A stretch of 63,075 bases of DNA, the filler included, from Octopus bimaculoides (Eukaryota): the NCBI RefSeq assembly GCF_001194135.2. It is 5 parts of 5 records of this genome, joined end to end, with 100 filler letters (N's around TTAATTAATTAA, not from the genome) between each part and the next. Parts side by side here need not be neighbours in the genome. Positions count along the whole stretch, not along the records: positions 1 to 31,077 come from NC_069009.1; positions 31,178 to 50,378 come from NC_068990.1; 3 more parts are not named here. One strand, written 5' to 3'. The notes below the pieces were generated by a model, which saw only the letters and a program-made list of their open reading frames with translations, made no database searches and was not told the origin of the DNA. The position numbers and the translations under genes are program-made. This document shows, one piece after another, positions 1 to 63,075 of this stretch. The stretch's first letter is position 1, and the number at the start of each line of letters is the position of its first letter.

Positions 1-325
1 GCCACAGCCAAATGACTGAAACAAGTAAAAGATAAAAGACATTCTTCTACTTGTTTCAGTCATTTGTGGCCATGCAGGACTCCATCGGTCACTTTTGTCA
101 AACCGCTAAGTTACAGGGTCATATATACACCAACACCAGTTGTCAGGTGGTGATGAGGGGTGGTGGACAAACACACACACACATGACAGGCTTCTTTCAG
201 TTTCCGTCTACCAAATCCACTCACAAGGTTTTGGTCAGCCCAAGGCTATAGTAGAAGACACTTGTCTGAGGTAGCATGCAGTGGGACTGAACCCAGAACC
301 CTGTGGTTGGGAAGTATATATGTAT

Positions 326-558
326 AGGGTGGCAAGCTGTCAGAATCATTAGCACGCTGGGTGAAATGCTTAGAGTTATTTCGTCTGCCGTTACATTCTG
401 AGTTCAAATTCCACTGCGGTCGACTTTGCCTTTCATCCTTTTGGGGTTGATTAAATAAGTACCAGTTACGTACTGCGGTCAATGTAATCAAATTAATCCC
501 TTTGTCTGTCCTTGTTTGTCCCCTCTGTGTTTAGCCCCTTGTGGGCAATAAAGAAATA
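326..558 (+). mobile_element. SINE family S2 (gagctggcagaatcgttagc...ctgagttcaaattcc...gtcgactttgcctttcatcc)
   Basis: Internal B-box-like GAGTTCAAATTCC. Copies at about 21085-21290(-), 31845-32460 (three in tandem), 36615-36845, 39360-39630(-), 40155-40600 (two), 42460-42675(-), 55020-55170(-). Confidence 0.8.
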
Positions 559-978
559 TGTATATATGTATATTGAAGTTGCATGGCTTAATGGTTAGGG
601 TATTACACTCTTGATTGTGAGATCTTGGGTTTGATTCCCAGACCAAGCATTGCATTGTGTTCTTGAGCAAAGCACTTTATTTCAGGTTGCTCCGTGGTCA
701 TTTCGACATCTGACATGTGGCATATGGTGCACCTGTACAAGTAATGTCAATCTGATAGAGGGAGAGAGCTTGTGTGCACAGAAACATTTGATCCCAATAA
801 GGAAATCGTATGTGAGGTTGTTTGGCAAGAAATTGCCGAACCCTCAAACAGGAGTTTCAGTTGTTGGTTGGGAGAGGGAGGTACAAGACTGAGCAGTGGA
901 GGAAACTGTGGAAGAGATAGACCCAGGAAGACCTGGGATGGGGTTAGGGTTATATGGATGTATGTTAGTATTTATATG

Positions 979-1013
<35 letters not shown>

Positions 1014-1839
1014 NNNNNNNNNNNNNNNNNNNNNNNNNNNNNNNNNNNNNNNNNNNNNNNNNNNNNNNNNNNNNNNNNNNNNNNNNNNNNNNNNNNNNNN
1101 NNNNNNNNNNNNNNNNNNNNNNNNNNNNNNNNNNNNNNNNNNNNNNNNNNNNNNNNNNNNNNNNNNNNNNNNNNNNNNNNNNNNNNNNNNNNNNNNNNNN
1201 NNNNNNNNNNNNNNNNNNNNNNNNNNNNNNNNNNNNNNNNNNNNNNNNNNNNNNNNNNNNNNNNNNNNNNNNNNNNNNNNNNNNNNNNNNNNNNNNNNNN
1301 NNNNNNNNNNNNNNNNNNNNNNNNNNNNNNNNNNNNNNNNNNNNNNNNNNNNNNNNNNNNNNNNNNNNNNNNNNNNNNNNNNNNNNNNNNNNNNNNNNNN
1401 NNNNNNNNNNNNNNNNNNNNNNNNNNNNNNNNNNNNNNNNNNNNNNNNNNNNNNNNNNNNNNNNNNNNNNNNNNNNNNNNNNNNNNNNNNNNNNNNNNNN
1501 NNNNNNNNNNNNNNNNNNNNNNNNNNNNNNNNNNNNNNNNNNNNNNNNNNNNNNNNNNNNNNNNNNNNNNNNNNNNNNNNNNNNNNNNNNNNNNNNNNNN
1601 NNNNNNNNNNNNNNNNNNNNNNNNNNNNNNNNNNNNNNNNNNNNNNNNNNNNNNNNNNNNNNNNNNNNNNNNNNNNNNNNNNNNNNNNNNNNNNNNNNNN
1701 NNNNNNNNNNNNNNNNNNNNNNNNNNNNNNNNNNNNNNNNNNNNNNNNNNNNNNNNNNNNNNNNNNNNNNNNNNNNNNNNNNNNNNNNNNNNNNNNNNNN
1801 NNNNNNNNNNNNNNNNNNNTATGTATGTGTGTGTATATG

Positions 1840-2040
1840 TTTGTATGTCTGTAGTTGTCCCCCCAACTTCGCTTGACAACCGATGGTGGTGTGTTTACGT
1901 CCCCGTAACTTAGCGGTTCGGCAAAAAGAGACCGATAGAATAAGTACTAGGCTTACAAAGAATAAGTCCTGGGGTCGATTTGCTCGACTAAAGGCGGTGC
2001 CCCAGCATGGCCACAGTCAAATGACTGAAAGAAGTAAAAG
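1840..2040 (+). mobile_element. SINE tail module B, well-preserved copy
   Basis: Near-identical to 8560-8758. Other copies at about 46-175(-), 10700-10900(-), 19135-19310(-), 19840-20045, 41105-41280, 48215-48400(-), 58910-59025(-), 61525-61730(-). Confidence 0.85.
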
Positions 2041-2050
2041 AGTATATGTA

Positions 2051-2089
<39 letters not shown>

Positions 2090-3647
2090 GTGCATGTATA
2101 TGTGTATGTGTAAAAGAGTTAGTGGTTATAGTAACTGACTGAGGGATAAAATATCCGTATATACTATTGGTATCCGTTATCTGTATTATCCCCAAGCATT
2201 GGTGTGCAGGGACACTATGCACGTAGAGTGCAGGTAACAACAGGACAAACAAGAGTTTAATAGGAACCAATGTAAATAATTAGAAAATGGAGAAAACCCA
2301 AAGATTAACGAACACAATGATTGGACCACATTCATAGCTTATTTTTTAATACAAAGCATGACAGACCAAATAGGTGATGTAACAAATCTCACAGCCATTT
2401 CTGCATCCATTGCCAAACGCTGTCTGTAAATAATTGCGAAAATAAAATTCTTCATGTACATAGGACATTCGAATTCAGGCAATGGAGCTTCATCAGAATA
2501 AAGAACAAGAGCATACAACATAAATAAAGGGAAGGAGGAATAGGGAAGAAGACATGGCTTAGACAAAAAGTCTAGAATCCCAATCATCATCATCATCATC
2601 GTCATCGTCGTTTAACGTCCGCTTTCCATGCTAGCATGGGTTGCACGATTTGACTGAGGACTGGTGGACCAGATGGCTACACCAGGCTCCAATCTGATTT
2701 GGCAGAGTTTCTACAGCTGGATGCCCTTCCTAACGCCAACCACTCCGAGAGTGTAGTGGGTGCTTTTACGTGCCACTGGCACAAAGGCCAGTCAGGAGGT
2801 ACTGGCGACGGCCACGCTNNNNNNNNNNNNNNNNNNNNNNNNNNNNNNNNNNNNNNNNNNNNNNNNNNNNNNNNNNNNNNNNNNNNNNNNNNNNNNNNNN
2901 NNNNNNNNNNNNNNNNNNNNNNNNNNNNNNNNNNNNNNNNNNNNNNNNNNNNNNNNNNNNNNNNNNNNNNNNNNNNNNNNNNNNNNNNNNNNNNNNNNNN
3001 NNNNNNNNNNNNNNNNNNNNNNNNNNNNNNNNNNNNNNNNNNNNNNNNNNNNNNNNNNNNNNNNNNNNNNNNNNNNNNNNNNNNNNNNNNNNNNNNNNNN
3101 NNNNNNNNNNNNNNNNNNNNNNNNNNNNNNNNNNNNNNNNNNNNNNNNNNNNNNNNNNNNNNNNNNNNNNNNNNNNNNNNNNNNNNNNNNNNNNNNNNNN
3201 NNNNNNNNNNNNNNNNNNNNNNNNNNNNNNNNNNNNNNNNNNNNNNNNNNNNNNNNNNNNNNNNNNNNNNNNNNNNNNNNNNNNNNNNNNNNNNNNNNNN
3301 NNNNNNNNNNNNNNNNNNNNNNNNNNNNNNNNNNNNNNNNNNNNNNNNNNNNNNNNNNNNNNNNNNNNNNNNNNNNNNNNNNNNNNNNNNNNNNNNNNNN
3401 NNNNNNNNNNNNNNNNNNNNNNNNNNNNNNNNNNNNNNNNNNNNNNNNNNNNNNNNNNNNNNNNNNNNNNNNNNNNNNNNNNNNNNNNNNNNNNNNNNNN
3501 NNNNNNNNNNNNNNNNNNNNNNNNNNNNNNNNNNNNNNNNNNNNNNNNNNNNNNNNNNNNNNNNNNNNNNNNNNNNNNNNNNNNNNNNNNNNNNNNNNNN
3601 NNNNNNNNNNNNNNNNNNNNNNNNNNNNNNNNNNNNNNNNNNNNNAT

Positions 3648-5400
3648 AAGGAAGAATTTAGTAAATTTTATCATTATTAAGCTGAGGTTTGGAATGTAAA
3701 TTAACCTGAAATTTTGATGGAAGGATTTAATTTAGATCACCTTAAATCTTACGTTACCATAGGAGAGTATTGTAGTTCACTTGAAGCATTGTGTATTGTT
3801 TCTAAAGAATAAAAAGTTTTGAATGGTACAACAGTGCACTATAATACAAAAATGGACTATATACCTGTTGTAATTTAGTTATCTATAGTCCGATGATATT
3901 TCGGAATACAATTTCTTCTTCAGACTATGGATAACTAAATTACAACAGGTAGATAGTCCATTTTTTGTATTATAGTGCATTGTTGTACCATTCAAAACTT
4001 CTTATTCTTTGTGTTACCATAACTGAAATCCACCACCTTTCTTTCAGTTAATTTTAAAAATAACTAAGAAATTTAGTAAAATAACTTTGTCATTACTAAA
4101 ATGGTGTTTGGAACATTAAAAGGAAATTTTGAATGAAGGTTTTAATTGAGATCACTTGAACCCTTTTGTTAGCATATATGTATTGAAGTATAATGCTTTT
4201 GTTTCAATTAATTTTGAAAATGAGGAAGAATTTTGTAAAATAACTTTCTCATTAATAAGCTGGAATTTTGAACAGACAAACTTGAAAATGTGAGGGAAAA
4301 AGATTTTTAGATTTGTCTTACCCTTTCGTTGCCGTATTTCTATAGAAATACGCTACCTTAATTTGAAGTGATTTTGAAAATAACAAAGAATTTAGTAAAA
4401 TAACTTTGCTGTTATCAAGCTGGTACTTAGAATATAATTTAACTTGAGATTTTGATGGATGGTTTTAATTTAGATCTCTTTAAAACAGGAAGTTTGTATC
4501 ATGGAACCCTGATTGCTCTCTGGCAGTTTGGTGTCGATGGAAGATAATGAAGGAATTAGTAAAAGAACTTTGTCATTATTGAGTTGGTGTTGGAACAAAA
4601 TTAACATGACACTTTGATGAAAGGTTTTAATTAAGATCACTATAAAACAGCAAGTTTGTATCATAGAACCAGGAGAATTGTTGTCTAAGACAGGTTGATA
4701 TCAAAAGGGCCAACATTTTTGTGGCCATACTTCTGTTGCAATATGCTGTCTTTGTTTCAATTAATTTTGGAAACAAGGAAATTTAGTGCAGTAAGTTTGT
4801 TGTTTGGAAACAAAATTAACATGAAATTTTGATGGAAGATTTTAATTTAGATTATTTCAAACGTTTTGTTGCCATTTTTCTGTTGAAGGAAAACGTGAAC
4901 TTTTGTGTCATAGAACCAGGTTGGTATGAAAAGGGTGAAAAACTTACAATTCTCATAAATTATGAGATAAAATATTGTTGCTTTCAAAGGTTCATCATTT
5001 TAAACACTNNNNNNNNNNNNNNNNNNNNNNNNNNNNNNNNNNNNNNNNNNNNNNNNNNNNNNNNNNNNNNNNNNNNNNNNNNNNNNNNNNNNNNNNNNNN
5101 NNNNNNNNNNNNNNNNNNNNNNNNNNNNNNNNNNNNNNNNNNNNNNNNNNNNNNNNNNNNNNNNNNNNNAAGTTTGTATCATAGAACCAGGTTGGTATGA
5201 AAAGGGTGAAAAACTTACAATTCTCATAAATTATGAGATAAAATATTGTTGCTTTCAAAGGTTCATCATTTTAAACACTTGGTTGGAATAACAAAACTAA
5301 AATTATTTACCAAGAAAAAAAAACCCGAAAAAGGAATTTATACAGAAATTAATTGAAACCCAAATTTGTCTCAAATTCTTAATCATCTCTTTCTCTCTCT
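3648..5400 (+). repeat. Tandem array of an about 160-bp interspersed-repeat unit (at least six copies)
   Basis: The block aagaatttagtaaaataactttgtcatt...aaattttgatggaaggttttaatttagatcac recurs at about 3654, 4067, 4226, 4386, 4551 and 4777; a partial copy lies at about 22050-22150. Confidence 0.75.
3804..4010. mobile_element. Fold-back element family A (about 87-bp arms) with a hammerhead-like motif at the apex
   Basis: Arms 3804-3890 and 3924-4010 are near-perfect inverted repeats. The minus-strand spacer reads CTGAAGA-A-gaaattgtattcc-GAAA-tatca-TC. A one-armed copy lies at 23305-23426. Confidence 0.75.
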
Positions 5401-5629
5401 CTTTTTTCTTTTTGTATTTTTGTTTTGAATTTATAACAGAAGGTTAGTTTCTAGGAAAATAATAGAAATACGATTCTGAGATGACTGTTTGTGTATGGCC
5501 GGAAAGGAAATAAAAGAAAAAAAGAGAACAATATTGTAAGTCACCTGACCTTTTAGAGTGTGGCTTCAAAAATCTGGAGTCTTTGGGAAATGTTTCTGGT
5601 ACATATATATATACACATATATATACATA

Positions 5630-6152
5630 CAGGGTATCTCAGTGTTATCTATCTATTTCAATGAGAGTGGACAAATTTTTAAAAAGCTGACAGAATTTTA
5701 TGTTTGTTTCTTAATTCTGTTACTAAAACAAATAGATTTATAAGTCATGCATCATGACTTTATTGGAAATTTTCAACATGTACTCCGTCTGAATCCGTGC
5801 ATATTTGATATCTACCATTAGCATTGCAAAACACATTTTGAAGCATTTCAGGAGTTAGCTCTTGCATGGCTAACTGAATGCGTTCTTTAAGCTCAGCTAA
5901 TTTGTTGCTCCATCTTTGGGATGGTGGTAGAGAAAATAATTGCATCCAAATTGATGAAAAGCTGTTGTGGTCAGATAAGTGGGATCCAACAGGAATGAAA
6001 ATAAAATTATAAAAATAATTATAAAAATCATATTCTGAACGAAATAAAAAAATTATACACTTTTAACACATATTAAGCATGATAAACATAAATAAAAGTG
6101 AGTTTTTAAAAGAATTGTCCCATTTCACTGAAATAGTTAATTCTGGCACAGC

Positions 6153-6155
<3 letters not shown>
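5630..6155 (-). mobile_element. Tc1/mariner-superfamily deletion derivative with transposase C-terminal remnant
   Basis: TA-flanked degenerate TIRs (CAGGGT...CTATTTCAATGA..GGACAA vs CAGGCT...CTATTTCAGTGA..GGACAA). Minus-strand ORF reads LAELKERIQLAMQELTPEMLQNVF.NANGRYQIC.DSDGVHVE. Confidence 0.7.
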
Positions 6156-6212
<57 letters not shown>

Positions 6213-7301
6213 TTTTAAGCAGTTAAGTATATGTCTGGTGAAAGAGTGGCCAATGGTTTTGCATCCATATGGACTTAGCCCTGTGGATAACTAATCAGGC
6301 CCTTATGCTGGAGGGCATATATTTCTTGAAACTGGAACTAGAACACACCAATATCAGCAGCACCAGCAAAGCGACCAGTCCCATTCCCAGTATTATCAAT
6401 GATGGCAGCCAGAACACCATCAGCGACAGCAGCAGCAACACCAGCACTATGGCCAGGGATCACCACCACAATGACAAAAGCCACAGCACCATCACCAGAC
6501 CGATGCTTCATAATAATAGCAGCAGCAACAACAACAACACATGCAGGTCTGGGGGCCAATAGAAGAGGCACCAGAGGTGTGAACAGAAGTAGAACTCAAG
6601 TTTGGAGATCTATCGAGTCAGCCAGAACTACCTTTAAGTAGCACCTGTACAACCACAGGTCGTCTTTTAAACTGCCAGAAAAACATTACGTCACATCCCA
6701 GGTTGGCCACGTATTGCACCCTAAGGATGAAGGAACTCCATAGGAAATTAAATGGAGGACCGTAGAGCAGCCAGTATCCTACATTAACAGGAACAGATGA
6801 TGCAAGCTTTGCATAGCAGAGTGAGCAAGTAACTTCAAAAACTCCTGTTATCCAGAATTACTGTTAAATTCCCGACACGATATTTATAGTCTCTGCCTTT
6901 TCTTCAAACACTACCTCTTGCAAGTTTGGGATTTGCCATTCATTGAATCCAACAAGAAAAAGAAGCCCTTTTGGGCTAGAAGCAGCCTGAGGCCAGAGGT
7001 TCCCCATTCGCCACTTCAACCCATATGGACTGCCAACTGAACTGGAAATAACTCGCCCTTGCTGACCCATGAGATGTATTTTTTGTTTACTACTAACTAA
7101 CCATAATGGATTTCTACCTCCAGTTTGAAGAGTTATATGCCCTCTGCCATTACGATCTGACAAGTCGTCCATGGGGCTAAGCCCTTTATGGATGCAAAAC
7201 CATTGGTTACTCTATGATCAGACATAGACTTAACTATTCATAAATACATTATTGCTCTATGGTTTAGAGGAGTATGCTTCTTTTTTGAATATCATACACT
7301 G

Positions 7302-7339
<38 letters not shown>

Positions 7340-7354
7340 TAGATATATATATAT

Positions 7355-7449
7355 ATAATTAAGGGATCAGCAAATATTTGCTTCACCATATACCGAAGTT
7401 CTGAACTTCGGTATATGGTGAAGCAAATATCTGCTGATCCCTTAATTAT
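7355..7449. repeat. Near-perfect 95-bp palindrome (47-bp arms, 1 mismatch, 1-nt centre)
   Basis: ataattaagggatcagcaaatatttgcttcaccatataccgaagttc-t-gaacttcggtatatggtgaagcaaatatctgctgatcccttaattat. Confidence 0.92.
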
Positions 7450-7585
7450 ATTTATAAATATATATGAGCTTTTAAATAAGTTCTCCACCAATAATGGTGC
7501 TTTCATACCGATGGGCTTGGTAAAAATTATTAATTGTTAATTGATTTATTAATTAATAAATTGATAATCCTTTACCCTTTTAATT

Positions 7586-7632
<47 letters not shown>

Positions 7633-8337
7633 CCTTCTGATTTAACCATTCATGTTTCAGTGGGGAAAAAATGTATTGTTGTGAAGGACTTAGTCTTATC
7701 GGGTTTGGCCCAAAATTCTGTGGACCCACTGGAGATTTTTCGTGGTTGTATAGTTAAGAAGTTTGCTTCTCAACCACAAAGTACTGGGTTCAGTTTCACT
7801 GTGTGGCACCTCAGTCAAGTGTCTAAACCCTTGTGAGTGGATTTGGTAGATGGAAACTGAAGGAAGACTGATATATATATATATATATATATATCAAGCT
7901 TCCTTTAGTTTCCATCTGCCAAATATATATAGTTATATTCCATCTACCAAAGATAGAGCCATATTTGGGTAAAAAAAAAAAACTTATAGAATGCTGTGTA
8001 AAGCTTGTCCACAGTTATTGGCTACCTGAGGTCATCATAAAGGATGCACATGCTACTGGATTTCTTCAAGAATATTTCTCAGTGTGTGTGTGTGTGTAAA
8101 TATAAGCTTTATATGAGGGTTAACAAGGTTACCAATGGTTTCATGTATTCTCATCCAAGATGGAGACAAGTGCCGAAATTCCCATGTTAGAGGCTTGACA
8201 GTTGTTGAGAGATAACTTTTGACATAAAACCAATAGTAGACTTGTTGACCCACAAATAAAGAATATTTATCCACCAATGCAGTGTTGAGCATTCGTTCTC
8301 ATTGTTCAGTATTAGCCTCTATATATATAAAAAGGCA

Positions 8338-8480
8338 CAGGAGTGGCTGTGTTACCAGCCACATGGTTCCGGGTTCATTCCCACTGCGTGGCACCTTGGG
8401 CAAGTGTCTTCTACTATAGCCTCGGGTTGACCAAAGCCTTGTGAGTGGATTTGGTAGACGGAAACTGAAAGAAGCTTGTC

Positions 8481-8549
<69 letters not shown>

Positions 8550-8758
8550 TATATATGTTTGTGTATCTGTGTTTGTCGCCCCAATATTGCTTGACAACCG
8601 ATGGTGGTGTGTTTACGTCCCCGTAACTTAGCGGTTCGGCAAAAGAGGCCGATAGAATAAGTACTAAGCTTACACAGAATAAGTCCTGGGGTCAATTTGC
8701 TCGACTAAAGACAGTGTTCCAGCATGGCTGCAGTCAAATGACTGAAATAAGTGAAAAA
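8338..8758 (+). mobile_element. Composite SINE: tRNA-like head module S1, (TA)n, then tail module B
   Basis: ggagtggctgtg...ggttcattccc...ccttgggcaagtgtcttctactatagcc...ggaaactgaaagaag, (TA)n, then cttgacaaccgatggtggtgtgtttacgtccccgtaacttagcggttcggc...tgactgaaataag. S1 copies also at about 186-315(-), 7740-7870, 10983-11135(-), 18955-19112, 19630-19800(-), 20080-20222, 22199-22356, 30739-30898, 43684-43825, 48420-48580(-), 61765-61850(-). Confidence 0.85.
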
Positions 8759-8790
8759 GAAAAAAAAAGAGAAATATATATATATATATA

Positions 8791-9591
8791 CGAAGTCTGA
8801 TCAATAAGTATCCGGACTGTTGTCATAGTAACAAAGCTAAAGCACGCAGAGTGAAGCTGCTTGGCAAAGATTGACCTTGAAATCTGCTGTGCATGCACAC
8901 TAAGTTTTAACGCTCTTGCTCATTTCCGCTGTTTACAGCAGTGCTTGGAAGGAAGGTATGTAGAAGGAAGGTGCTTGGAAGCAAGGCCTACGCAAAGTTG
9001 CCGAAAGTGTATGGAGAGGGGTGTATGAGCTGCACTCAAGTCTATGAGTGGTTCAGACGTTTTCAAGATGGCCAAAAAAATGTTGATATTGATGGATGTT
9101 CTGGGAGACACACAGTCAGCAGAACTGAGAGAAACATCACAGACATGCATGCAGCTGTGAGAGGAAATTGTCCAATCACCATCTGTAAGTTATCAGAGCC
9201 AAAATTCCCGTATTTAGTTATGGTTCAGTTCAGTCCATTTTCACTGAAGATTTGGGTTTGGGTTTGGGTATGAGATGCATGTCTGCCAAGCTTGTGTCAA
9301 AACTGCTTTCTGTTGACCAAGAAAACACTCCGGGTTTCAGTTGCACAAGATCTTGATTGTGTCAAGAATGATGAAAACTTTTGGAAAGGTACTGCCAAGC
9401 TTTTGGGAAAATTTGATGCAGATTCTCTGCTCAACTTTCTCTGTGCCATGGTCAGTGCGATGATCATATGCTACACATCTTCCTCCCAAGCACTGCTGTA
9501 AACAGCAGAAGTGAGCTAGAACATAAAGGTCAAACTGTGCTTTAGCTTCATTACTATGGCAAAAGTCCAGATACTTATTGGTCAGACCACA
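8791..9591 (+). mobile_element. Internally deleted mariner element (N-terminal HTH remnant)
   Basis: About 55-bp imperfect TIRs (cgaagtctgatcaataagtatccggact...aagctaaagcac and its inverse), flanked by TA. ORF 8941-9273 contains YAKL.KVYGE.CMS.TQVYEWFRRFQDG...D..SGR, a mariner transposase HTH pattern. Confidence 0.88.
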
Positions 9592-10927
9592 TATATAATC
9601 ATGTGATTGGCAAGACTACTGGATACTTTTATACATCACCACTGATCACAATGTACTTTGTATTGTTTTAGCTTTTGAGTGATGTCACTCTGCTGGCTGA
9701 GAGAGCCGGCGAACATTCCCCCTGATTGGAAGGTTAGTCCATTGCAGGGTGACCCATTTGCAGCTGCATGGACTGGAGCAACATGAAATGAAGTGTCTTG
9801 CTCAAGAACACAATGTGCCACTTGGTCTAGGAATTGAACCCATGATCTAGTGATCATGTGTACACCACCCTAACCCTTGGGACATCCAACGTCACACACT
9901 TGTATATAGGTATGTTGAAGCACCCACTACACTCTCGTTAGGAAGGGCATCCAGCTGTAGAAACTCTGCCAGATCAGATTGGAGTCTGGTGTAACCATCT
10001 GGTTTGCCAGTCCCCAGTCAAATCGTCCAACCCATGCTAGCATGAAAAGCAGAAGTTAAACGACGATGATGATGATANNNNNNNNNNNNNNNNNNNNNNN
10101 NNNNNNNNNNNNNNNNNNNNNNNNNNNNNNNNNNNNNNNNNNNNNNNNNNNNNNNNNNNNNNNNNNNNNNNNNNNNNNNNNNNNNNNNNNNNNNNNNNNN
10201 NNNNNNNNNNCTCTCGTTAGGAAGGGCATCCAGCTGTAGAAACTCTGCCAGATCAGATTGGAGTCTGGTGTAACCATCTGGTTTGCCAGTCCCCAGTCAA
10301 ATCGTCCAACCCATGCTAGCATGAAAAGCAGAAGTTAAACGACGATGATGATGATATATATAGTCACTGATTTTGCAGCAAGCAAAAATGCTAGTTCTAA
10401 AATCTCTCTAAGAGATCAACGCAGTCGTTGTACCAATAAGTAATATTCGTAGCCACTTTAACATGGCTGTCTGTTCGAGCGGACTCTACTGTGATTTTTT
10501 TAACCCCAAGAGGACATCTCCTCTGAGGTGGTTAACAAAGCACAGCTGCAACCGATAAAATTGCGAGCAGGGGAGTGAACTCCTGTCATCCCTTAGCGAC
10601 GAGACCAGTAGATCAGTCCTGGTTTCAGGCTATTTCTACCACTCCTCAGTACTGGACACATCGTCTGCTAGGGGATGTAGGGGTTTGCTCTCCTGTTTTA
10701 TCTTTTACTTGTTTCAGTAATTAGACTGCGGCCATCTTGGGGCACCACAATGAATTTTTTTTAGTTGAATGTATCGACCCCAGTACTATTTTCTTTAAAC
10801 CTGGTTCTTATTCTATTGATCTCTCTTGCTGAACTGCTAAGTTAAGGAGGCATAAACACACAAACACTGGTTTTCAAACAGTGGAGGGAAGTGGGGAACA
10901 AACACAGATATACATACATATGTGCAT

Positions 10928-10983
<56 letters not shown>

Positions 10984-11203
10984 GATGGGCTTCTTTCAGT
11001 TTCTGTTTACCAAATCCACTCACAAGGCTTTGGTCATGCTGCGGCTACAGTAGAAGACACTTGGCCAAGGTACTGTGCAGTGGGACGGAACCCAGAACCA
11101 TGTGGTTGGAAAGCTAGCTTACTACCACACAACCATGTCTGCATCTATGCTCACATACATACGAACACATGTCTATACACACACACACACATATATGCAT
11201 GTA

Positions 11204-11241
<38 letters not shown>

Positions 11242-11469
11242 TCAAAAGGAGTACTCAGTACATGCTATAGAGTATATAGCTGCTATTAAGTGATTGTACA
11301 TATTTGTCTTGGTGTAAAAGAGGGGCTGCAGCATATATTCTGCTCAATATCACAGATTTGCTTGTCAGTTGTTCAACCATAACCATTTGAGCATGTCTAT
11401 TTGTGGCTGACAATGTGTGTATCTCTGATCACAAGCAGGAATAGCTAAAGAGATTGTAATTATTTATAT

Positions 11470-12800
11470 TTTGATAATAGATTTAGGCCCGATGTTTGAA
11501 GGTGAATATTATACTGCTGTGTTCATTGAGACAGTCTATGGATTGCAAAATAGCCATGACCTCAGCTATGTAGAGATCACGCTTATTATCATGACCACTG
11601 TAAGGTTTGGCGTGGGTATGGACCATTTGAGAGTGTAAGGGGTTGACTCAATCGTTAGTTGACTGATAAGTTGAGATAACGATGTACTGATAGATTTTGT
11701 ATGGGATTTGAAGCTATTTGAGTAGTGACTGCTCACCTTAGCTTTGAAGGTGGTGCTGCGTGAATCAGTGTAAAGGTAGTTACAATTGTTGGTTGATACT
11801 GTGCACTTATAAACTATATATTTAGTGAGACAGTGGTTATCTAAAGGACAAGAGGTTGGCCACCTGAAGCTGCATAGGTTTGTAGGGGGTGTTCTGGATG
11901 GGATTGTTATTTAGTGAGGAATTGGTGATTAGTTCTTCATTATAGTTGGTGCTGAGGTTATCAATTATTAAGGGGTTGAGGATGGTGTTGTTGAGAGGTA
12001 TGATATGATAATTATTGTGTCCGTTGGTATCTTCTATGGCAGTGGTTCCCAGACTATGAGCCGCGACCCACTGATGGGTCGTGAACGGAATCCTAGTGGG
12101 TCGCAAAAAGTTATAAAATTACGCATTAGCTTTGATTAACTGCTGTCTATTGAGATAGTTCAAGACTCATGTTTTCAATACCAGACTGGTATTGAAAACG
12201 ACCTTTAACACCCGAAAATTGGTACAGTTCTGGGTGTCTCTTCAAACCCCATACCCAATCATTTCCACCGAAACATTAAAAGTACTTCTCCCTTTCGCGT
12301 CATCTTATAATTGTGAAGCTGAATTTTCAGCAATGGTTGAGATTAAAAGCAAATTTCGAAATAAACTGCAGCTCTCAAATTCTTTACGGCTGAAACTATC
12401 ACGCATTGAACCTGATGTTAATTCTATTAGTGAGTGTAGCAAGAAGCAGGCTCATCCTTCTCACAGGCCTCAATGAAAATGTAATCTGAAATAAATTTGT
12501 TTCTTTCATTAATGTTTTGACCCAGTTGAGTTAAGTGGGTCACCATAAACTGGTGTCATAAATAGTGGGTCACGTCTGTAAAAAGTTTGGGAACCACTGC
12601 TCTATGGTATTCTCTATTATGGCAGGCAGTGTATGTGGTGGTTGTGGTAAATTTAAGGTTTGGGTGGTAGCAGTTGCTCTGTAGTTGTAGTTATGAGGGT
12701 TTGTTTTGTTATGGGGTTCAGTTGGTGTATTGGGTTTATATGTATGGTGCTGGGGCTTATGTTGAATTAGTTTACTTGGGCGGGGGTTAGCCATTAGTGC
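11470..12800 (-). mobile_element. Decayed Penelope-like element fragment (GIY-YIG endonuclease plus low-complexity linker), interrupted by a hAT MITE
   Basis: Minus strand 11875-11484 reads CSFRWPTSCPLDNHCLTKYIVYKCTV...TTFKAKVSSH..SF...STSLSQLISQL...YTLKWSI, then after a frameshift HAKPYSG...AEVMAIL...KHR. This matches the PLE pattern CxC..CPL..CL..VVY / FKxR..H..SF / LS..IW.L / W.I / PY. Confidence 0.75.
12040..12599 (+). mobile_element. Non-autonomous hAT (Buster/Charlie-type) element with remnant C-terminal dimerisation domain
   Basis: TIRs CAGTGGTTCCCA / TGGGAACCACTG; 8-bp TSD ttcTAtgg / ctcTAtgg (7 of 8 match, central TA). ORF 12192-12476 contains FWVSL..YP...LLPFASSYNCEAEFSAM..IKSKFRNKL...LRLKLS.IEPD...QAHPSH. 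Confidence 0.9.
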
Positions 12801-12814
12801 ATTTTGAAGTTTCT

Positions 12815-12873
<59 letters not shown>

Positions 12874-12917
12874 GTATTTTTGTATGTGTGGAAAATGAAT
12901 CCAATTATTGACTAGAA

Positions 12918-13481
12918 ATGTTTATTCCAACCAGAGGTACGCATGTACCAACGCAAACCAGAATTAGAACGAAGATTAAGTGTAGCTCAAGGGTGGATTT
13001 CCTGTCTACCCCAAAGAAACTCCACAAAGATTTTCAAGGACCAAAATCACTTCCTATTAAAGTAAGTCACGCAGCTAAACGTGCAGTTGCATCATGTCGA
13101 ATCGCTGAACTTTCCATTCCAGTAGCACGAAAGGTAACGCCCAAATTTGATAGAGAGAGACCCATAAATTTTCGGCACCGTCGCCGTATTAGTTCAGTTA
13201 GTTCAAGGCTGGAGAAGTTAGCACTTAGCAAGCCACTACATCCAGATTTTGTACCTTGGCAACCAGCCCAAAGGCCCATTAGCAAAGCGATGCTGAATGT
13301 AGCTCCTTCTCAAAGACTTACGGAACTAAGTAAACCAATTATTCGGAAAACGAATCATATAATCTACAACCCTTTCCAAGTGAATCCAGCTACGCAGTCT
13401 GTAAAACCTACCGAGCGAATATTAAATCTAGCAAAACCAAGAAAGTTGCCTCCTAAGGCTGGTTTGAGATTTGCAAGATAA
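12918..13481 (+). CDS. THEG: THEG/SPMAP2-like (testicular haploid expressed repeat) protein, single uninterrupted 187-aa ORF
   Basis: Five repeats of the THEG-type motif [S/T]xRxxxL[S/A]xP[K/R]: SSRVDFLSTPKKLHKDF, SCRIAELSIPVARK, SSRLEKLALSKPLHPDF, SQRLTELSKPIIRK, TERILNLAKPRKLPP. Basic, Pro-rich composition. Family-level recognition only; orthology (THEG vs THEGL) not established. Confidence 0.72.
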   Translation: MFIPTRGTHVPTQTRIRTKIKCSSRVDFLSTPKKLHKDFQGPKSLPIKVSHAAKRAVASCRIAELSIPVARKVTPKFDRERPINFRHRRRISSVSSRLEKLALSKPLHPDFVPWQPAQRPISKAMLNVAPSQRLTELSKPIIRKTNHIIYNPFQVNPATQSVKPTERILNLAKPRKLPPKAGLRFAR

Positions 13482-13775
13482 ATTTATCGAGGTCCTCATT
13501 GTGTTTCATTAAGTCCAAAACTGGAGACAATTGCACTTAGTAAGTTTTTGCAGCTGGACTTCATACCTGAGTAACTCGTCCAAAGACCTACCAGCAGACC
13601 AATATCGAATGTTATTTATTTCACAGGAACTTGTCGACTTGAGTAAACTATATCTTTGGGAAAATGAAGTCAATAACTTATGACCTGGTGAATCCAGCTA
13701 CGCAGATGGTAAATGTCACTGAGTGAATATTGACACTAGGAAAACCAAAGAGGTTGAATGCTAAGGTCACTTTTT
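13482..13775 (+). pseudogene. Decayed tandem copy of the last two THEG repeats of the ORF
   Basis: In frame after the TAA: IYRGPHCVSLSPKLETIALSKFLQLDFIPE* aligns to VSSRLEKLALSKPLHPDFVPW. Further on, VNPATQMVNVTE*ILTLGKPKRLNAK aligns to VNPATQSVKPTERILNLAKPRKLPPK. The 18-mer gtgaatccagctacgcag occurs at both 13380 and 13688. Confidence 0.8.
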
Positions 13776-13899
13776 GAATTTTGTCAAGGCCCTTTTGAAA
13801 TTCATTTGTTAATCATTGTATATTGATCCAAGCAAAACCCCAAAAATCTTTCACTAAGGTTTTTTTCCAATCTTTTTAATATTCAATTTTTGATTGGTG

Positions 13900-16350
13900 A
13901 ATATAGGAGCTAGCAAAATATTGGTGCTAGCCAATAAAAGAATGCTCTAAAAGAATCAGTTCCAACCTTTTTACCCATTAATGTTTTAACTGACCATATC
14001 TGGTCCAAATATTCTACCTGTTTTCTGTTCAAACTAGCCAGATTCAGCCTCTCACACCTACTCTACAATGTTGTTCTAAAAATGAACAATCACATCATTG
14101 AAATCTCAAAGCTACGAGATAATGCAAGATTACTTCCAAATAGTTTGAATAAGTAAGCTTTACATGCTGAAGGGCTAAATTGGTCACATTTCTTAATCTT
14201 TTGAGAACTGCCTTTAGTGAAACCAAGCCTCAAAGAAATCCACTGCTAAGATCACTGTCGATGTTTAATCGCCTTTATGAAGATATTTTAAGTTTTTATT
14301 GAATACTAGCACCAGCAGAATCAAAGAAGAATCCATCATTACAATCACTTTTGAAACTTCTATGAGTTTGTGTCGTTATTCATGTTTTCATTCTTGATTA
14401 TTGCCACTATTGAAATCAAACATCAAAGATTTCTCTGCGCCTTTTCAAGTGTCACCTCTCTGTTGGCATTTTTATTTCATGCCTAGAATATTGATGGCTG
14501 AGAAAACCAAAGATATCCTTCGCTAAGATCACTATTTAAGTCTTGTCTTTTCTATGAAAATATATGTTTTACATATTGAATACTTCACCTCAGTGGAACC
14601 AAAGAAAGTCACCATTGTGACCAGTTTTTAAACTTTGACAATTCTCTATCACCATTCACGTTGAAATCCTTCATTATTGGCATTTGTGGAACCGACCACT
14701 AAAACCTCCATTTCTCTGACCATTTTGAAGTTTCGTCTCCTCTCTGTTGATAATTATGTTTAAGCCTAGAATATTGGCACTTGAGAAAACCTAAGACATC
14801 TAAGATCACTGTTTAAATTTCGTTACTCTATGGAAATATTTCCTGTTTTGTATATTGAATTTTCGGTACCAGCAGAACCAAAGGAACCACCATTGCAATG
14901 ACTTTTTAAGCCCCTGATGACACTAAATCTCTATTATATTTTAATCACTCAGTGTTGGCACTAATGAAACCAACCTCCAAAGATATCCATTGCTCTTCAG
15001 AGCATTTTGAGATTTTATCTCTTCTAAGTTGATAGTTATGTCTGAAGCCTAGAATATTGGCGCTTGAGAAAACCTAAGACGCCTTTATCTAAGATCATTG
15101 TTTAAATTTCGTCACTGTATGAAAATATTCTTGTTTTGCTTATTGAATATTCATCACTGGCAGAACCAAAGACACCATCATTGGAATCACTTTTAAAATG
15201 ACAATGACACTTTGTCACTGTTCAAATTTTAATCCTTGAATGAAACCAAGCACCCAAGATATCCATTGCTCTGATCATTTTGAAATTCCATCTCGTTTAT
15301 GTTCATAGACATGTTTATATTTCAAGTTTGGAATATTGGTGCCAATAGAACCATAAACACACCATCGTGAAAATGATTTTTTAAAAATTGTATTACTTCT
15401 GCATGGACTTACATATTTGAAATTTTGGAAGAATAATGATGAACGAAACAATGGCAGTAGCAAAACCAAAGATATACCAAAATGAATATTCTAAAGAATT
15501 TTATTGTTTCTGTTGGAAGATGCATCTTTGAAAATTTGAAAATACAATGATATAATTGAAATATTGGTACTAGCAAAACCGAAGATATACCATTGTGAAT
15601 ATTATATTTAGAAATATTGTTTTTATACAGACATTGATATTGAATATTTACAAGAACAACAATAAGAGAGCAGCCAAAGATAGAACAATGTGAAGATTAT
15701 TTTCAAGAATTTCAATACATCTTTTGGAGCATATGTATTTGAAACTTTGAAACGGCAATATGATATACAAAATATTGGTACTTGTAAAACCAGAGATATA
15801 TCATTGTGAATATCATTTTTAAAAATCTTGGTTTTTTTTAAAGATATTCCTATTAGAATTCTGGAATTCTGCAAAAACAATGACAAATATACTATTAATT
15901 TTAGCCCTATCAAAAATTCACCAATGTAAAGGTAATTTTGAAGAATTTCATTGCTTCTATTAGGAACAGTCATGTGAAATTTTAGAAGGACAATAGTGGA
16001 CCAAATATAGGTGCCAGTAGGACCAAAAATATACCATCATGTAGAAATTTATATATACTATCATGTAGAAATATACCATCATGTTTGAAATTTTGAAAGG
16101 ATGATGAAGAATAAATTGGCACCAGCAGAACCAAAGACATGCCACAATGAAGATTATTTTTTAAAGAATTCTTGGCTCTTATAGGAACATTCATGTTTGA
16201 AATTTGGAAGGACAATGATGAATAAAATATTGGCTCTGACAGAACCAAAGACATACTGTCGAGAAGATCATTTTTGAAAATTTAATTGGCTCTCAATGTG
16301 TATTTGTGTTTGAAATCTTTAAAAGATTGCAAGAAAATGGTACTAGCCAA
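13900..16350 (+). repeat. Degenerate tandem array (about 283-bp higher-order unit, about 70-110-bp subunits) built on an ATATTGG...A(A/G)AACCAAAG motif
   Basis: Motif starts at 13918, 14488, 14771, 15054, 15333, 15561, 15772 and 16227; spacings 283, 283 and 279 in the central part. The motif translates as (P)RIL(A/V)L(A/x)KPK. Confidence 0.75.
13970..14177. mobile_element. Probable TTAA-type (piggyBac-like) MITE inserted in the THEG-derived array
   Basis: Bounded by ttaccc... and ...tgctgaagggctaa; unrelated to the flanking array units. Ends are degenerate and classification is inferred. Confidence 0.4.
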
Positions 16351-16960
16351 AAGAATAATAAATAATGAATAAAAACCATCACTATGATTAATGTTTTAAA
16401 TTTAATTTCTTCCATTTTGATTTCATGTTTGATGTTGTGAAGAATATTTGTGCTTTTTATCTTTTTTTTTTTCCTTTTTTACTGTTTTTTTTTCTCTTTT
16501 TGCCAAATGTATGCATGGATAAGAATTTCAGAAAAAAAAGGAATGGAACAAAAGTAAAAAAAAAGTGCAAACAAAAAAGCATGAAAGAACAAAAAGACAG
16601 TATAAGACTTAATTATGCAGCAGACAAGCATTTCGTAATCTTTTTGATGTTTTGCTGCCATGCTGTAGATGAAATGGCAAGTTGCTGACATAACTCAGAT
16701 GTAAAGTTAAAATAAGAGAAATTAATGTTTTAAAGTTAAGATACAGAAATCTTTGGATTGTCTTTTTAATTTTACTTCTCTTTTCATTTTATGGTTATAA
16801 ACAAATTAACTATTGTACATGTATATAATTAAAATTATATACAACACGCTCATATATCTTTTAAGAAAGTCTGGAAACATTTTTGATTTTTGCAGTGGAA
16901 TCTAGATAACTTCTTAAATACTTTTCATACTCCAGTGTATCATTGTACATTGGTCTTTCA

Positions 16961-18020
16961 GTCTATCTGTCCACTCAACATCTACACACTGTGTCTATCT
17001 GTCCACTCAACATCTACACACTGTGTCTATCTGTCCACTCAACATCTACACACTGTGTCTATCTGTCCACTNNNNNNNNNNACTCAACATCTACACACTG
17101 TGTCTATCTGTCCACTCAACATCTACACACTGTGTCTATCTGTCCACTCAACATCTACACACTGTGTCTATCTGTCCACTCAACATCTACACCCTGTGTC
17201 TATCTGTCCACAAAACATCTACACCCTGTGTCTATCTGTCCACTCAACATCTACACACTGTGTCTATCTGTCCACTCAACATCTACACACTGTGTCTATC
17301 TGTCCACAAAACATCTACACACTGTGTCTATCTGTCCATTCAGCATATATTCAGTGTGTCTAACTCTCCACTCAACATCTACACAGTCTGTCCACTCAAT
17401 ATCTACGCAGTGTGTCTAACTGTCCACTCAACATCTATACAGTGTCTCTCTGTCCCCTTAATATCTACACACTGTGTCTATCTATGCACTCAATATTTAC
17501 ACACTGTCTCTCTCTGTCCACTCAACATCTGCACAGTGTGTCTATCTGTCCACTCAATATCTACTCACTGTGTCTATTTGTCAACTCAACATCTATACAG
17601 TGTCTCTCTGTCCCCTTAATATCTACACACTGTGTCTATCTATGCACTCAATATCTACACAATGTGTCTATCTGTCCACTCAATATCTACTCACTGTGTC
17701 TATTTGTCCACTCAACATCTACACACTGTGTCTATCTATGCATTCAATATCTACACAATGTGTCTATCTGTCCACTCAATATCTACTCACTGTGTCTATC
17801 TGTCCACTCAAGATCTACACCTTGTGTCTATCTGTCCACTCAACATCTACACACTGTGTCTATTTGTCCACTCAACATCTACACACTGTGTCTATTTGTC
17901 CACTCAACATCTACACACTGTGTCTCTCTGTCCACTCAACATCTACACACTGTGTCTATCTCTCCACTCGACACCTACTCACTGTGTCTATCTGTCCACT
18001 CAACATCTACACACTGTGTC
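16961..18020. repeat. 32-bp minisatellite, about 33 units
   Basis: Unit actcaacatctacacactgtgtctatctgtcc; this explains the periodic STQHLHTVSICPLNIYTLCLSVHSTSTHCVYL ORFs. Confidence 0.95.
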
Positions 18021-19337
18021 TTTCTACATATTCTGTGTGTGTACAATGAAGATCTCCTCACTGTTCATTTGTTCCTGTCCAATAAACATCTTCCCTCTAT
18101 GCCATAAACATTGTCATTCATTCCCAAAATACCTGATTCCCTTTTCTCATCCTCTGTATCTAATATGTTAATTGGAANNNNNNNNNNNNNNNNNNNNNNN
18201 NNNNNNNNNNNNNNNNTCTGTCCACTCAACATCTACACACTGTGTCTATTTGTCCACTCAACATCTACACACTGTGTCTCTCTGTCCACTCAACATCTAC
18301 ACACTGTGTCTATCTCTCCACTCGACACCTACTCACTGTGTCTATCTGTCCACTCAACATCTACACACTGTGTCTTTCTACATATTCTGTGTGTGTACAA
18401 TGAAGATCTCCTCACTGTTCATTTGTTCCTGTCCAATAAACATCTTCCCTCTATGCCATAAACATTGTCATTCATTCCCAAAATACCTGATTCCCTTTTC
18501 TCATCCTCTGTATCTAATATGTTAATTGGAAAACACATCATACCTTTCTCCTGTCTACTAACTGCCCAGGGCAAAAATGCTATATGACAGTTGAAATTAT
18601 CAGTTTTATCGTAATTACTCTCTGTGACCTTTTGACTTTTGCAAGCCAATTTAACATCTAAATAGTGAACTTTATATGCCATGTTTCCATTTCTGTTTTT
18701 CTTGGATAGTTCCTACTAGGATGGGCATCCAGCTCTAAAAAACTTGCCAAAGTGACCTTGCCCATGCTGGTGCCACATAAAAAGCGCTCAGCTTACTCTG
18801 CAGTATGTTTGGTGTTAGGAAGGGCATCCAGCCATAAAGGCCATATGGAAGCAGACACAGACATCTGGTGCAATCGTCTACCTGGCCAGCACCTGTCAAA
18901 CCGTCCAACCCATGCCAGCATGGAAGGCAGATGTTAAATGACGGTGACGTTGATATGGGTGTGTGTGTTTGTGGTAGGAAGTGTGTTTCCCATGCACAAG
19001 CTATTAGGTTCAGTCCCACTGCGTGGCACCTTGAGCAAGCGTCTTCTATTTTAGCCCCTGGCCAATGAAAGCCTTGTGAGTGGATTTGCTTGACAGAAAC
19101 TGGAAAGAGCTTGTGTATGTGTGTGTATTCTTTTTGTGTTTGACTGTGGCCATGCTGGAGCACCGCCTTTAATCAAGCAAATTGATCCCAGGACTTATTC
19201 TTTGTAAGCCTAGTACTTATTCTATCGGTCTTTTTTGCCAAATCACTAAGCTATGGTGTCATAAATACACCAACATCGGTTGTGAAGCGATTGTGGGGTG
19301 ACAAACACAGACACACAAACATATACACACACATACG

Positions 19338-19382
<45 letters not shown>

Positions 19383-19447
19383 TGATAGAAAAGGTAAGAC
19401 AACAAAAGAAAGAAAGAGACCTCTCTATTATGTAAATAGAGGAATTT

Positions 19448-19600
19448 ATCTGTAAATAATATGTGACAATTATTCGGTAGCCATGATAAAACTCCNNNNN
19501 NNNNNAGATAACTGAAGAGATGGCGGCATGGGTTTCCGCCCCGACATACGAAACTCAGAGTTTTATCATGGCTACCGAATAATTGTCACATATTATTTAC

Positions 19601-19606
<6 letters not shown>
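19448..19606. mobile_element. Fold-back element family B (47-bp perfect inverted arms) with a hammerhead motif
   Basis: atctgtaaat...gataaaactc (19448-19494) is the exact inverse of 19560-19606; there is a 10-N gap inside. Confidence 0.7.
19507..19567 (+). ncRNA. Candidate minimal type-I hammerhead ribozyme (family B)
   Basis: Stem I GATAA/TTATC; core CTGAAGA 19512-19518; stem II closed by G19519:C19549 with ggcgg/ccgcc; GAAA 19550-19553; helix III CTC-a-GAG; U16.1 at 19561, H17=U at 19562. Confidence 0.55.
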
Positions 19607-19641
<35 letters not shown>

Positions 19642-19808
19642 TACATACGACGGACTTCTTTCAGTTTCTGTCTACCAAATCCACTCACAAGGCTTTGGTC
19701 GGTCTGAAGCTATAGAAGAAGACACTTGCCTAAGGTGCTACGCGGTTGGACTGAACCAAGAACCATGTGGTTGGGAAGCTAGATTCTTACTACAAAGCCA
19801 CTCTTGCA

Positions 19809-19844
<36 letters not shown>

Positions 19845-20644
19845 TGTGTTTGTGTTTGTCCCACCTCCACCGCAACCACACGAGAACTAGGGTTCATATG
19901 TTTATCTATCCTTGACTTAGCAGTTCAGCATAAGAGACTGATGGAATGAGTACCAGGCTTAAAAATAAGTAGTTGGGTTGATGCATTCAACTGAAGTTCT
20001 TTAGGGTAGTGCCCCAGCATGGCTACTGTCTAATAACTGAAACAAAGATGAAAAAAATAAATAGTTAAGTATAGATATGTACATGTGGCTGTGTGGTTGA
20101 GAAGCTTGTTTCCCAACCATGTGGTCTTGTGTTCAATCCCACTGCATGGCACCTTGGGCAAATATCTTCAACTAAAGCCTTGTAAGTGAATTTGGTTGAA
20201 GGAAACTGAAAGAAGCCTGTCAAGGATATCATCATCACTGTTTAACTTCCACCTTCCATGCTGGCATGGGTTGAATGGTTTGACAGGAGCCAGCCAGGCA
20301 CCATATTTCTGTGTCAGTTTTGGCAGGGTTTTTACGGCTGGATGCCCTTCCTAACTCTAACCACCCTGCAGAGTGGACTGAGTCCTTTTTACATGGCACC
20401 AGCACAGGTGAAGTCAGTTTTGGCAATGTTTTTTTTACAACTGGATACCCTTCCAAATTCCAGACACTTTACAGTGTGGACTTGATGATTTTTACACAGC
20501 ACCAATACTGGCAGGGTCACCAAGTAACTTGCGAGACAAATATCCTTTGAGATAGGAGGGGGCATTGGAGGGGGTTATCTTGTGTCAGATGAGGAAAGGT
20601 TAGAGTGTGAGTTTGTGTCTGTTTGTGTTGTGTTTTTCTCTCAC

Positions 20645-21483
20645 CACTGGATGGATGAACTCTGCTATAGAAAGCTATGCATGTTTCAGTAAGATTCAGT
20701 AGCGTACCCCAAATCTACATAACTCAAGAATGGATGTCAGTCAATATTTATGACCATGTAGCACTAAACTTGTGACCTCTAAACTTGCCAAATGCAAAGC
20801 CCATGTGCTACCACTGGGATAGGAGCCTTGGTGAAAAAAAACTAATTAACATCTTTGCTATATTGTGGCTCCATTGAAGGCAGCCATCATCCAGGTGATG
20901 TCCGAAACGAATAAGGGTTATATAGGTTTGGGGGAAGGTACTGAACCTTATTAAAACGTGTAGGCTTCCACTGCATACTTCATCCTTCTAGGGGGTAGGG
21001 ACAAACACAGCACAAAGAGGCATACACTCACACACACTAACACATCATCATCATCATCATCATCATTTAACATCTTATTTCTTTATTGCCCACAAGGGGA
21101 CAAACAAGGACAGACAAAGGGATTAAGTCGATTACATCGACCCCAGTGCATAACTGTTACTTTATTTATCGACCCCGAAAGGATGAAAGGCAAAGTCGAC
21201 TTCGGCGGAATTTGAACTCAGAACGTAACAGCAGACAAAATACCGCTAAGCATTTTGCCCGGCGTGCTAACGATTCTACCAGCTTGCTGCCATTATTTGA
21301 CATCTGTTGTCTATGCTGGCATGGGTTGGATGGTTTGATTATGGCTCGTGAGCTGAGGGGCTGTGCCAGACTCCAGTCTTCTTTCAGTTTCCATCAACTA
21401 TATTCACTCACGAGGCAAGCATTTCAGTGATTCTGGTCCTGCGTTGAATCGGTCATCAAAGCTGAAGGCAGATTCATAGAATA
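20645..21483 (+). mobile_element. Old maT (DD37D) fragment split by SINE/microsatellite insertions
   Basis: MFQ*DS...TQEWMSVNIYDHVALNL*PLNLPNAKPMCYHW (about 20680-20815), PLKAAIIQVMSETNK (about 20870-20910), and AFQ*FWSCVESVIKAEGRFIE* (21416-21483), the typical C-terminus. Confidence 0.6.
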
Positions 21484-22351
21484 ATCTTAGAAGGAAAGCT
21501 TATTGGGAATAAGGAGTAGAGTGGAGTAAAGTACGAGAGAAAAGGGCTGGAGAAGAATGGTTTTGTTGCTGTAGAGAGAGGACATGACTACTCACATTTT
21601 AGAAGAGATTTTAAAATTTACTAAAACTCTGAGTTGAAACCCTGACAGGCTGGAAGCTACATTTCATTCTGCTGTAGATGGATAGCCAAACTAATTAATT
21701 TTAACTTGTATCTAAAAACAATTTTTATTCAGAAATGATTAATAGCAACAGAAGCAGTATTAATACCAAATGGCAATATTTATATCCAACTAAATGTGGA
21801 GGTCCTGCTAGAACACAAAGTACTGCATTATTTACTTTGAGAGGGTCTCTCATAAGGACTTGTGGTGCTTAAAAGCAGTCGTAATTATATTGTTGGCAGA
21901 AGAGAATTTTTTGCTACGGCCACCAGAACTTCCGGATCCCATGATTTTACTCTGCTGTGGGTTCCTCAGTGACAGATGTCCAGCAGTGTGATAACAGTCA
22001 GATTTCTCATCAACGACGTATAGAATATCAATGCCTATTCAAGCCTTTAGTGAAATAATTTTGTCCTTATTAAGCTGATGTTTGGGACATAAATTAAAAC
22101 GAAATTTTGATGGAAGTTTTTTATTTAGATCACTTTAACCCTTTTGTTACCATACTGTGTGCTCATGGGTGCTGGAGACATGTAAAAAGTACCCATACTA
22201 GGAGTGGCTGTGTGGTAAGTAGCTTGCTTACCAACCACGTGGTTCTGGGTTCAGTCCCATTGTGTGGGACCTTGGGCAAGTGTTTTCTTCTACAGCCTTG
22301 GGCTGATCAAAACCTTGTGAGTGGATTTGGTAGACAGAAACTGAAAGTAGC

Positions 22352-22387
<36 letters not shown>

Positions 22388-23304
22388 NNNNNNNNNNNNN
22401 NNNNNNNNNNNNNNNNNNNNNNNNNNNNNNNNNNNNNNNNNNNNNNNNNNNNNNNNNNNNNNNNNNNNNNNNNNNNNNNNNNNNNNNNNNNNNNNNNNNN
22501 NNNNNNNNNNNNNNNNNNNNNNNNNNNNNNNNNNNNNNNNNNNNNNNNNNNNNNNNNNNNNNNNNNNNNNNNNNNNNNNNNNNNNNNNNNNNNNNNNNNN
22601 NNNNNNNNNNNNNNNNNNNNNNNNNNNNNNNNNNNNNNNNNNNNNNNNNNNNNNNNNNNNNNNNNNNNNNNNNNNNNNNNNNNNNNNNNNNNNNNNNNNN
22701 NNNNNNNNNNNNNNNNNNNNNNNNNNNNNNNNNNNNNNNNNNNNNNNNNNNNNNNNNNNNNNNNNNNNNNNNNNNNNNNNNNNNNNNNNNNNNNNNNNNN
22801 NNNNNNNNNAGATATAGGTAATTTCAATTTAGAGGAAGGTAGATTAAGTAGTAATGGACAGCAGGTTAGGGGTAAATCAAGCAAGAGAGAAAAAGAATAA
22901 AGAGATAAGAAAAAAAGGTAAAATATATATATATATATATATATATAGATAGATATAGAAATGAAAATGGAAGGACAATACCCAAAGGAGTGGCTAGAGG
23001 AAATTTAAGGTAAAGGAATTTAGGTCAAGATATTGGAGAATTATTAAGAATATATCTATTGGTCAGTATATTTATAATAATACAACAAAACACTAAAGTA
23101 CTAAATTTAAAACCAAGGAGAACATTAATAGTTAAATTAGAACAAGACAAACATTTATAGTTAAAATAAGATATACATTAATGTGGGGTAGTAGAAGAGA
23201 GATATTATTTATAAGAAAAACCATAATATCAATGGCCAAAAATGAATAAAAAAAAATAAAATCCGTTAGTAAACAGTTTATAGCATAGACTCCATCTAAG
23301 AAAA

Positions 23305-23426
23305 TCTGAAGAAGGAATTGTATTCCGAAATATCATCGGACTATGGATAACTAAATTACAACAGGTATATAGTCCATTGTTTGTATTATAATGCATTGTT
23401 GTACCATTCAAGACTTTTTATTCTTT
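23305..23426 (+). mobile_element. Family A element, 5'-truncated at the hammerhead core
   Basis: CTGAAGA 23306-23312, A, GGAAT-tgt-ATTCC stem II, GAAA 23327-23330, followed by an arm nearly identical to the 3804-4010 arms. Confidence 0.7.
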
Positions 23427-24761
23427 ACAAATNNNNNNNNNNNNNNNNNNNNNNNNNNNNNNNNNNNNNNNNNNNNNNNNNNNNNNNNNNNNNNNNNNNN
23501 NNNNNNNNNNNNNNNNNNNNNNNNNNNNNNNNNNNNNNNNNNNNNNNNNNNNNNNNNNNNNNNNNNNNNNNNNNNNNNNNNNNNNNNNNNNNNNNNNNNN
23601 NNNNNNNNNNNNNNNNNNNNNNNNNNNNNNNNNNNNNNNNNNNNNNNNNNNNNNNNNNNNNNNNNNNNNNNNNNNNNNNNNNNNNNNNNNNNNNNNNNNN
23701 NNNNNNNNNNNNNNNNNNNNNNNNNNNNNNNNNNNNNNNNNNNNNNNNNNNNNNNNNNNNNNNNNNNNNNNNNNNNNNNNNNNNNNNNNNNNNNNNNNNN
23801 NNNNNNNNNNNNNNNNNNNNNNNNNNNNNNNNNNNNNNNNNNNNNNNNNNNNNNNNNNNNNNNNNNNNNNNNNNNNNNNNNNNNNNNNNNNNNNNNNNNN
23901 NNNNNNNNNNNNNNNNNNNNNNNNNNNNNNNNNNNNNNNNNNNNNNNNNNNNNNNNNNNNNNNNNNNNNNNNNNNNNNNNNNNNNNNNNNNNNNNNNNNN
24001 NNNNNNNNNNNNNNNNNNNNNNNNNNNNNNNNNNNNNNNNNNNNNNNNNNNNNNNNNNNNNNNNNNNNNNNNNNNNNNNNNNNNNNNNNNNNNNNNNNNN
24101 NNNNNNNNNNNNNNNNNNNNNNNNNNNNNNNNNNNNNNNNNNNNNNNNNNNNNNNNNNNNNNNNNNNNNNNNNNNNNNNNNNNNNNNNNNNNNNNNNNNN
24201 NNNNNNNNNNNNNNNNNNNNNNNNNNNNNNNNNNNNNNNNNNNNNNNNNNNNNNNNNNNNNNNNNNNNNNNNNNNNNNNNNNNNNNNNNNNNNNNNNNNN
24301 NNNNNNNNNNNNNNNNNNNNNNNNNNNNNNNNNNNNNNNNNNNNNNNNAGAAGATGAAACTAGTTTAGTGATTATGTAGCTGAAGATCCTCCACTATGAT
24401 GTCTATTGGCTATGAATGATATTCATTTTCATATTCCACAATTTTGTATCTGGTCATGGGGAATTATTACCTTGCTTAGAAATAGGTGAGGGTTGGTGAC
24501 AAGAAGAGCATCCTAGCCGTAGAAAATCTGCCTCAGTAAACTCCATCTGACCTATGCAAGCATGGAAAAGTGGTTGTTAAAATGATGAAGGGCGTGTTGT
24601 ATGTATGTGTCTGATATGTTTATGTGTATGAGAAGAAGATGAAACTAGTTTAGTGATTATGTAGCTGAAGATTCTCCACTATGATGTCTATTGGCTAAAA
24701 CTTCCTTTCTTTTCTTCTGTCTTTTCCTTCCCTGCCGGCACCTGTAGCTTCTCTCAACAGC

Positions 24762-24870
24762 ATGTATGACAAATCAGCTCGTGACTACAGCATTGTTATT
24801 GGTAGCACTCCAAGCCATGTCGGACCAGGTACCTATGAAGTTAAACAGCGTAGGTTCACTCAAAAACCAG
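24762..24870 (+). CDS. STPG2: First coding exon of an STPG2-like (sperm-tail PG-rich repeat / SHIPPO-rpt family) gene
   Basis: MYDKSARDYSIVIGSTPSHVGPGTYEVKQRRFTQKP+G resembles the STPG2 N-terminus as I recall it (MYDRAPR...GST..HVGPGSY.V). It is preceded by a polypyrimidine tract and AG acceptor at 24759-24760 and followed by a phase-1 GT donor at 24871. Downstream exons were not found (gaps or outside the window). Confidence 0.7.
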
Positions 24871-25829
24871 GTATTTTTCTTTTGGAATTCCTCATATTGA
24901 AGTTTGTTGGCGTTCTTGCCTTTTCATTTGCGTTTGTGTGTGGGAGTGGTGGTGTAAAGAAATCAGCAGGTATGAAATGAATATTGATGTAACCATGATA
25001 TTGTGTTGATCTGATGAGCTAGTCTTCTGTACCTGTATTAACTTGTAATATGTACAATATTACTGTTGTTGTTGGCACTCCGTCGCTTACGACGACGAGG
25101 GTTCCAATTGATCCGATCAACGGAACAGCCTGCTCGTGAAATTAATGTGCAAGTCGCTGAGCACTCCACAGACACGTGTACCCTTAACGTAGTTCTCAGG
25201 GATATTCAGCGTGACACAGTGTGACAAGGCTGACCCGGAATCTTGAGGTTAGTAGGCATTCTTGATCTGCTGAATTTGGTAGATGGAAACTGAAAGAAGC
25301 CCATCGCATATATATCTATATATATTTATGTGTGTCTTTGTGTCTGTGTTTGTTCCCCTCCAGCACCGCTTGACAACCAATGTTGGTGTGTTTACGTCCC
25401 CACTCTTTACTCATGCTTTTTTAGCAATGCCCTCCCACTTATATTATGACTTCTGTAGCACAAGGGTATGCTCTCACACTCTCCCATCCAATTTATATTC
25501 TGATCCCCATCTCTTATGAGTATGCCCAACATTTCACCACCATCTCTCTCCTGCTCCCTCTTGCTGTGTCCCGGTCTCTCACTCTTTCTCTTGCTTTTCC
25601 CTCAGGCTCGGTAACCATGTATCTCCTTTAAAGTAGCACAGCTGTTTCTGTCCTCATTCTCTCTCTCTCTCTCTCTCTGGCCAGGTAACCATGTATCTCC
25701 TTTACAGCGAGACACCTGTTTCTGTCTCTCTGTCTCACTATAACTTTTCATCATCTGGTACAAGATTATCTCCTCCAATGCCACATCCCCTTTCAAAGGA
25801 TCTTTGTCTTGCAAGTTACTTGGTGACCC

Positions 25830-26320
25830 TGCCACTGCTGGTGCCACGTAAAATGCATCCAGTCCACACTATGAAGTGGTTGGCATTTGGAAGGGCATCC
25901 AGCTGTAAAAACCTTTCCAAAACTGACCTTGCCTGTGCTGGTGCCACATAAAAAGCATCCAGTCCACTTTACGGGGCGGTTGGTGTTAGGAAGGGCATCC
26001 GGCCATTAAAACTATGCCAAACTGAGCTCACCTGTACTGGTGCCATGTAAAAAGCACTCAGTCCACTCTACGGGGCAGTTGGTGTTAGGAAGGGCATCCA
26101 GCTGTAAAAACCATGCCAAAACTGACCTTCCCTGTGCTGGTGTTACGTATAAAGCGCTCAGTCCCGTCTACTGGGTGTTTGCTGTTAGGAAGGGCATCCA
26201 GCAGTAAAAACCATGCCAAAACAGACACTGAGGCCTAGTGCTGTCTTCTGCCTAGCCAATCCTTGTCAAACCATCCAACCCATGCCGGCATAGAAAAAGA
26301 CTTTAAACGGTGATGATAAT
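25830..26320 (+). mobile_element. SINE family S4 with four tandem about 100-bp internal units and (GAT)n tail
   Basis: Units start at about 25837, 25937, 26035 and 26135, each containing ttaggaagggcatccagc. Shorter versions at 2583-2818(-), 9918-10076, 18715-18952, 20232-20600(-), 24470-24590. RTE-like tail is an inference. Confidence 0.8.
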
Positions 26321-27621
26321 GATAAAATTTATATGGGGTCAAGGGGTCGCCTATGCACCAGGGTACACCAAAACCCAAGTAGCATAATGTGCACAGACAA
26401 CAACAAACAACAATAAGACATTTAACTTAGAATACAGGATTATGTCATTATTTTGTATGCAAATATATGTAAATATATGCGCATATATTTTCCATTTTAA
26501 TTCAGATAAGTTGTGTTTTTCAGGTTTCTGTTAAGCTTTCAGTATTGCGTATTTTTTGGTTAAATTTAACTTGGTAACAACTGAAAATGTATCTTAATTT
26601 TATTCTAGTTTACGCTTTCTTTCTGTTTTCTTTTTTTATTTTATTTTATTTTATTTTATCTCGAAAATATTTTTTTTCTTCTTATTCTGCATTGATATTC
26701 CACAATTTTAGAGTTTGGTAAAAGTTGGAACTTAAATTACTGGGCAGCAGAAAAAAAAAAAAAAAAAAAAAAAANNNNNNNNNNNNNNNNNNNNNNNNNN
26801 NNNNNNNNNNNNNNNNNNNNNNNNNNNNNNNNNNNNNNNNNNNNNNNNNNNNNNNNNNNNNNNNNNNNNNNNNNNNNNNNNNNNNNNNNNNNNNNNNNNN
26901 NNNNNNNNNNNNNNNNNNNNNNNNNNNNNNNNNNNNNNNNNNNNNNNNNNNNNNNNNNNNNNNNNNNNNNNNNNNNNNNNNNNNNNNNNNNNNNNNNNNN
27001 NNNNNNNNNNNNNNNNNNNNNNNNNNNNNNNNNNNNNNNNNNNNNNNNNNNNNNNNNNNNNNNNNNNNNNNNNNNNNNNNNNNNNNNNNNNNNNNNNNNN
27101 NNNNNNNNNNNNNNNNNNNNNNNNNNNNNNNNNNNNNNNNNNNNNNNNNNNNNNNNNNNNNNNNNNNNNNNNNNNNNNNNNNNNNNNNNNNNNNNNNNNN
27201 NNNNNNNNNNNNNNNNNNNNNNNNNNNNNNNNNNNNNNNNNNNNNNNNNNNNNNNNNNNNNNNNNNNNNNNNNNNNNNNNNNNNNNNNNNNNNNNNNNNN
27301 NNNNNNNNNNNNNNNNNNNNNNNNNNNNNNNNNNNNNNNNNNNNNNNNNNNNNNNNNNNNNNNNNNNNNNNNNNNNNNNNNNNNNNNNNNNNNNNNNNNN
27401 NNNNNNNNNNNNNNNNNNNNNNNNNNNNNNNNNNNNNNNNNNNNNNNNNNNNNNNNNNNNNNNNNNNNNNNNNNNNNNNNNNNNNNNNNNNNNNNNNNNN
27501 NNNNNNNNNNNNNNNNNNNNNNNNNNNNNNNNNNNNNNNNNNNNNNNNNNNNNNNNNNNNNNNNNNNNNNNNNNNNNNNNNNNNNNNNNNNNNNNNNNNN
27601 NNNNNNNNNNNNNNNNNNNNN

Positions 27622-27686
<65 letters not shown>

Positions 27687-28351
27687 TATATACATACATA
27701 CACGTATATATTTATTTATATAAGTGTTTATGTTTGTGTATATGCTTGTCTATGTGTTGTGTCTATGCATGGGTTTGTTTACGGTTGCATGTGTGTGAGT
27801 CTGTTTGTGTATGTTTATGTATGCGTATGCATGTATGTGTGTGTGTCTGTTTGTGTCATTACTTCTCTGTCTTCTTGATGCCTCCCCCCTCTCCCCCGTT
27901 TGTCCTACCTTGTTTATTGGGAAACCACTTCCTACCCTAACACCAATGCCACACCCTTTCTGTCTCATCCCACCCATCTACCTCACTCACTATATGTCTA
28001 TGCCCCCTCAATACCCCCTCATCCAGCCCCTTCGTCTCAAACACACCACCACCACCACCACAACTTCCACCCCTGCCCTCCCTCCCTTTCCGCAGACAAT
28101 TATAAAACAATTATGCTACAGACAGACTGGGGTGGGTGGTGAGGTGTTGGCAGGGGATGGGGAGCCAGTAGAGAAAGGACTGTGGGGGTTATTGTACAGA
28201 GAGTCAGACAGGGTGGGCAGGGCTGGAGGGAAGTGTAGGTAAGATGGGATCAGGTTGTGTTGTAAACAACAGAGACGAATAATGATGAAAATATTGATGA
28301 GAAAATTATGGGAGAAGAATGTCTGAAGATTTTTAAAGAAATTGAATTAAA

Positions 28352-28405
<54 letters not shown>

Positions 28406-29171
28406 TTCTGTATGTGTGAGACAGAGTGTGTATGTATACGTGTATGAATATACGCATACAAATATAGATATATACAGTTGTGGGTGTGTGTGTGTATGTA
28501 TGTATAAATTTATCTGTTAATACGTATATGTGTATATAAGTGTACATGAGTGTGTGTGTGTTTGTGTATATATTCAATATGGATAAGTTCTTTATTTTTC
28601 TTACAATTATTCCTACGATCGTACGTACATATACATATATATGCACACATGCACACGTACTTACACACACATACATACATACATATATATATATATGTAT
28701 GTATTTATATCCATGTATATNNNNNNNNNNNNNNNNNNNNNNNNNNNNNNNNNNNNNNNNNNNNNNNNNNNNNNNNNNNNNNNNNNNNNNNNNNNNNNNN
28801 NNNNNNNNNNNNNNNNNNNNNNNNNNNNNNNNNNNNNNNNNNNNNNNNNNNNNNNNNNNNNNNNNNNNNNNNNNNNNNNNNNNNNNNNNNNNNNNNNTAT
28901 ATATGTATATACATAAATATATATAAATATATATATATATATGTATATACATAAATATATATAAATATATATATATATATGTATATACATAAATATATAT
29001 AAATATATATATAAATATATATGTATGTATATACATAAATATATATAAATATATATGTACGTATATATATATATATATATATATATCTTTATATGTATAT
29101 ATATATGTATATACATATATACATATCTATATATATATACGTATATACATATGTACATCTCTCTCTCTCTC

Positions 29172-29255
<84 letters not shown>

Positions 29256-29548
29256 CGTATCTACATAAATATGTATACTGTTGCTATTATGCTGAAGTAT
29301 TGTAAATCCAAAATGCTGCTTTTTCAGAAAATGACAAACTAGTTTCACCGTTCCATAGCAAAACTATTGTCCTACACTTTGACAATTTCTGATATCTTGG
29401 CATCTGAAGCAGCTGGAGATATGACAATTTGACCAGAAGAACCGGCCATTGCAAACAAAAATAAATATTGAAAAAACGCATTTGGCCAAATTTGGACATA
29501 CGACAGTTTAGCATAATATCAATGAAGGATGCTATATATATATGTATA

Positions 29549-29748
29549 CAGCATGGAATTTTGTCAGTGATCAGGTTGCGGTCTCAAAGCAACAAAAATA
29601 TTTTGGCAAATTAAATTTAAATGTTAAAGTGAATCTAAAGGTTTTTGTGTGTTTCTTAAATGGCTTATAAACTCCTTCCACACTGCAATTGTTTTCGTTC
29701 CAGCACACAATCTCAGATCAGGTCACTTGCTATGCAAGTACATCTCTA
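29549..29748 (+). mobile_element. Family C element, single CpG-decayed copy
   Basis: Aligns to 47545-47733; motif tttgtca GTGATCA g gttgc ggtctcaaa gcaac AAAA atat tt tggcaaa at 29560-29610. Confidence 0.8.
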
Positions 29749-30561
29749 TATATGTATGTATATCTAATTGAATAAGTTGAAGTCAACAAGTAGAAGTATG
29801 GTTGGACATTTATTTGCAATCACTACAATTGTTTCTATGCAACATAGTTCTTCATGCTTGCAGGTACTTTATTATGCAACCATTTCTCTGCATTATGAGT
29901 TGCAAAGTTGACCTTCCTGGAATTTGAACTCAGAACATAAAGGGTTGAAAGAATCTTTAGTAAGGATTCTGCCAGCTTGCCACAAAGTGGAACGTTAATG
30001 GCATCAATTTTACAATTTTTTTTTTTCAGAAAGAACTACAAAAGGCATGGACATTGTTTCCTGTTCAGTACTCACCAAAAAAACCATGGCCACCACCCAC
30101 AAAGAAGTATTACTTGGAAGTACATACAATACTTTTGCTAAAAGCTTTAGGTGCCTCTATAGTAATGAGCAGGTGTGGACCCATCCCCTGTCCCTTGGGT
30201 GACTCACTACTTGTTGCAGCAGAATACTCTGGATGTGACAACTGAAAGAAAAGAGAGAGGGTTGTAGTAGCACTTGGGTGGTACACGTTTACAGCTGAGC
30301 AGACTGGAGTAATGTGAAATGGAGTCTTACTTGGTGCCAGGTTTTTGCTCATTCAGAATGTGACAAGTGAAAGGAGAGAGGACTGGATGATTGGGCAGAC
30401 TGGAGCAATGTGAAATGGAGTGTCTTGCTTAAGGATACCGTGTGCCATTCCAGGGCCAGGAATTGAACCGGTGATCTTCTGATTGTGAGCACAATGCTGC
30501 TAATCAATCAAACAAATATAGAAATGCTTACAGTTTAACCTGGAAAGCTGAAAGAATATCA

Positions 30562-30586
30562 ACAACAACAACAACAACCATAGCTG

Positions 30587-30633
<47 letters not shown>

Positions 30634-30703
30634 GTAATTCCGAAAAGAATGACTGCCAGAACTGTAGCAACAGCAACAACTACAACAACAATTGTGCCCA
30701 CAA

Positions 30704-30735
<32 letters not shown>
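30562..30735. repeat. Compound trinucleotide microsatellite (ACA)n ... (ATC)n
   Basis: Direct reading. Other tracts: (CA)n 10928-10981, (CT)n/(GATA)n 31615-31738, (ATT)n 35838-35898, (AAC)n(TAC)n 36530-36606, (TAG)n 38226-38281, (AAAG)n 52964-53022, (GATA)n 54413-54484, and numerous (TA)n at gap edges. Confidence 0.95.
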
Positions 30736-31077
30736 ACTAGGCGTAGTAGTGGCTGTGTGGTAAGTAGCTTGCTTACGAAACACATGGTTCTGGGTTCAGT
30801 CCCACTGCGTGGCACCTTGGGCAAGTATCTTCTACTATAGCCTCGGGCCGACCAAAGCCTTGTGAGTGGATTTGGTAGACGGAAACTGAAAGAAGCCCAA
30901 GCTCGTCGAAACGCCGGTGTTAAAACGTGAGTAGCTGATGAAGAAGAATGTTCTCTATGTGGCTCGTGTGTTCTCGTCTACGTTTGTTTGCAATGTCCTG
31001 TACCCAGATATGCACCTATACATACAGGTGGATGTCGGTATGCACATACCTGTACGTATATATGCATATACTCATTT

Positions 31078-31177
31078 NNNNNNNNNNNNNNNNNNNNNNN
31101 NNNNNNNNNNNNNNNNNNNNNTTAATTAATTAANNNNNNNNNNNNNNNNNNNNNNNNNNNNNNNNNNNNNNNNNNNN
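31078..31177. other. Artificial scaffold spacer N44-TTAATTAATTAA-N44 (stops in all six frames)
   Basis: The same 100-bp structure occurs at 50379-50478, 54522-54621 and 60478-60577. Confidence 0.95.
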
Positions 31178-31225
<48 letters not shown>

Positions 31226-31608
31226 GGAATGTTGTTTTAGGGTACAATATTCGTTAATTCTGCTAAAAAAATATTGTCTGAAACACTGAAGTGCTGCTTT
31301 AAATCTAAGCACAGACCACCCAATAAAGTAATGTGAGTAGACGTTAATATAATCTATTGCAAATACAGCATTTTTTTAAAGCATGTATTTTTCAACAGCT
31401 AAGAGTGTTTGATCAAAATCTTTTCAAGCTGTCTCTAGCTATCTTCTACTAATTGCAGAGTGAGGAATTACTGAGCTTGGAGTCAGAGATTAAATTCGGT
31501 GAACATACCTTTAACTACATTGCTCGCTTGTGAGCATTATTTTCAACTTAAGGTCTATTTCGTATAGCCAACATTCCGATGACATTAAATTACATTTTAT
31601 CTTCAAAC

Positions 31609-31669
<61 letters not shown>

Positions 31670-31695
31670 CTTCCCTCACACACATACACACACAC

Positions 31696-31739
<44 letters not shown>

Positions 31740-32700
31740 GCAGGTATAGTTTGACCGAATGGTTAAGAAACCTGTTTCGCAATTACAAGGTCCCAAGGTC
31801 GATTTCACAGCGTGGCATCTTGGACAAATGTTATTTTTTATAGCCTCGAAGGCGGCGGGCTAGTAGAATCATTAGCTTGCCGAACAAAATGCTTAGTGGC
31901 ATTTCGTTCGTATTTTTGTTCTGAGCTCAAATTCCACCGAAGTCGACTTTACTTTTCATCCTTTTGAGATCGATAAAACAAGTTCCAGTTGTGTCCTGGG
32001 AATCAATGCAATCGGCTTACCCTTGCCTTCAAAATTTCAGACCTTGTACCTTGTAGCAGAAAGGATTATTGTTATTCTGAAGGTGTCGAGCTGGCAGAAT
32101 CGTTAGCGTGCTGAACAAAATGCTTAGCAGAATTTCGCCCATCTTTATGTTCTGAGCTCAAATTCCGCTTGAGTCCTAGAGTCGATGTAATCAACCTATC
32201 TCACCCCCATTCATCTGAAATTGCTGGCCTTGTGCCAAAATTTGAAATCATTATTATTGTTTTTATCATCATCATCATTAATGTGTCGAGATAGCAGACA
32301 AAATGGAAGAAAACGGTTAGCAGTGTTTCTTCCGACTCTTCATTTTCTGAGTTTAAATATTACCAAAATCAACTTTAACTTTCATCGTTTCAGGGTCGTT
32401 AAAATACGAAACAGTCGAGAACTGGGGTCAATGTTATTGACTAGCCTTCCCCACGAAAAGATTTCTTTGCGGGTAGCCAGTGACTTCAGTTCTTATACAG
32501 AAAGCAGCAAACAAAATATTTGCTGATGTATCTCTGGTTCATCAAAAGGGAATGAAATCACTATATGTATACGAAGCATCGAGGATCAATATAGTGATGT
32601 GTACGTCTTTTATACATGTATTCTACATACATACATAGATAGATACATACATGCATACATACATACATACATACATACATACATACATACATACATAAAT

Positions 32701-33204
32701 ATGCGGCACGATTTTGTTGTAAAAGCAATCTACAATGCGATCTGCAAAAAAGACTGTCCTGAAATAAACTTAGAAAATCCCTCTGTTATGGAATACATTC
32801 ATGAACATCAACTCAAGGAATACTGGTAGAATATTCCCATCAGAACGTCTGTCAAATGTAAACATAACAGGCCGGATATTGTTGCTTGGAACACAGGGGC
32901 AAAAGTATGTACCATCATAGAAGTCAGCTGCCCCGCAGATATAAATATCTCTGAAAATTAAAGAAAAAGAGGATATCTATGGACAACAGCTTTGAAACTT
33001 CTAGCTTCTATATCCAGACTATGAGTTTATATTCATACCAATAATAATTGGAGTACTAGGTTTTGTTAGTAAATGCTTAAAGGAGAATCTGGATAAACTG
33101 GGATTTTCAGAAAGAGAAATCGACCGGCTAATTCGTACATTACAAGTACAACCTGTGAGTGGAACAGTAAAAATATGCAAGACTTTTTCAAGTTCCAAAT
33201 GTGA
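32701..33204 (+). mobile_element. Non-LTR retrotransposon 3' fragment with restriction-like endonuclease (R4/Dong-like)
   Basis: RHDFVV...KHNRPDIVAW...IIEVSCP...KEKEDIY...IPIIIGVLG, with stops and frameshifts. Confidence 0.8.
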
Positions 33205-33350
33205 ATTTGTCTGTGTTAACTACATCCCGAATATAGAGCCTTGTATCTTTGTTGGAAACCGGATCCCTCTTCAGTGGAAGATCTATAATAATTTAAAAAA
33301 TAGAAGAGACATACATACGTAATACATATACTTATATTTGTATACTTATA

Positions 33351-33611
33351 AAATGAAACCTCGGCTTACGAACTTGATTCGTTCTTGAAGGAAATGTTTG
33401 TAAACCAAAGCCAATTTCCCATAAGAAATTCAAGAGAAGGCATGGTAAATTCAAGCAGGGATGTGCACTGAATGAAAGCTAGACAACAACTGATGCTCTT
33501 CTGCTAATACTCTCAGCTTGTTGCCGTTTTGCGTCTTCGTTACTCGAGACCCCGTTCGTAACCCAAGACGTTTTATGTTCCAAAACTTGTCCATAAACCG
33601 AGGTTCCATTG
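33351..33611. mobile_element. Tigger/pogo-like MITE
   Basis: TA-flanked TIRs aaatgaaacctcggcttacg / cataaaccgaggttccattg. Confidence 0.7.
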
Positions 33612-34128
33612 TATATATACACATATACATATAAATAGACTCACATACGCACACGCGCGCACACACACATGTATATTTGTGTCTATGTGTGTAAGCTCAT
33701 TTAGTTAGGATGGAACTGGGAGGGCAGTGACCTTTGCATACTCACCTTGAATGGTAAATTTGATGCAAATGCTATATATGTTTATATACCCCACTTGATT
33801 CAAGATATTCCTTAACTTCTACAGATGGCTTATTCAGAAATGACTATCGCATGATATGTAGTGGCAATGTAGCCACGTGAGCTATGTATTAGGCAACCAA
33901 ATAATCAACTAGATATATTCCGTTAGTACTGGGAAGAGTGTAGTTACGAAAGTGTAGTTAGCTGCCTTCGTAGAGACATAACTTTGAAAGAAGCAGAGCC
34001 AACCCAAAATAAATGACAGAAATCCAAAATTGCCCAGGTTATATACACTCGCAACCGCAAAGCACTAAGCTACGAGATGTTAGATCTTTTGGTTAAAACA
34101 CATGCATATGCTCACTCATATATATATA

Positions 34129-34171
<43 letters not shown>

Positions 34172-35299
34172 NNNNNNNNNNNNNNNNNNNNNNNNNNNNN
34201 NNNNNNNNNNNNNNNNNNNNNNNNNNNNNNNNNNNNNNNNNNNNNNNNNNNNNNNNNNNNNNNNNNNNNNNNNNNNNNNNNNNNNNNNNNNNNNNNNNNN
34301 NNNNNNNNNNNNNNNNNNNNNNNNNNNNNNNNNNNNNNNNNNNNNNNNNNNNNNNNNNNNNNNNNNNNNNNNNNNNNNNNNNNNNNNNNNNNNNNNNNNN
34401 NNNNNNNNNNNNNNNNNNNNNNNNNNNNNNTATATATGTAAATATGCATATATGTAATTGAATATACATGAATATATGTATGTCATGAATAGCTATCAGG
34501 TCATCATCATCATCATCATCATCATAGCCACCAGCTGGAAATGTTACCCGCGGTATATTGACGTCATATCCAGATAATGATTAATCTCTCGCTCGCTTCG
34601 CCATGTACATGAAACTGGAGATAAAGCAGCGGCTCTCGTGGACTCTTCGTGGCCTCGTAAGACATTAAAATCTCATGAATCAACGGATATTATTACAAAT
34701 ATATCAGAGAAGGCTTCAGAATTCCAAATCCACTTGAATTACTTTCATGTTTTTGCTTGCACCAACGGCTTATTTAATGTTATAGAAGTGTCAGTTGAGC
34801 TTCTCTCCATTAAACGTCTGGCAATGAAGAATTTGGATTAAACACAAAAACTAGTGTTATATATAAAAAAAAATCTAATGTCATTAAGGTTGTTTAACAC
34901 CAGGTCAAGTCAATGCTTAGATGAGCAGGCCTATGATTGATGGCATTCCAGCCGTGACTGTCAGTATCACTTTTTTCTCTCTCAGATATTATCTAAGATT
35001 ACATTATCCAGTGTGTACTTGTTTTTTTAAAGATTGTATGATGTAATTTAAAGAAAATTCGACAGCTATTTCTAGTAGATCGAGTGGCTGCAAAACGGCT
35101 CTCTTTTTAACTCAGCAAACAGTTGTTTAAATTGGAGAGATTTAGCAATGTTTATTTAAGGCTTTGCTCAAAGCTTTAAAGTAAATTTATCTCAACCGTT
35201 GGTTCTATTATTTAAATTATTAATATTTAATGAAACTCACTCCAACTCAAACACACGGAATGTTAAATGCCAAGACATCATCATTATCATCATCATTAT

Positions 35300-35830
35300 T
35301 ATTATTATTATTATTATTGAGTGAGAGAGCAGTGCATGCCATCAAAGTGACACTGGGGTAAAATATACGAAGCCCATTATACCCATCATGACTGCCCGTC
35401 TGATAAGGGTACACCAGGTACATGCATCACAAACATATGTACACGACATGATGATCTCATATCAAGATAAACAGCGCATGACCTCGCAGGTGGAGCCCAG
35501 TTAGAATTTTCTTCAGGTCGAGTAGCCCATCCCGCTCAAAAGGTCCCTGAATAAGGTTTGTTTAAGGATGTTGAGCAAAACACCCATGTTTCCAAAGGTG
35601 AATTATTCAAACCCCAAATAATTCCTCTCAACACATGGCTATGATGCTCCCCTACTACTTCTGCTCATGATCAAATATGTACATATCGTCAGCCACCAAG
35701 GGACATGCTCAACTGGTTAAGGTCAAACAACTGACAAGCAAATCTGTGGTATTAAGCAGAATATTTGCTGTAGCCCATCTTTTTATACCAAGACAGAACA
35801 ATGTACATGATAACACTTCCAATCAGTTCA
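35300..35830. mobile_element. Unclassified about 520-bp interspersed repeat flanked by (ATT)n
   Basis: The distal about 140 bp recur inverted and diverged at 11295-11440. Confidence 0.6.
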
Positions 35831-35837
35831 GATCAGA

Positions 35838-35898
<61 letters not shown>

Positions 35899-35899
<1 letters not shown>

Positions 35900-36400
35900 T
35901 TTCATTTCACTTCTCACAGCTCTTGATTTCACTTAATTCTGTAAGAGCAGACAATGACCTGTTGTCAAGGATCCCGCAGGGTCCCTTTCCACGATACTTA
36001 ACACCCAAGATCCTCGCTGTCCCCAATAAAGCAGTTTTCTGAGCATGTTCTACTCTCATGTCAATCCCGATTTCGCCAACAAATTTCACAAATGGTTCTT
36101 AATGCTCCCAGCGCCCCTACAACTACTGGGCTGATAGTTACTCCCTCATACAATTTCACCTTTTCGTAGCTTGTGCTTTTCAGTCCTTTCTAACTTTTTG
36201 TCACCCATTCGTGCATCGACAGATATCGCAATATCTGTGATCTTGGTTTCATTCTTCCTCTTATCCAATTCGGCAATGTCTGATCTTCGAGCATTAATTA
36301 CTGAGTCACACTGAATTGTAAAAATCCCATAAGATCTTTTACTCATTATTCTCAGTGATGCCTTCTGGTTTATGTTCGTACCACTTCTGTGTCTTTTCAA
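35899..36400 (-). mobile_element. R4/Dong-like non-LTR retrotransposon 3' fragment (REL endonuclease) with (AAT)n tail
   Basis: FTIQCDSVINARRSDIAELDKRK.ETKITDIAISVDARMGDK...IGIDMRVEHAQKTALLGTARIL. Confidence 0.85.
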
Positions 36401-36561
36401 GACCGTATTTCTCACATAATGTCCAGTGAACGATCTTAGCTACATTATCATGCTTCATTTTTATACTCCTTTTGGGCCTGTTTGCTGCACTCACTCACAA
36501 TATGTGAGATTGTTTTGCTTTTACTACCACACACACAACAACAACAGCAACAACAACAACA

Positions 36562-36607
<46 letters not shown>

Positions 36608-38225
36608 ATTATTAAGGCAGCGAACTGGCAAAATCGTTAGCACGTCGAATAAAATGCTTAGCGGCATTTCGTCTGTCATTACGTTCTGATTTCAAATTCC
36701 GCTGAGGTCAACTTTGCTGTTGATCCATCTGGTGTCAATAAAATAAGTAACCATTGAGTACCGGGGGGGGGGGGTCGATGTAATTGACTGGGCCCCTCCC
36801 CACCCCATAACTTTCAGGCCTTGTATCTTTAGTAGAGAGGATTGTTATTTTTCATTCTAAATACACACCAAGATCGGAAGTACTCCACGGACTTAGCAAA
36901 ATCTGTGAAGTCCCAATGAGACACAGAATGTATTATCGACCCCAAAAAAGAATCACAAATGGACGAATCAATAAGCTCCGTGTCCCAGCTATCAAAAGTT
37001 GTACGATTTGTACATCGTCAGTTGTTTCATGTTATATTTTTGCTAATCTTGGAGACACTTGACTCTCAACGATTCATCCTAGCTGGTGCAAATTGGATAA
37101 AATGTTTTGACAGCGTGAATGACTAACTGCAGAGAAATATTCGTTCAATTTTCTGTATTCTCATTTTATACTTCATTCCATCTTTAATGGTTATATGGTT
37201 TACTTTCGACTCAAAGACTCTTGAAAACAAACAAGAACGTTTTAGTCTTAGCTAAAATGTCTTGCGGAATAAATTCCGTTGCTCTGTGTTCGAATCCCGC
37301 TGAGGTCAACTTTGTTTTTCATCCTTCAAAGGTCAATCAAGAACTGTACCAGTCAATACTTCTCTCTCTCTCTCTGTTTCTCTCTTTCCTTCCTCTTTCT
37401 CTCTCATTCTATCGGAATTGGCTACGGGCCGCAGGAGACTATAGACAGCGTTCTTTTCTTGAATAGAAAAGAAATGAGCGAGGTTTTAATAGCCTCTTGA
37501 CGGACTGATATACAGTAGGTGCTCCAGCATGACCGCAACTGCATGCTTGAAAGGAGTAAAAGAGTAAGACAACAACTGCATCGGAACATCCGAATATTGG
37601 ACTCGGGCAAACATTTCAATAATGACAACATTAGCATTATATTATTAGAAAATATACACTAGCGACGGCGTCTGTATTAATACCGGGTGGGGGGGAGTAA
37701 TCTTTATCCCCCCCCCCACTAAAACTTCCCTGCGGTAGATACTATGAGAGAAGCTCTCGTATCGAGTTTTTGGTGCAAAATGCATTCTTGTTTATATCTC
37801 TAGAAGGGAGATAAATCCCCGCTACCGCCAGCGCCAAGACCACCATATCACGTGATTTCGACATTGTTAGAAAGTGATGTGGCAGAAACGAAAGATGGAT
37901 TGATCGATGAGCCAAAGTAAAAGGTCTTTATGTGGCCACAAAATCCGTTAGAAATAGCAGCCATTTCTGGTTAAGATCTATTTTTTTCCTTCAACCCTAG
38001 GATCCATAAGTCCGGTTAACCGGTTTCTATGAGAAATAAGTAACCAAGATCACAACATTCACCTTAGAGTGTTTAAGTTTCCTTCCTTTATTTTAAGAAT
38101 TCAAATCTTGCACGGATCCACTTCAGTTTTGGATCAGGCTGATTCGGCAAAGGACAAGATATATACTAAGATTGATTTACTCAGTAATACATCTTTGTGT
38201 TTGTTTTTTGTTTTCTTTTTCCTTA

Positions 38226-38281
<56 letters not shown>

Positions 38282-38403
38282 ATGGTAATGGTGAAGGTTA
38301 AATCGAGCGAGATTTAAATCCAGAAAATCGAGAGACGAAACTAAATACTGTTGTACTTAGTTCTGTGTGCCACCATTTCTGCTTCTTCCCCACGTTTCTT
38401 ATA

Positions 38404-38437
<34 letters not shown>

Positions 38438-38987
38438 NNNNNNNNNNNNNNNNNNNNNNNNNNNNNNNNNNNNNNNNNNNNNNNNNNNNNNNNNNNNNNN
38501 NNNNNNNNNNNNNNNNNNNNNNNNNNNNNNNNNNNNNNNNNNNNNNNNNNNNNNNNNNNNNNNNNNNNNNNNNNNNNNNNNNNNNNNNNNNNNNNNNNNN
38601 NNNNNNNNNNNNNNNNNNNNNNNNNNNNNNNNNNNNNNNNNNNNNNNNNNNNNNNNNNNNNNNNNNNNNNNNNNNNNNNNNNNNNNNNNNNNNNNNNNNN
38701 NNNNNNNNNNNNNNNNNNNNNNNNNNNNNNNNNNNNNNNNNNNNNNNNNNNNNNNNNNNNNNNNNNNNNNNNNNNNNNNNNNNNNNNNNNNNNNNNNNNN
38801 NNNNNNNNNNNNNNNNNNNNNNNNNNNNNNNNNNNNNNNNNNNNNNNNNNNNNNNNNNNNNNNNNNNNNNNNNNNNNNNNNNNNNNNNNNNNNNNNNNNN
38901 NNNNNNNNNNNNNNNNNNNNNNNNNNNNNNNNNNNNNNNNNNNNNNNNNNNNNNNNNNNNNNNNNNNNNNNNNNNNNNNNNNNNNNN

Positions 38988-39022
<35 letters not shown>

Positions 39023-41781
39023 CAGTAAAGGCAAGTGGCCTAGTGGTTAGAGTGGTTGCGCTCATGGTCGCGTGATTGTGATTTCGATATCCAGACCGGG
39101 CAGTATATTTTCTTCTTGTGCAAAATACTTAATTTCATGTCGTTCCAATTTCACTAAACTATGAATGAATAACACTGGGACGGACTGATGTTGTCTCCTC
39201 GGTCACTTATATTCCGTGAAAACAAGGCAGTCAGCTCTAAGAGACCCGAGACAGAAATGTCCAGGAGTTGATGAGGCTTAAAATCATTATAAAAGAATAA
39301 ATCAAATGCAGTGTGGATAATGGTTTCTGATTTAGGTGCATAGATCCTTGTACTAGACTGTTACTTTATTTTATTGACCCCCAGAGGAATGAAAGGCAAA
39401 ATTGACCATGATCAGATTTGAACTTAGAATGCAAAGATCCGGGAGGAATACCGCAAGATATTTTTTCCGCCTCCATAAAGCTCGCTGCTGTTAATGGTTT
39501 CTGATTTAAACACAAGACCATCAAAATTTAAGACAAGAGGTAATTCGATGTCATCGATTCTAGTTCTTCGACTTGTACTTCATTATATCGACTCCGAAGG
39601 CTGATATCGTCGGAATTTGAACTCAGAACGTAAGAAAAAACAGATCAATGATAACAAATTTCAGTTTAAGAACAAATTTCCCAAAGGAATTACTAAATTT
39701 TCTTCTGGAATCCCGAAGGAAAATACCTCCCCAAGTTAAGAATTATGGCGTTCTTCGTAGTTAAGGCTTTGAACAACCTTCTCATGAGCCATGATTTTAA
39801 ATTTATTGCCAGTGTTTCGATTTGTTTCTAGCAAGATCATTTTACTTCACACGCTTGTTTGTATCGATGTCATGCATCAATATCAGGTCTTCGGCAAAAA
39901 GAACTCGTAAGATGGTTTTCGAGTCGCCGTTGAAACGTAAACGGTGAGCTTGTGGCTGAACAAATAATTCGCAAGTAAGCTACGACAGCGGTTAACTGAT
40001 CTGCAACAATGGATAATAAAACTAATGCGAGTATAAGCAGCAGATAACGACAGAAACTGCTATCATTGCGATCGTCGAAACCCAATGCTGATCCGTAATT
40101 ATCGCTTGATTTCTTGGGATAAAATATATTATCTCTTAATATATTACTTTCAGAAAATGGGTGAGCTAGCAGAATCGTTAGCACGCCGGGCAAAACGCTT
40201 AGCGGCTTTTCCTCAATCTGTACTTTCTAAGTTCAAATTCCACCGAGGTCCATTTTGCTTTTCATTATTTCGGATTGATAAATTAGTATCGGCTGACCAC
40301 TGGGATTGATGTAATCGATTTCCTCTATGAAAACTGCTGGCCTTTTGCCAAAATTTAAAACCTTTATATTACGTTCGGAAAATGGGCAAGCTGGCAGAAT
40401 TGCTACTGCACCGGGTAAAATACTGAGTGGCATTTCTTCCGCCTCTATACATTCTGAGTTCAAAAGCCGCTAAGGTAAACTTTGTCTTTCATACCTTACT
40501 TCTGTCGATAAAATGAGTACCAACTGAGCATTAAGTTCAATGTAATCAATTTTCCCCTGCTTCTAAAATTTTGGGCTATATGCTAAAATTTGAAACAACG
40601 TATTATGTTCAGAGAAAGCATATTTAAGTGTAGAATGTAATGCAGATACATTGCGACGATAGACTTGCTAAACTCTATTTGAAAAAAGTTCTCTGCTGGC
40701 TGAATCAAAAGACTGACCGACAACCAGCCGTGTGGAAATTGGACGGTTCATATTCTCTCATTAGGTCTTCTTTCTGAGTTCAAATGCTGTTGGGTGTGGC
40801 TTTAGTTTTCTCACTACTGCAAATTAAGGACAATGCATTTGCTTTGTATGTAGAAAGGTACATAGCACTCAATGTACCAATCTATCAGCTATACTGTTTT
40901 GTCCAGGATCTACCCCAGTTGAAGAAACATATTATGAACGACGTTCTAATTGCGATCATTTCGTATTTTCTCCAGATATAGTGCATTTACGACTAAATTA
41001 TCAAACGTGTCAAGCTGTCCTTATATTCTCTCGTTGAGAGTGTACTACTAATTCGCCATGACCAGCGTACTGACACTTAAAAAAGTCTGTCGTATATTTA
41101 TCTATGTGTGTGTGTTTTTGTGTCTGTGTTTGTTTCCCACCAATACAGTGTTGGTGTCTTTACGTCCCTGTAACTCGGCGGTTCAGCAAAAAATGACCGA
41201 CAGAATATGTACCAGGCTTTAAAAAATAAGTACTACGGTCGATTCGTCGATTCGTCGATTCGTTCGACTACAATTCTTCAAGGCAGAAGGAAGTTATCGT
41301 ATTCCATAGTTAGTGTACGCGTAGATGCCCAACGTCCGAAAATCGATCATTTATTTATTTATTTATTTTTATTTAATTTTATTTATTTTTTTGTGATCGT
41401 AATTGCAGATGGTCGTAAATCGCATAGGTCGTAAGGAGAAGGTGTATATCTCTGTCTGCTTACGATTACACAGGCACCTAAAGCGTGGCCGCAATCTAAT
41501 GAGTGAAGCAAGTAAAAGATAAATTAAGAAATAATCTTTTTTTTTTTTTTGGAGCAGTCGATCTCGAAGTACATAAAGCTATAATAGCAAGTAAATATTG
41601 GATTGAATAACCTTTTAGCTTAGAAAAATTCAAAGGCTGCCTGTGAGAATTGAACCTACATCTGTACTTTATTTGTTGTTTTAGTCCTCACAATTAAAAT
41701 CAGCGCTGGTGCAGTTCTGTTCTCACCCGTGACTTATATACTGTATGTTTTGCTCGTTCAAAGCATGGAGGGCCGATAGTA

Positions 41782-42109
41782 CACCTCCTCGACTTACGAC
41801 CGAGTTCCGTTCCGATTGACAGGTCGCAAGTCGTATGTCAGATTTATATTTTTCAACACTACTTTTATTCACACGCAGCTGGTGCTTGAAAGCGACTGAG
41901 TAAGAGACAGTGGCGGGCAGTGAGATGCCTGGGTCTGTGGGAGGCCTGCGTAGCCAGATGCTGCCATAGTTACCGTACGCGTAGATGCCCAACGTCCGAA
42001 AATCGGTCATTTATTTATTTATTTATTTAGATTTAATCTTTTGTGGTCGTAAGCGCAGATGGTCGTAAGTCGCATAATCGTAAGTCGCATAGGTCGTAAG
42101 GAGAAGGTG
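41782..42109. mobile_element. Tigger/pogo-like MITE
   Basis: TA-flanked TIRs cacctcctcgacttacgacc / ggtcgtaaggagaaggtg; subterminal tcgtaag repeats. Confidence 0.65.
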
Positions 42110-45100
42110 TATATCTCTGTCTGCTTACGATTACACAGGCACCTAAAACAATCAGCGAAATCATGGTACATGTTTCCAAGCCATACAGTAGCCTTAAATT
42201 TGTTTATATCCGAGTCAAACAGACATTCCAGCTGAAATCGTTTCATCTTTTAGGGGAGGTCATTTATACCAACTTTACCTAATTGTGTCCTTCAAGATTT
42301 TAACAGTGTGGTGTGATAACGAAGGAGATTTAGCTGCTATGTCTAGCGAGTCAAGTGACCATGTACAGGCTCTTTCGTGGTCTTGTTCAATTGTTAGTTC
42401 TGACAGACGAGCAATTTCACATCATCCGATAAAGTAATGTATTACAAGTTAAGAGAGATATGATCCTTTCTACTATAGGCACAAGGCCTGAAATTTGAGG
42501 GGACGGCGAAACGATTTCATCGACCCCAGAACACAATTGGTACTTATTTCATCGACCGCGAAAGGATGAAAAGCAAAATCGACCTCAGTGGGATTTGAAA
42601 CCAGAATGTAAAGACAGACGAAATGCTGCTAGGCGTCTTGTCCGGTGGGCTAACGATTCTGCCATCTCACTGCCGTTTGGTTAAAAAGCGACATAATGTA
42701 AGAATGTTGTAAATAGTTTAATAAATAAATAAATAAATAAAATCCTTTGAAATCACGAACTCATCTTGTCGGGGGTTCACCTTCTTAGCTTCCTTAATAG
42801 AACATCTGAAATATCTACTTTTCCTCAGAGACTTGTAAATGTTTTGCAACTCTTTCTGTATTATAAACTTCACTTTGAACAACGAGAAGTGGGTAGAGGC
42901 TTTTTCTACGTAAGAAAAAAAAAATACACGAGAAAGTATTTAAGTGTAAGAAAAACGCACAAAATAAAAATTTTGCATAATACCCTTTTCAACACTCGTA
43001 AAACAAACCCCTGAACGTCTAGAAAGGTATACGCTACGTAAATATTTTCACNNNNNNNNNNNNNNNNNNNNNNNNNNNNNNNNNNNNNNNNNNNNNNNNN
43101 NNNNNNNNNNNNNNNNNNNNNNNNNNNNNNNNNNNNNNNNNNNNNNNNNNNNNNNNNNNNNNNNNNNNNNNNNNNNNNNNNNNNNNNNNNATATATATAT
43201 CATACATGTAGATAAACGATTGCGTGTATATGAAGTGAATGTATTACCATTTATATATGCGCAAAAAAAAAAACGTTGCAGTTATTTCAGAGACGTGCTG
43301 TCTGGGCTGGTAAAATACACATTCTGCCTAGATTAAATCTGTAATAAGTTAATTATTGAATATTAAATTATATGAATATTAAATTAAGAAAAGTAAATGA
43401 TTTCTAATTCCTTATAAAGTACGTGGAATTTAGTATTTAATTCAATAATTAACTAATCATTTGATGTTAGATAAGTTCAGTTTCTCTCTGCATTTCGCCC
43501 TCAGTGTATAGTGGGGTATGCGTAACGCTATTAACACCTACCACCGCCGTATAATAAGTAAAGCAGCAGAATTCATTAAATGTAGTGTCATGAAGACAGG
43601 AAATTTTCTGCTTTTGTTTAAGTATCACTACAGAGCAAAGCATATGAGCAACTGTGTTGCATTACGTGTGTTGTTGCCGATTCAGGGGAGTGTGGCTGTG
43701 TTGCTAAGAAGCTTGCTTCCCAGCCCTGTGGTGTTGGGTTCAGTTCCACTGTGCGATGCCTTGGACAAGTATCTTATACTATAGCCCCGGGCCGACCAAA
43801 ATCTTGTGAGCGAATTTAGTAGATGATTTCTTCAAGTATAGTTCAATATGTAAGTGTGAGGGTGCGTATGGGTGCAGAATAGCCAGAAAATCTTGGAAAA
43901 TGTTATAAAATTACAGATGTTTAGTCGCAGTGATTCCAAACATCCAGTATATTTATTCAGTAGAAAACAAATCACTGTGTCGAACAGACAACCGGATGTT
44001 GCGAAACATCACTGGTCACAATGCGCTTCCCATTGTTTTAACTTTCGAATGGCACTGAGGCAAGCAGGCCAATATTCCTCTTGATCAGGAGACTATTGCG
44101 TCACATGGTTACTCATTTACAGATCAGTGAACTGGAACAACGTGAAATGAAGTGTTTTGCTCAAGAACACAACATACCATCCGCTCTGGGAATTGACCCC
44201 ATGATCCAGCCGAGCAAGATAGGGTTCCAAACTGGTGATGCAAATTCTAAGTGTTGAATCTCTTTCACAATTCACAATAATGATTTTTATTACTTATATT
44301 CTTGCCTCAGTTCATCTATTTGTATATATCTATCGTTACTTTTCATAAAAAGCCTTTACGTTTTTTGATTTCCAGTGTGTATTTTCGCTTATTTTTCTTA
44401 TTTTCCCCTTACATTTCCACGAGTAGTTTCTATTTTCTTTTTGTAACATATCTCTATTATATATATATATATATATATATNNNNNNNNNNNNNNNNNNNN
44501 NNNNNNNNNNNNNNNNNNNNNNNNNNNNNNNNNNNNNNNNNNNNNNNNNNNNNNNNNNNNNNNNNNNNNNNNNNNNNNNNNNNNNNNNNNNNNNNNNNNN
44601 NNNNNNNNNNNNNNNNNNNNNNNNNNNNNNNNNNNNNNNNNNNNNNNNNNNNNNNNNNNNNNNNNNNNNNNNNNNNNNNNNNNNNNNNNNNNNNNNNNNN
44701 NNNNNNNNNNNNNNNNNNNNNNNNNNNNNNNNNNNNNNNNNNNNNNNNNNNNNNNNNNNNNNNNNNNNNNNNNNNNNNNNNNNNNNNNNNNNNNNNNNNN
44801 NNNNNNNNNNNNNNNNNNNNNNNNNNNNNNNNNNNNNNNNNNNNNNNNNNNNNNNNNNNNNNNNNNNNNNNNNNNNNNNNNNNNNNNNNNNNNNNNNNNN
44901 NNNNNNNNNNNNNNNNNNNNNNNNNNNNNNNNNNNNNNNNNNNNNNNNNNNNNNNNNNNNNNNNNNNNNNNNNNNNNNNNNNNNNNNNNNNNNNNNNNNN
45001 NNNNNNNNNNNNNNNNNNNNNNNNNNNNNNNNNNNNNNNNNNNNNNNNNNNNNNNNNNNNNNNNNNNNNNNNNNNNNNNNNNNNNNNNNNNNNNNNNNNT

Positions 45101-47389
45101 ATATATATATATATATAATTAATAGTTTTTTAATCGACAGAACGCTTTTGTAACTTTCTGCTGATTAACCATCTGCCTATCTATCTCTCTGTATTTATTT
45201 CTCACTCATCAATAAATTAGTTTCCGATCGGAATCGAAGCATCTGCTTTGCTCAGAGTATCGTTATCCCCTTTCATGTTCCTTGAGTTTTATTGCTAATT
45301 TTTCCTTAATCAACATTTCTACGGTACTTGTCTTTTCGCTTTTTCATTGGTGTTTTTTACTTGTTGATGTAATGAAAAATTGAACGGAATCACTTATTTT
45401 CTTTCTGTTTTTGTTGTTTGTTTTAACGTTTGCCTCAGTTTTTTTTCATATCTTATGAGTAAGTTTGAGGATGTACGAGGATGTATGTATATATATATAT
45501 ATATATAATACAAAGTAAAAGGGATTACTAAATCCAGTCAGATACCCATAAAGCACTCAGTATTAAACGAATTTGGTTAGCTGTATCTAACAATCAGATA
45601 CCTATAAATACAAGTAGAATTAACATCCAAGGTAATTCTTCATGTATGACAAGTAAACCTAGATATCACTCAGAAGAATCTCAAGAAATCCGGAGTATAA
45701 GACAACACGAATAAGAATACACCGAAAATTGTACAAAAAACAAAAGAAGCAACAAATAAGGTCTATTAATTTGACGCTCGGGAAAAATGAAAGAATCTTT
45801 GACGTTTTGAGTCTACTTTCTTCTTCTACAGAAGATATATATATATATATTCTAGCGGGTTAGATGTCCTATTATGGACATCTCTCTTATGTGTTTAAAT
45901 GTACACAGTATGTATTTATATGAATAATATATAGTCTATTGACTTGTTTTTTTTCTCTCGCTAGACCATTGGTAGCAAATAGAATTTCTAAATTTTTTTG
46001 CTACCCTGAGATTTATTAATAATGAAATAGTGATTTTTTTGGCTAATTTCTGAAAGAAAATCGGCATTTTTTGTATTTGCTGCCAATAACAAAAAACCGC
46101 ACATGCGCGGTAGATATGAATAGTTATAACATATAAGCACGGGTCATGTTTCTAAGTGTTGCCTCGTATTTATGTGTTAATCTTGACTTTCCTGCTGATG
46201 ATAGCTGGCCTAGCAAATCATTTTATTTTGCTGAAAATAGCTTGAAACCTTGTGGTTTGGAGTTTAACTGCTCCTTCTAGCGGGTTAGATGTCCTACTAT
46301 GGACATCTCTCTTATATGTTTAAATGTACACTGTATGTATATATATATATATATNNNNNNNNNNNNNNNNNNNNNNNNNNNNNNNNNNNNNNNNNNNNNN
46401 NNNNNNNNNNNNNNNNNNNNNNNNNNNNNNNNNNNNNNNNNNNNNNNNNNNNNNNNNNNNNNNNNNNNNNNNNNNNNNNNNTATATATATGTATATTAGT
46501 GAAGGCTAAGTCGTTAGGGTATTCAGCTGCTCACGATCACAAGGTCGTGTATTCGATCCCCGGTGACGCGTTGTGTCCTTGAGCAAGATACTATTTCACG
46601 TTGCTCCAATCCACTCACCTGGCAAAAATGAGTAGTATGTGTCATCCAAAGGGCCAGCCTTGTCACACTCTGTGTCACGCTGGATCTCCTTGAGAGTTAC
46701 GTTAAGGGTACGCTTGTCAGCGGAGTGCTCAGCCACATGCAAGTTAATTTCACGAGCAGGCTGTTCCGTTGATCGGTTCAGCTGGAAACTTCGCCGTCGT
46801 CAGCGACGGAGTACCAGTGATAGATAGATAGATAGTGCCTAAACTTTGAGTCAAAGCAGATCAATACGTTAGGGCGCCAGTTACAACAACGACGACACGC
46901 CACTGATGGCTGTTGTCGTTATGTTGTTAATAGTTTGACTTGACAATTGCAAGATGAAGTCAATGATTACAACTAAATGATCAATTGGTTTACTGATTTG
47001 TATTTTGTTTGATCATTGGCTTGGTGTGTTCATATAAACTAATTGGCAGATTGCAAGAGTTTTCTTTAATGACTAGTCAAACTAATGAAGGCGTGTGATG
47101 TAGTGATTAGCGTGCTGCACACACGATCGTGGGATCGCTGGTTCGATTGCCGGACCGGACGGCGCGTTGTGGTTTTGAGCAAAACACTTCATGACACGCT
47201 GCTCTCCGATATCCGACGTAATACACACCGTGCACCTGCACAGGTAATTTTGAGTCAATCCAATGTTAAGTTAGTGTAAGGTGCGTATATAGCAGTCTAC
47301 TAGTCCGATGTCTAATGCAATGAAACAATGTGGTTTTTAATAAACTTGTTTTTATTTATTAATTAATTAACTGAGGAATTGATTCATTT

Positions 47390-47733
47390 ACAATTGCAGC
47401 GTGGAAGGTTTTTATAAGCCATTTAAGAAACACACAAAAACCGTTAGATTCACTTCAACATTTAAATTTAATTTGTCAAAATATTTTCGTCGCTTTGAGA
47501 CCGCGACCTGTTCACTGACAAAATTCTGTGCTGCACAGAATTTTGCAGCACAGAATTTTGTCAGTGAAAAGCGACGAAAATATTTTGACAAATTAAATTT
47601 AAATGTTGAACTGAATCTGACGGCTTTTGTGTGTTGTTTTAAATGGCTTATAAACACCTTCCACGCTGCAATTGTTTTCGTTCCAGCACACAATCTCAGA
47701 TCAGGTCACTTGCTATGCAAGTACATCTCCGTG
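47390..47733. mobile_element. Family C element: two head-to-head copies forming an about 285-bp fold-back
   Basis: Inverted arms 47390-47545 and 47545-47675; the right copy continues to 47733 and lacks 15 nt of the ribozyme motif. A single copy lies at 29549-29748. Confidence 0.8.
47472..47522 (-). ncRNA. Candidate type-I hammerhead ribozyme variant with G3:C8 core (family C)
   Basis: tttgtca / GTGAACA / g / gtcgc-ggtctcaaa-gcgac / GAAA / atat / T T / tgacaaa. Confidence 0.5.
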
Positions 47734-48702
47734 ATTCATTTACGTAATTCAGAAACTTTGCTCGTCTCTCTCTTGCTTCATCTTCAATTACTTTTCTTCG
47801 ACTGAATCATTTTTTAAAAAATATTTTATTTGTTTATTCGTTCATGTTTACTCTCAGTTTCTCGATTTCACTTACCTTATCGTTTCTCTAATTCGTCATC
47901 TGTTTCTCTCTTTCTCTCTGTCTCATTCTCCCTCCATGTCACTCTTTCATTTACACATTGTTCCTGTCTCTCTCTGTCTCCGCCCCTCTCCCTCTTCCTT
48001 TCTCCTACTTTCTCCACACACACTCTTTCTTTTTCCTTCATTTTCTCTCTCTCTCCCCCTCCCACCCTCACACATTGTTCCTGCATCTCTGTCCCTTCCC
48101 CCTCTCTCTTTCTCTTTCTTGCTCTCTCTCTCTCTCTTTCATTTACACATTGTCCCTATCTATCTGACTCTCTGTGTCTCTGTATCGTTTTACCTCTAGC
48201 TCATTGTTGGGTTTTATCTTCTATCATCTTCGCTTACTTAAGTCACTGGACTGCGGCCATGCAGGGACTTCGTCCGGAAGGGTTTTAGTCGAACAAACTG
48301 ACTTTAATATTTGTATTTTTTGAAGTCTAGCATTTATCATACATCTTTGCTGAACTGCTAACTTCCTGAAACGGTGGGTCGGTGATGAGCGACACTCCAA
48401 CACGCACACGCGTGCGAAACAGGCTTTCATACAGTTCCTGTTTACCAAATTCACACACAATGATTTGGCCAATCCGGAGCTCTAGTAGAAGATATTTGCC
48501 CAAGGTGCCGCGCAGTGGGATTGAACCTCAGAACTCGTAATTGCAAATCAAGCTTCTTAACCACAGATCCATGCCTTCGCCTAAACACACATACACATAT
48601 ACATACATCCGTACATATATATACATATATACAAAATATACATATGTATATATATATACATACATACATACATACAAAATATACATATGTATATATATAT
48701 AC

Positions 48703-48735
<33 letters not shown>

Positions 48736-48799
48736 CATATGTATATATATACACATGTATATATATATAGATATATTGCATCTCACATAATATATACTT

Positions 48800-49140
48800 T
48801 ACACTCGCCATAGAATATATTTTTTATTCAACCTTTTTTATATATATATTTCATATATTACATATATTTATCATATTACTCATAAATTTTATATATATCA
48901 TATATTTCATATATTTAATACATTTCACATATTTCATAATTTTATTCATATTTTTTTCGATATATTCATATATTTCATATATTCATAATTAAATTCATAA
49001 TTACTTCATATATTTCGCATACTCATATATTTCATATATCCATAATTTTATTTATAATTATTTTTATATATTTCACATATTCATATATATCATATATTTC
49101 ATATATTCATAATTAAATTCATTATTTTTATATATTTCTC
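48800..49140. repeat. AT-rich degenerate minisatellite (catatatttcatat / ttcataatt variants)
   Basis: Visible periodic repeat. Confidence 0.75.
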
Positions 49141-49699
49141 CTCACAATCTTCACTAAGTGGAATTGTGCTTTAAAAGAAAAGCACCGTCAATGGTAGACT
49201 GTGTGCGTTGTTACGTTTAGTGCCGCTGTAGTTTTTCGAACATTGTTTGGGTAAGCTTGTTAATAGTGTAGCGTATCTGAAAAAGACGAGCAAAAGAAAG
49301 CGTAAGTCATTGACATATTTTACAGGAATTTAAATAACAAACTCACAAATATGCGCATGCGCATGCACAGACATATATGCGCCTGTGTACACACAGATAC
49401 ATAAATATATGCATATCCGTATGTGTCATAGGTATACATATATATACATTGTATTTCGACTGTCCGATTTCGCGTTCGGCATGAGCAAATGATCTTTATA
49501 TATTGCATTCAAAATTTACTTTCATCGATTATCAATCGCAGAAACGTGTGTGTAATCGATGAAATAAAGAAATATCGAATTCATCCTTTATGTTTTTCTC
49601 TCATAACAGATGTGGTTTTTATATCACGTAATAGCCCTATACGTGTCACATAGAACATTATTGGATCACGCATCAGATGGAGTTTAATGTGAATATTGT

Positions 49700-50092
49700 T
49701 AAGAGCTGCAACTAACAGGTAATATTTTTTTTCAATGATTTAAGTTGCATTTTACTTATGATAATTTTGTGTGAGCCTAAAATTTTGTTCATTATTTTAT
49801 CTCCTGTGAGGATGGGTAGATTTTGGATGATAACGTTAAAGGCTTCCTTGTTTCTAGGTCTATGTGTGGAGATGTATGGGAGTATTTTTAAGTCTGGTTT
49901 AGTATTTCGGTTGACTTCTCTTAATGTTCGTATGTCTATTTCCTTAGCTCCGCTTAATTCCATCATTTATTAAAGATATTGAGTAATGCCTTTTGATTAG
50001 TATTGATCTGAGTTCAAAGAGTCTTCGTTCACGAGTATAGGAGTCCGAAACTATGGTACAGATTCTTTTCGCCAGATTAAAAAGTATATTAA
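49700..50092 (-). mobile_element. Penelope-like element fragment (RT thumb to endonuclease linker)
   Basis: NLAKRICTIVSD...RERRLFELRSILIKRHYS..LINDGIKR then PYISTHRPRNKEAFNVIIQNLPIL..D..M..IL..HKII.SKMQLKSLKK. Confidence 0.78.
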
Positions 50093-50478
50093 TAGTTATC
50101 GCCAAGCCAACATGGCAGTCCCAAAATTAGGACGAAAGCTGCCGTGAATTAGCTCCAAGAAGCCATCGCCTCTAGCTAGCTATGTGACACACGAAACCTG
50201 TGTCCTTTATAACCTTCGAACAGGGGAGGTCAGCAGTGTCCTCCTGCTGGTTTGGCATCTGCAGACTAGTTTCAGGGTGTTGCCCCTTGTCAATGCAGAG
50301 CAGCCAAGCCTTAGCCAGGCGGCGCTGCTGACTATCTGCTCGAAGGTTATTTATCTAATTTCAGTGGAATCTATCCACNNNNNNNNNNNNNNNNNNNNNN
50401 NNNNNNNNNNNNNNNNNNNNNNTTAATTAATTAANNNNNNNNNNNNNNNNNNNNNNNNNNNNNNNNNNNNNNNNNNNN

Positions 50479-50521
<43 letters not shown>

Positions 50522-50523
<2 letters not shown>

Positions 50524-50972
50524 GAGAAATTAAGGCAAATAGACCAGATATAGTTGTCAAAGATCATGAAGGAAAAAAATGCCTTCTAATTGATGTTTCA
50601 ATACCAGCAGATGACAACGTTTCTCTAAAAGAAATGGAAAAACTTTAAAAATACAAAGACCTGGAAATAGAGGTAACTCGAATGTGGAATCTAAAAACAG
50701 AAACAATTCCTATCGTAGTAGGTGCCTTGAATATAATAAAAAAATATTCAGACAAATACATAACAAAGACACCAGGACTTACAAATATATATAACATACA
50801 GAAAATTGCACTACTGGGCACTGCACACATCCTACGCAAAACACTTTCAATACAGTAAACATAAGAGCACCACAGCAAACCACAGCACATACCCAAGGCG
50901 CACAGAGCTGCGCTCGGTAGTGAAGTGAAAGCATGTTATAAAAATAAAACTACTGAACAATAATAATAATAA
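50522..50972 (+). mobile_element. R4/Dong-like 3' fragment (REL endonuclease, 3' UTR, AAT tail)
   Basis: REIKANRPDIVVKD...LIDVSIP.D....KYKDL.IEV.RMW...IPIVVGAL...IQKIALLGTAHILRKTL*. Confidence 0.88.
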
Positions 50973-51244
50973 TAGCTCCGGACTAAATTACAACATGGAC
51001 GTACACTAAGAAGCTCTCTCCACAAAACAAATTTAATCCAATAACATTGGTGCAATGGAAGGAAAACTTCGCGATACAATTGTGAGGAAAGTTCTGTTAA
51101 AGTAAAGGAACTAAAAAATCAGAAAGATTTTTGTTAAATACAGTATAATTTTTTCTGAAATGTGCGATATTTCAATGTGACATACGCAAGACGTTGAAAC
51201 TAGCAACAGGAACCCTGGAAAAAAAACACACCAAACACACCGAT

Positions 51245-51720
51245 TACACAGTAAGTACCAGAATGGAGTTCGGACTGAAAAAGTGTAGTGTGTTAGTCTT
51301 GAAGAGAGGCAAAATCAAATGTATCGACGGGCTAGCGATACCGTCAGGGAAGGTTATGAAGCAGGTAGAAGAGATGGGCTATAAGTACTTGGAGATTTTG
51401 GAAATGGATAAATTGATGGAGAAAGAAATGATAGAAAAATTTAAGGTAGAGTACTTGCGCAGACTGATACACTGATCCTTAAGTCGAAATTAAACGGACG
51501 GAATAAGATCGAAGCTATCAATACCTGGGCGGTTTCACTCCTTAGATATGGAGCAGGGGTAATCGTATGGACAGTAGAGGAACTAAGCAGCTTAGACAGA
51601 AAGACGAGGAAGCTGGTAACTAGATATGGGTCACTCCACCCTAAAATTGACACAGACAGATTGTATGCACCAAGAAAAAGAGAGGGAAGAGGACTTATTG
51701 GATGCGAACAACATAGCATG
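51245..51720 (+). mobile_element. R4/Dong-like reverse-transcriptase fragment (post-YxDD and thumb region)
   Basis: MEFGLKKCSVLVLKRGK...YKYLEILE...YLRRL / LILKSKLNGRNKIEAINTWAVSLLRYGAGVI.W...LDRKTRKL...LHPKIDTDRLY.PRK.RGRGL. Confidence 0.85.
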
Positions 51721-52965
51721 TTATTTTTCACTTTTGACATGTAATACCGAATCAGTGCCAATGTTGTATTGTTTTAATCAAAATGAAAAAAAATACATAT
51801 TGACACTCTCAGGATCTGATACTATTACCATGTAAAATTCAATTTGATTTGGTTGAGCCGTTTGAGAATGCATTGGGAACAAACAGACAGGCAGACAAAC
51901 AAAGAATTTCATATATATATAGATGATCATTTATACCGTTCGTGACTTAGCGTTGTAAATGAAAGGAAGTCGTTTCATCTGGGAGAATATAAGTTAGTCC
52001 ACACTTTCAAATCGTCGCGAGTTTACATTTATTCCAGAACATTCGACTGTTATAACCTTGATTTCTCACCTCAGTACAAGCCCAGAAATTGTAGAGCTGA
52101 CGTAAAGTTAGTCGTTTTCAACTTCCACCACAAGATTAATTCTTATTTTTGCTGCTGTTCTTGCTGTTATTTAGCCCTGGTCATATCGTCAGTTTTCAAG
52201 CAAACCTATAAACAATGATATCGCGGACATAACCATCTTTTGCGGGGAATAAAATATCTGTTTCTAAGACGATAGGGTATCATTTGAGGGAAATTTGTTT
52301 TTTCAAGTTGGAGGAGCAACCTCGAACAGGCTCTATCGTTGGATTGCTTGGTACTTATTTTATTGACACTGCAGAAATATAAGTGAAAGTTGATCCTGAT
52401 TGAATTTATCTGATATAATAATCTTTTCTTATGTAGTGACAAGTGACAGTGTAAAGTGGAAGGCGACATAGTTTAACGCAATGTTTATGCTTTTCTGAAG
52501 AGTGTTAGTTACATAGTGAAATGAAGGCGACCACAAAATATTGTAAGTAGGTCAAAATCTCGACATGCCTCTGACTTTTAAGCTTACCTCTATATCCTAT
52601 GGTGCATGTACATCTTTCTAACACTGACGCAATACTCCTGATTGTTAAGTAAGGGGAAGGTAGGCTTACCACAATAAATAAGACTAAAAATCATCTCGCT
52701 GACATGGTTCACTGGGAACAGGGCATCACACGTTCCCATCCCCACTTGTATCATCATCACCACTGAAACCTCCACCATCACTACTACTACTAATACTAAT
52801 GCTAATACTATTACTACTGCTACTACTACCACTACTAAAATGACTTCATTTCGAACCGCTATAGAGAGGGAAAAGGCATCAGGTTCAACTTAATGTCTAA
52901 AGCCAGACATTATGTTGAAATTTGAGCGCATGATGCGACATTTCACATAGAAGCGAGAGAAGGAA

Positions 52966-53021
<56 letters not shown>

Positions 53022-53651
53022 AGCATTTGGATTTCCAAACTACATATTGGTTATTATAATTTGCCGGGTCTCATTTCTAACGAACAGAATTGACAAAGGG
53101 TGTAAGAATTAAAGTTAACAAAAAGGTGTGAGTACCGCAGGGTGGCGGTTGACCCCACTTCTCTTCTGTTACTACAACACCGGTTCTATTCTTACTTATA
53201 TCACTTCATTTTACTCTTTATAACTTCTATTTTCGAACATGCAGTAGGAAAAAGACAAAGCATTCCATAAATATTCGGTATCTTTTACTGCTTTCAATCA
53301 GTGGGCTGCAAACCTGATCTCAAGGAATTTGGTCCGATGCAGTATCTATTTCAAGGTGATAATTATTTCATTGATCATCGTTAATCGAATCGCTAAGTTA
53401 TACTTTCTTTATATAAAGAGATGCCACTCGGTATACTGACTTAAGCCAATAATCATAAACATGCGCACACATGCAAACATACATACAGACATACTCATAC
53501 ACACATGCACAATATACATATATATATATATATATANNNNNNNNNNACATCGGAGCATGGTTGGTGGAGAGGATATACTGAGGCCTTCGTTCTGCAGTGG
53601 CCTGAACATAGGCAATCCAATCCAATCCGATGTGTGTGTGTACGTGTGTGT

Positions 53652-53699
<48 letters not shown>

Positions 53700-54411
53700 G
53701 GAAAAGAAAAAGGAGAGAATAGATGTTTATTCCATTCGTTTACAGCTGTTTCATAATTTTCTTAATTATATAATAATTATACGCATATAAAATATATATA
53801 AATATACATATATATACACACACACTTATGTATACACACACACATACACGCGCGCGCGCACACCCATATATACAAATATGCTGAGAAATTGACTAAGACT
53901 AATCTTCAGAACGATGTATGGTAGTATAAAGCATCAGTTCTATATAGAAAGCAAGCTGATCAAATATATCCATAGGCGGTACATTTACGATATTTTTTAA
54001 GGGAACAATGACCAAGGATCAATGCAAATCCAGAGAATGAAACAGATAAACACAATAAAGCCAAATGACAAAAAACTAAATTATATATATATATATCTTT
54101 TAAATTTGTTTACGGGAAACGTTTTGAATATCCACTGGTCAAAAGGGATAAACATCTCTCTGACAAACATCCATTAATGTTATATCGTCTGAAGAAATGA
54201 ATCCATAAAGATGATCTACCCGATGCCCAGGGATACTACGGACTACGCTATAAGCATCCCCCAAGTATACGGACTCTGATCTTAAGAGACATGTGATTTG
54301 TGGAAACACGCGTGGTGATGCATTAAATGTTTATAAATTCAATCCAAGGATTATTATTATTATTATTATTGCTATATATGTGTGTGTATATATATATATA
54401 TGTGTGTGTGT

Positions 54412-54521
<110 letters not shown>

Positions 54522-56324
54522 NNNNNNNNNNNNNNNNNNNNNNNNNNNNNNNNNNNNNNNNNNNNTTAATTAATTAANNNNNNNNNNNNNNNNNNNNNNN
54601 NNNNNNNNNNNNNNNNNNNNNAAAGACTATTCAGAGTTCACAAAATAAAAATGTTTTAACAAAATGCCGCAATGGCCAGCAACTACAATAATTCTTGTAA
54701 TTATTCCCCGGTAGAACCGGGAAATAAAACAGTTCAACAGTTTTTTTTTTCTACGATAATTTCTTCGTTCAACAGCAAAATAATTCAGTAACAGCAATAA
54801 CAACACAACAAAATGCTTACCGAGAGCCAGTAAAATTACCTCTTCACTGTAGTGAGGGAAGTAAGCTTCTTACCACACAGCTACGTCAGCGCCTGTACAA
54901 AAAATTCTTTGATCTCCAGAGATAGGCCTGGTATTCCGTAGCAATGTTATAATTTAAATTAACAGTCACTGATTCTTTCGAAAAATTTAACTACTAAAGT
55001 TTTCAAGGCATGAACAAAGGACTAGTGCTCAACTGGTACTTAATTTATCGACCCCGAAAGGATGAAAGGCAAAGTCGACCTCGGTGGAATTTGAACTCAG
55101 AACGTAACGGCAGACGAAATACTATTAAGCAGTTCGCCCAGCGTGCTAACGTTTCTGCCAGCTCGCCACCTTAGGTAAGCATTGTATTGAAGCCAGCAGC
55201 CACGCCAGGCATTTTACGGACACATACATACTACTCTATAGCAAATGAAGTATCGTTATCAAGTCTCAAATTATATCCCAAAGAGGTAAGTGAACTGCGT
55301 AAAAATAGAGTAAAATATTTCAACTGAGAAGCATACGAAGAAAGACGGCTGTTGATTCGATTGCTTGAGCTATGAATAATGCCTTAATCATCTCCGCTAA
55401 TAGGTAATCTATTCGTAGCCCGCTGGCTTTTCGCGGCATCACTGACTGTTTGGCCACTATTTCATTTTATCGGTTCGACTGATTTTCGCTGTAGCATTCG
55501 TCTACGAAAGTGAGTGTCGATGATGGTCTGCAACTAATGGTGAAATTACGTGATGTGACAGTGGCATCCATCGGCGCAGATGATCATTTCATCGGTGCTT
55601 AATTAGCACGTGTCGCCGTCAATATGAGATTGGGTCTCTGGATGTTTACAGCTGTTTAAGGCGATCTGAACCAACGCTTCAAATTTAGGTTCGATGTGCT
55701 AATTATATGTATGTATGTGTGTATGTATGCATGTATGTATGTATGTATGTATGTACGTACGTGCGTACGTACGCATGTATGTATATAAGTATATATATTT
55801 ATATATATACATACCTACCTACATACATACATAAATACATGCAAACATAATCCTTTAATGTCCTGTTTATATATGTTTTCGTTTATACAAAGGGTTGCAC
55901 ATACACATAATTATATTTTTATTGTCTTACTTGCTTTTAATCATTGGACTGCGGCCAAACTGTGGCACCACCTTCAAAGATATTTTATCAATTAAACTAA
56001 TTCCAATATTTATTTTAATTGTGGTTCTAATCTTATCGATTACTTTTTTAGCAATTCGCTAAGTTTTGGAGATGTAAAGAAATCGTACACAAATCCAAAT
56101 GTATGTTTCTGTGTGTGTGTCTGTGTCTGTGTAAGTGTGTGCGTGTGTAAACATGTATGTATGTATGTATGTATGTATATATGTATGTATATATGTATGT
56201 ATGTATGATCATTTCGTCGGTGCTTAATTAGCACATGTCGTCAATATGAGATTGTATCTCTGGATGTTTACAACTGTTTAATACGATCTGAACAACATAT
56301 CCAATTTAGGTTCGATGTGCTAAT

Positions 56325-56356
<32 letters not shown>

Positions 56357-56589
56357 TGTATGTATGTATGTATACCACTACGCATATTATGAAAATATCA
56401 TGGCTCTACTCCATCAGAATAAAAGCAGCACTCAGGTAGAGTCACTACAAATGTTACAAATACTATGTGTCCCCCTGTTACCGAGGGACTCTCCTGACGA
56501 AAGCACATCCCTCACTTTCCACTGATCACCTCTCTTTTTGACCATAAAATATTTCAGCCTTCTACAACTGCTGACATTCAGCAAGGCCC

Positions 56590-57005
56590 AAATGATGTGC
56601 ACAATAGAATATTCTTCTTATTTTGGGGGCAGTGATGTTGCTACACACAAAGGCATCTTGAACGATATGCGCAGAAAGGCTGCTTGACTAACTAGAATAC
56701 AATCACTTACGGACTGACTCCAGCCATTGGTTCACGTATATGCGCTGTACTTTATACGATTTTTCTGTTGCTACTATCGTGACCACTGTTCGTCAAGGTA
56801 AACTTGTCTTCTACCTATACGAATCAAGCACTACTGACTGACTCATCTTCTTTAGTGCATCCAATACTGCCGGTCCCAAAGTAAGTATTACACCCAATCC
56901 TTTTTCCTCGGAGTGCTGGTCTTCAGGTGTCTTCTCCCTGCTCGTGAATTTCTTGCAGGCGTTAATCCGCAACAGTTTAAACGGAACATTAATAGTGTGA
57001 ATACG
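56590..57005 (+). mobile_element. Highly decayed CR1/L2/Jockey-group LINE 3' coding end
   Basis: IEYSSYFGGS....ILNDMRRKAA*L...SLTD*LQPL.H and SFF...LLPA.EF...NPQQFKRNIN resemble the MEYCSHIWGG / SFFPRT..LWNSLP / FK..IN pattern. Confidence 0.55.
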
Positions 57006-57987
57006 AAGCTCACAAATCCCATTGATCCAAGTAATGTCATGATCTCTGCCCCTTTCTTAAAATTAAAAATATATATTCGTGTGTCTATGTATATATGTGT
57101 ATAAGTCTACGTTTCTCTGCGTGTGTGTTGTGTGCGCATACATACATAGATATATACACACATACATAAATACATATATATATGTATATGTATGTATNNN
57201 NNNNNNNNNNNNNNNNNNNNNNNNNNNNNNNNNNNNNNNNNNNNNNNNNNNNNNNNNNNNNNNNNNNNNNNNNNNNNNNNNNNNNNNNNNNNNNNNNNNN
57301 NNNNNNNNNNNNNNNNNNNNNNNNNNNNNNNNNNNNNNNNNNNNNNNNNNNNNNNNNNNNNNNNNNNNNNNNNNNNNNNNNNNNNNNNNNNNNNNNNNNN
57401 NNNNNNNNNNNNNNNNNNNNNNNNNNNNNNNNNNNNNNNNNNNNNNNNNNNNNNNNNNNNNNNNNNNNNNNNNNNNNNNNNNNNNNNNNNNNNNNNNNNN
57501 NNNNNNNNNNNNNNNNNNNNNNNNNNNNNNNNNNNNNNNNNNNNNNNNNNNNNNNNNNNNNNNNNNNNNNNNNNNNNNNNNNNNNNNNNNNNNNNNNNNN
57601 NNNNNNNNNNNNNNNNNNNNNNNNNNNNNNNNNNNNNNNNNNNNNNNNNNNNNNNNNNNNNNNNNNNNNNNNNNNNNNNNNNNNNNNNNNNNNNNNNNNN
57701 NNNNNNNNNNNNNNNNNNNNNNNNNNNNNNNNNNNNNNNNNNNNNNNNNNNNNNNNNNNNNNNNNNNNNNNNNNNNNNNNNNNNNNNNNNNNNNNNNNNN
57801 NNNNNNNNNNNNNNNNNNNNNNNNNNNNNNNNNNNNNNNNNNNNNNNNNNNNNNNNNNNNNNNNNNNNNNNNNNNNNNNNNNNNNNNNNNNNNNNNNNNN
57901 NNNNNNNNNNNNNNNNNNNNNNNNNNNNNNNNNNNNNNNNNNNNNNNNNNNNNNNNNNNNNNNNNNNNNNNNNNNNNNNNNNNNNNN

Positions 57988-58034
<47 letters not shown>

Positions 58035-58238
58035 CATGTGTCTATGTGTGTGTGCGTGTGCGCGCGCGTACACTTTTCGAGAAGAATACTTATGACATGA
58101 AGAAAGGTCATAGTTCAGAGGTGTCGGGAATGAAAATGGCTTCGAAATAACCTTCACCATTCTTTAAAGATCTTGCACAAAATTACAGGTTACCAACAAG
58201 AATATGAAACCCAAGATAGACACTACGTTGGCTGAAGC

Positions 58239-58280
<42 letters not shown>

Positions 58281-59077
58281 GATTGCGTAGAAATGGTACA
58301 AGGGTTTAAAGTTCTTGAGATAAAGAGTGAGTAATCAAAAGGAATTATTAAAAAGCTTAAAAACAAAATAATAACTTGTAAAGGTTAGCAAATGATTGGC
58401 AGTAGTATAATTAGCTGTCTCCGCACCCGCACCAAACCTTTTGGGTGGGGGGCTTAGGAATGTGTCCGAATCATTTAGTGACTATTACAAATGACAGAAA
58501 TGCAGGTTGGTTTACGCCTGCTGACCTTAAAAGACCTTAAGTGACCTTACGATAGAAACAGGAGTGTTGAATGATAAACAGTTAACTTCAACCACAAGAT
58601 GTAAATTGCTTCTATTAAAAGGTGCCCCGTCGAACGAGGCTTTCGCAAATTAAGTCCCTTTATCACGCAGGACACCACAAACAAAAAGAAAAAAATGTTT
58701 ATAAATTATATGGAATTTATAAGTAAAGAACGCATATACTGAATAGGAAATATAACTATAATTAACTCATGTTATTAGAATATCATACATTCGACAGGAA
58801 AAGAGCCGGACAAATTATTTTACTTCTATTTGAAGCCGAGAAATATTATGCAGGTTCGAGCAAATGTATATATTTATACTATATACGGGAACACATACAC
58901 ACATACTCTTTTCCCCTTTAACTTGGTTCAGTCATTTAACTGTGGCCATGCTGGAGCACCGCCTTTAGTCGAGCAAATCGACCCCAGGACTTATTCTTTG
59001 TAAGCATAGTACTTATTCTATCAGTTTGATATTTGCAACAGGTTGAGTGACTACGTCGTTTCTTTGTTTAACTTAAT

Positions 59078-59351
59078 CAGTGATTCCCAAAGTGCATGTT
59101 ACTTCCCCCTCTGGGGGCGGTAGAAAGATCCAACGTGGGGTGGCGCATTGAAGAAAGCTGTGTGTCAATGGGGAGACCAAATGGAAGCGATGGATGTAAT
59201 AACATCAAAATAGTAGGTTACATAGGTAAAACTTTACTTGCTGCAGAATGTCGTCTATGTTTGTGCTGTTGAGTGGTAGGTCGGGGCGCACGCTAATGAT
59301 GTGGCGCGGATACCAAGGGGGTAGGCAGCCCAAAAAATTTGGGAACCACTG
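59078..59351 (+). mobile_element. hAT (Buster/Charlie-type) MITE
   Basis: TIRs CAGTGATTCCCAAA / TTTGGGAACCACTG; 8-bp TSD aacttaat / aactaaat (7 of 8 match); no coding remnant. Confidence 0.8.
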
Positions 59352-60152
59352 AACTAAATTGAATGAATAAATCCCCTTCTCATACATTTTCTTCGTGTAT
59401 CTTTCCCTGTACTTTTTTTTTTCCTCCTTGTGACTTTGCTTTCTCCTGGCAACTTCCTTATAATTTCAATTAAAATTCCATATCTCAGCGTGAGTGGCTG
59501 AAGTAACAGGCTAGCTAATTTGCAACTCGCTTAAGGGAAGGTGTCAATTTTAAGTAAAGGTAAAATGAGAGATTTTGGTAACATAAATATATATTGATAC
59601 GTTAGCAGCGTCATTATTTGATTGATTGAAGTAATGTTTGAGATTATTTTCAAGAATTATATCAATGATAATGAATAAATTTTAAGGCTAAATATTTGGG
59701 AAAGAAAAACAAACAGTCTGAATATTACTTTATTTTTCGACGTGAAATATCCTTTTCAAGTGTTGCAGTAAAATAGAAAAAGAGAGAAATAACATAAATA
59801 AGAAAACATGAAACGTAAGCCTTTGACACTGTTGAAGCTAATGTCACAATGTTCAGATTAATGATAGCATGACGATACTTTTGCCCCCAATGCCAGCGAT
59901 GTCTATGGTGTTCTGTGGTGATTTTCTAAGTTAACGACAAATCGGTTTCGTGTCATTTTTTCAGTGAATACGATCTTGAAGGTCGAAATTTAAAACGAAT
60001 AAAAAATGAAAACAGGACAATGTTTGATCAAAACCACTTTTGTTTTTAACTTCCAAATCTGTGCATTTTTCATTACAATGCTTCAAAAATACGTTCGAAC
60101 AATACATTTCTATTAACTACACTCAGCCAATTGAATTTGGGCTAATGCATTT

Positions 60153-60477
60153 GTCGTGGAGGTGCAATGGCCCAGTGGTTAGGGCAGCGGACTCGCGGTA
60201 ATAGGATAGCGGTTTCGATTCCCAGATCGGGTGTTGTGAGTGTTTATTGAGCGAAAACACCTAAAGCTCCACGAGGCTCCGGCAGGGGGTGGTGGTGACC
60301 CCTGTTGTACACTTCCACCACAACTTTCTCTCACTCTTACTTCCTGTTTCTGTTGTGCCTGTAATTCAAAGGATCAGCCTTGTCACACTGTGTCACGCTG
60401 AATATCCCCGAGAACTACGTTAAGGTACACGTGTCTGTGGAGTGCTCAGCCACTTGCACATTAATTTCACGAGCAGG
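60153..60477 (+). mobile_element. tRNA-derived SINE family S3, long form
   Basis: A box TGGCCCAGTGG 60168-60178 and B box GTTTCGATTCC 60212-60222; no acceptor-stem 3' end. The body is shared with 46495-46815(+) and 25072-25232(-); heads also at about 580, 39030, 47088. Confidence 0.8.
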
Positions 60478-61463
60478 NNNNNNNNNNNNNNNNNNNNNNN
60501 NNNNNNNNNNNNNNNNNNNNNTTAATTAATTAANNNNNNNNNNNNNNNNNNNNNNNNNNNNNNNNNNNNNNNNNNNNTTCAGTGAAGGAGAAATAGTGAG
60601 AGTAATAGCCCTGACTGAACGAGGGAGTGAGAGAAAGTAATAGCAATGAGAGAAAAGAAGGAGTGAGAGATGAATAAAGAAGGAAGGAGTAAAAAAAAAT
60701 CAGCGTTTCAACTCTGTGTGAATATATGTGTGTATATGTGTGCGTGTATAAGGGAAGTATGTGAATGTTTGTATGTGTGATTATTATGGACCTTATTTTT
60801 ATACAACATACTACAATTAGCCGTCATTATTGACGGCACACGTGGTCTGCTAGTTATTAATAAACTACTAGCTCAACTGCATTCTATAATTCGAGATAGC
60901 AACATGCATGTATAACAAGGGCTGGATGGCGATCTGTGATGAGACGATAAGGCATAATTTGGATCAGTAGCATTACATTTTGTAGCATGTTCCTTGTAAT
61001 GCCATTTCAATATATATATATAAAAAAGACCGCTTCTAATGCAGTCATAACGGTTAATTGTTCAGTGGCACGATCATTAACTGCGGCAATTTGCCGAATA
61101 TCAAAGTTGTCATACAGCGGAAACCCACATACATAATCTATCGCTTCTTTCTTTTTCAGATCCGTTCGTGTTATAGCCTTCGGTATATTCTTAAAAGAAA
61201 GAGAAAAAGAAAAAAAAAATTATATGCAATCGTTCTCATTCGCAGATCTCCCTATATATCGACAAGGTATATAGGGTAAATTGGTCTAACATCCTTTCAA
61301 ATCAATTTCGGAAAAATCAATTTTTCTCTCCATCAAACATTAACTTTTATTTTGTTCCCTATCATATTCGTTGAAACTTCCTATCACCTTACCAAAATTA
61401 CACACGTTCGCACACACAGACACACACTCACTCACACACTCACTCAGTCGCTCACACTCTCTA

Positions 61464-61527
<64 letters not shown>

Positions 61528-62425
61528 CTTTTACTTGTTTCAGTCATTAGAGTGCGGCCATGCTGGGGCATCACCTTGAAGAATGTTTAGTCGAATGAAT
61601 TGACCCCAGTACTTATATTTTTTTTAAAGCCTGGTACTTATTCTATCGATCTCTTTTAGTCGAACCGCTAAGTTACGCGGACACAAACACATCAACACCG
61701 GTTGTCAAGTGGTGGTAGGGGACAGGTAGAAAAACACACACACATATGTATATATACACAACGGGCTTCTTTCGGTTTCTGTCAACCAAATCCACTCAGA
61801 ATGCTTTGGTCAGCTAGAGGCTATAGTAAAAGACACTTGCCTGAGGTACAACACACACATATATATATATACATACATACATAGATACATATATGTATAT
61901 ATACATACATACATACAAACATACATACATACAAAACTTTGTATCGTAAATTGTATAGGTACCGTCCAAATTTTCACGACACGTGTTCCTTTCCGGTAAC
62001 TTTCTTCAGGTCCCAGTTACGTTCTGTTCTTCTCAAAGTTCTCTTGCTTTTCGCTCTTTGTATGATATTTCTTATCAGAACAATTGCATAAAGTACATAT
62101 AATTGAATAAGAAACGGAACCCTAAGCCTAATTTATCTGCGTAGTCAGATTAATACAGATATAATGCCCGTATATTAAAAACAACTGCTGTAACCTAAGT
62201 ATGTTGTGCTAACGCATTGTAACGGATACGAAATCAGACGACCTAAAATGTACTCTAAAGAAAGAAGTAATTCCAGACGCATGTTTATCTGAAACATCTT
62301 TTCTTGGTCACAAACTGATGCCATCTTCAGATGACAAGAAACGATTGATGTAAATACACACTCATTGTTCTTCTATTACAAAGGCATCAAATATATATGT
62401 GCGTGTGTATGTGTGTGTGTGTGTA

Positions 62426-63075
62426 CACATGGTGCGATCAGTAAATTATCGCCATTTTATATTTTACATTTCGCGCGTGCGCATTGTTTTTTCATTTTGT
62501 CGACTACACAGTATAATAGGGTGAGTTGGGCACCGTCTGTGAGAAAAACAGCACCATGACGCAATTCACTCTGCCAGAAATTTCGAAACGACATGCTGTA
62601 CTGGTTGGCATTCGGACCGGAAGCTCCAATATGAATATTTCAGAGTGTTTGGGTGTCAATCTGAGGTCAATGTAATCTGAGGACATGTACCGAGAGTGAT
62701 AAAAATCAAACATCCAGTCAACATCATGATGTTTGGAGTCATCACTAGTGATGGGCACGTTATTCCTCCATTTGTCTTCCCACATGGCCTCAGACTCAGC
62801 AGGGAGGCCTACATCAAGTGCCTGGAGGAGGTAGTGCTGCTGTGGGTGAAGAGGGTGGCTGCTGGAAGACCCTATGTCTGGCAACAGGACTTTTCACCAT
62901 ACCACGCAAGTAGGGGAACCCAGTCATGGCTGTCAGACAATTTCTCCGACCACATCATCATTAGCATCTGGCCTCCTATCTCTCCACACTGCAACCTCCT
63001 TGATTATGATGTGTGAGGAACAGTTGATGAACTGAAGGCAAGGATTATGGCAGCATTGACCAACTTAAACAAGGA
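62426..63075 (+). mobile_element. maT (DD37D) transposon, internally deleted, truncated by the window edge
   Basis: Starts after TA. ORF 62696-63016 reads KHPVNIMMFGVITSDG...WQQDFSPYH...WPPISPHCNLLDY, with 37 residues counted between the second and third catalytic Asp. Confidence 0.88.

What the first reader, a model, noticed from the sequence alone, without database searches (positions are those of the whole stretch)
3804..50092. System-level: three unrelated hammerhead fold-back families plus Penelope coding relics in one window
Seen: families A, B and C share no obvious primary sequence yet share an architecture (minimal type-I hammerhead, very short helix III that is palindromic in B and C, inverted duplication). 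Penelope GIY-YIG (11484-11875) and RT-linker (49700-50092) fragments occur in the same window. Inference: the genome hosts a diversified set of non-autonomous, ribozyme-processed elements mobilised by Penelope RTs. Their long hairpins would also be dsRNA substrates for ADAR, which is known to be very active in coleoid cephalopods.
Basis: inference. Interest (0 to 1): 0.75.

Follow-up and report, generated by a model that had tools for sequence, protein, structure and literature searches.

The report
Truncated Penelope ends, swapped-core hammerheads
The three hairpin repeats are real, but each is the cut-short end of a different protein-coding Penelope-type jumping gene rather than a parasite family of its own; the mirror image was likely made during insertion, and their small hammerhead motif, predicted but not shown to cut RNA, occurs in this genome with three versions of a normally fixed base pair.

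Summary
The motifs, fold-backs and two Penelope relics are present. The reading 'non-autonomous fold-back families' fails. Walking upstream in the genome, the hammerhead ends of A, B and C each run into their own GIY-YIG (and RT) reading frame, about 300, 760 and 900 nt away. Most B and C copies have no inverted arm. 5' ends and junctions vary, 3' ends are fixed, and target duplications are 9-14 nt or (TA)n: published Penelope-like-element (PLE) anatomy, not MITEs. The two relics belong to further families (D, E), and the window joins two chromosomes, so co-occurrence is not linkage. Two extras: (1) 39 of 41 classifiable inverted pairs have one tailed and one untailed arm, none two tailed (p about 3e-10), which favours two-site priming on one RNA; (2) the core 3:8 pair is C:G in A, B, D, G:C in C, and A:U in E with a G:C subgroup. 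Cleavage is untested; ADAR editing is only hinted at. The scan reported the same anatomy and G3:C8 before on other DNA, including this genome; A3:U8 was not in the notes shown.

The parts
3762..4010 (-). Family A fold-back insertion: sense arm on minus strand with ~42-nt tail (ends 3762), short inverted arm (ends 4010); core at 3923-3899 with helix I register lost at the junction; 9-nt target duplication
23250..23431 (+). Family A solo 5'-truncated copy; hammerhead N3 at 23306, predicted cut after 23334; 3' end runs into an assembly gap
19375..19605 (+). Family B (Hydra-type) fold-back in (TA)n: inverted tailed arm 19375-19495, 10 N, sense arm with core 19512-19553, short end 19605
47390..47732 (.). 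Family C fold-back: minus-strand arm with intact G3:C8 motif (N3 47515, predicted cut after 47479, short end 47390); plus-strand arm tailed, 15 nt of helix II deleted; 9-10-nt target duplication
29546..29746 (+). Family C solo copy, G3:C8 kept, G12 changed, CpG-type changes in helix II, in TA-rich site
11484..11910 (-). GIY-YIG relic of a fourth family (D, Hydra-type linker); its relatives end in their own C3:G8 hammerhead, absent from this copy
49715..50092 (-). RT thumb/linker relic of a fifth family (E); relatives carry RT, CX4CxxC linker, GIY-YIG and an A3:U8 hammerhead ~640 nt on, absent from this copy
6633..6821 (+). Second, unreported Hydra-type nuclease relic
   Evidence: (32% to family B nuclease, E 4e-5)

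Best explanation
A, B and C are the hammerhead-bearing 3' ends of three different protein-coding Penelope-like retrotransposon families, left as 5'-truncated copies, and the fold-backs were likely built at insertion by copying the element's RNA twice. Shown: continuity with coding sequence, ragged 5' ends, two fixed 3' ends per family (tails of about 42, 72 and 60 nt), 9-14-nt or (TA)n target duplications, one tailed plus one untailed arm per fold-back. Inferred: the element's GIY-YIG nuclease cuts both strands of an AT-rich site with a stagger; each cut end primes reverse transcription on sense RNA, one at the downstream start site (tailed arm) and one at the upstream site (short arm); both copies stop early and are joined head to head, often at short matches near the ribozyme. 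The one-long-one-short rule suggests both sites are used together on one RNA-protein complex. The hammerhead is under pairing constraint in the source elements and would cut weakly, as a dimer or with protein help, but in the fold-back stumps it is a passenger, mostly broken or buried.
For: Coding link: A, RT+nuclease frames end ~290-300 nt before the motif in 3 long copies (L151, L152, L156; Pfam RVT_1 E 4e-10). B, RT and nuclease ~760 nt upstream in L153, L154; L153 runs from the N-terminal frame to the motif and has an inverted tailed copy at its 5' end. C, nuclease frame ends 900 nt upstream in L155 (Pfam GIY-YIG E 2e-5); the C motif follows the nuclease match in 7 of 25 loci, 12 others have a gap and 2 a contig end downstream, 4 have neither. 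Inverted arm adjoining in 8 of 29 B and 6 of 29 C loci (lower bounds; gaps), 25 of 29 A loci (query was itself a junction) with 22 different junctions. Ends: 53 inverted pairs, 12 dropped (7 odd end, 5 gap), 39 long+short, 2 short+short, 0 long+long; solo ends 48 short, 39 long; p 3e-10. Target duplications of 9-14 nt in 11 of 22 A and 2 of 7 C pairs, TA runs beside 10 of 11 B pairs. 3:8 pair: C family G3 and C8 each 15 of 16; E family A:U 26, G:C 3, 1 truncated, no one-sided change, of 30. Literature: PMC8557442, PMC3846280, PMC4209133, PMC11167929.
Against: No intact full-length ORF was recovered for any family; for C the RT shows only as a gapped frame (L158); Pfam gave no hit on B's RT pieces and GIY-YIG scores for A and B are under the curated cut-off. 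No direct-repeat pLTR-ORF-pLTR unit was seen: 3 of 168 locus records hold two same-strand cores, only L129 closely. Only the best 40 of 766-2158 candidates were scored per search, so samples lean to young, query-like copies. Four A loci share one junction, as a mobilised fold-back subfamily would. Core letters are barely better kept than flanks among copies (A 0.946 vs 0.922; C 0.948 vs 0.903). Arms of one locus are only slightly more alike than arms of different loci (4.0 vs 4.8 changes in 73 nt, 18 loci), so one template is not shown. In vitro, Frangieh et al. saw no strand difference in start site. Cleavage untested; family A helix I is 2-3 bp.
Confidence: 0.88

Rival explanations
1. One reading: A-C are dedicated non-autonomous (retrozyme- or SINE-like) fold-back families, cut by their ribozymes and moved in trans by Penelope RT.
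For: Most copies are under 400 nt and non-coding; 4 A loci share the window's junction; short copies are in RNA; non-LTR retrozymes are proposed to derive from PLE pLTRs (bioRxiv 2026.07.22.740005) and pLTRs can act in trans (PMC3846280).
Against: No fixed 5' end; continuous gradient up to coding sequence; the 4 same-junction loci differ in which arm is tailed (2 and 2); no tandem arrays; no pile-up of read ends.
Confidence: 0.07
2. Same identity (PLE stumps), but the mirror arm comes from self-priming fold-back on an antisense template, and the one-sided tail from nuclease resolution of the intermediate (Arkhipova et al. 2013; Craig et al. 2021). This competes only with the inferred step; its confidence is for that step.
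For: Short palindromes at some junctions, e.g. window 47516-47567 and L061, L063, L084; RNA reads on both strands equally; it also predicts one tail per insertion.
Against: Many junctions have no palindrome, or delete or overlap the core; purified Poseidon protein cuts and extends both strands and starts at two sites that match the tail ends (PMC11167929); two-strand RNA is explained by read-through of dispersed copies.
Confidence: 0.3
3. TIR DNA-transposon MITEs with chance hammerhead-like words.
For: Fold-back shape; some duplications of 9 nt; a true MITE-like insert with terminal repeats and 8-nt duplication lies in the window at 12040-12599.
Against: Unequal arm ends, variable duplication length, many solo copies, link to RT/GIY-YIG, 3:8 covariation.
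Confidence: 0.01

Closest known systems
Insertion units of EN+ Penelope-like elements: 5'-truncated copy, adjacent inverted copy, one-sided tail (Craig 2021 PMC8557442; Arkhipova 2013 PMC3846280)
   Same: 5' truncation, head-to-head inverted arm, tail at one end, 8-10-nt duplications there vs 9-14 here, (TA)n bias.
   Different: Tails here ~42, ~72, ~60 nt against the quoted 30-40; the one-tail rule is counted here (39 of 41); direct tandem pLTRs were almost absent from the sampled loci.
Minimal hammerheads of metazoan PLEs (Cervera and De la Pena 2014, PMC4209133)
   Same: Type I, vestigial palindromic helix III, extra base at the helix II junction, many families per genome, pairs on opposite strands 100-700 bp apart, mostly solo motifs from truncated PLEs.
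   Different: That paper and Perreault 2011 (PMC3088659, passage) report natural U3-A8; here G3:C8 is the family state of C and A3:U8 of E.
Hydra-clade PLEs, incl. Hydra-1_Obim of Octopus bimaculoides (PMC8557442 section 11, Files S1-S2)
   Same: [quoted passage not shown]
   Different: B's motif differs from the listed Hydra-1_Obim motif, and short B, A and C words were not found in that supplement in an octopus entry: a different family.
Poseidon PAc of Anolis (Frangieh 2024, PMC11167929)
   Same: Two RT start sites bracketing the tail; both strands cut and extended at AT-rich DNA; C3G/G8C double mutant partly active; no RNA-seq ends at the cut site.
   Different: No strand bias of start site in vitro; there pLTR overlaps the ORF start, not seen here.
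Non-LTR retrozymes (PMC7229834, listing only; bioRxiv 2026.07.22.740005)
   Same: Short, non-coding, type I hammerhead, PLE-related.
   Different: Defined by head-to-tail tandem monomers; here dispersed solo or head-to-head copies continuous with ORFs.

Membership tests
EN+ Penelope-like element | RT plus C-terminal GIY-YIG continuous with the element end | tested here: met
   A and B both domains; C nuclease clear, RT only as a gapped frame
EN+ Penelope-like element | Hammerhead near the 3' end | tested here: met
EN+ Penelope-like element | 5' truncation, inverted 5' copy, one-sided tail | tested here: met
EN+ Penelope-like element | Direct partial tandems forming pLTRs around the ORF | tested here: inconclusive
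   one close tandem (L129) among 168 locus records of ~3 kb; gapped assembly
EN+ Penelope-like element | RT phylogeny with named clades | not tested
Hydra clade (family B, relic D) | CxCX5C linker, no CCHH in nuclease, (TA)n target | tested here: met
   B linker reads C-x-C-x5-C, TA flanks; D linker partly decayed, target TA-rich
Neptune/Nematis type (families C, E) | CX2-5CxxC linker and two cysteines within GIY-YIG | tested here: met
   C: CX3CxxC; E: CX4CxxC; the two clades not told apart
Penelope/Poseidon or Nematis (family A) | Linker zinc finger absent (Poseidon) or present (Nematis) | tested here: inconclusive
   two linker cysteines, third missing
Minimal type I hammerhead | Core letters with Watson-Crick 3:8 pair, helix II, U16-H17, helix I | tested here: met
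   all core letters in 21 of 28 A and 13 of 16 C copies chosen by upstream sequence; helix I 2-3 bp in A, 5+ in B, 7+ in C
Minimal type I hammerhead | Self-cleavage | not testable with these tools
   no read-end pile-up in fragmented RNA-seq, which cannot show it well
Non-LTR retrozyme | Head-to-tail tandem monomers, no link to an ORF | tested here: not met
Non-LTR retrozyme | Circular RNA | tested here: inconclusive
   no RNA joint on the C stretch among those shown; stretch laid for B lacks the tail; one back-joint 895-720 in a simple-sequence part of B unexplained
MITE | Equal terminal inverted repeats, fixed duplication length, matching transposase | tested here: not met
ADAR-edited inverted repeat | A-to-G excess in RNA against DNA of the same individual at a unique locus | tested here: inconclusive
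   mild excess on C, none on B body; reads from other loci, no matched DNA

The most novel reading that the evidence does not exclude
PLE fold-backs record coupled two-site priming: one protein dimer on one RNA starts one copy at each end of the tail, one from each cut DNA strand, so tail length is the spacing of two RT active sites. And this genome's PLE ribozymes sample A3:U8 and G3:C8 naturally, with an A:U to G:C switch inside family E, completing with published U3:A8 all four pairs in nature, perhaps tuning cleavage down.
Probability: 0.4. Interest if true: 0.55.

Novelty: new member of a known kind. Interest (0 to 1): 0.33.

Why it matters
As a system it is ordinary PLE debris and should be annotated as such, not as MITEs or retrozymes. 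It matters in two narrower ways. How PLEs make inverted insertions is open; the 39-of-41 long/short rule over three unrelated families is a genomic constraint that can be tested with the existing in vitro system. Natural G3:C8 and A3:U8 cores are invisible to C3-G8 descriptors and to Rfam here, so PLE ribozyme counts are likely too low, and the covariation argues that the catalytic pair is under selection. If the hairpins are edited, PLE insertion would be one source of the high dsRNA content reported for octopus (PMC5625713).

Tried and rejected
Rfam scan: no hammerhead. Inverted-repeat tool swamped by N runs. Pfam on the two window relics was run in the wrong frame and says nothing; frames fixed. 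Relics as parents of A-C: no DNA match to 8 long copies; only protein-level likeness of D to B. Run search: no RNA holder listed on record; three 2026 raw RNA runs were laid instead. Locus-specific expression of 47390-47732: flanks have depth 0-1 against ~200 inside, 83-85% of laid reads run on into other sequence, so the window hairpin itself is not shown to be transcribed. Editing: A>G plus T>C against G>A plus C>T places on C were 41:33, 45:30, 34:30 in RNA and 10:20 in one contig run (Fisher p 0.05, 0.02, 0.08; one study, unmatched DNA, different species label); on the B body 125:151, 94:130, 102:130 against 75:97, no excess: a hint only. Tail hairpins: window tails of A, B, C fold no better than shuffles (z 0.85, -0.27, -0.42); of three motif folds only C gave helices I and II (z -2.5). 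Within-family conservation and arm-against-arm tests were uninformative. Protein homologue search gave unnamed hits. Palindrome 7339-7465 has no core motif and no match in 221 loci: not one of A-C. Literature for natural G3:C8/A3:U8: searches found only engineered G3-C8 (PMC3884650 passage, PMC11167929) and natural U3-A8; notation varies and subscription papers are missing, so absence is weak. Supplements of the bioRxiv preprint and of PMC4209133 were not seen and may list such variants.
Full report
Setting. The window is a pack of five stretches. Stretch 1 (1-31077) lies on contig C29 and stretch 2 (31178-50378) on C10 of a 2.34-Gb genome. The finding spans both stretches, so the co-occurrence of family C's fold-back and the RT relic with A and B is an effect of packing.

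What is in the window. Self-BLAST and a core scan give three hammerhead-bearing repeats: A at 3762-4010 and 23250-23431, B at 19375-19605, C at 47390-47732 and 29546-29746. Three are fold-backs predicted at -126, -82 and -191 kcal/mol. A reads CUGAAGA, an extra A, a 5-bp helix II, GAAA, AUAU-type helix III and a 2-bp helix I. B has a long helix II with an extra base, ACUC-N-GAGU helix III and a 5-bp helix I. C has GUGAACA (G3:C8), a 5-bp helix II, AAUAUU helix III and a 7-bp helix I. A strict descriptor finds 2 sites and none in 40 shuffles (written after the fact, misses B); Rfam finds none.

Each family is the end of a coding element. Genome searches gave 1475, 2158 and 766 first-look candidates, 40 scored each. 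Two B loci share 1.3 kb upstream, which encodes a GIY-YIG nuclease and, further on, RT; L153 reaches the N-terminal frame, about 2.9 kb, and carries an inverted tailed copy at its 5' end. For A, a search with upstream sequence led to RT with YVDD and a nuclease ending about 300 nt before the motif in three loci. For C the same walk led to a nuclease frame 900 nt upstream; of 25 loci found with that protein, 7 show the C motif downstream, 12 have a gap, 2 a contig end, 4 neither. By the motifs in Craig et al. B is Hydra-type, C Neptune/Nematis-type, A unresolved. No intact ORF was recovered.

The fold-back is made per insertion. An adjoining inverted arm was found in 8 of 29 B and 6 of 29 C loci (duplicates L026, L057, L085 dropped; lower bounds because of gaps) and in 25 of 29 A loci, where the query was a junction; those 25 have 22 different junctions. 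Each family has two sharp 3' ends, about +123/+165, +94/+166 and +125/+185 from the core. Of 53 inverted pairs under 2.6 kb, 41 have both ends classifiable: 39 long+short, 2 short+short, 0 long+long; solo ends are 48 short and 39 long, so about half would be mixed by chance (p 3e-10). L153 is a further long+short pair, counted among solos because of its span; two long B pairs were not checked by eye. Duplications of 9-14 nt flank 11 of 22 A and 2 of 7 C pairs; 10 of 11 B pairs touch TA runs. The window's A and C fold-backs have 9- and 9-10-nt duplications. This excludes MITEs and matches PLE insertion units.

The relics are other families. Neither matches long A, B or C copies as DNA. Relatives of the GIY-YIG relic (D, 156 candidates) end in a different C3:G8 hammerhead (10 of 20 loci matched, one match spurious). 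Relatives of the RT relic (E, 470 candidates) have RT, linker and nuclease and a motif about 640 nt on in 8 of 20 loci. In 30 E loci chosen by sequence downstream of the core, positions 3:8 are A:U in 26, G:C in 3 and host sequence in 1 truncated copy; none is changed on one side only. The three G:C copies share other changes, so this is probably one event. None of these 30 showed an inverted arm within 1.5 kb. So five families give C:G, C:G, G:C, C:G and A:U: the best evidence that the fold is selected in source elements, since conservation among inserted copies is near neutral.

Mechanism. Shown above: identity, truncation, two ends, the one-tail rule. From Frangieh et al.: a PLE protein cuts and extends both strands of AT-rich DNA and starts at two internal sites that define the tail; the ribozyme needs protein and is dispensable for insertion in vitro; C3G/G8C is partly active. 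Inferred: both cut strands prime, one at each site, and the two short copies join head to head. Independent choice on two RNAs would give long+long and short+short pairs, so I favour one complex (about 0.6), against antisense self-priming with nuclease resolution (about 0.3). In fold-backs the motifs lie on opposite strands and pair with the other arm, so they cannot form the tandem dimer; close same-strand tandems were seen once in 168 locus records.

RNA. Three raw RNA runs of one study cover the C and B repeats on both strands about equally, from other loci; the window hairpin's flanks are nearly empty; no pile-up of ends. A>G/T>C places slightly exceed the reverse changes on C but not on the B body; with unmatched DNA and many copies this is a hint. 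Octopus has very high hyper-editing and dsRNA potential (PMC5625713).

Papers seen. PMC4209133: parts 1-2 of 4 (abstract to methods). PMC8557442: passages, section 11, supplement searches and part 2 of 59. PMC11167929: parts 1-2 of 4 (main text). PMC3846280, PMC3088659, PMC5625713, PMC3884650: passages. bioRxiv 2026.07.22.740005: part 1 of 5. PMC7229834: listing only. Hammerhead numbering, hAT/mariner labels, SINE labels and the DMC1/RAD51 label are recalled, not from a call. Searches for prior reports.

Verdict. Real, known in kind: new PLE families with the published anatomy. The counted one-tail rule and natural G3:C8 and A3:U8 cores are the parts worth keeping. Earlier scan notes, read, reach the same reading; they are not independent support.

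Noticed in passing
window 12040-12599: Insert with terminal inverted repeats starting CAGTGGTTCCCA and a near-perfect 8-nt duplication, hAT-like MITE by recall, sitting inside the family D relic.
   Followed up: partly
window 8785-9597: Decayed element with inverted ends and transposase-like broken frames, mariner-like by recall.
   Followed up: partly
window 7339-7465: Near-perfect palindrome with a 3-nt loop in TA-rich sequence, no hammerhead core, no match in 221 loci; may be a very short stump of another family.
   Followed up: partly
L016, L065, L069, L178, L193, L201 (also L153): A further repeat with a hammerhead-shaped motif whose position 6 is U instead of A (CUGUUGA, extra A, short helix II, GAAA, ACGU helix III); 6 exact-pattern hits in 221 loci.
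   Followed up: partly
window 50090-50378; L130, L207: Repeat abutting the RT relic, 99.5% identical copy in L130; begins with a small nested stem-loop; seen next to PLE copies three times; identity unknown.
   Followed up: no
L014, L023: Family A copies inserted in the 3' end of family B copies; in L023 the duplication is B sequence.
   Followed up: no
L022 (G000:C5:122.1 Mb): A family A copy lies just downstream of an exon that reads like DMC1/RAD51 (recalled), probably intronic.
   Followed up: no
L222-L251: Family E shows no inverted arm in 30 of 30 loci, unlike A-C; inversion rate may differ by family.
   Followed up: partly
L153:720-895: RNA reads in all three runs join 895 back to 720 (77, 39, 51 reads) with one extra T; absent from the contig run; a tandem duplication in an expressed copy or a small circle.
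   Followed up: no
window 16961-18531: 32-nt tandem satellite, about 1.5 kb; other diverged tandem arrays at 13193-16316.
   Followed up: no
G000: 4463 candidate places for family C's nuclease region; over 100 scored hits at 44-52% identity point to many more Neptune-type families.
   Followed up: no

What the first reader, a model, noticed from the sequence alone, without database searches (positions are those of the whole stretch)
13482..16350. Fossil THEG coding-repeat array converted into non-coding satellite downstream of the ORF
Seen: the reading frame continues past the TAA with a recognisable THEG repeat. The recurring DNA motif of the next about 2.5 kb translates on the same strand as ILVLAKPKIYH (15561), KILVLVKPEIYH (15772), ILALTEPK (16227) and PRILAL.KPK (14771, 15054), mirroring ERILNLAKPRK in the ORF. 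Three central units share the same extra base (gagaaaacc) and two successive spacings are 283 bp, not a multiple of 3. Inference: the gene once encoded a much longer microtubule-binding repeat protein, was truncated, and the dead repeats kept amplifying after frameshifting.
Basis: partly seen in the sequence, partly recalled or inferred. Interest (0 to 1): 0.7.

Follow-up and report, generated by a model that had tools for sequence, protein, structure and literature searches.

The report
Decayed tandem copies of a gene's tail
Downstream of an octopus sperm-tail (THEG) gene lie about two dozen old, decayed tandem copies of the gene's 3' end (last repeat, stop codon and following non-coding DNA); they are an ordinary duplication fossil, not the remains of a once longer protein.

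Summary
Window 12935-13481 is the last exon of an Octopus bimaculoides THEG-like gene (Pfam THEG, E=1.7e-31). It is followed by about 2.9 kb of head-to-tail, same-strand repeats carrying the quoted motifs, the shared GAGAAAACC and the 283-bp spacings.

The stretch has three parts:
- 13482-13790 is a 63-66% identical, frameshifted copy of coding 13169-13481 (E=8e-29).
- 14183-15327 holds one partial and three full 283-bp higher-order units.
- 15320-16350 holds 108-116-bp monomers.

A DNA profile built only from units beyond 13900 finds the held-out pseudo-copy (E about 1e-5). In 92 kb of other Octopus DNA it finds only the 3' ends of 11 paralogous THEG exons. A full-monomer profile aligns across last repeat, stop codon and about 60 nt of 3' flank (E down to 2e-8).

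So each unit straddles a stop codon and was never an in-frame protein extension. THEG homologues end right after this repeat (76 of 79). The "truncated longer protein" reading is therefore not supported; local origin from the gene's end is.

Units are 60-80% alike, more diverged than O. bimaculoides-O. vulgaris orthologous DNA (85-88%), so this is an old single-locus array, not a homogenised satellite.

The parts
5495..5535 (+). Exon 1 of the THEG-like gene (MAGKEIKEKKRTIL), followed by a GTAAGT donor
   Evidence: Found by translation search for the N-terminus of P0001. Sequence read.
12935..13481 (+). Last exon: acceptor AG at 12933-34; five THEG repeat cores at 12990, 13098, 13206, 13314 and 13416; stop TAA at 13479-81
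   Evidence: Pfam THEG E=1.7e-31. Repeat cores listed. Splice junction reconstructs P0001.
13454..13456 (+). Probable relic of the ancestral stop codon (ccTAAgg), now out of frame; the ORF runs 8 codons further
   Evidence: Alignment with 11 paralogous exon ends: the spacer between AACCAAAGA and TAAG is 20 nt here against 21 nt in the paralogues. This is an inference.
13169..13481 (+). Parent segment of the proximal duplication (coding repeats 3-5 plus tail); ATAA lies at both breakpoints (13165-68 and 13478-81)
   Evidence: blastn 13193-13477 against 13505-13788, E=8e-29. Global alignment. Breakpoint sequence read.
13482..13790 (+). Pseudo-copy of repeats 3-5 plus tail: 63-66% identical, three frames needed, several stops
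   Evidence: (D15). The family HMM gives only about 0 bits at 13506-13607 and 13688-13765.
13795..13934 (+). One or two strongly decayed terminal-module units (cores near 13820 and 13916)
   Evidence: nhmmer: 13795-13873 E=2.3e-7 with the all-array profile, E about 0.04 when held out; 13915-13931 not significant.
13935..14182 (+). About 250 bp with no recognisable unit (origin unknown); contains AATAAA at 13933-38
   Evidence: No hit with any profile. AATAAA list.
14183..15327 (+). Higher-order block: one partial and three full 283-bp units (14479, 14762, 15045), each of three monomers (A ILALEKT type, B AEPK type, C ETKP/MKP type); copies 69-80% identical
15320..16350 (+). Monomer block: about 9 units of 108-116 bp, partly as 211-bp dimers; keeps the ancestral 21-nt spacer; 28% GC
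16357..16373 (+). Two AATAAA motifs just past the last unit; candidate poly(A) signals if the whole array is 3' UTR

Best explanation
The array is a locus-specific, old and decaying tandem repeat. It was made by repeated local tandem duplication of the 3'-terminal module of this THEG-like gene.

Each module of about 110 bp is made of:
- the last about 40 nt of coding sequence (the ..RILxLAKPK.. half-repeat and short tail);
- the stop codon;
- about 60-70 nt of the 3' flank.

The live gene's own end is in effect unit 0 of the array. Because each copy begins inside the last repeat and carries a stop, the copies were non-coding from birth and the protein was never longer.

Inferred order of events:
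1. Early amplification of monomers that still show the ancestral KPK-x-Y-x spacing seen in the paralogues (distal block, 15320-16350).
2. A 1-nt deletion in the gene's end, which put the old stop out of frame and extended the ORF by 8 codons.
3. Further copying of the altered end, and amplification of a three-monomer 283-bp unit.
4. A 313-bp duplication of repeats 3-5 plus tail (13482-13790), with ATAA microhomology at both breakpoints. The TAA sits at the junction, so the protein was left unchanged.

The likely mechanism is replication slippage or unequal exchange. All copies then drifted neutrally towards the AT-rich local background. Homology and anatomy are shown; the order of events and the mechanism are inferred.
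For: Gene and pseudo-copy:
- Gene identity and model.
- Pseudo-copy of coding 13169-13481: blastn E=8e-29, aligned.

Units form one family on one strand:
-.

Link to the coding end:
- Held-out test: a profile from units beyond 13900 finds 13722-13782 at E=8e-6 to 1.6e-5. Off-array noise starts at E=0.8. The best place in the live CDS is exactly repeat 5.
- Reverse test: a profile of copy 1 plus copy 2 gives 13 sub-threshold hits. 11 are array units, all at profile positions about 250-312 (repeat 5 plus tail); none aligns to repeats 3-4.

Independent loci:
- The same array-only profile, run on 92 kb of O. vulgaris and O. bimaculoides DNA, hits only the 3' ends of the 11 THEG terminal exons found by tblastn (E=7e-7 to 0.09).
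- A core-to-core monomer profile aligns over positions 3-104 of 114, through the annotated stop codon and about 60 nt beyond it (E=2e-8, 8e-8, 8.5e-7, 5.7e-6, 2e-5).
- Tail-only test against the paralogue tails: 13 of 13 units score above the null, P<2e-5.

Conserved C-terminus and non-coding state:
- 76 of 79 homologues end 16 or fewer residues after the last repeat. The PDB THEGL match ends at 447 of 450.
- Stops occur about every 17 codons in all frames, and GC falls 42% to 38% to 33% to 28% along the array.

Layering and age:
- Shared indel states define proximal and distal layers. The higher-order-unit profile also matches 13725-13843 at E=1.2e-8.
- Copies are 63-80% identical, against 85-88% for orthologous O. 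bimaculoides-O. vulgaris DNA.
Against: - Direct similarity of array units to the live gene's own repeat 5 is weak: nhmmer E about 2 and 18/25 in the core.
- Similarity to the gene's own tail is absent (P=0.76). The link runs through the pseudo-copy and the paralogues.
- No protein-profile signal exists beyond 13790.
- Distal monomers resemble paralogue ends more than the adjacent gene, so an ectopic origin from a paralogue cannot be excluded.
- The interleaving of A-type (derived spacer) and B-type units inside the 283-bp unit does not fit a simple 'older is more distal' order.
- Genome-wide copy number, the orthologous locus in other species, the reads over the TAA and transcription could not be examined.
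Confidence: 0.8

Rival explanations
1. One reading: the gene once encoded a much longer THEG repeat protein, a stop truncated it, and the dead coding repeats then became a satellite.
For: - The unit length (95-116 bp) is close to the coding repeat period (102-108 bp).
- The motif translates as ILxLxxPK on the coding strand.
- The first 30 codons after the TAA stay open and in frame.
Against: - Units align to last repeat + stop + about 60 nt of 3' flank of the paralogous exons, so each carries its own stop and non-coding DNA.
- Only repeat 5 is represented; repeats 3 and 4 are not.
- The C-terminus directly after this repeat is conserved in 76 of 79 homologues and in all 11 Octopus paralogue exons.
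- The 313-bp pseudo-copy has ATAA at both breakpoints, with the TAA at the junction, so it was post-stop from the start.
- No THEG protein-profile signal exists beyond 13790.
Confidence: 0.04
2. The units belong to a dispersed repeat family (a transposon- or MITE-associated tandem repeat, or a true multi-locus satellite) that merely sits next to the gene.
For: - The window is full of dispersed repeats that hit L001 and L002 many times.
- The whole genome could not be searched.
Against: - No copy exists in the other 28 kb of the window on either strand.
- In 92 kb of other Octopus DNA the profiles hit only THEG exon ends.
- blastn of 13482-16400 finds nothing there, while neighbouring dispersed repeats give dozens of hits.
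- No flanking inverted repeats.
- The units are homologous to a conserved coding end, which gives them a local parent.
Confidence: 0.06
3. The distal monomers were seeded from the 3' end of a paralogous THEG exon by ectopic duplication or conversion, not from this gene's own end.
For: - Monomers score higher against paralogue ends (up to 29 bits) than against the adjacent live repeat 5 (about 4 bits).
- They share the 21-nt spacer and ATACCA with the paralogues.
Against: - The same pattern is expected if this gene's end once looked like the paralogues and later diverged through the 1-nt deletion and substitutions.
- The array is contiguous with the gene, on the same strand and in phase with it. 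The proximal units share this gene's derived state.
- No paralogue exon body or other paralogue flank is present in the window.
Confidence: 0.1

Closest known systems
Birth stage of tandem repeats or satellite DNA by de novo local duplication, with higher-order repeats (model of Ruiz-Ruano et al. as summarised in the review PMC5615363)
   Same: Head-to-tail units at one locus, seeded from an arbitrary pre-existing sequence. Later co-amplification of adjacent monomers gave a higher-order unit (283 bp = 3 monomers; 211 bp = 2).
   Different: There is no sign of spread to other loci, no large copy number and no homogenisation: units are 60-80% alike. The parent sequence is known and is a gene's coding end plus stop plus 3' flank.
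Partial tandem gene duplicates (unprocessed pseudogene fragments)
   Same: 13482-13790 is a directly adjacent, disabled copy of part of the parent exon, 63-66% identical.
   Different: It is followed by about 20 further copies of only the terminal module. The junction falls exactly at the stop codon, so the parent protein was untouched.
Tandem cluster of THEG terminal exons in Octopus (L002, O. bimaculoides CM046624.1; L001, O. vulgaris OX597837.1)
   Same: The same exon family was duplicated in tandem in the same genus. The array units are homologous to the ends of these exons.
   Different: There the whole exon with about 1 kb of flank was copied (blocks of about 1.4 kb or more, 67-80% alike). 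The copies stay open and are annotated as alternative last exons. No ~110-bp array follows them.
Gene-derived testis-linked tandem repeats such as Stellate / Su(Ste) in Drosophila (from memory, not tested here)
   Same: Tandem repeats descended from part of a testis-expressed protein-coding gene.
   Different: Those repeats are young, homogeneous, numerous and act through piRNAs. Here the copies are old and diverged, and no expression data exist.
Minisatellites (VNTRs) in 3' untranslated regions (general knowledge)
   Same: Tandem units of tens to about 100 bp lying directly after a stop codon.
   Different: Typical VNTRs have near-identical units and vary in length between individuals. These units are strongly diverged, which argues against current instability.

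Membership tests
THEG repeat protein (Pfam PF14912), the live gene | Profile match above the curated cut-off | tested here: met
   108.8 bits against a cut-off of 27; E=1.7e-31; 3 stretches. PDB relatives are 8otz THEGL (E=9e-12) and 8snb THEG-like.
THEG repeat protein, the array 13482-16350 as coding or ex-coding repeats | Protein-profile similarity of its translations to THEG repeats | tested here: not met
   Pfam on three frames with X at stops gave no THEG hit. A family HMM with filters off gave only about 0 bits at 13506-13607 and 13688-13765 and nothing beyond 13790.
THEG repeat protein, the array as a former in-frame extension of the protein | Units consist of coding repeat only, without stop or UTR material | tested here: not met
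   The monomer profile aligns through the stop codon and about 60 nt of the 3' flank of the paralogous exons. Tail test P<2e-5.
Satellite DNA | Head-to-tail tandem arrangement on one strand | tested here: met
   About 22 units, all on the + strand, spaced 86-116 bp.
Satellite DNA | Higher-order repeat structure (optional feature) | tested here: met
   283-bp units: three full and one partial, 69-80% alike.
Satellite DNA | Sequence homogeneity between units (concerted evolution) | tested here: not met
   Monomers are 60-76% alike and higher-order units 69-80% alike. This is more diverged than orthologous DNA of two Octopus species, 85-88%.
Satellite DNA | Large copy number or long arrays, often at several loci | tested here: inconclusive
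   2.9 kb here. No other copy in 28 kb of the window or in 92 kb of two other loci. The whole genome was not searchable.
Unprocessed partial pseudogene (13482-13790) | Significant DNA homology to the parent CDS, plus disabling changes | tested here: met
   E=8e-29, 66% over 292 nt. Stops and two frame changes.
Transposon- or MITE-associated tandem repeat | Dispersed copies; terminal inverted repeats around the array | tested here: not met
   No dispersed copies in the data at hand. No flanking inverted repeats apart from microsatellite palindromes. The sample of genome searched was small.
Known structured RNA family | Rfam match at the gathering score | tested here: not met
   No match in the whole piece.

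The most novel reading that the evidence does not exclude
The whole array is transcribed as a long 3' UTR of a spermatid mRNA, with a poly(A) signal at 16357 or 16368. Its roughly 20 related motifs, which are homologous to the 3' ends of all Octopus THEG paralogue exons, would then act as a multi-site platform. That platform could bind an RNA-binding protein or yield small RNAs that co-regulate the THEG family during spermiogenesis. Nothing here tests this. The neutral-looking decay and the 60-80% identity argue against it.
Probability: 0.05. Interest if true: 0.65.

Novelty: new member of a known kind. Interest (0 to 1): 0.3.

Why it matters
This is a clean, well-resolved case in which the parent of a tandem array can be named to the base: a gene's last half-repeat, stop codon and proximal 3' flank.

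- The array works as a layered fossil record. It preserves an older state of the gene's C-terminus (KPK-x-Y-x then stop, as in the paralogues). It suggests that the present tail (PKAGLRFAR) arose by a 1-nt deletion that read into former 3' UTR.
- It warns annotators that peptide-like motifs after a stop need not mean a truncated protein.
- Together with the paralogous cluster of alternative last exons, it shows that the THEG terminal exon is a recurrent target of tandem duplication in Octopus.
- It does not bear on any major open question.

Tried and rejected
- Pfam scan of the three forward frames of 13482-16400 with X at stops: no THEG hit.
- Six-frame search with a family HMM built from 146 homologues, filters off: only the real exon, two near-zero pieces of the pseudo-copy, and a low-complexity minus-strand hit at 12824-12630 that I regard as spurious.
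- DNA profile of the five coding repeats: the coding repeats are too diverged from each other at DNA level, and array hits were not significant.
- Direct blastn of the CDS against the array: only the pseudo-copy is significant.
- Unit tails against the live gene's own tail: no similarity (P=0.76).
- Exact-protein look-ups of P0001 and of the window ORF: not on record, so the locus could not be placed in the newer assemblies and no orthologous locus was obtained.
There was therefore no read check of the TAA, no RNA-seq and no read laying.
- Rfam: no match.
- Inverted-repeat search for transposon-like ends: nothing.
- Pfam on the 116-aa minus-strand ORF inside the array: nothing.
- Literature searches for THEG in octopus and for THEGL in doublet microtubules returned nothing relevant. 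One search was rejected for syntax.

Full report
**The gene**

The piece comes from Octopus bimaculoides. ORF 12918-13481 is 100% identical to a UniRef protein named 'testicular haploid expressed gene protein-like' (P0001, 195 aa). It matches Pfam THEG at 108.8 bits, E=1.7e-31.

The N-terminus of P0001 (MAGKEIKEKKRTIL) is encoded at 5495-5535 and is followed by GTAAGT. An AG at 12933-34 joins it in frame, so the gene has a 7.4-kb intron and a last exon at 12935-13481.

The exon holds five R[ILV]xxL..P cores spaced 108, 108, 108 and 102 nt. Solved-structure relatives are chains named THEGL (8otz) and THEG-like (8snb).

**Checking the observation**

Every quoted peptide, the GAGAAAACC shared by the units at 14479, 14762 and 15045, and the two 283-bp spacings are present.

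A 25-nt core (ATATTGGCACTAGCAGAACCAAAGA, up to 7 mismatches) occurs 12 times. All copies are on the + strand between 13419 and 16227, and none lies elsewhere in the piece. Self-comparison peaks at 283/289/276 bp in 14200-15320 and at 211 and 112-114 bp in 15320-16350.

**Anatomy of the downstream stretch**

- **13482-13790** is a copy of coding 13169-13481 (repeats 3-5 plus tail). blastn gives E=8e-29 at 66% identity over 292 nt; the global alignment gives 63%. Three frames are needed to follow it, and it has several stops.
  - Both breakpoints carry ATAA (cATAA|ATTTTCGG at 13164-76; gATAA|ATTTATCGAGG at 13477-92).
  - The duplication junction therefore coincides with the stop codon and left the protein unchanged. 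I read this as microhomology-mediated tandem duplication (inference).
- **13795-13934** holds one or two very decayed units.
- **13935-14182** has no recognisable unit.
- **14183-15327** is one partial and three full 283-bp higher-order units of three monomers each. The copies are 69-80% alike.
- **15320-16350** holds about nine monomers of 108-116 bp.

All six frames are closed about every 17 codons. GC falls from 42% in the CDS to 28% in the distal block.

**Is the array related to the coding sequence?**

Protein profiles say nothing beyond 13790. DNA profiles do.

- A profile iterated only on units beyond 13900, with 12900-13900 masked, finds the held-out pseudo-repeat 13722-13782 at E=8e-6 to 1.6e-5. 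The first off-array hit is at E=0.8. The best place in the live CDS is exactly repeat 5, although that hit is not significant (E about 2).
- Conversely, a profile of copy 1 plus copy 2 yields 13 sub-threshold hits. 11 of them are array units, all aligned to profile positions about 250-312, which is repeat 5 plus tail. None aligns to repeats 3 or 4.

**Independent loci: the decisive evidence**

The nearest homologues turned out to be Octopus paralogues, and their loci could be fetched: L001 from O. vulgaris and L002 from the O. bimaculoides chromosome assembly. tblastn finds six and five tandem THEG terminal exons there, 34-45% identical to P0001. In L002 four annotated isoforms share one start and end at four different copies.

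- The array-only profile, run on these 92 kb (both strands), hits only the 3' ends of those 11 exons (E=7e-7 to 0.09).
- A monomer profile cut from core to next core (114 nt) aligns over positions 3-104, from the last repeat through the annotated stop codon to about 60 nt beyond it. The E-values are 2e-8, 8e-8, 8.5e-7, 5.7e-6 and 2e-5.
- A tail-only comparison that excludes the core gives 13 of 13 units above a conservative null (P<2e-5). The live gene's own tail and the pseudo-copy's tail do not stand out.

So the repeated unit is the terminal module: about 40 nt of CDS, the stop codon, then about 60-70 nt of 3' flank.

Each unit carried a stop and non-coding DNA, so the array was never an in-frame continuation.

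Independently, 76 of 79 homologues whose best alignment reaches the query's last repeat end within 16 residues of it (median 3-4). All Octopus paralogues end ..AKPKxxxL-stop.

The multiple alignment shows that the live CDS, the pseudo-copy and the proximal units (13820, 14488, 14771, 15054) share a spacer 1 nt shorter between AACCAAAGA and TAAG than the paralogues and the distal monomers. That puts the old TAA (13454-56) out of frame and lets the ORF run 8 codons further to 13479. The protein was, if anything, extended. This last point rests on a short alignment and is an inference (my confidence is about 0.6).

The same character suggests layers: distal monomers predate the deletion, and proximal units and the pseudo-copy postdate it. 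The higher-order-unit profile also matches 13725-13843 (E=1.2e-8), which ties the A and B monomers to the proximal units. The interleaving of A and B types means the order is not strictly linear.

**Age and nature**

Orthologous, mostly non-coding stretches of L002 and L001 are 85-88% identical over 3-4 kb. Array copies are 60-80% alike, and the pseudo-copy is 63-66% identical to its parent. The duplications therefore predate the split of the two species. Nothing indicates recent amplification or homogenisation.

This is a fossil single-locus tandem array, not a satellite in the usual sense. The review PMC5615363 describes how any sequence can seed a tandem repeat at one locus and how higher-order units arise. 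This case fits that first stage without later spread.

**Dispersed-family test**

- No unit occurs in the other 28 kb of the window.
- blastn of the window against L001 and L002 gives dozens of hits for other segments (dispersed repeats) but none for 13482-16400.
- No terminal inverted repeats flank the array.
- The whole genome could not be searched.

**Not testable here**

The TAA, the assembly of the array and its transcription are therefore unverified. AATAAA occurs at 13933 and again at 16357 and 16368, which allows either a short or a long 3' UTR. Rfam finds nothing.

**Verdict**

Descent from the gene's end is confirmed at DNA level. The 'truncated longer protein' reading is rejected, and 'satellite' is overstated. 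It is an ordinary product of tandem duplication with an unusually legible history. Interest is modest.

Noticed in passing
L002 13773-24303 (O. bimaculoides CM046624.1) and L001 37493-51937 (O. vulgaris OX597837.1): A paralogous THEG locus carries five (L002) or six (L001) tandem copies of the whole terminal exon. In L002 four isoforms share one start and end at different copies, so they look like alternative last exons. Blocks are 67-80% alike within a species and 85-88% alike between species.
   Followed up: partly
window 13440-13481: Compared with 11 paralogue exon ends, the gene's end has a 1-nt shorter spacer. The ancestral TAA (13454-56) is out of frame and the ORF gains 8 codons (PKAGLRFAR), probably from former 3' UTR.
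   Followed up: partly
window 8941-9273 (+), inside the intron: An ORF fragment matches the HTH domain of Mos1/mariner transposase (PF17906, E=3e-7). It is probably a decayed mariner-like element.
   Followed up: partly
window 16961-18379: A 32-bp minisatellite (GTCTATCTGTCCACTCAACATCTACACACTGT) has about 33 plus 5 copies at 80-90% identity. It is interrupted by assembly gaps and lies about 600 bp after the array.
   Followed up: no
window 25824-26226: A 100-bp unit is repeated four times (81% matches), also read as a 199-bp period.
   Followed up: no
window 81-563, 1820-2044, 2583-2816, 8352-8768, 9918-10355, 18770-20400, 21117-22378: These segments hit L001 and L002 many times at 70-93% identity, so they are dispersed repeat families. 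Several carry the recurring ORF-like string YDGLLSVSVYQIHSQGFG.
   Followed up: no
window 12815-12870: A (TG)n(TA)n microsatellite lies about 65 bp upstream of the last exon's splice acceptor.
   Followed up: no
window 13935-14182: About 250 bp inside the array match no unit profile. The length is close to one 283-bp unit, so this may be a fully decayed copy, an insertion or original flank.
   Followed up: partly
window 12630-12824 (-): The THEG family HMM gives a weak minus-strand hit (7.9 bits) in a proline/histidine/asparagine-rich translation next to the microsatellite. I take it as a compositional artefact.
   Followed up: no
window 30546-30735: Runs of (CAA)n and (CAT)n trinucleotide repeats lie near the end of the piece.
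   Followed up: no
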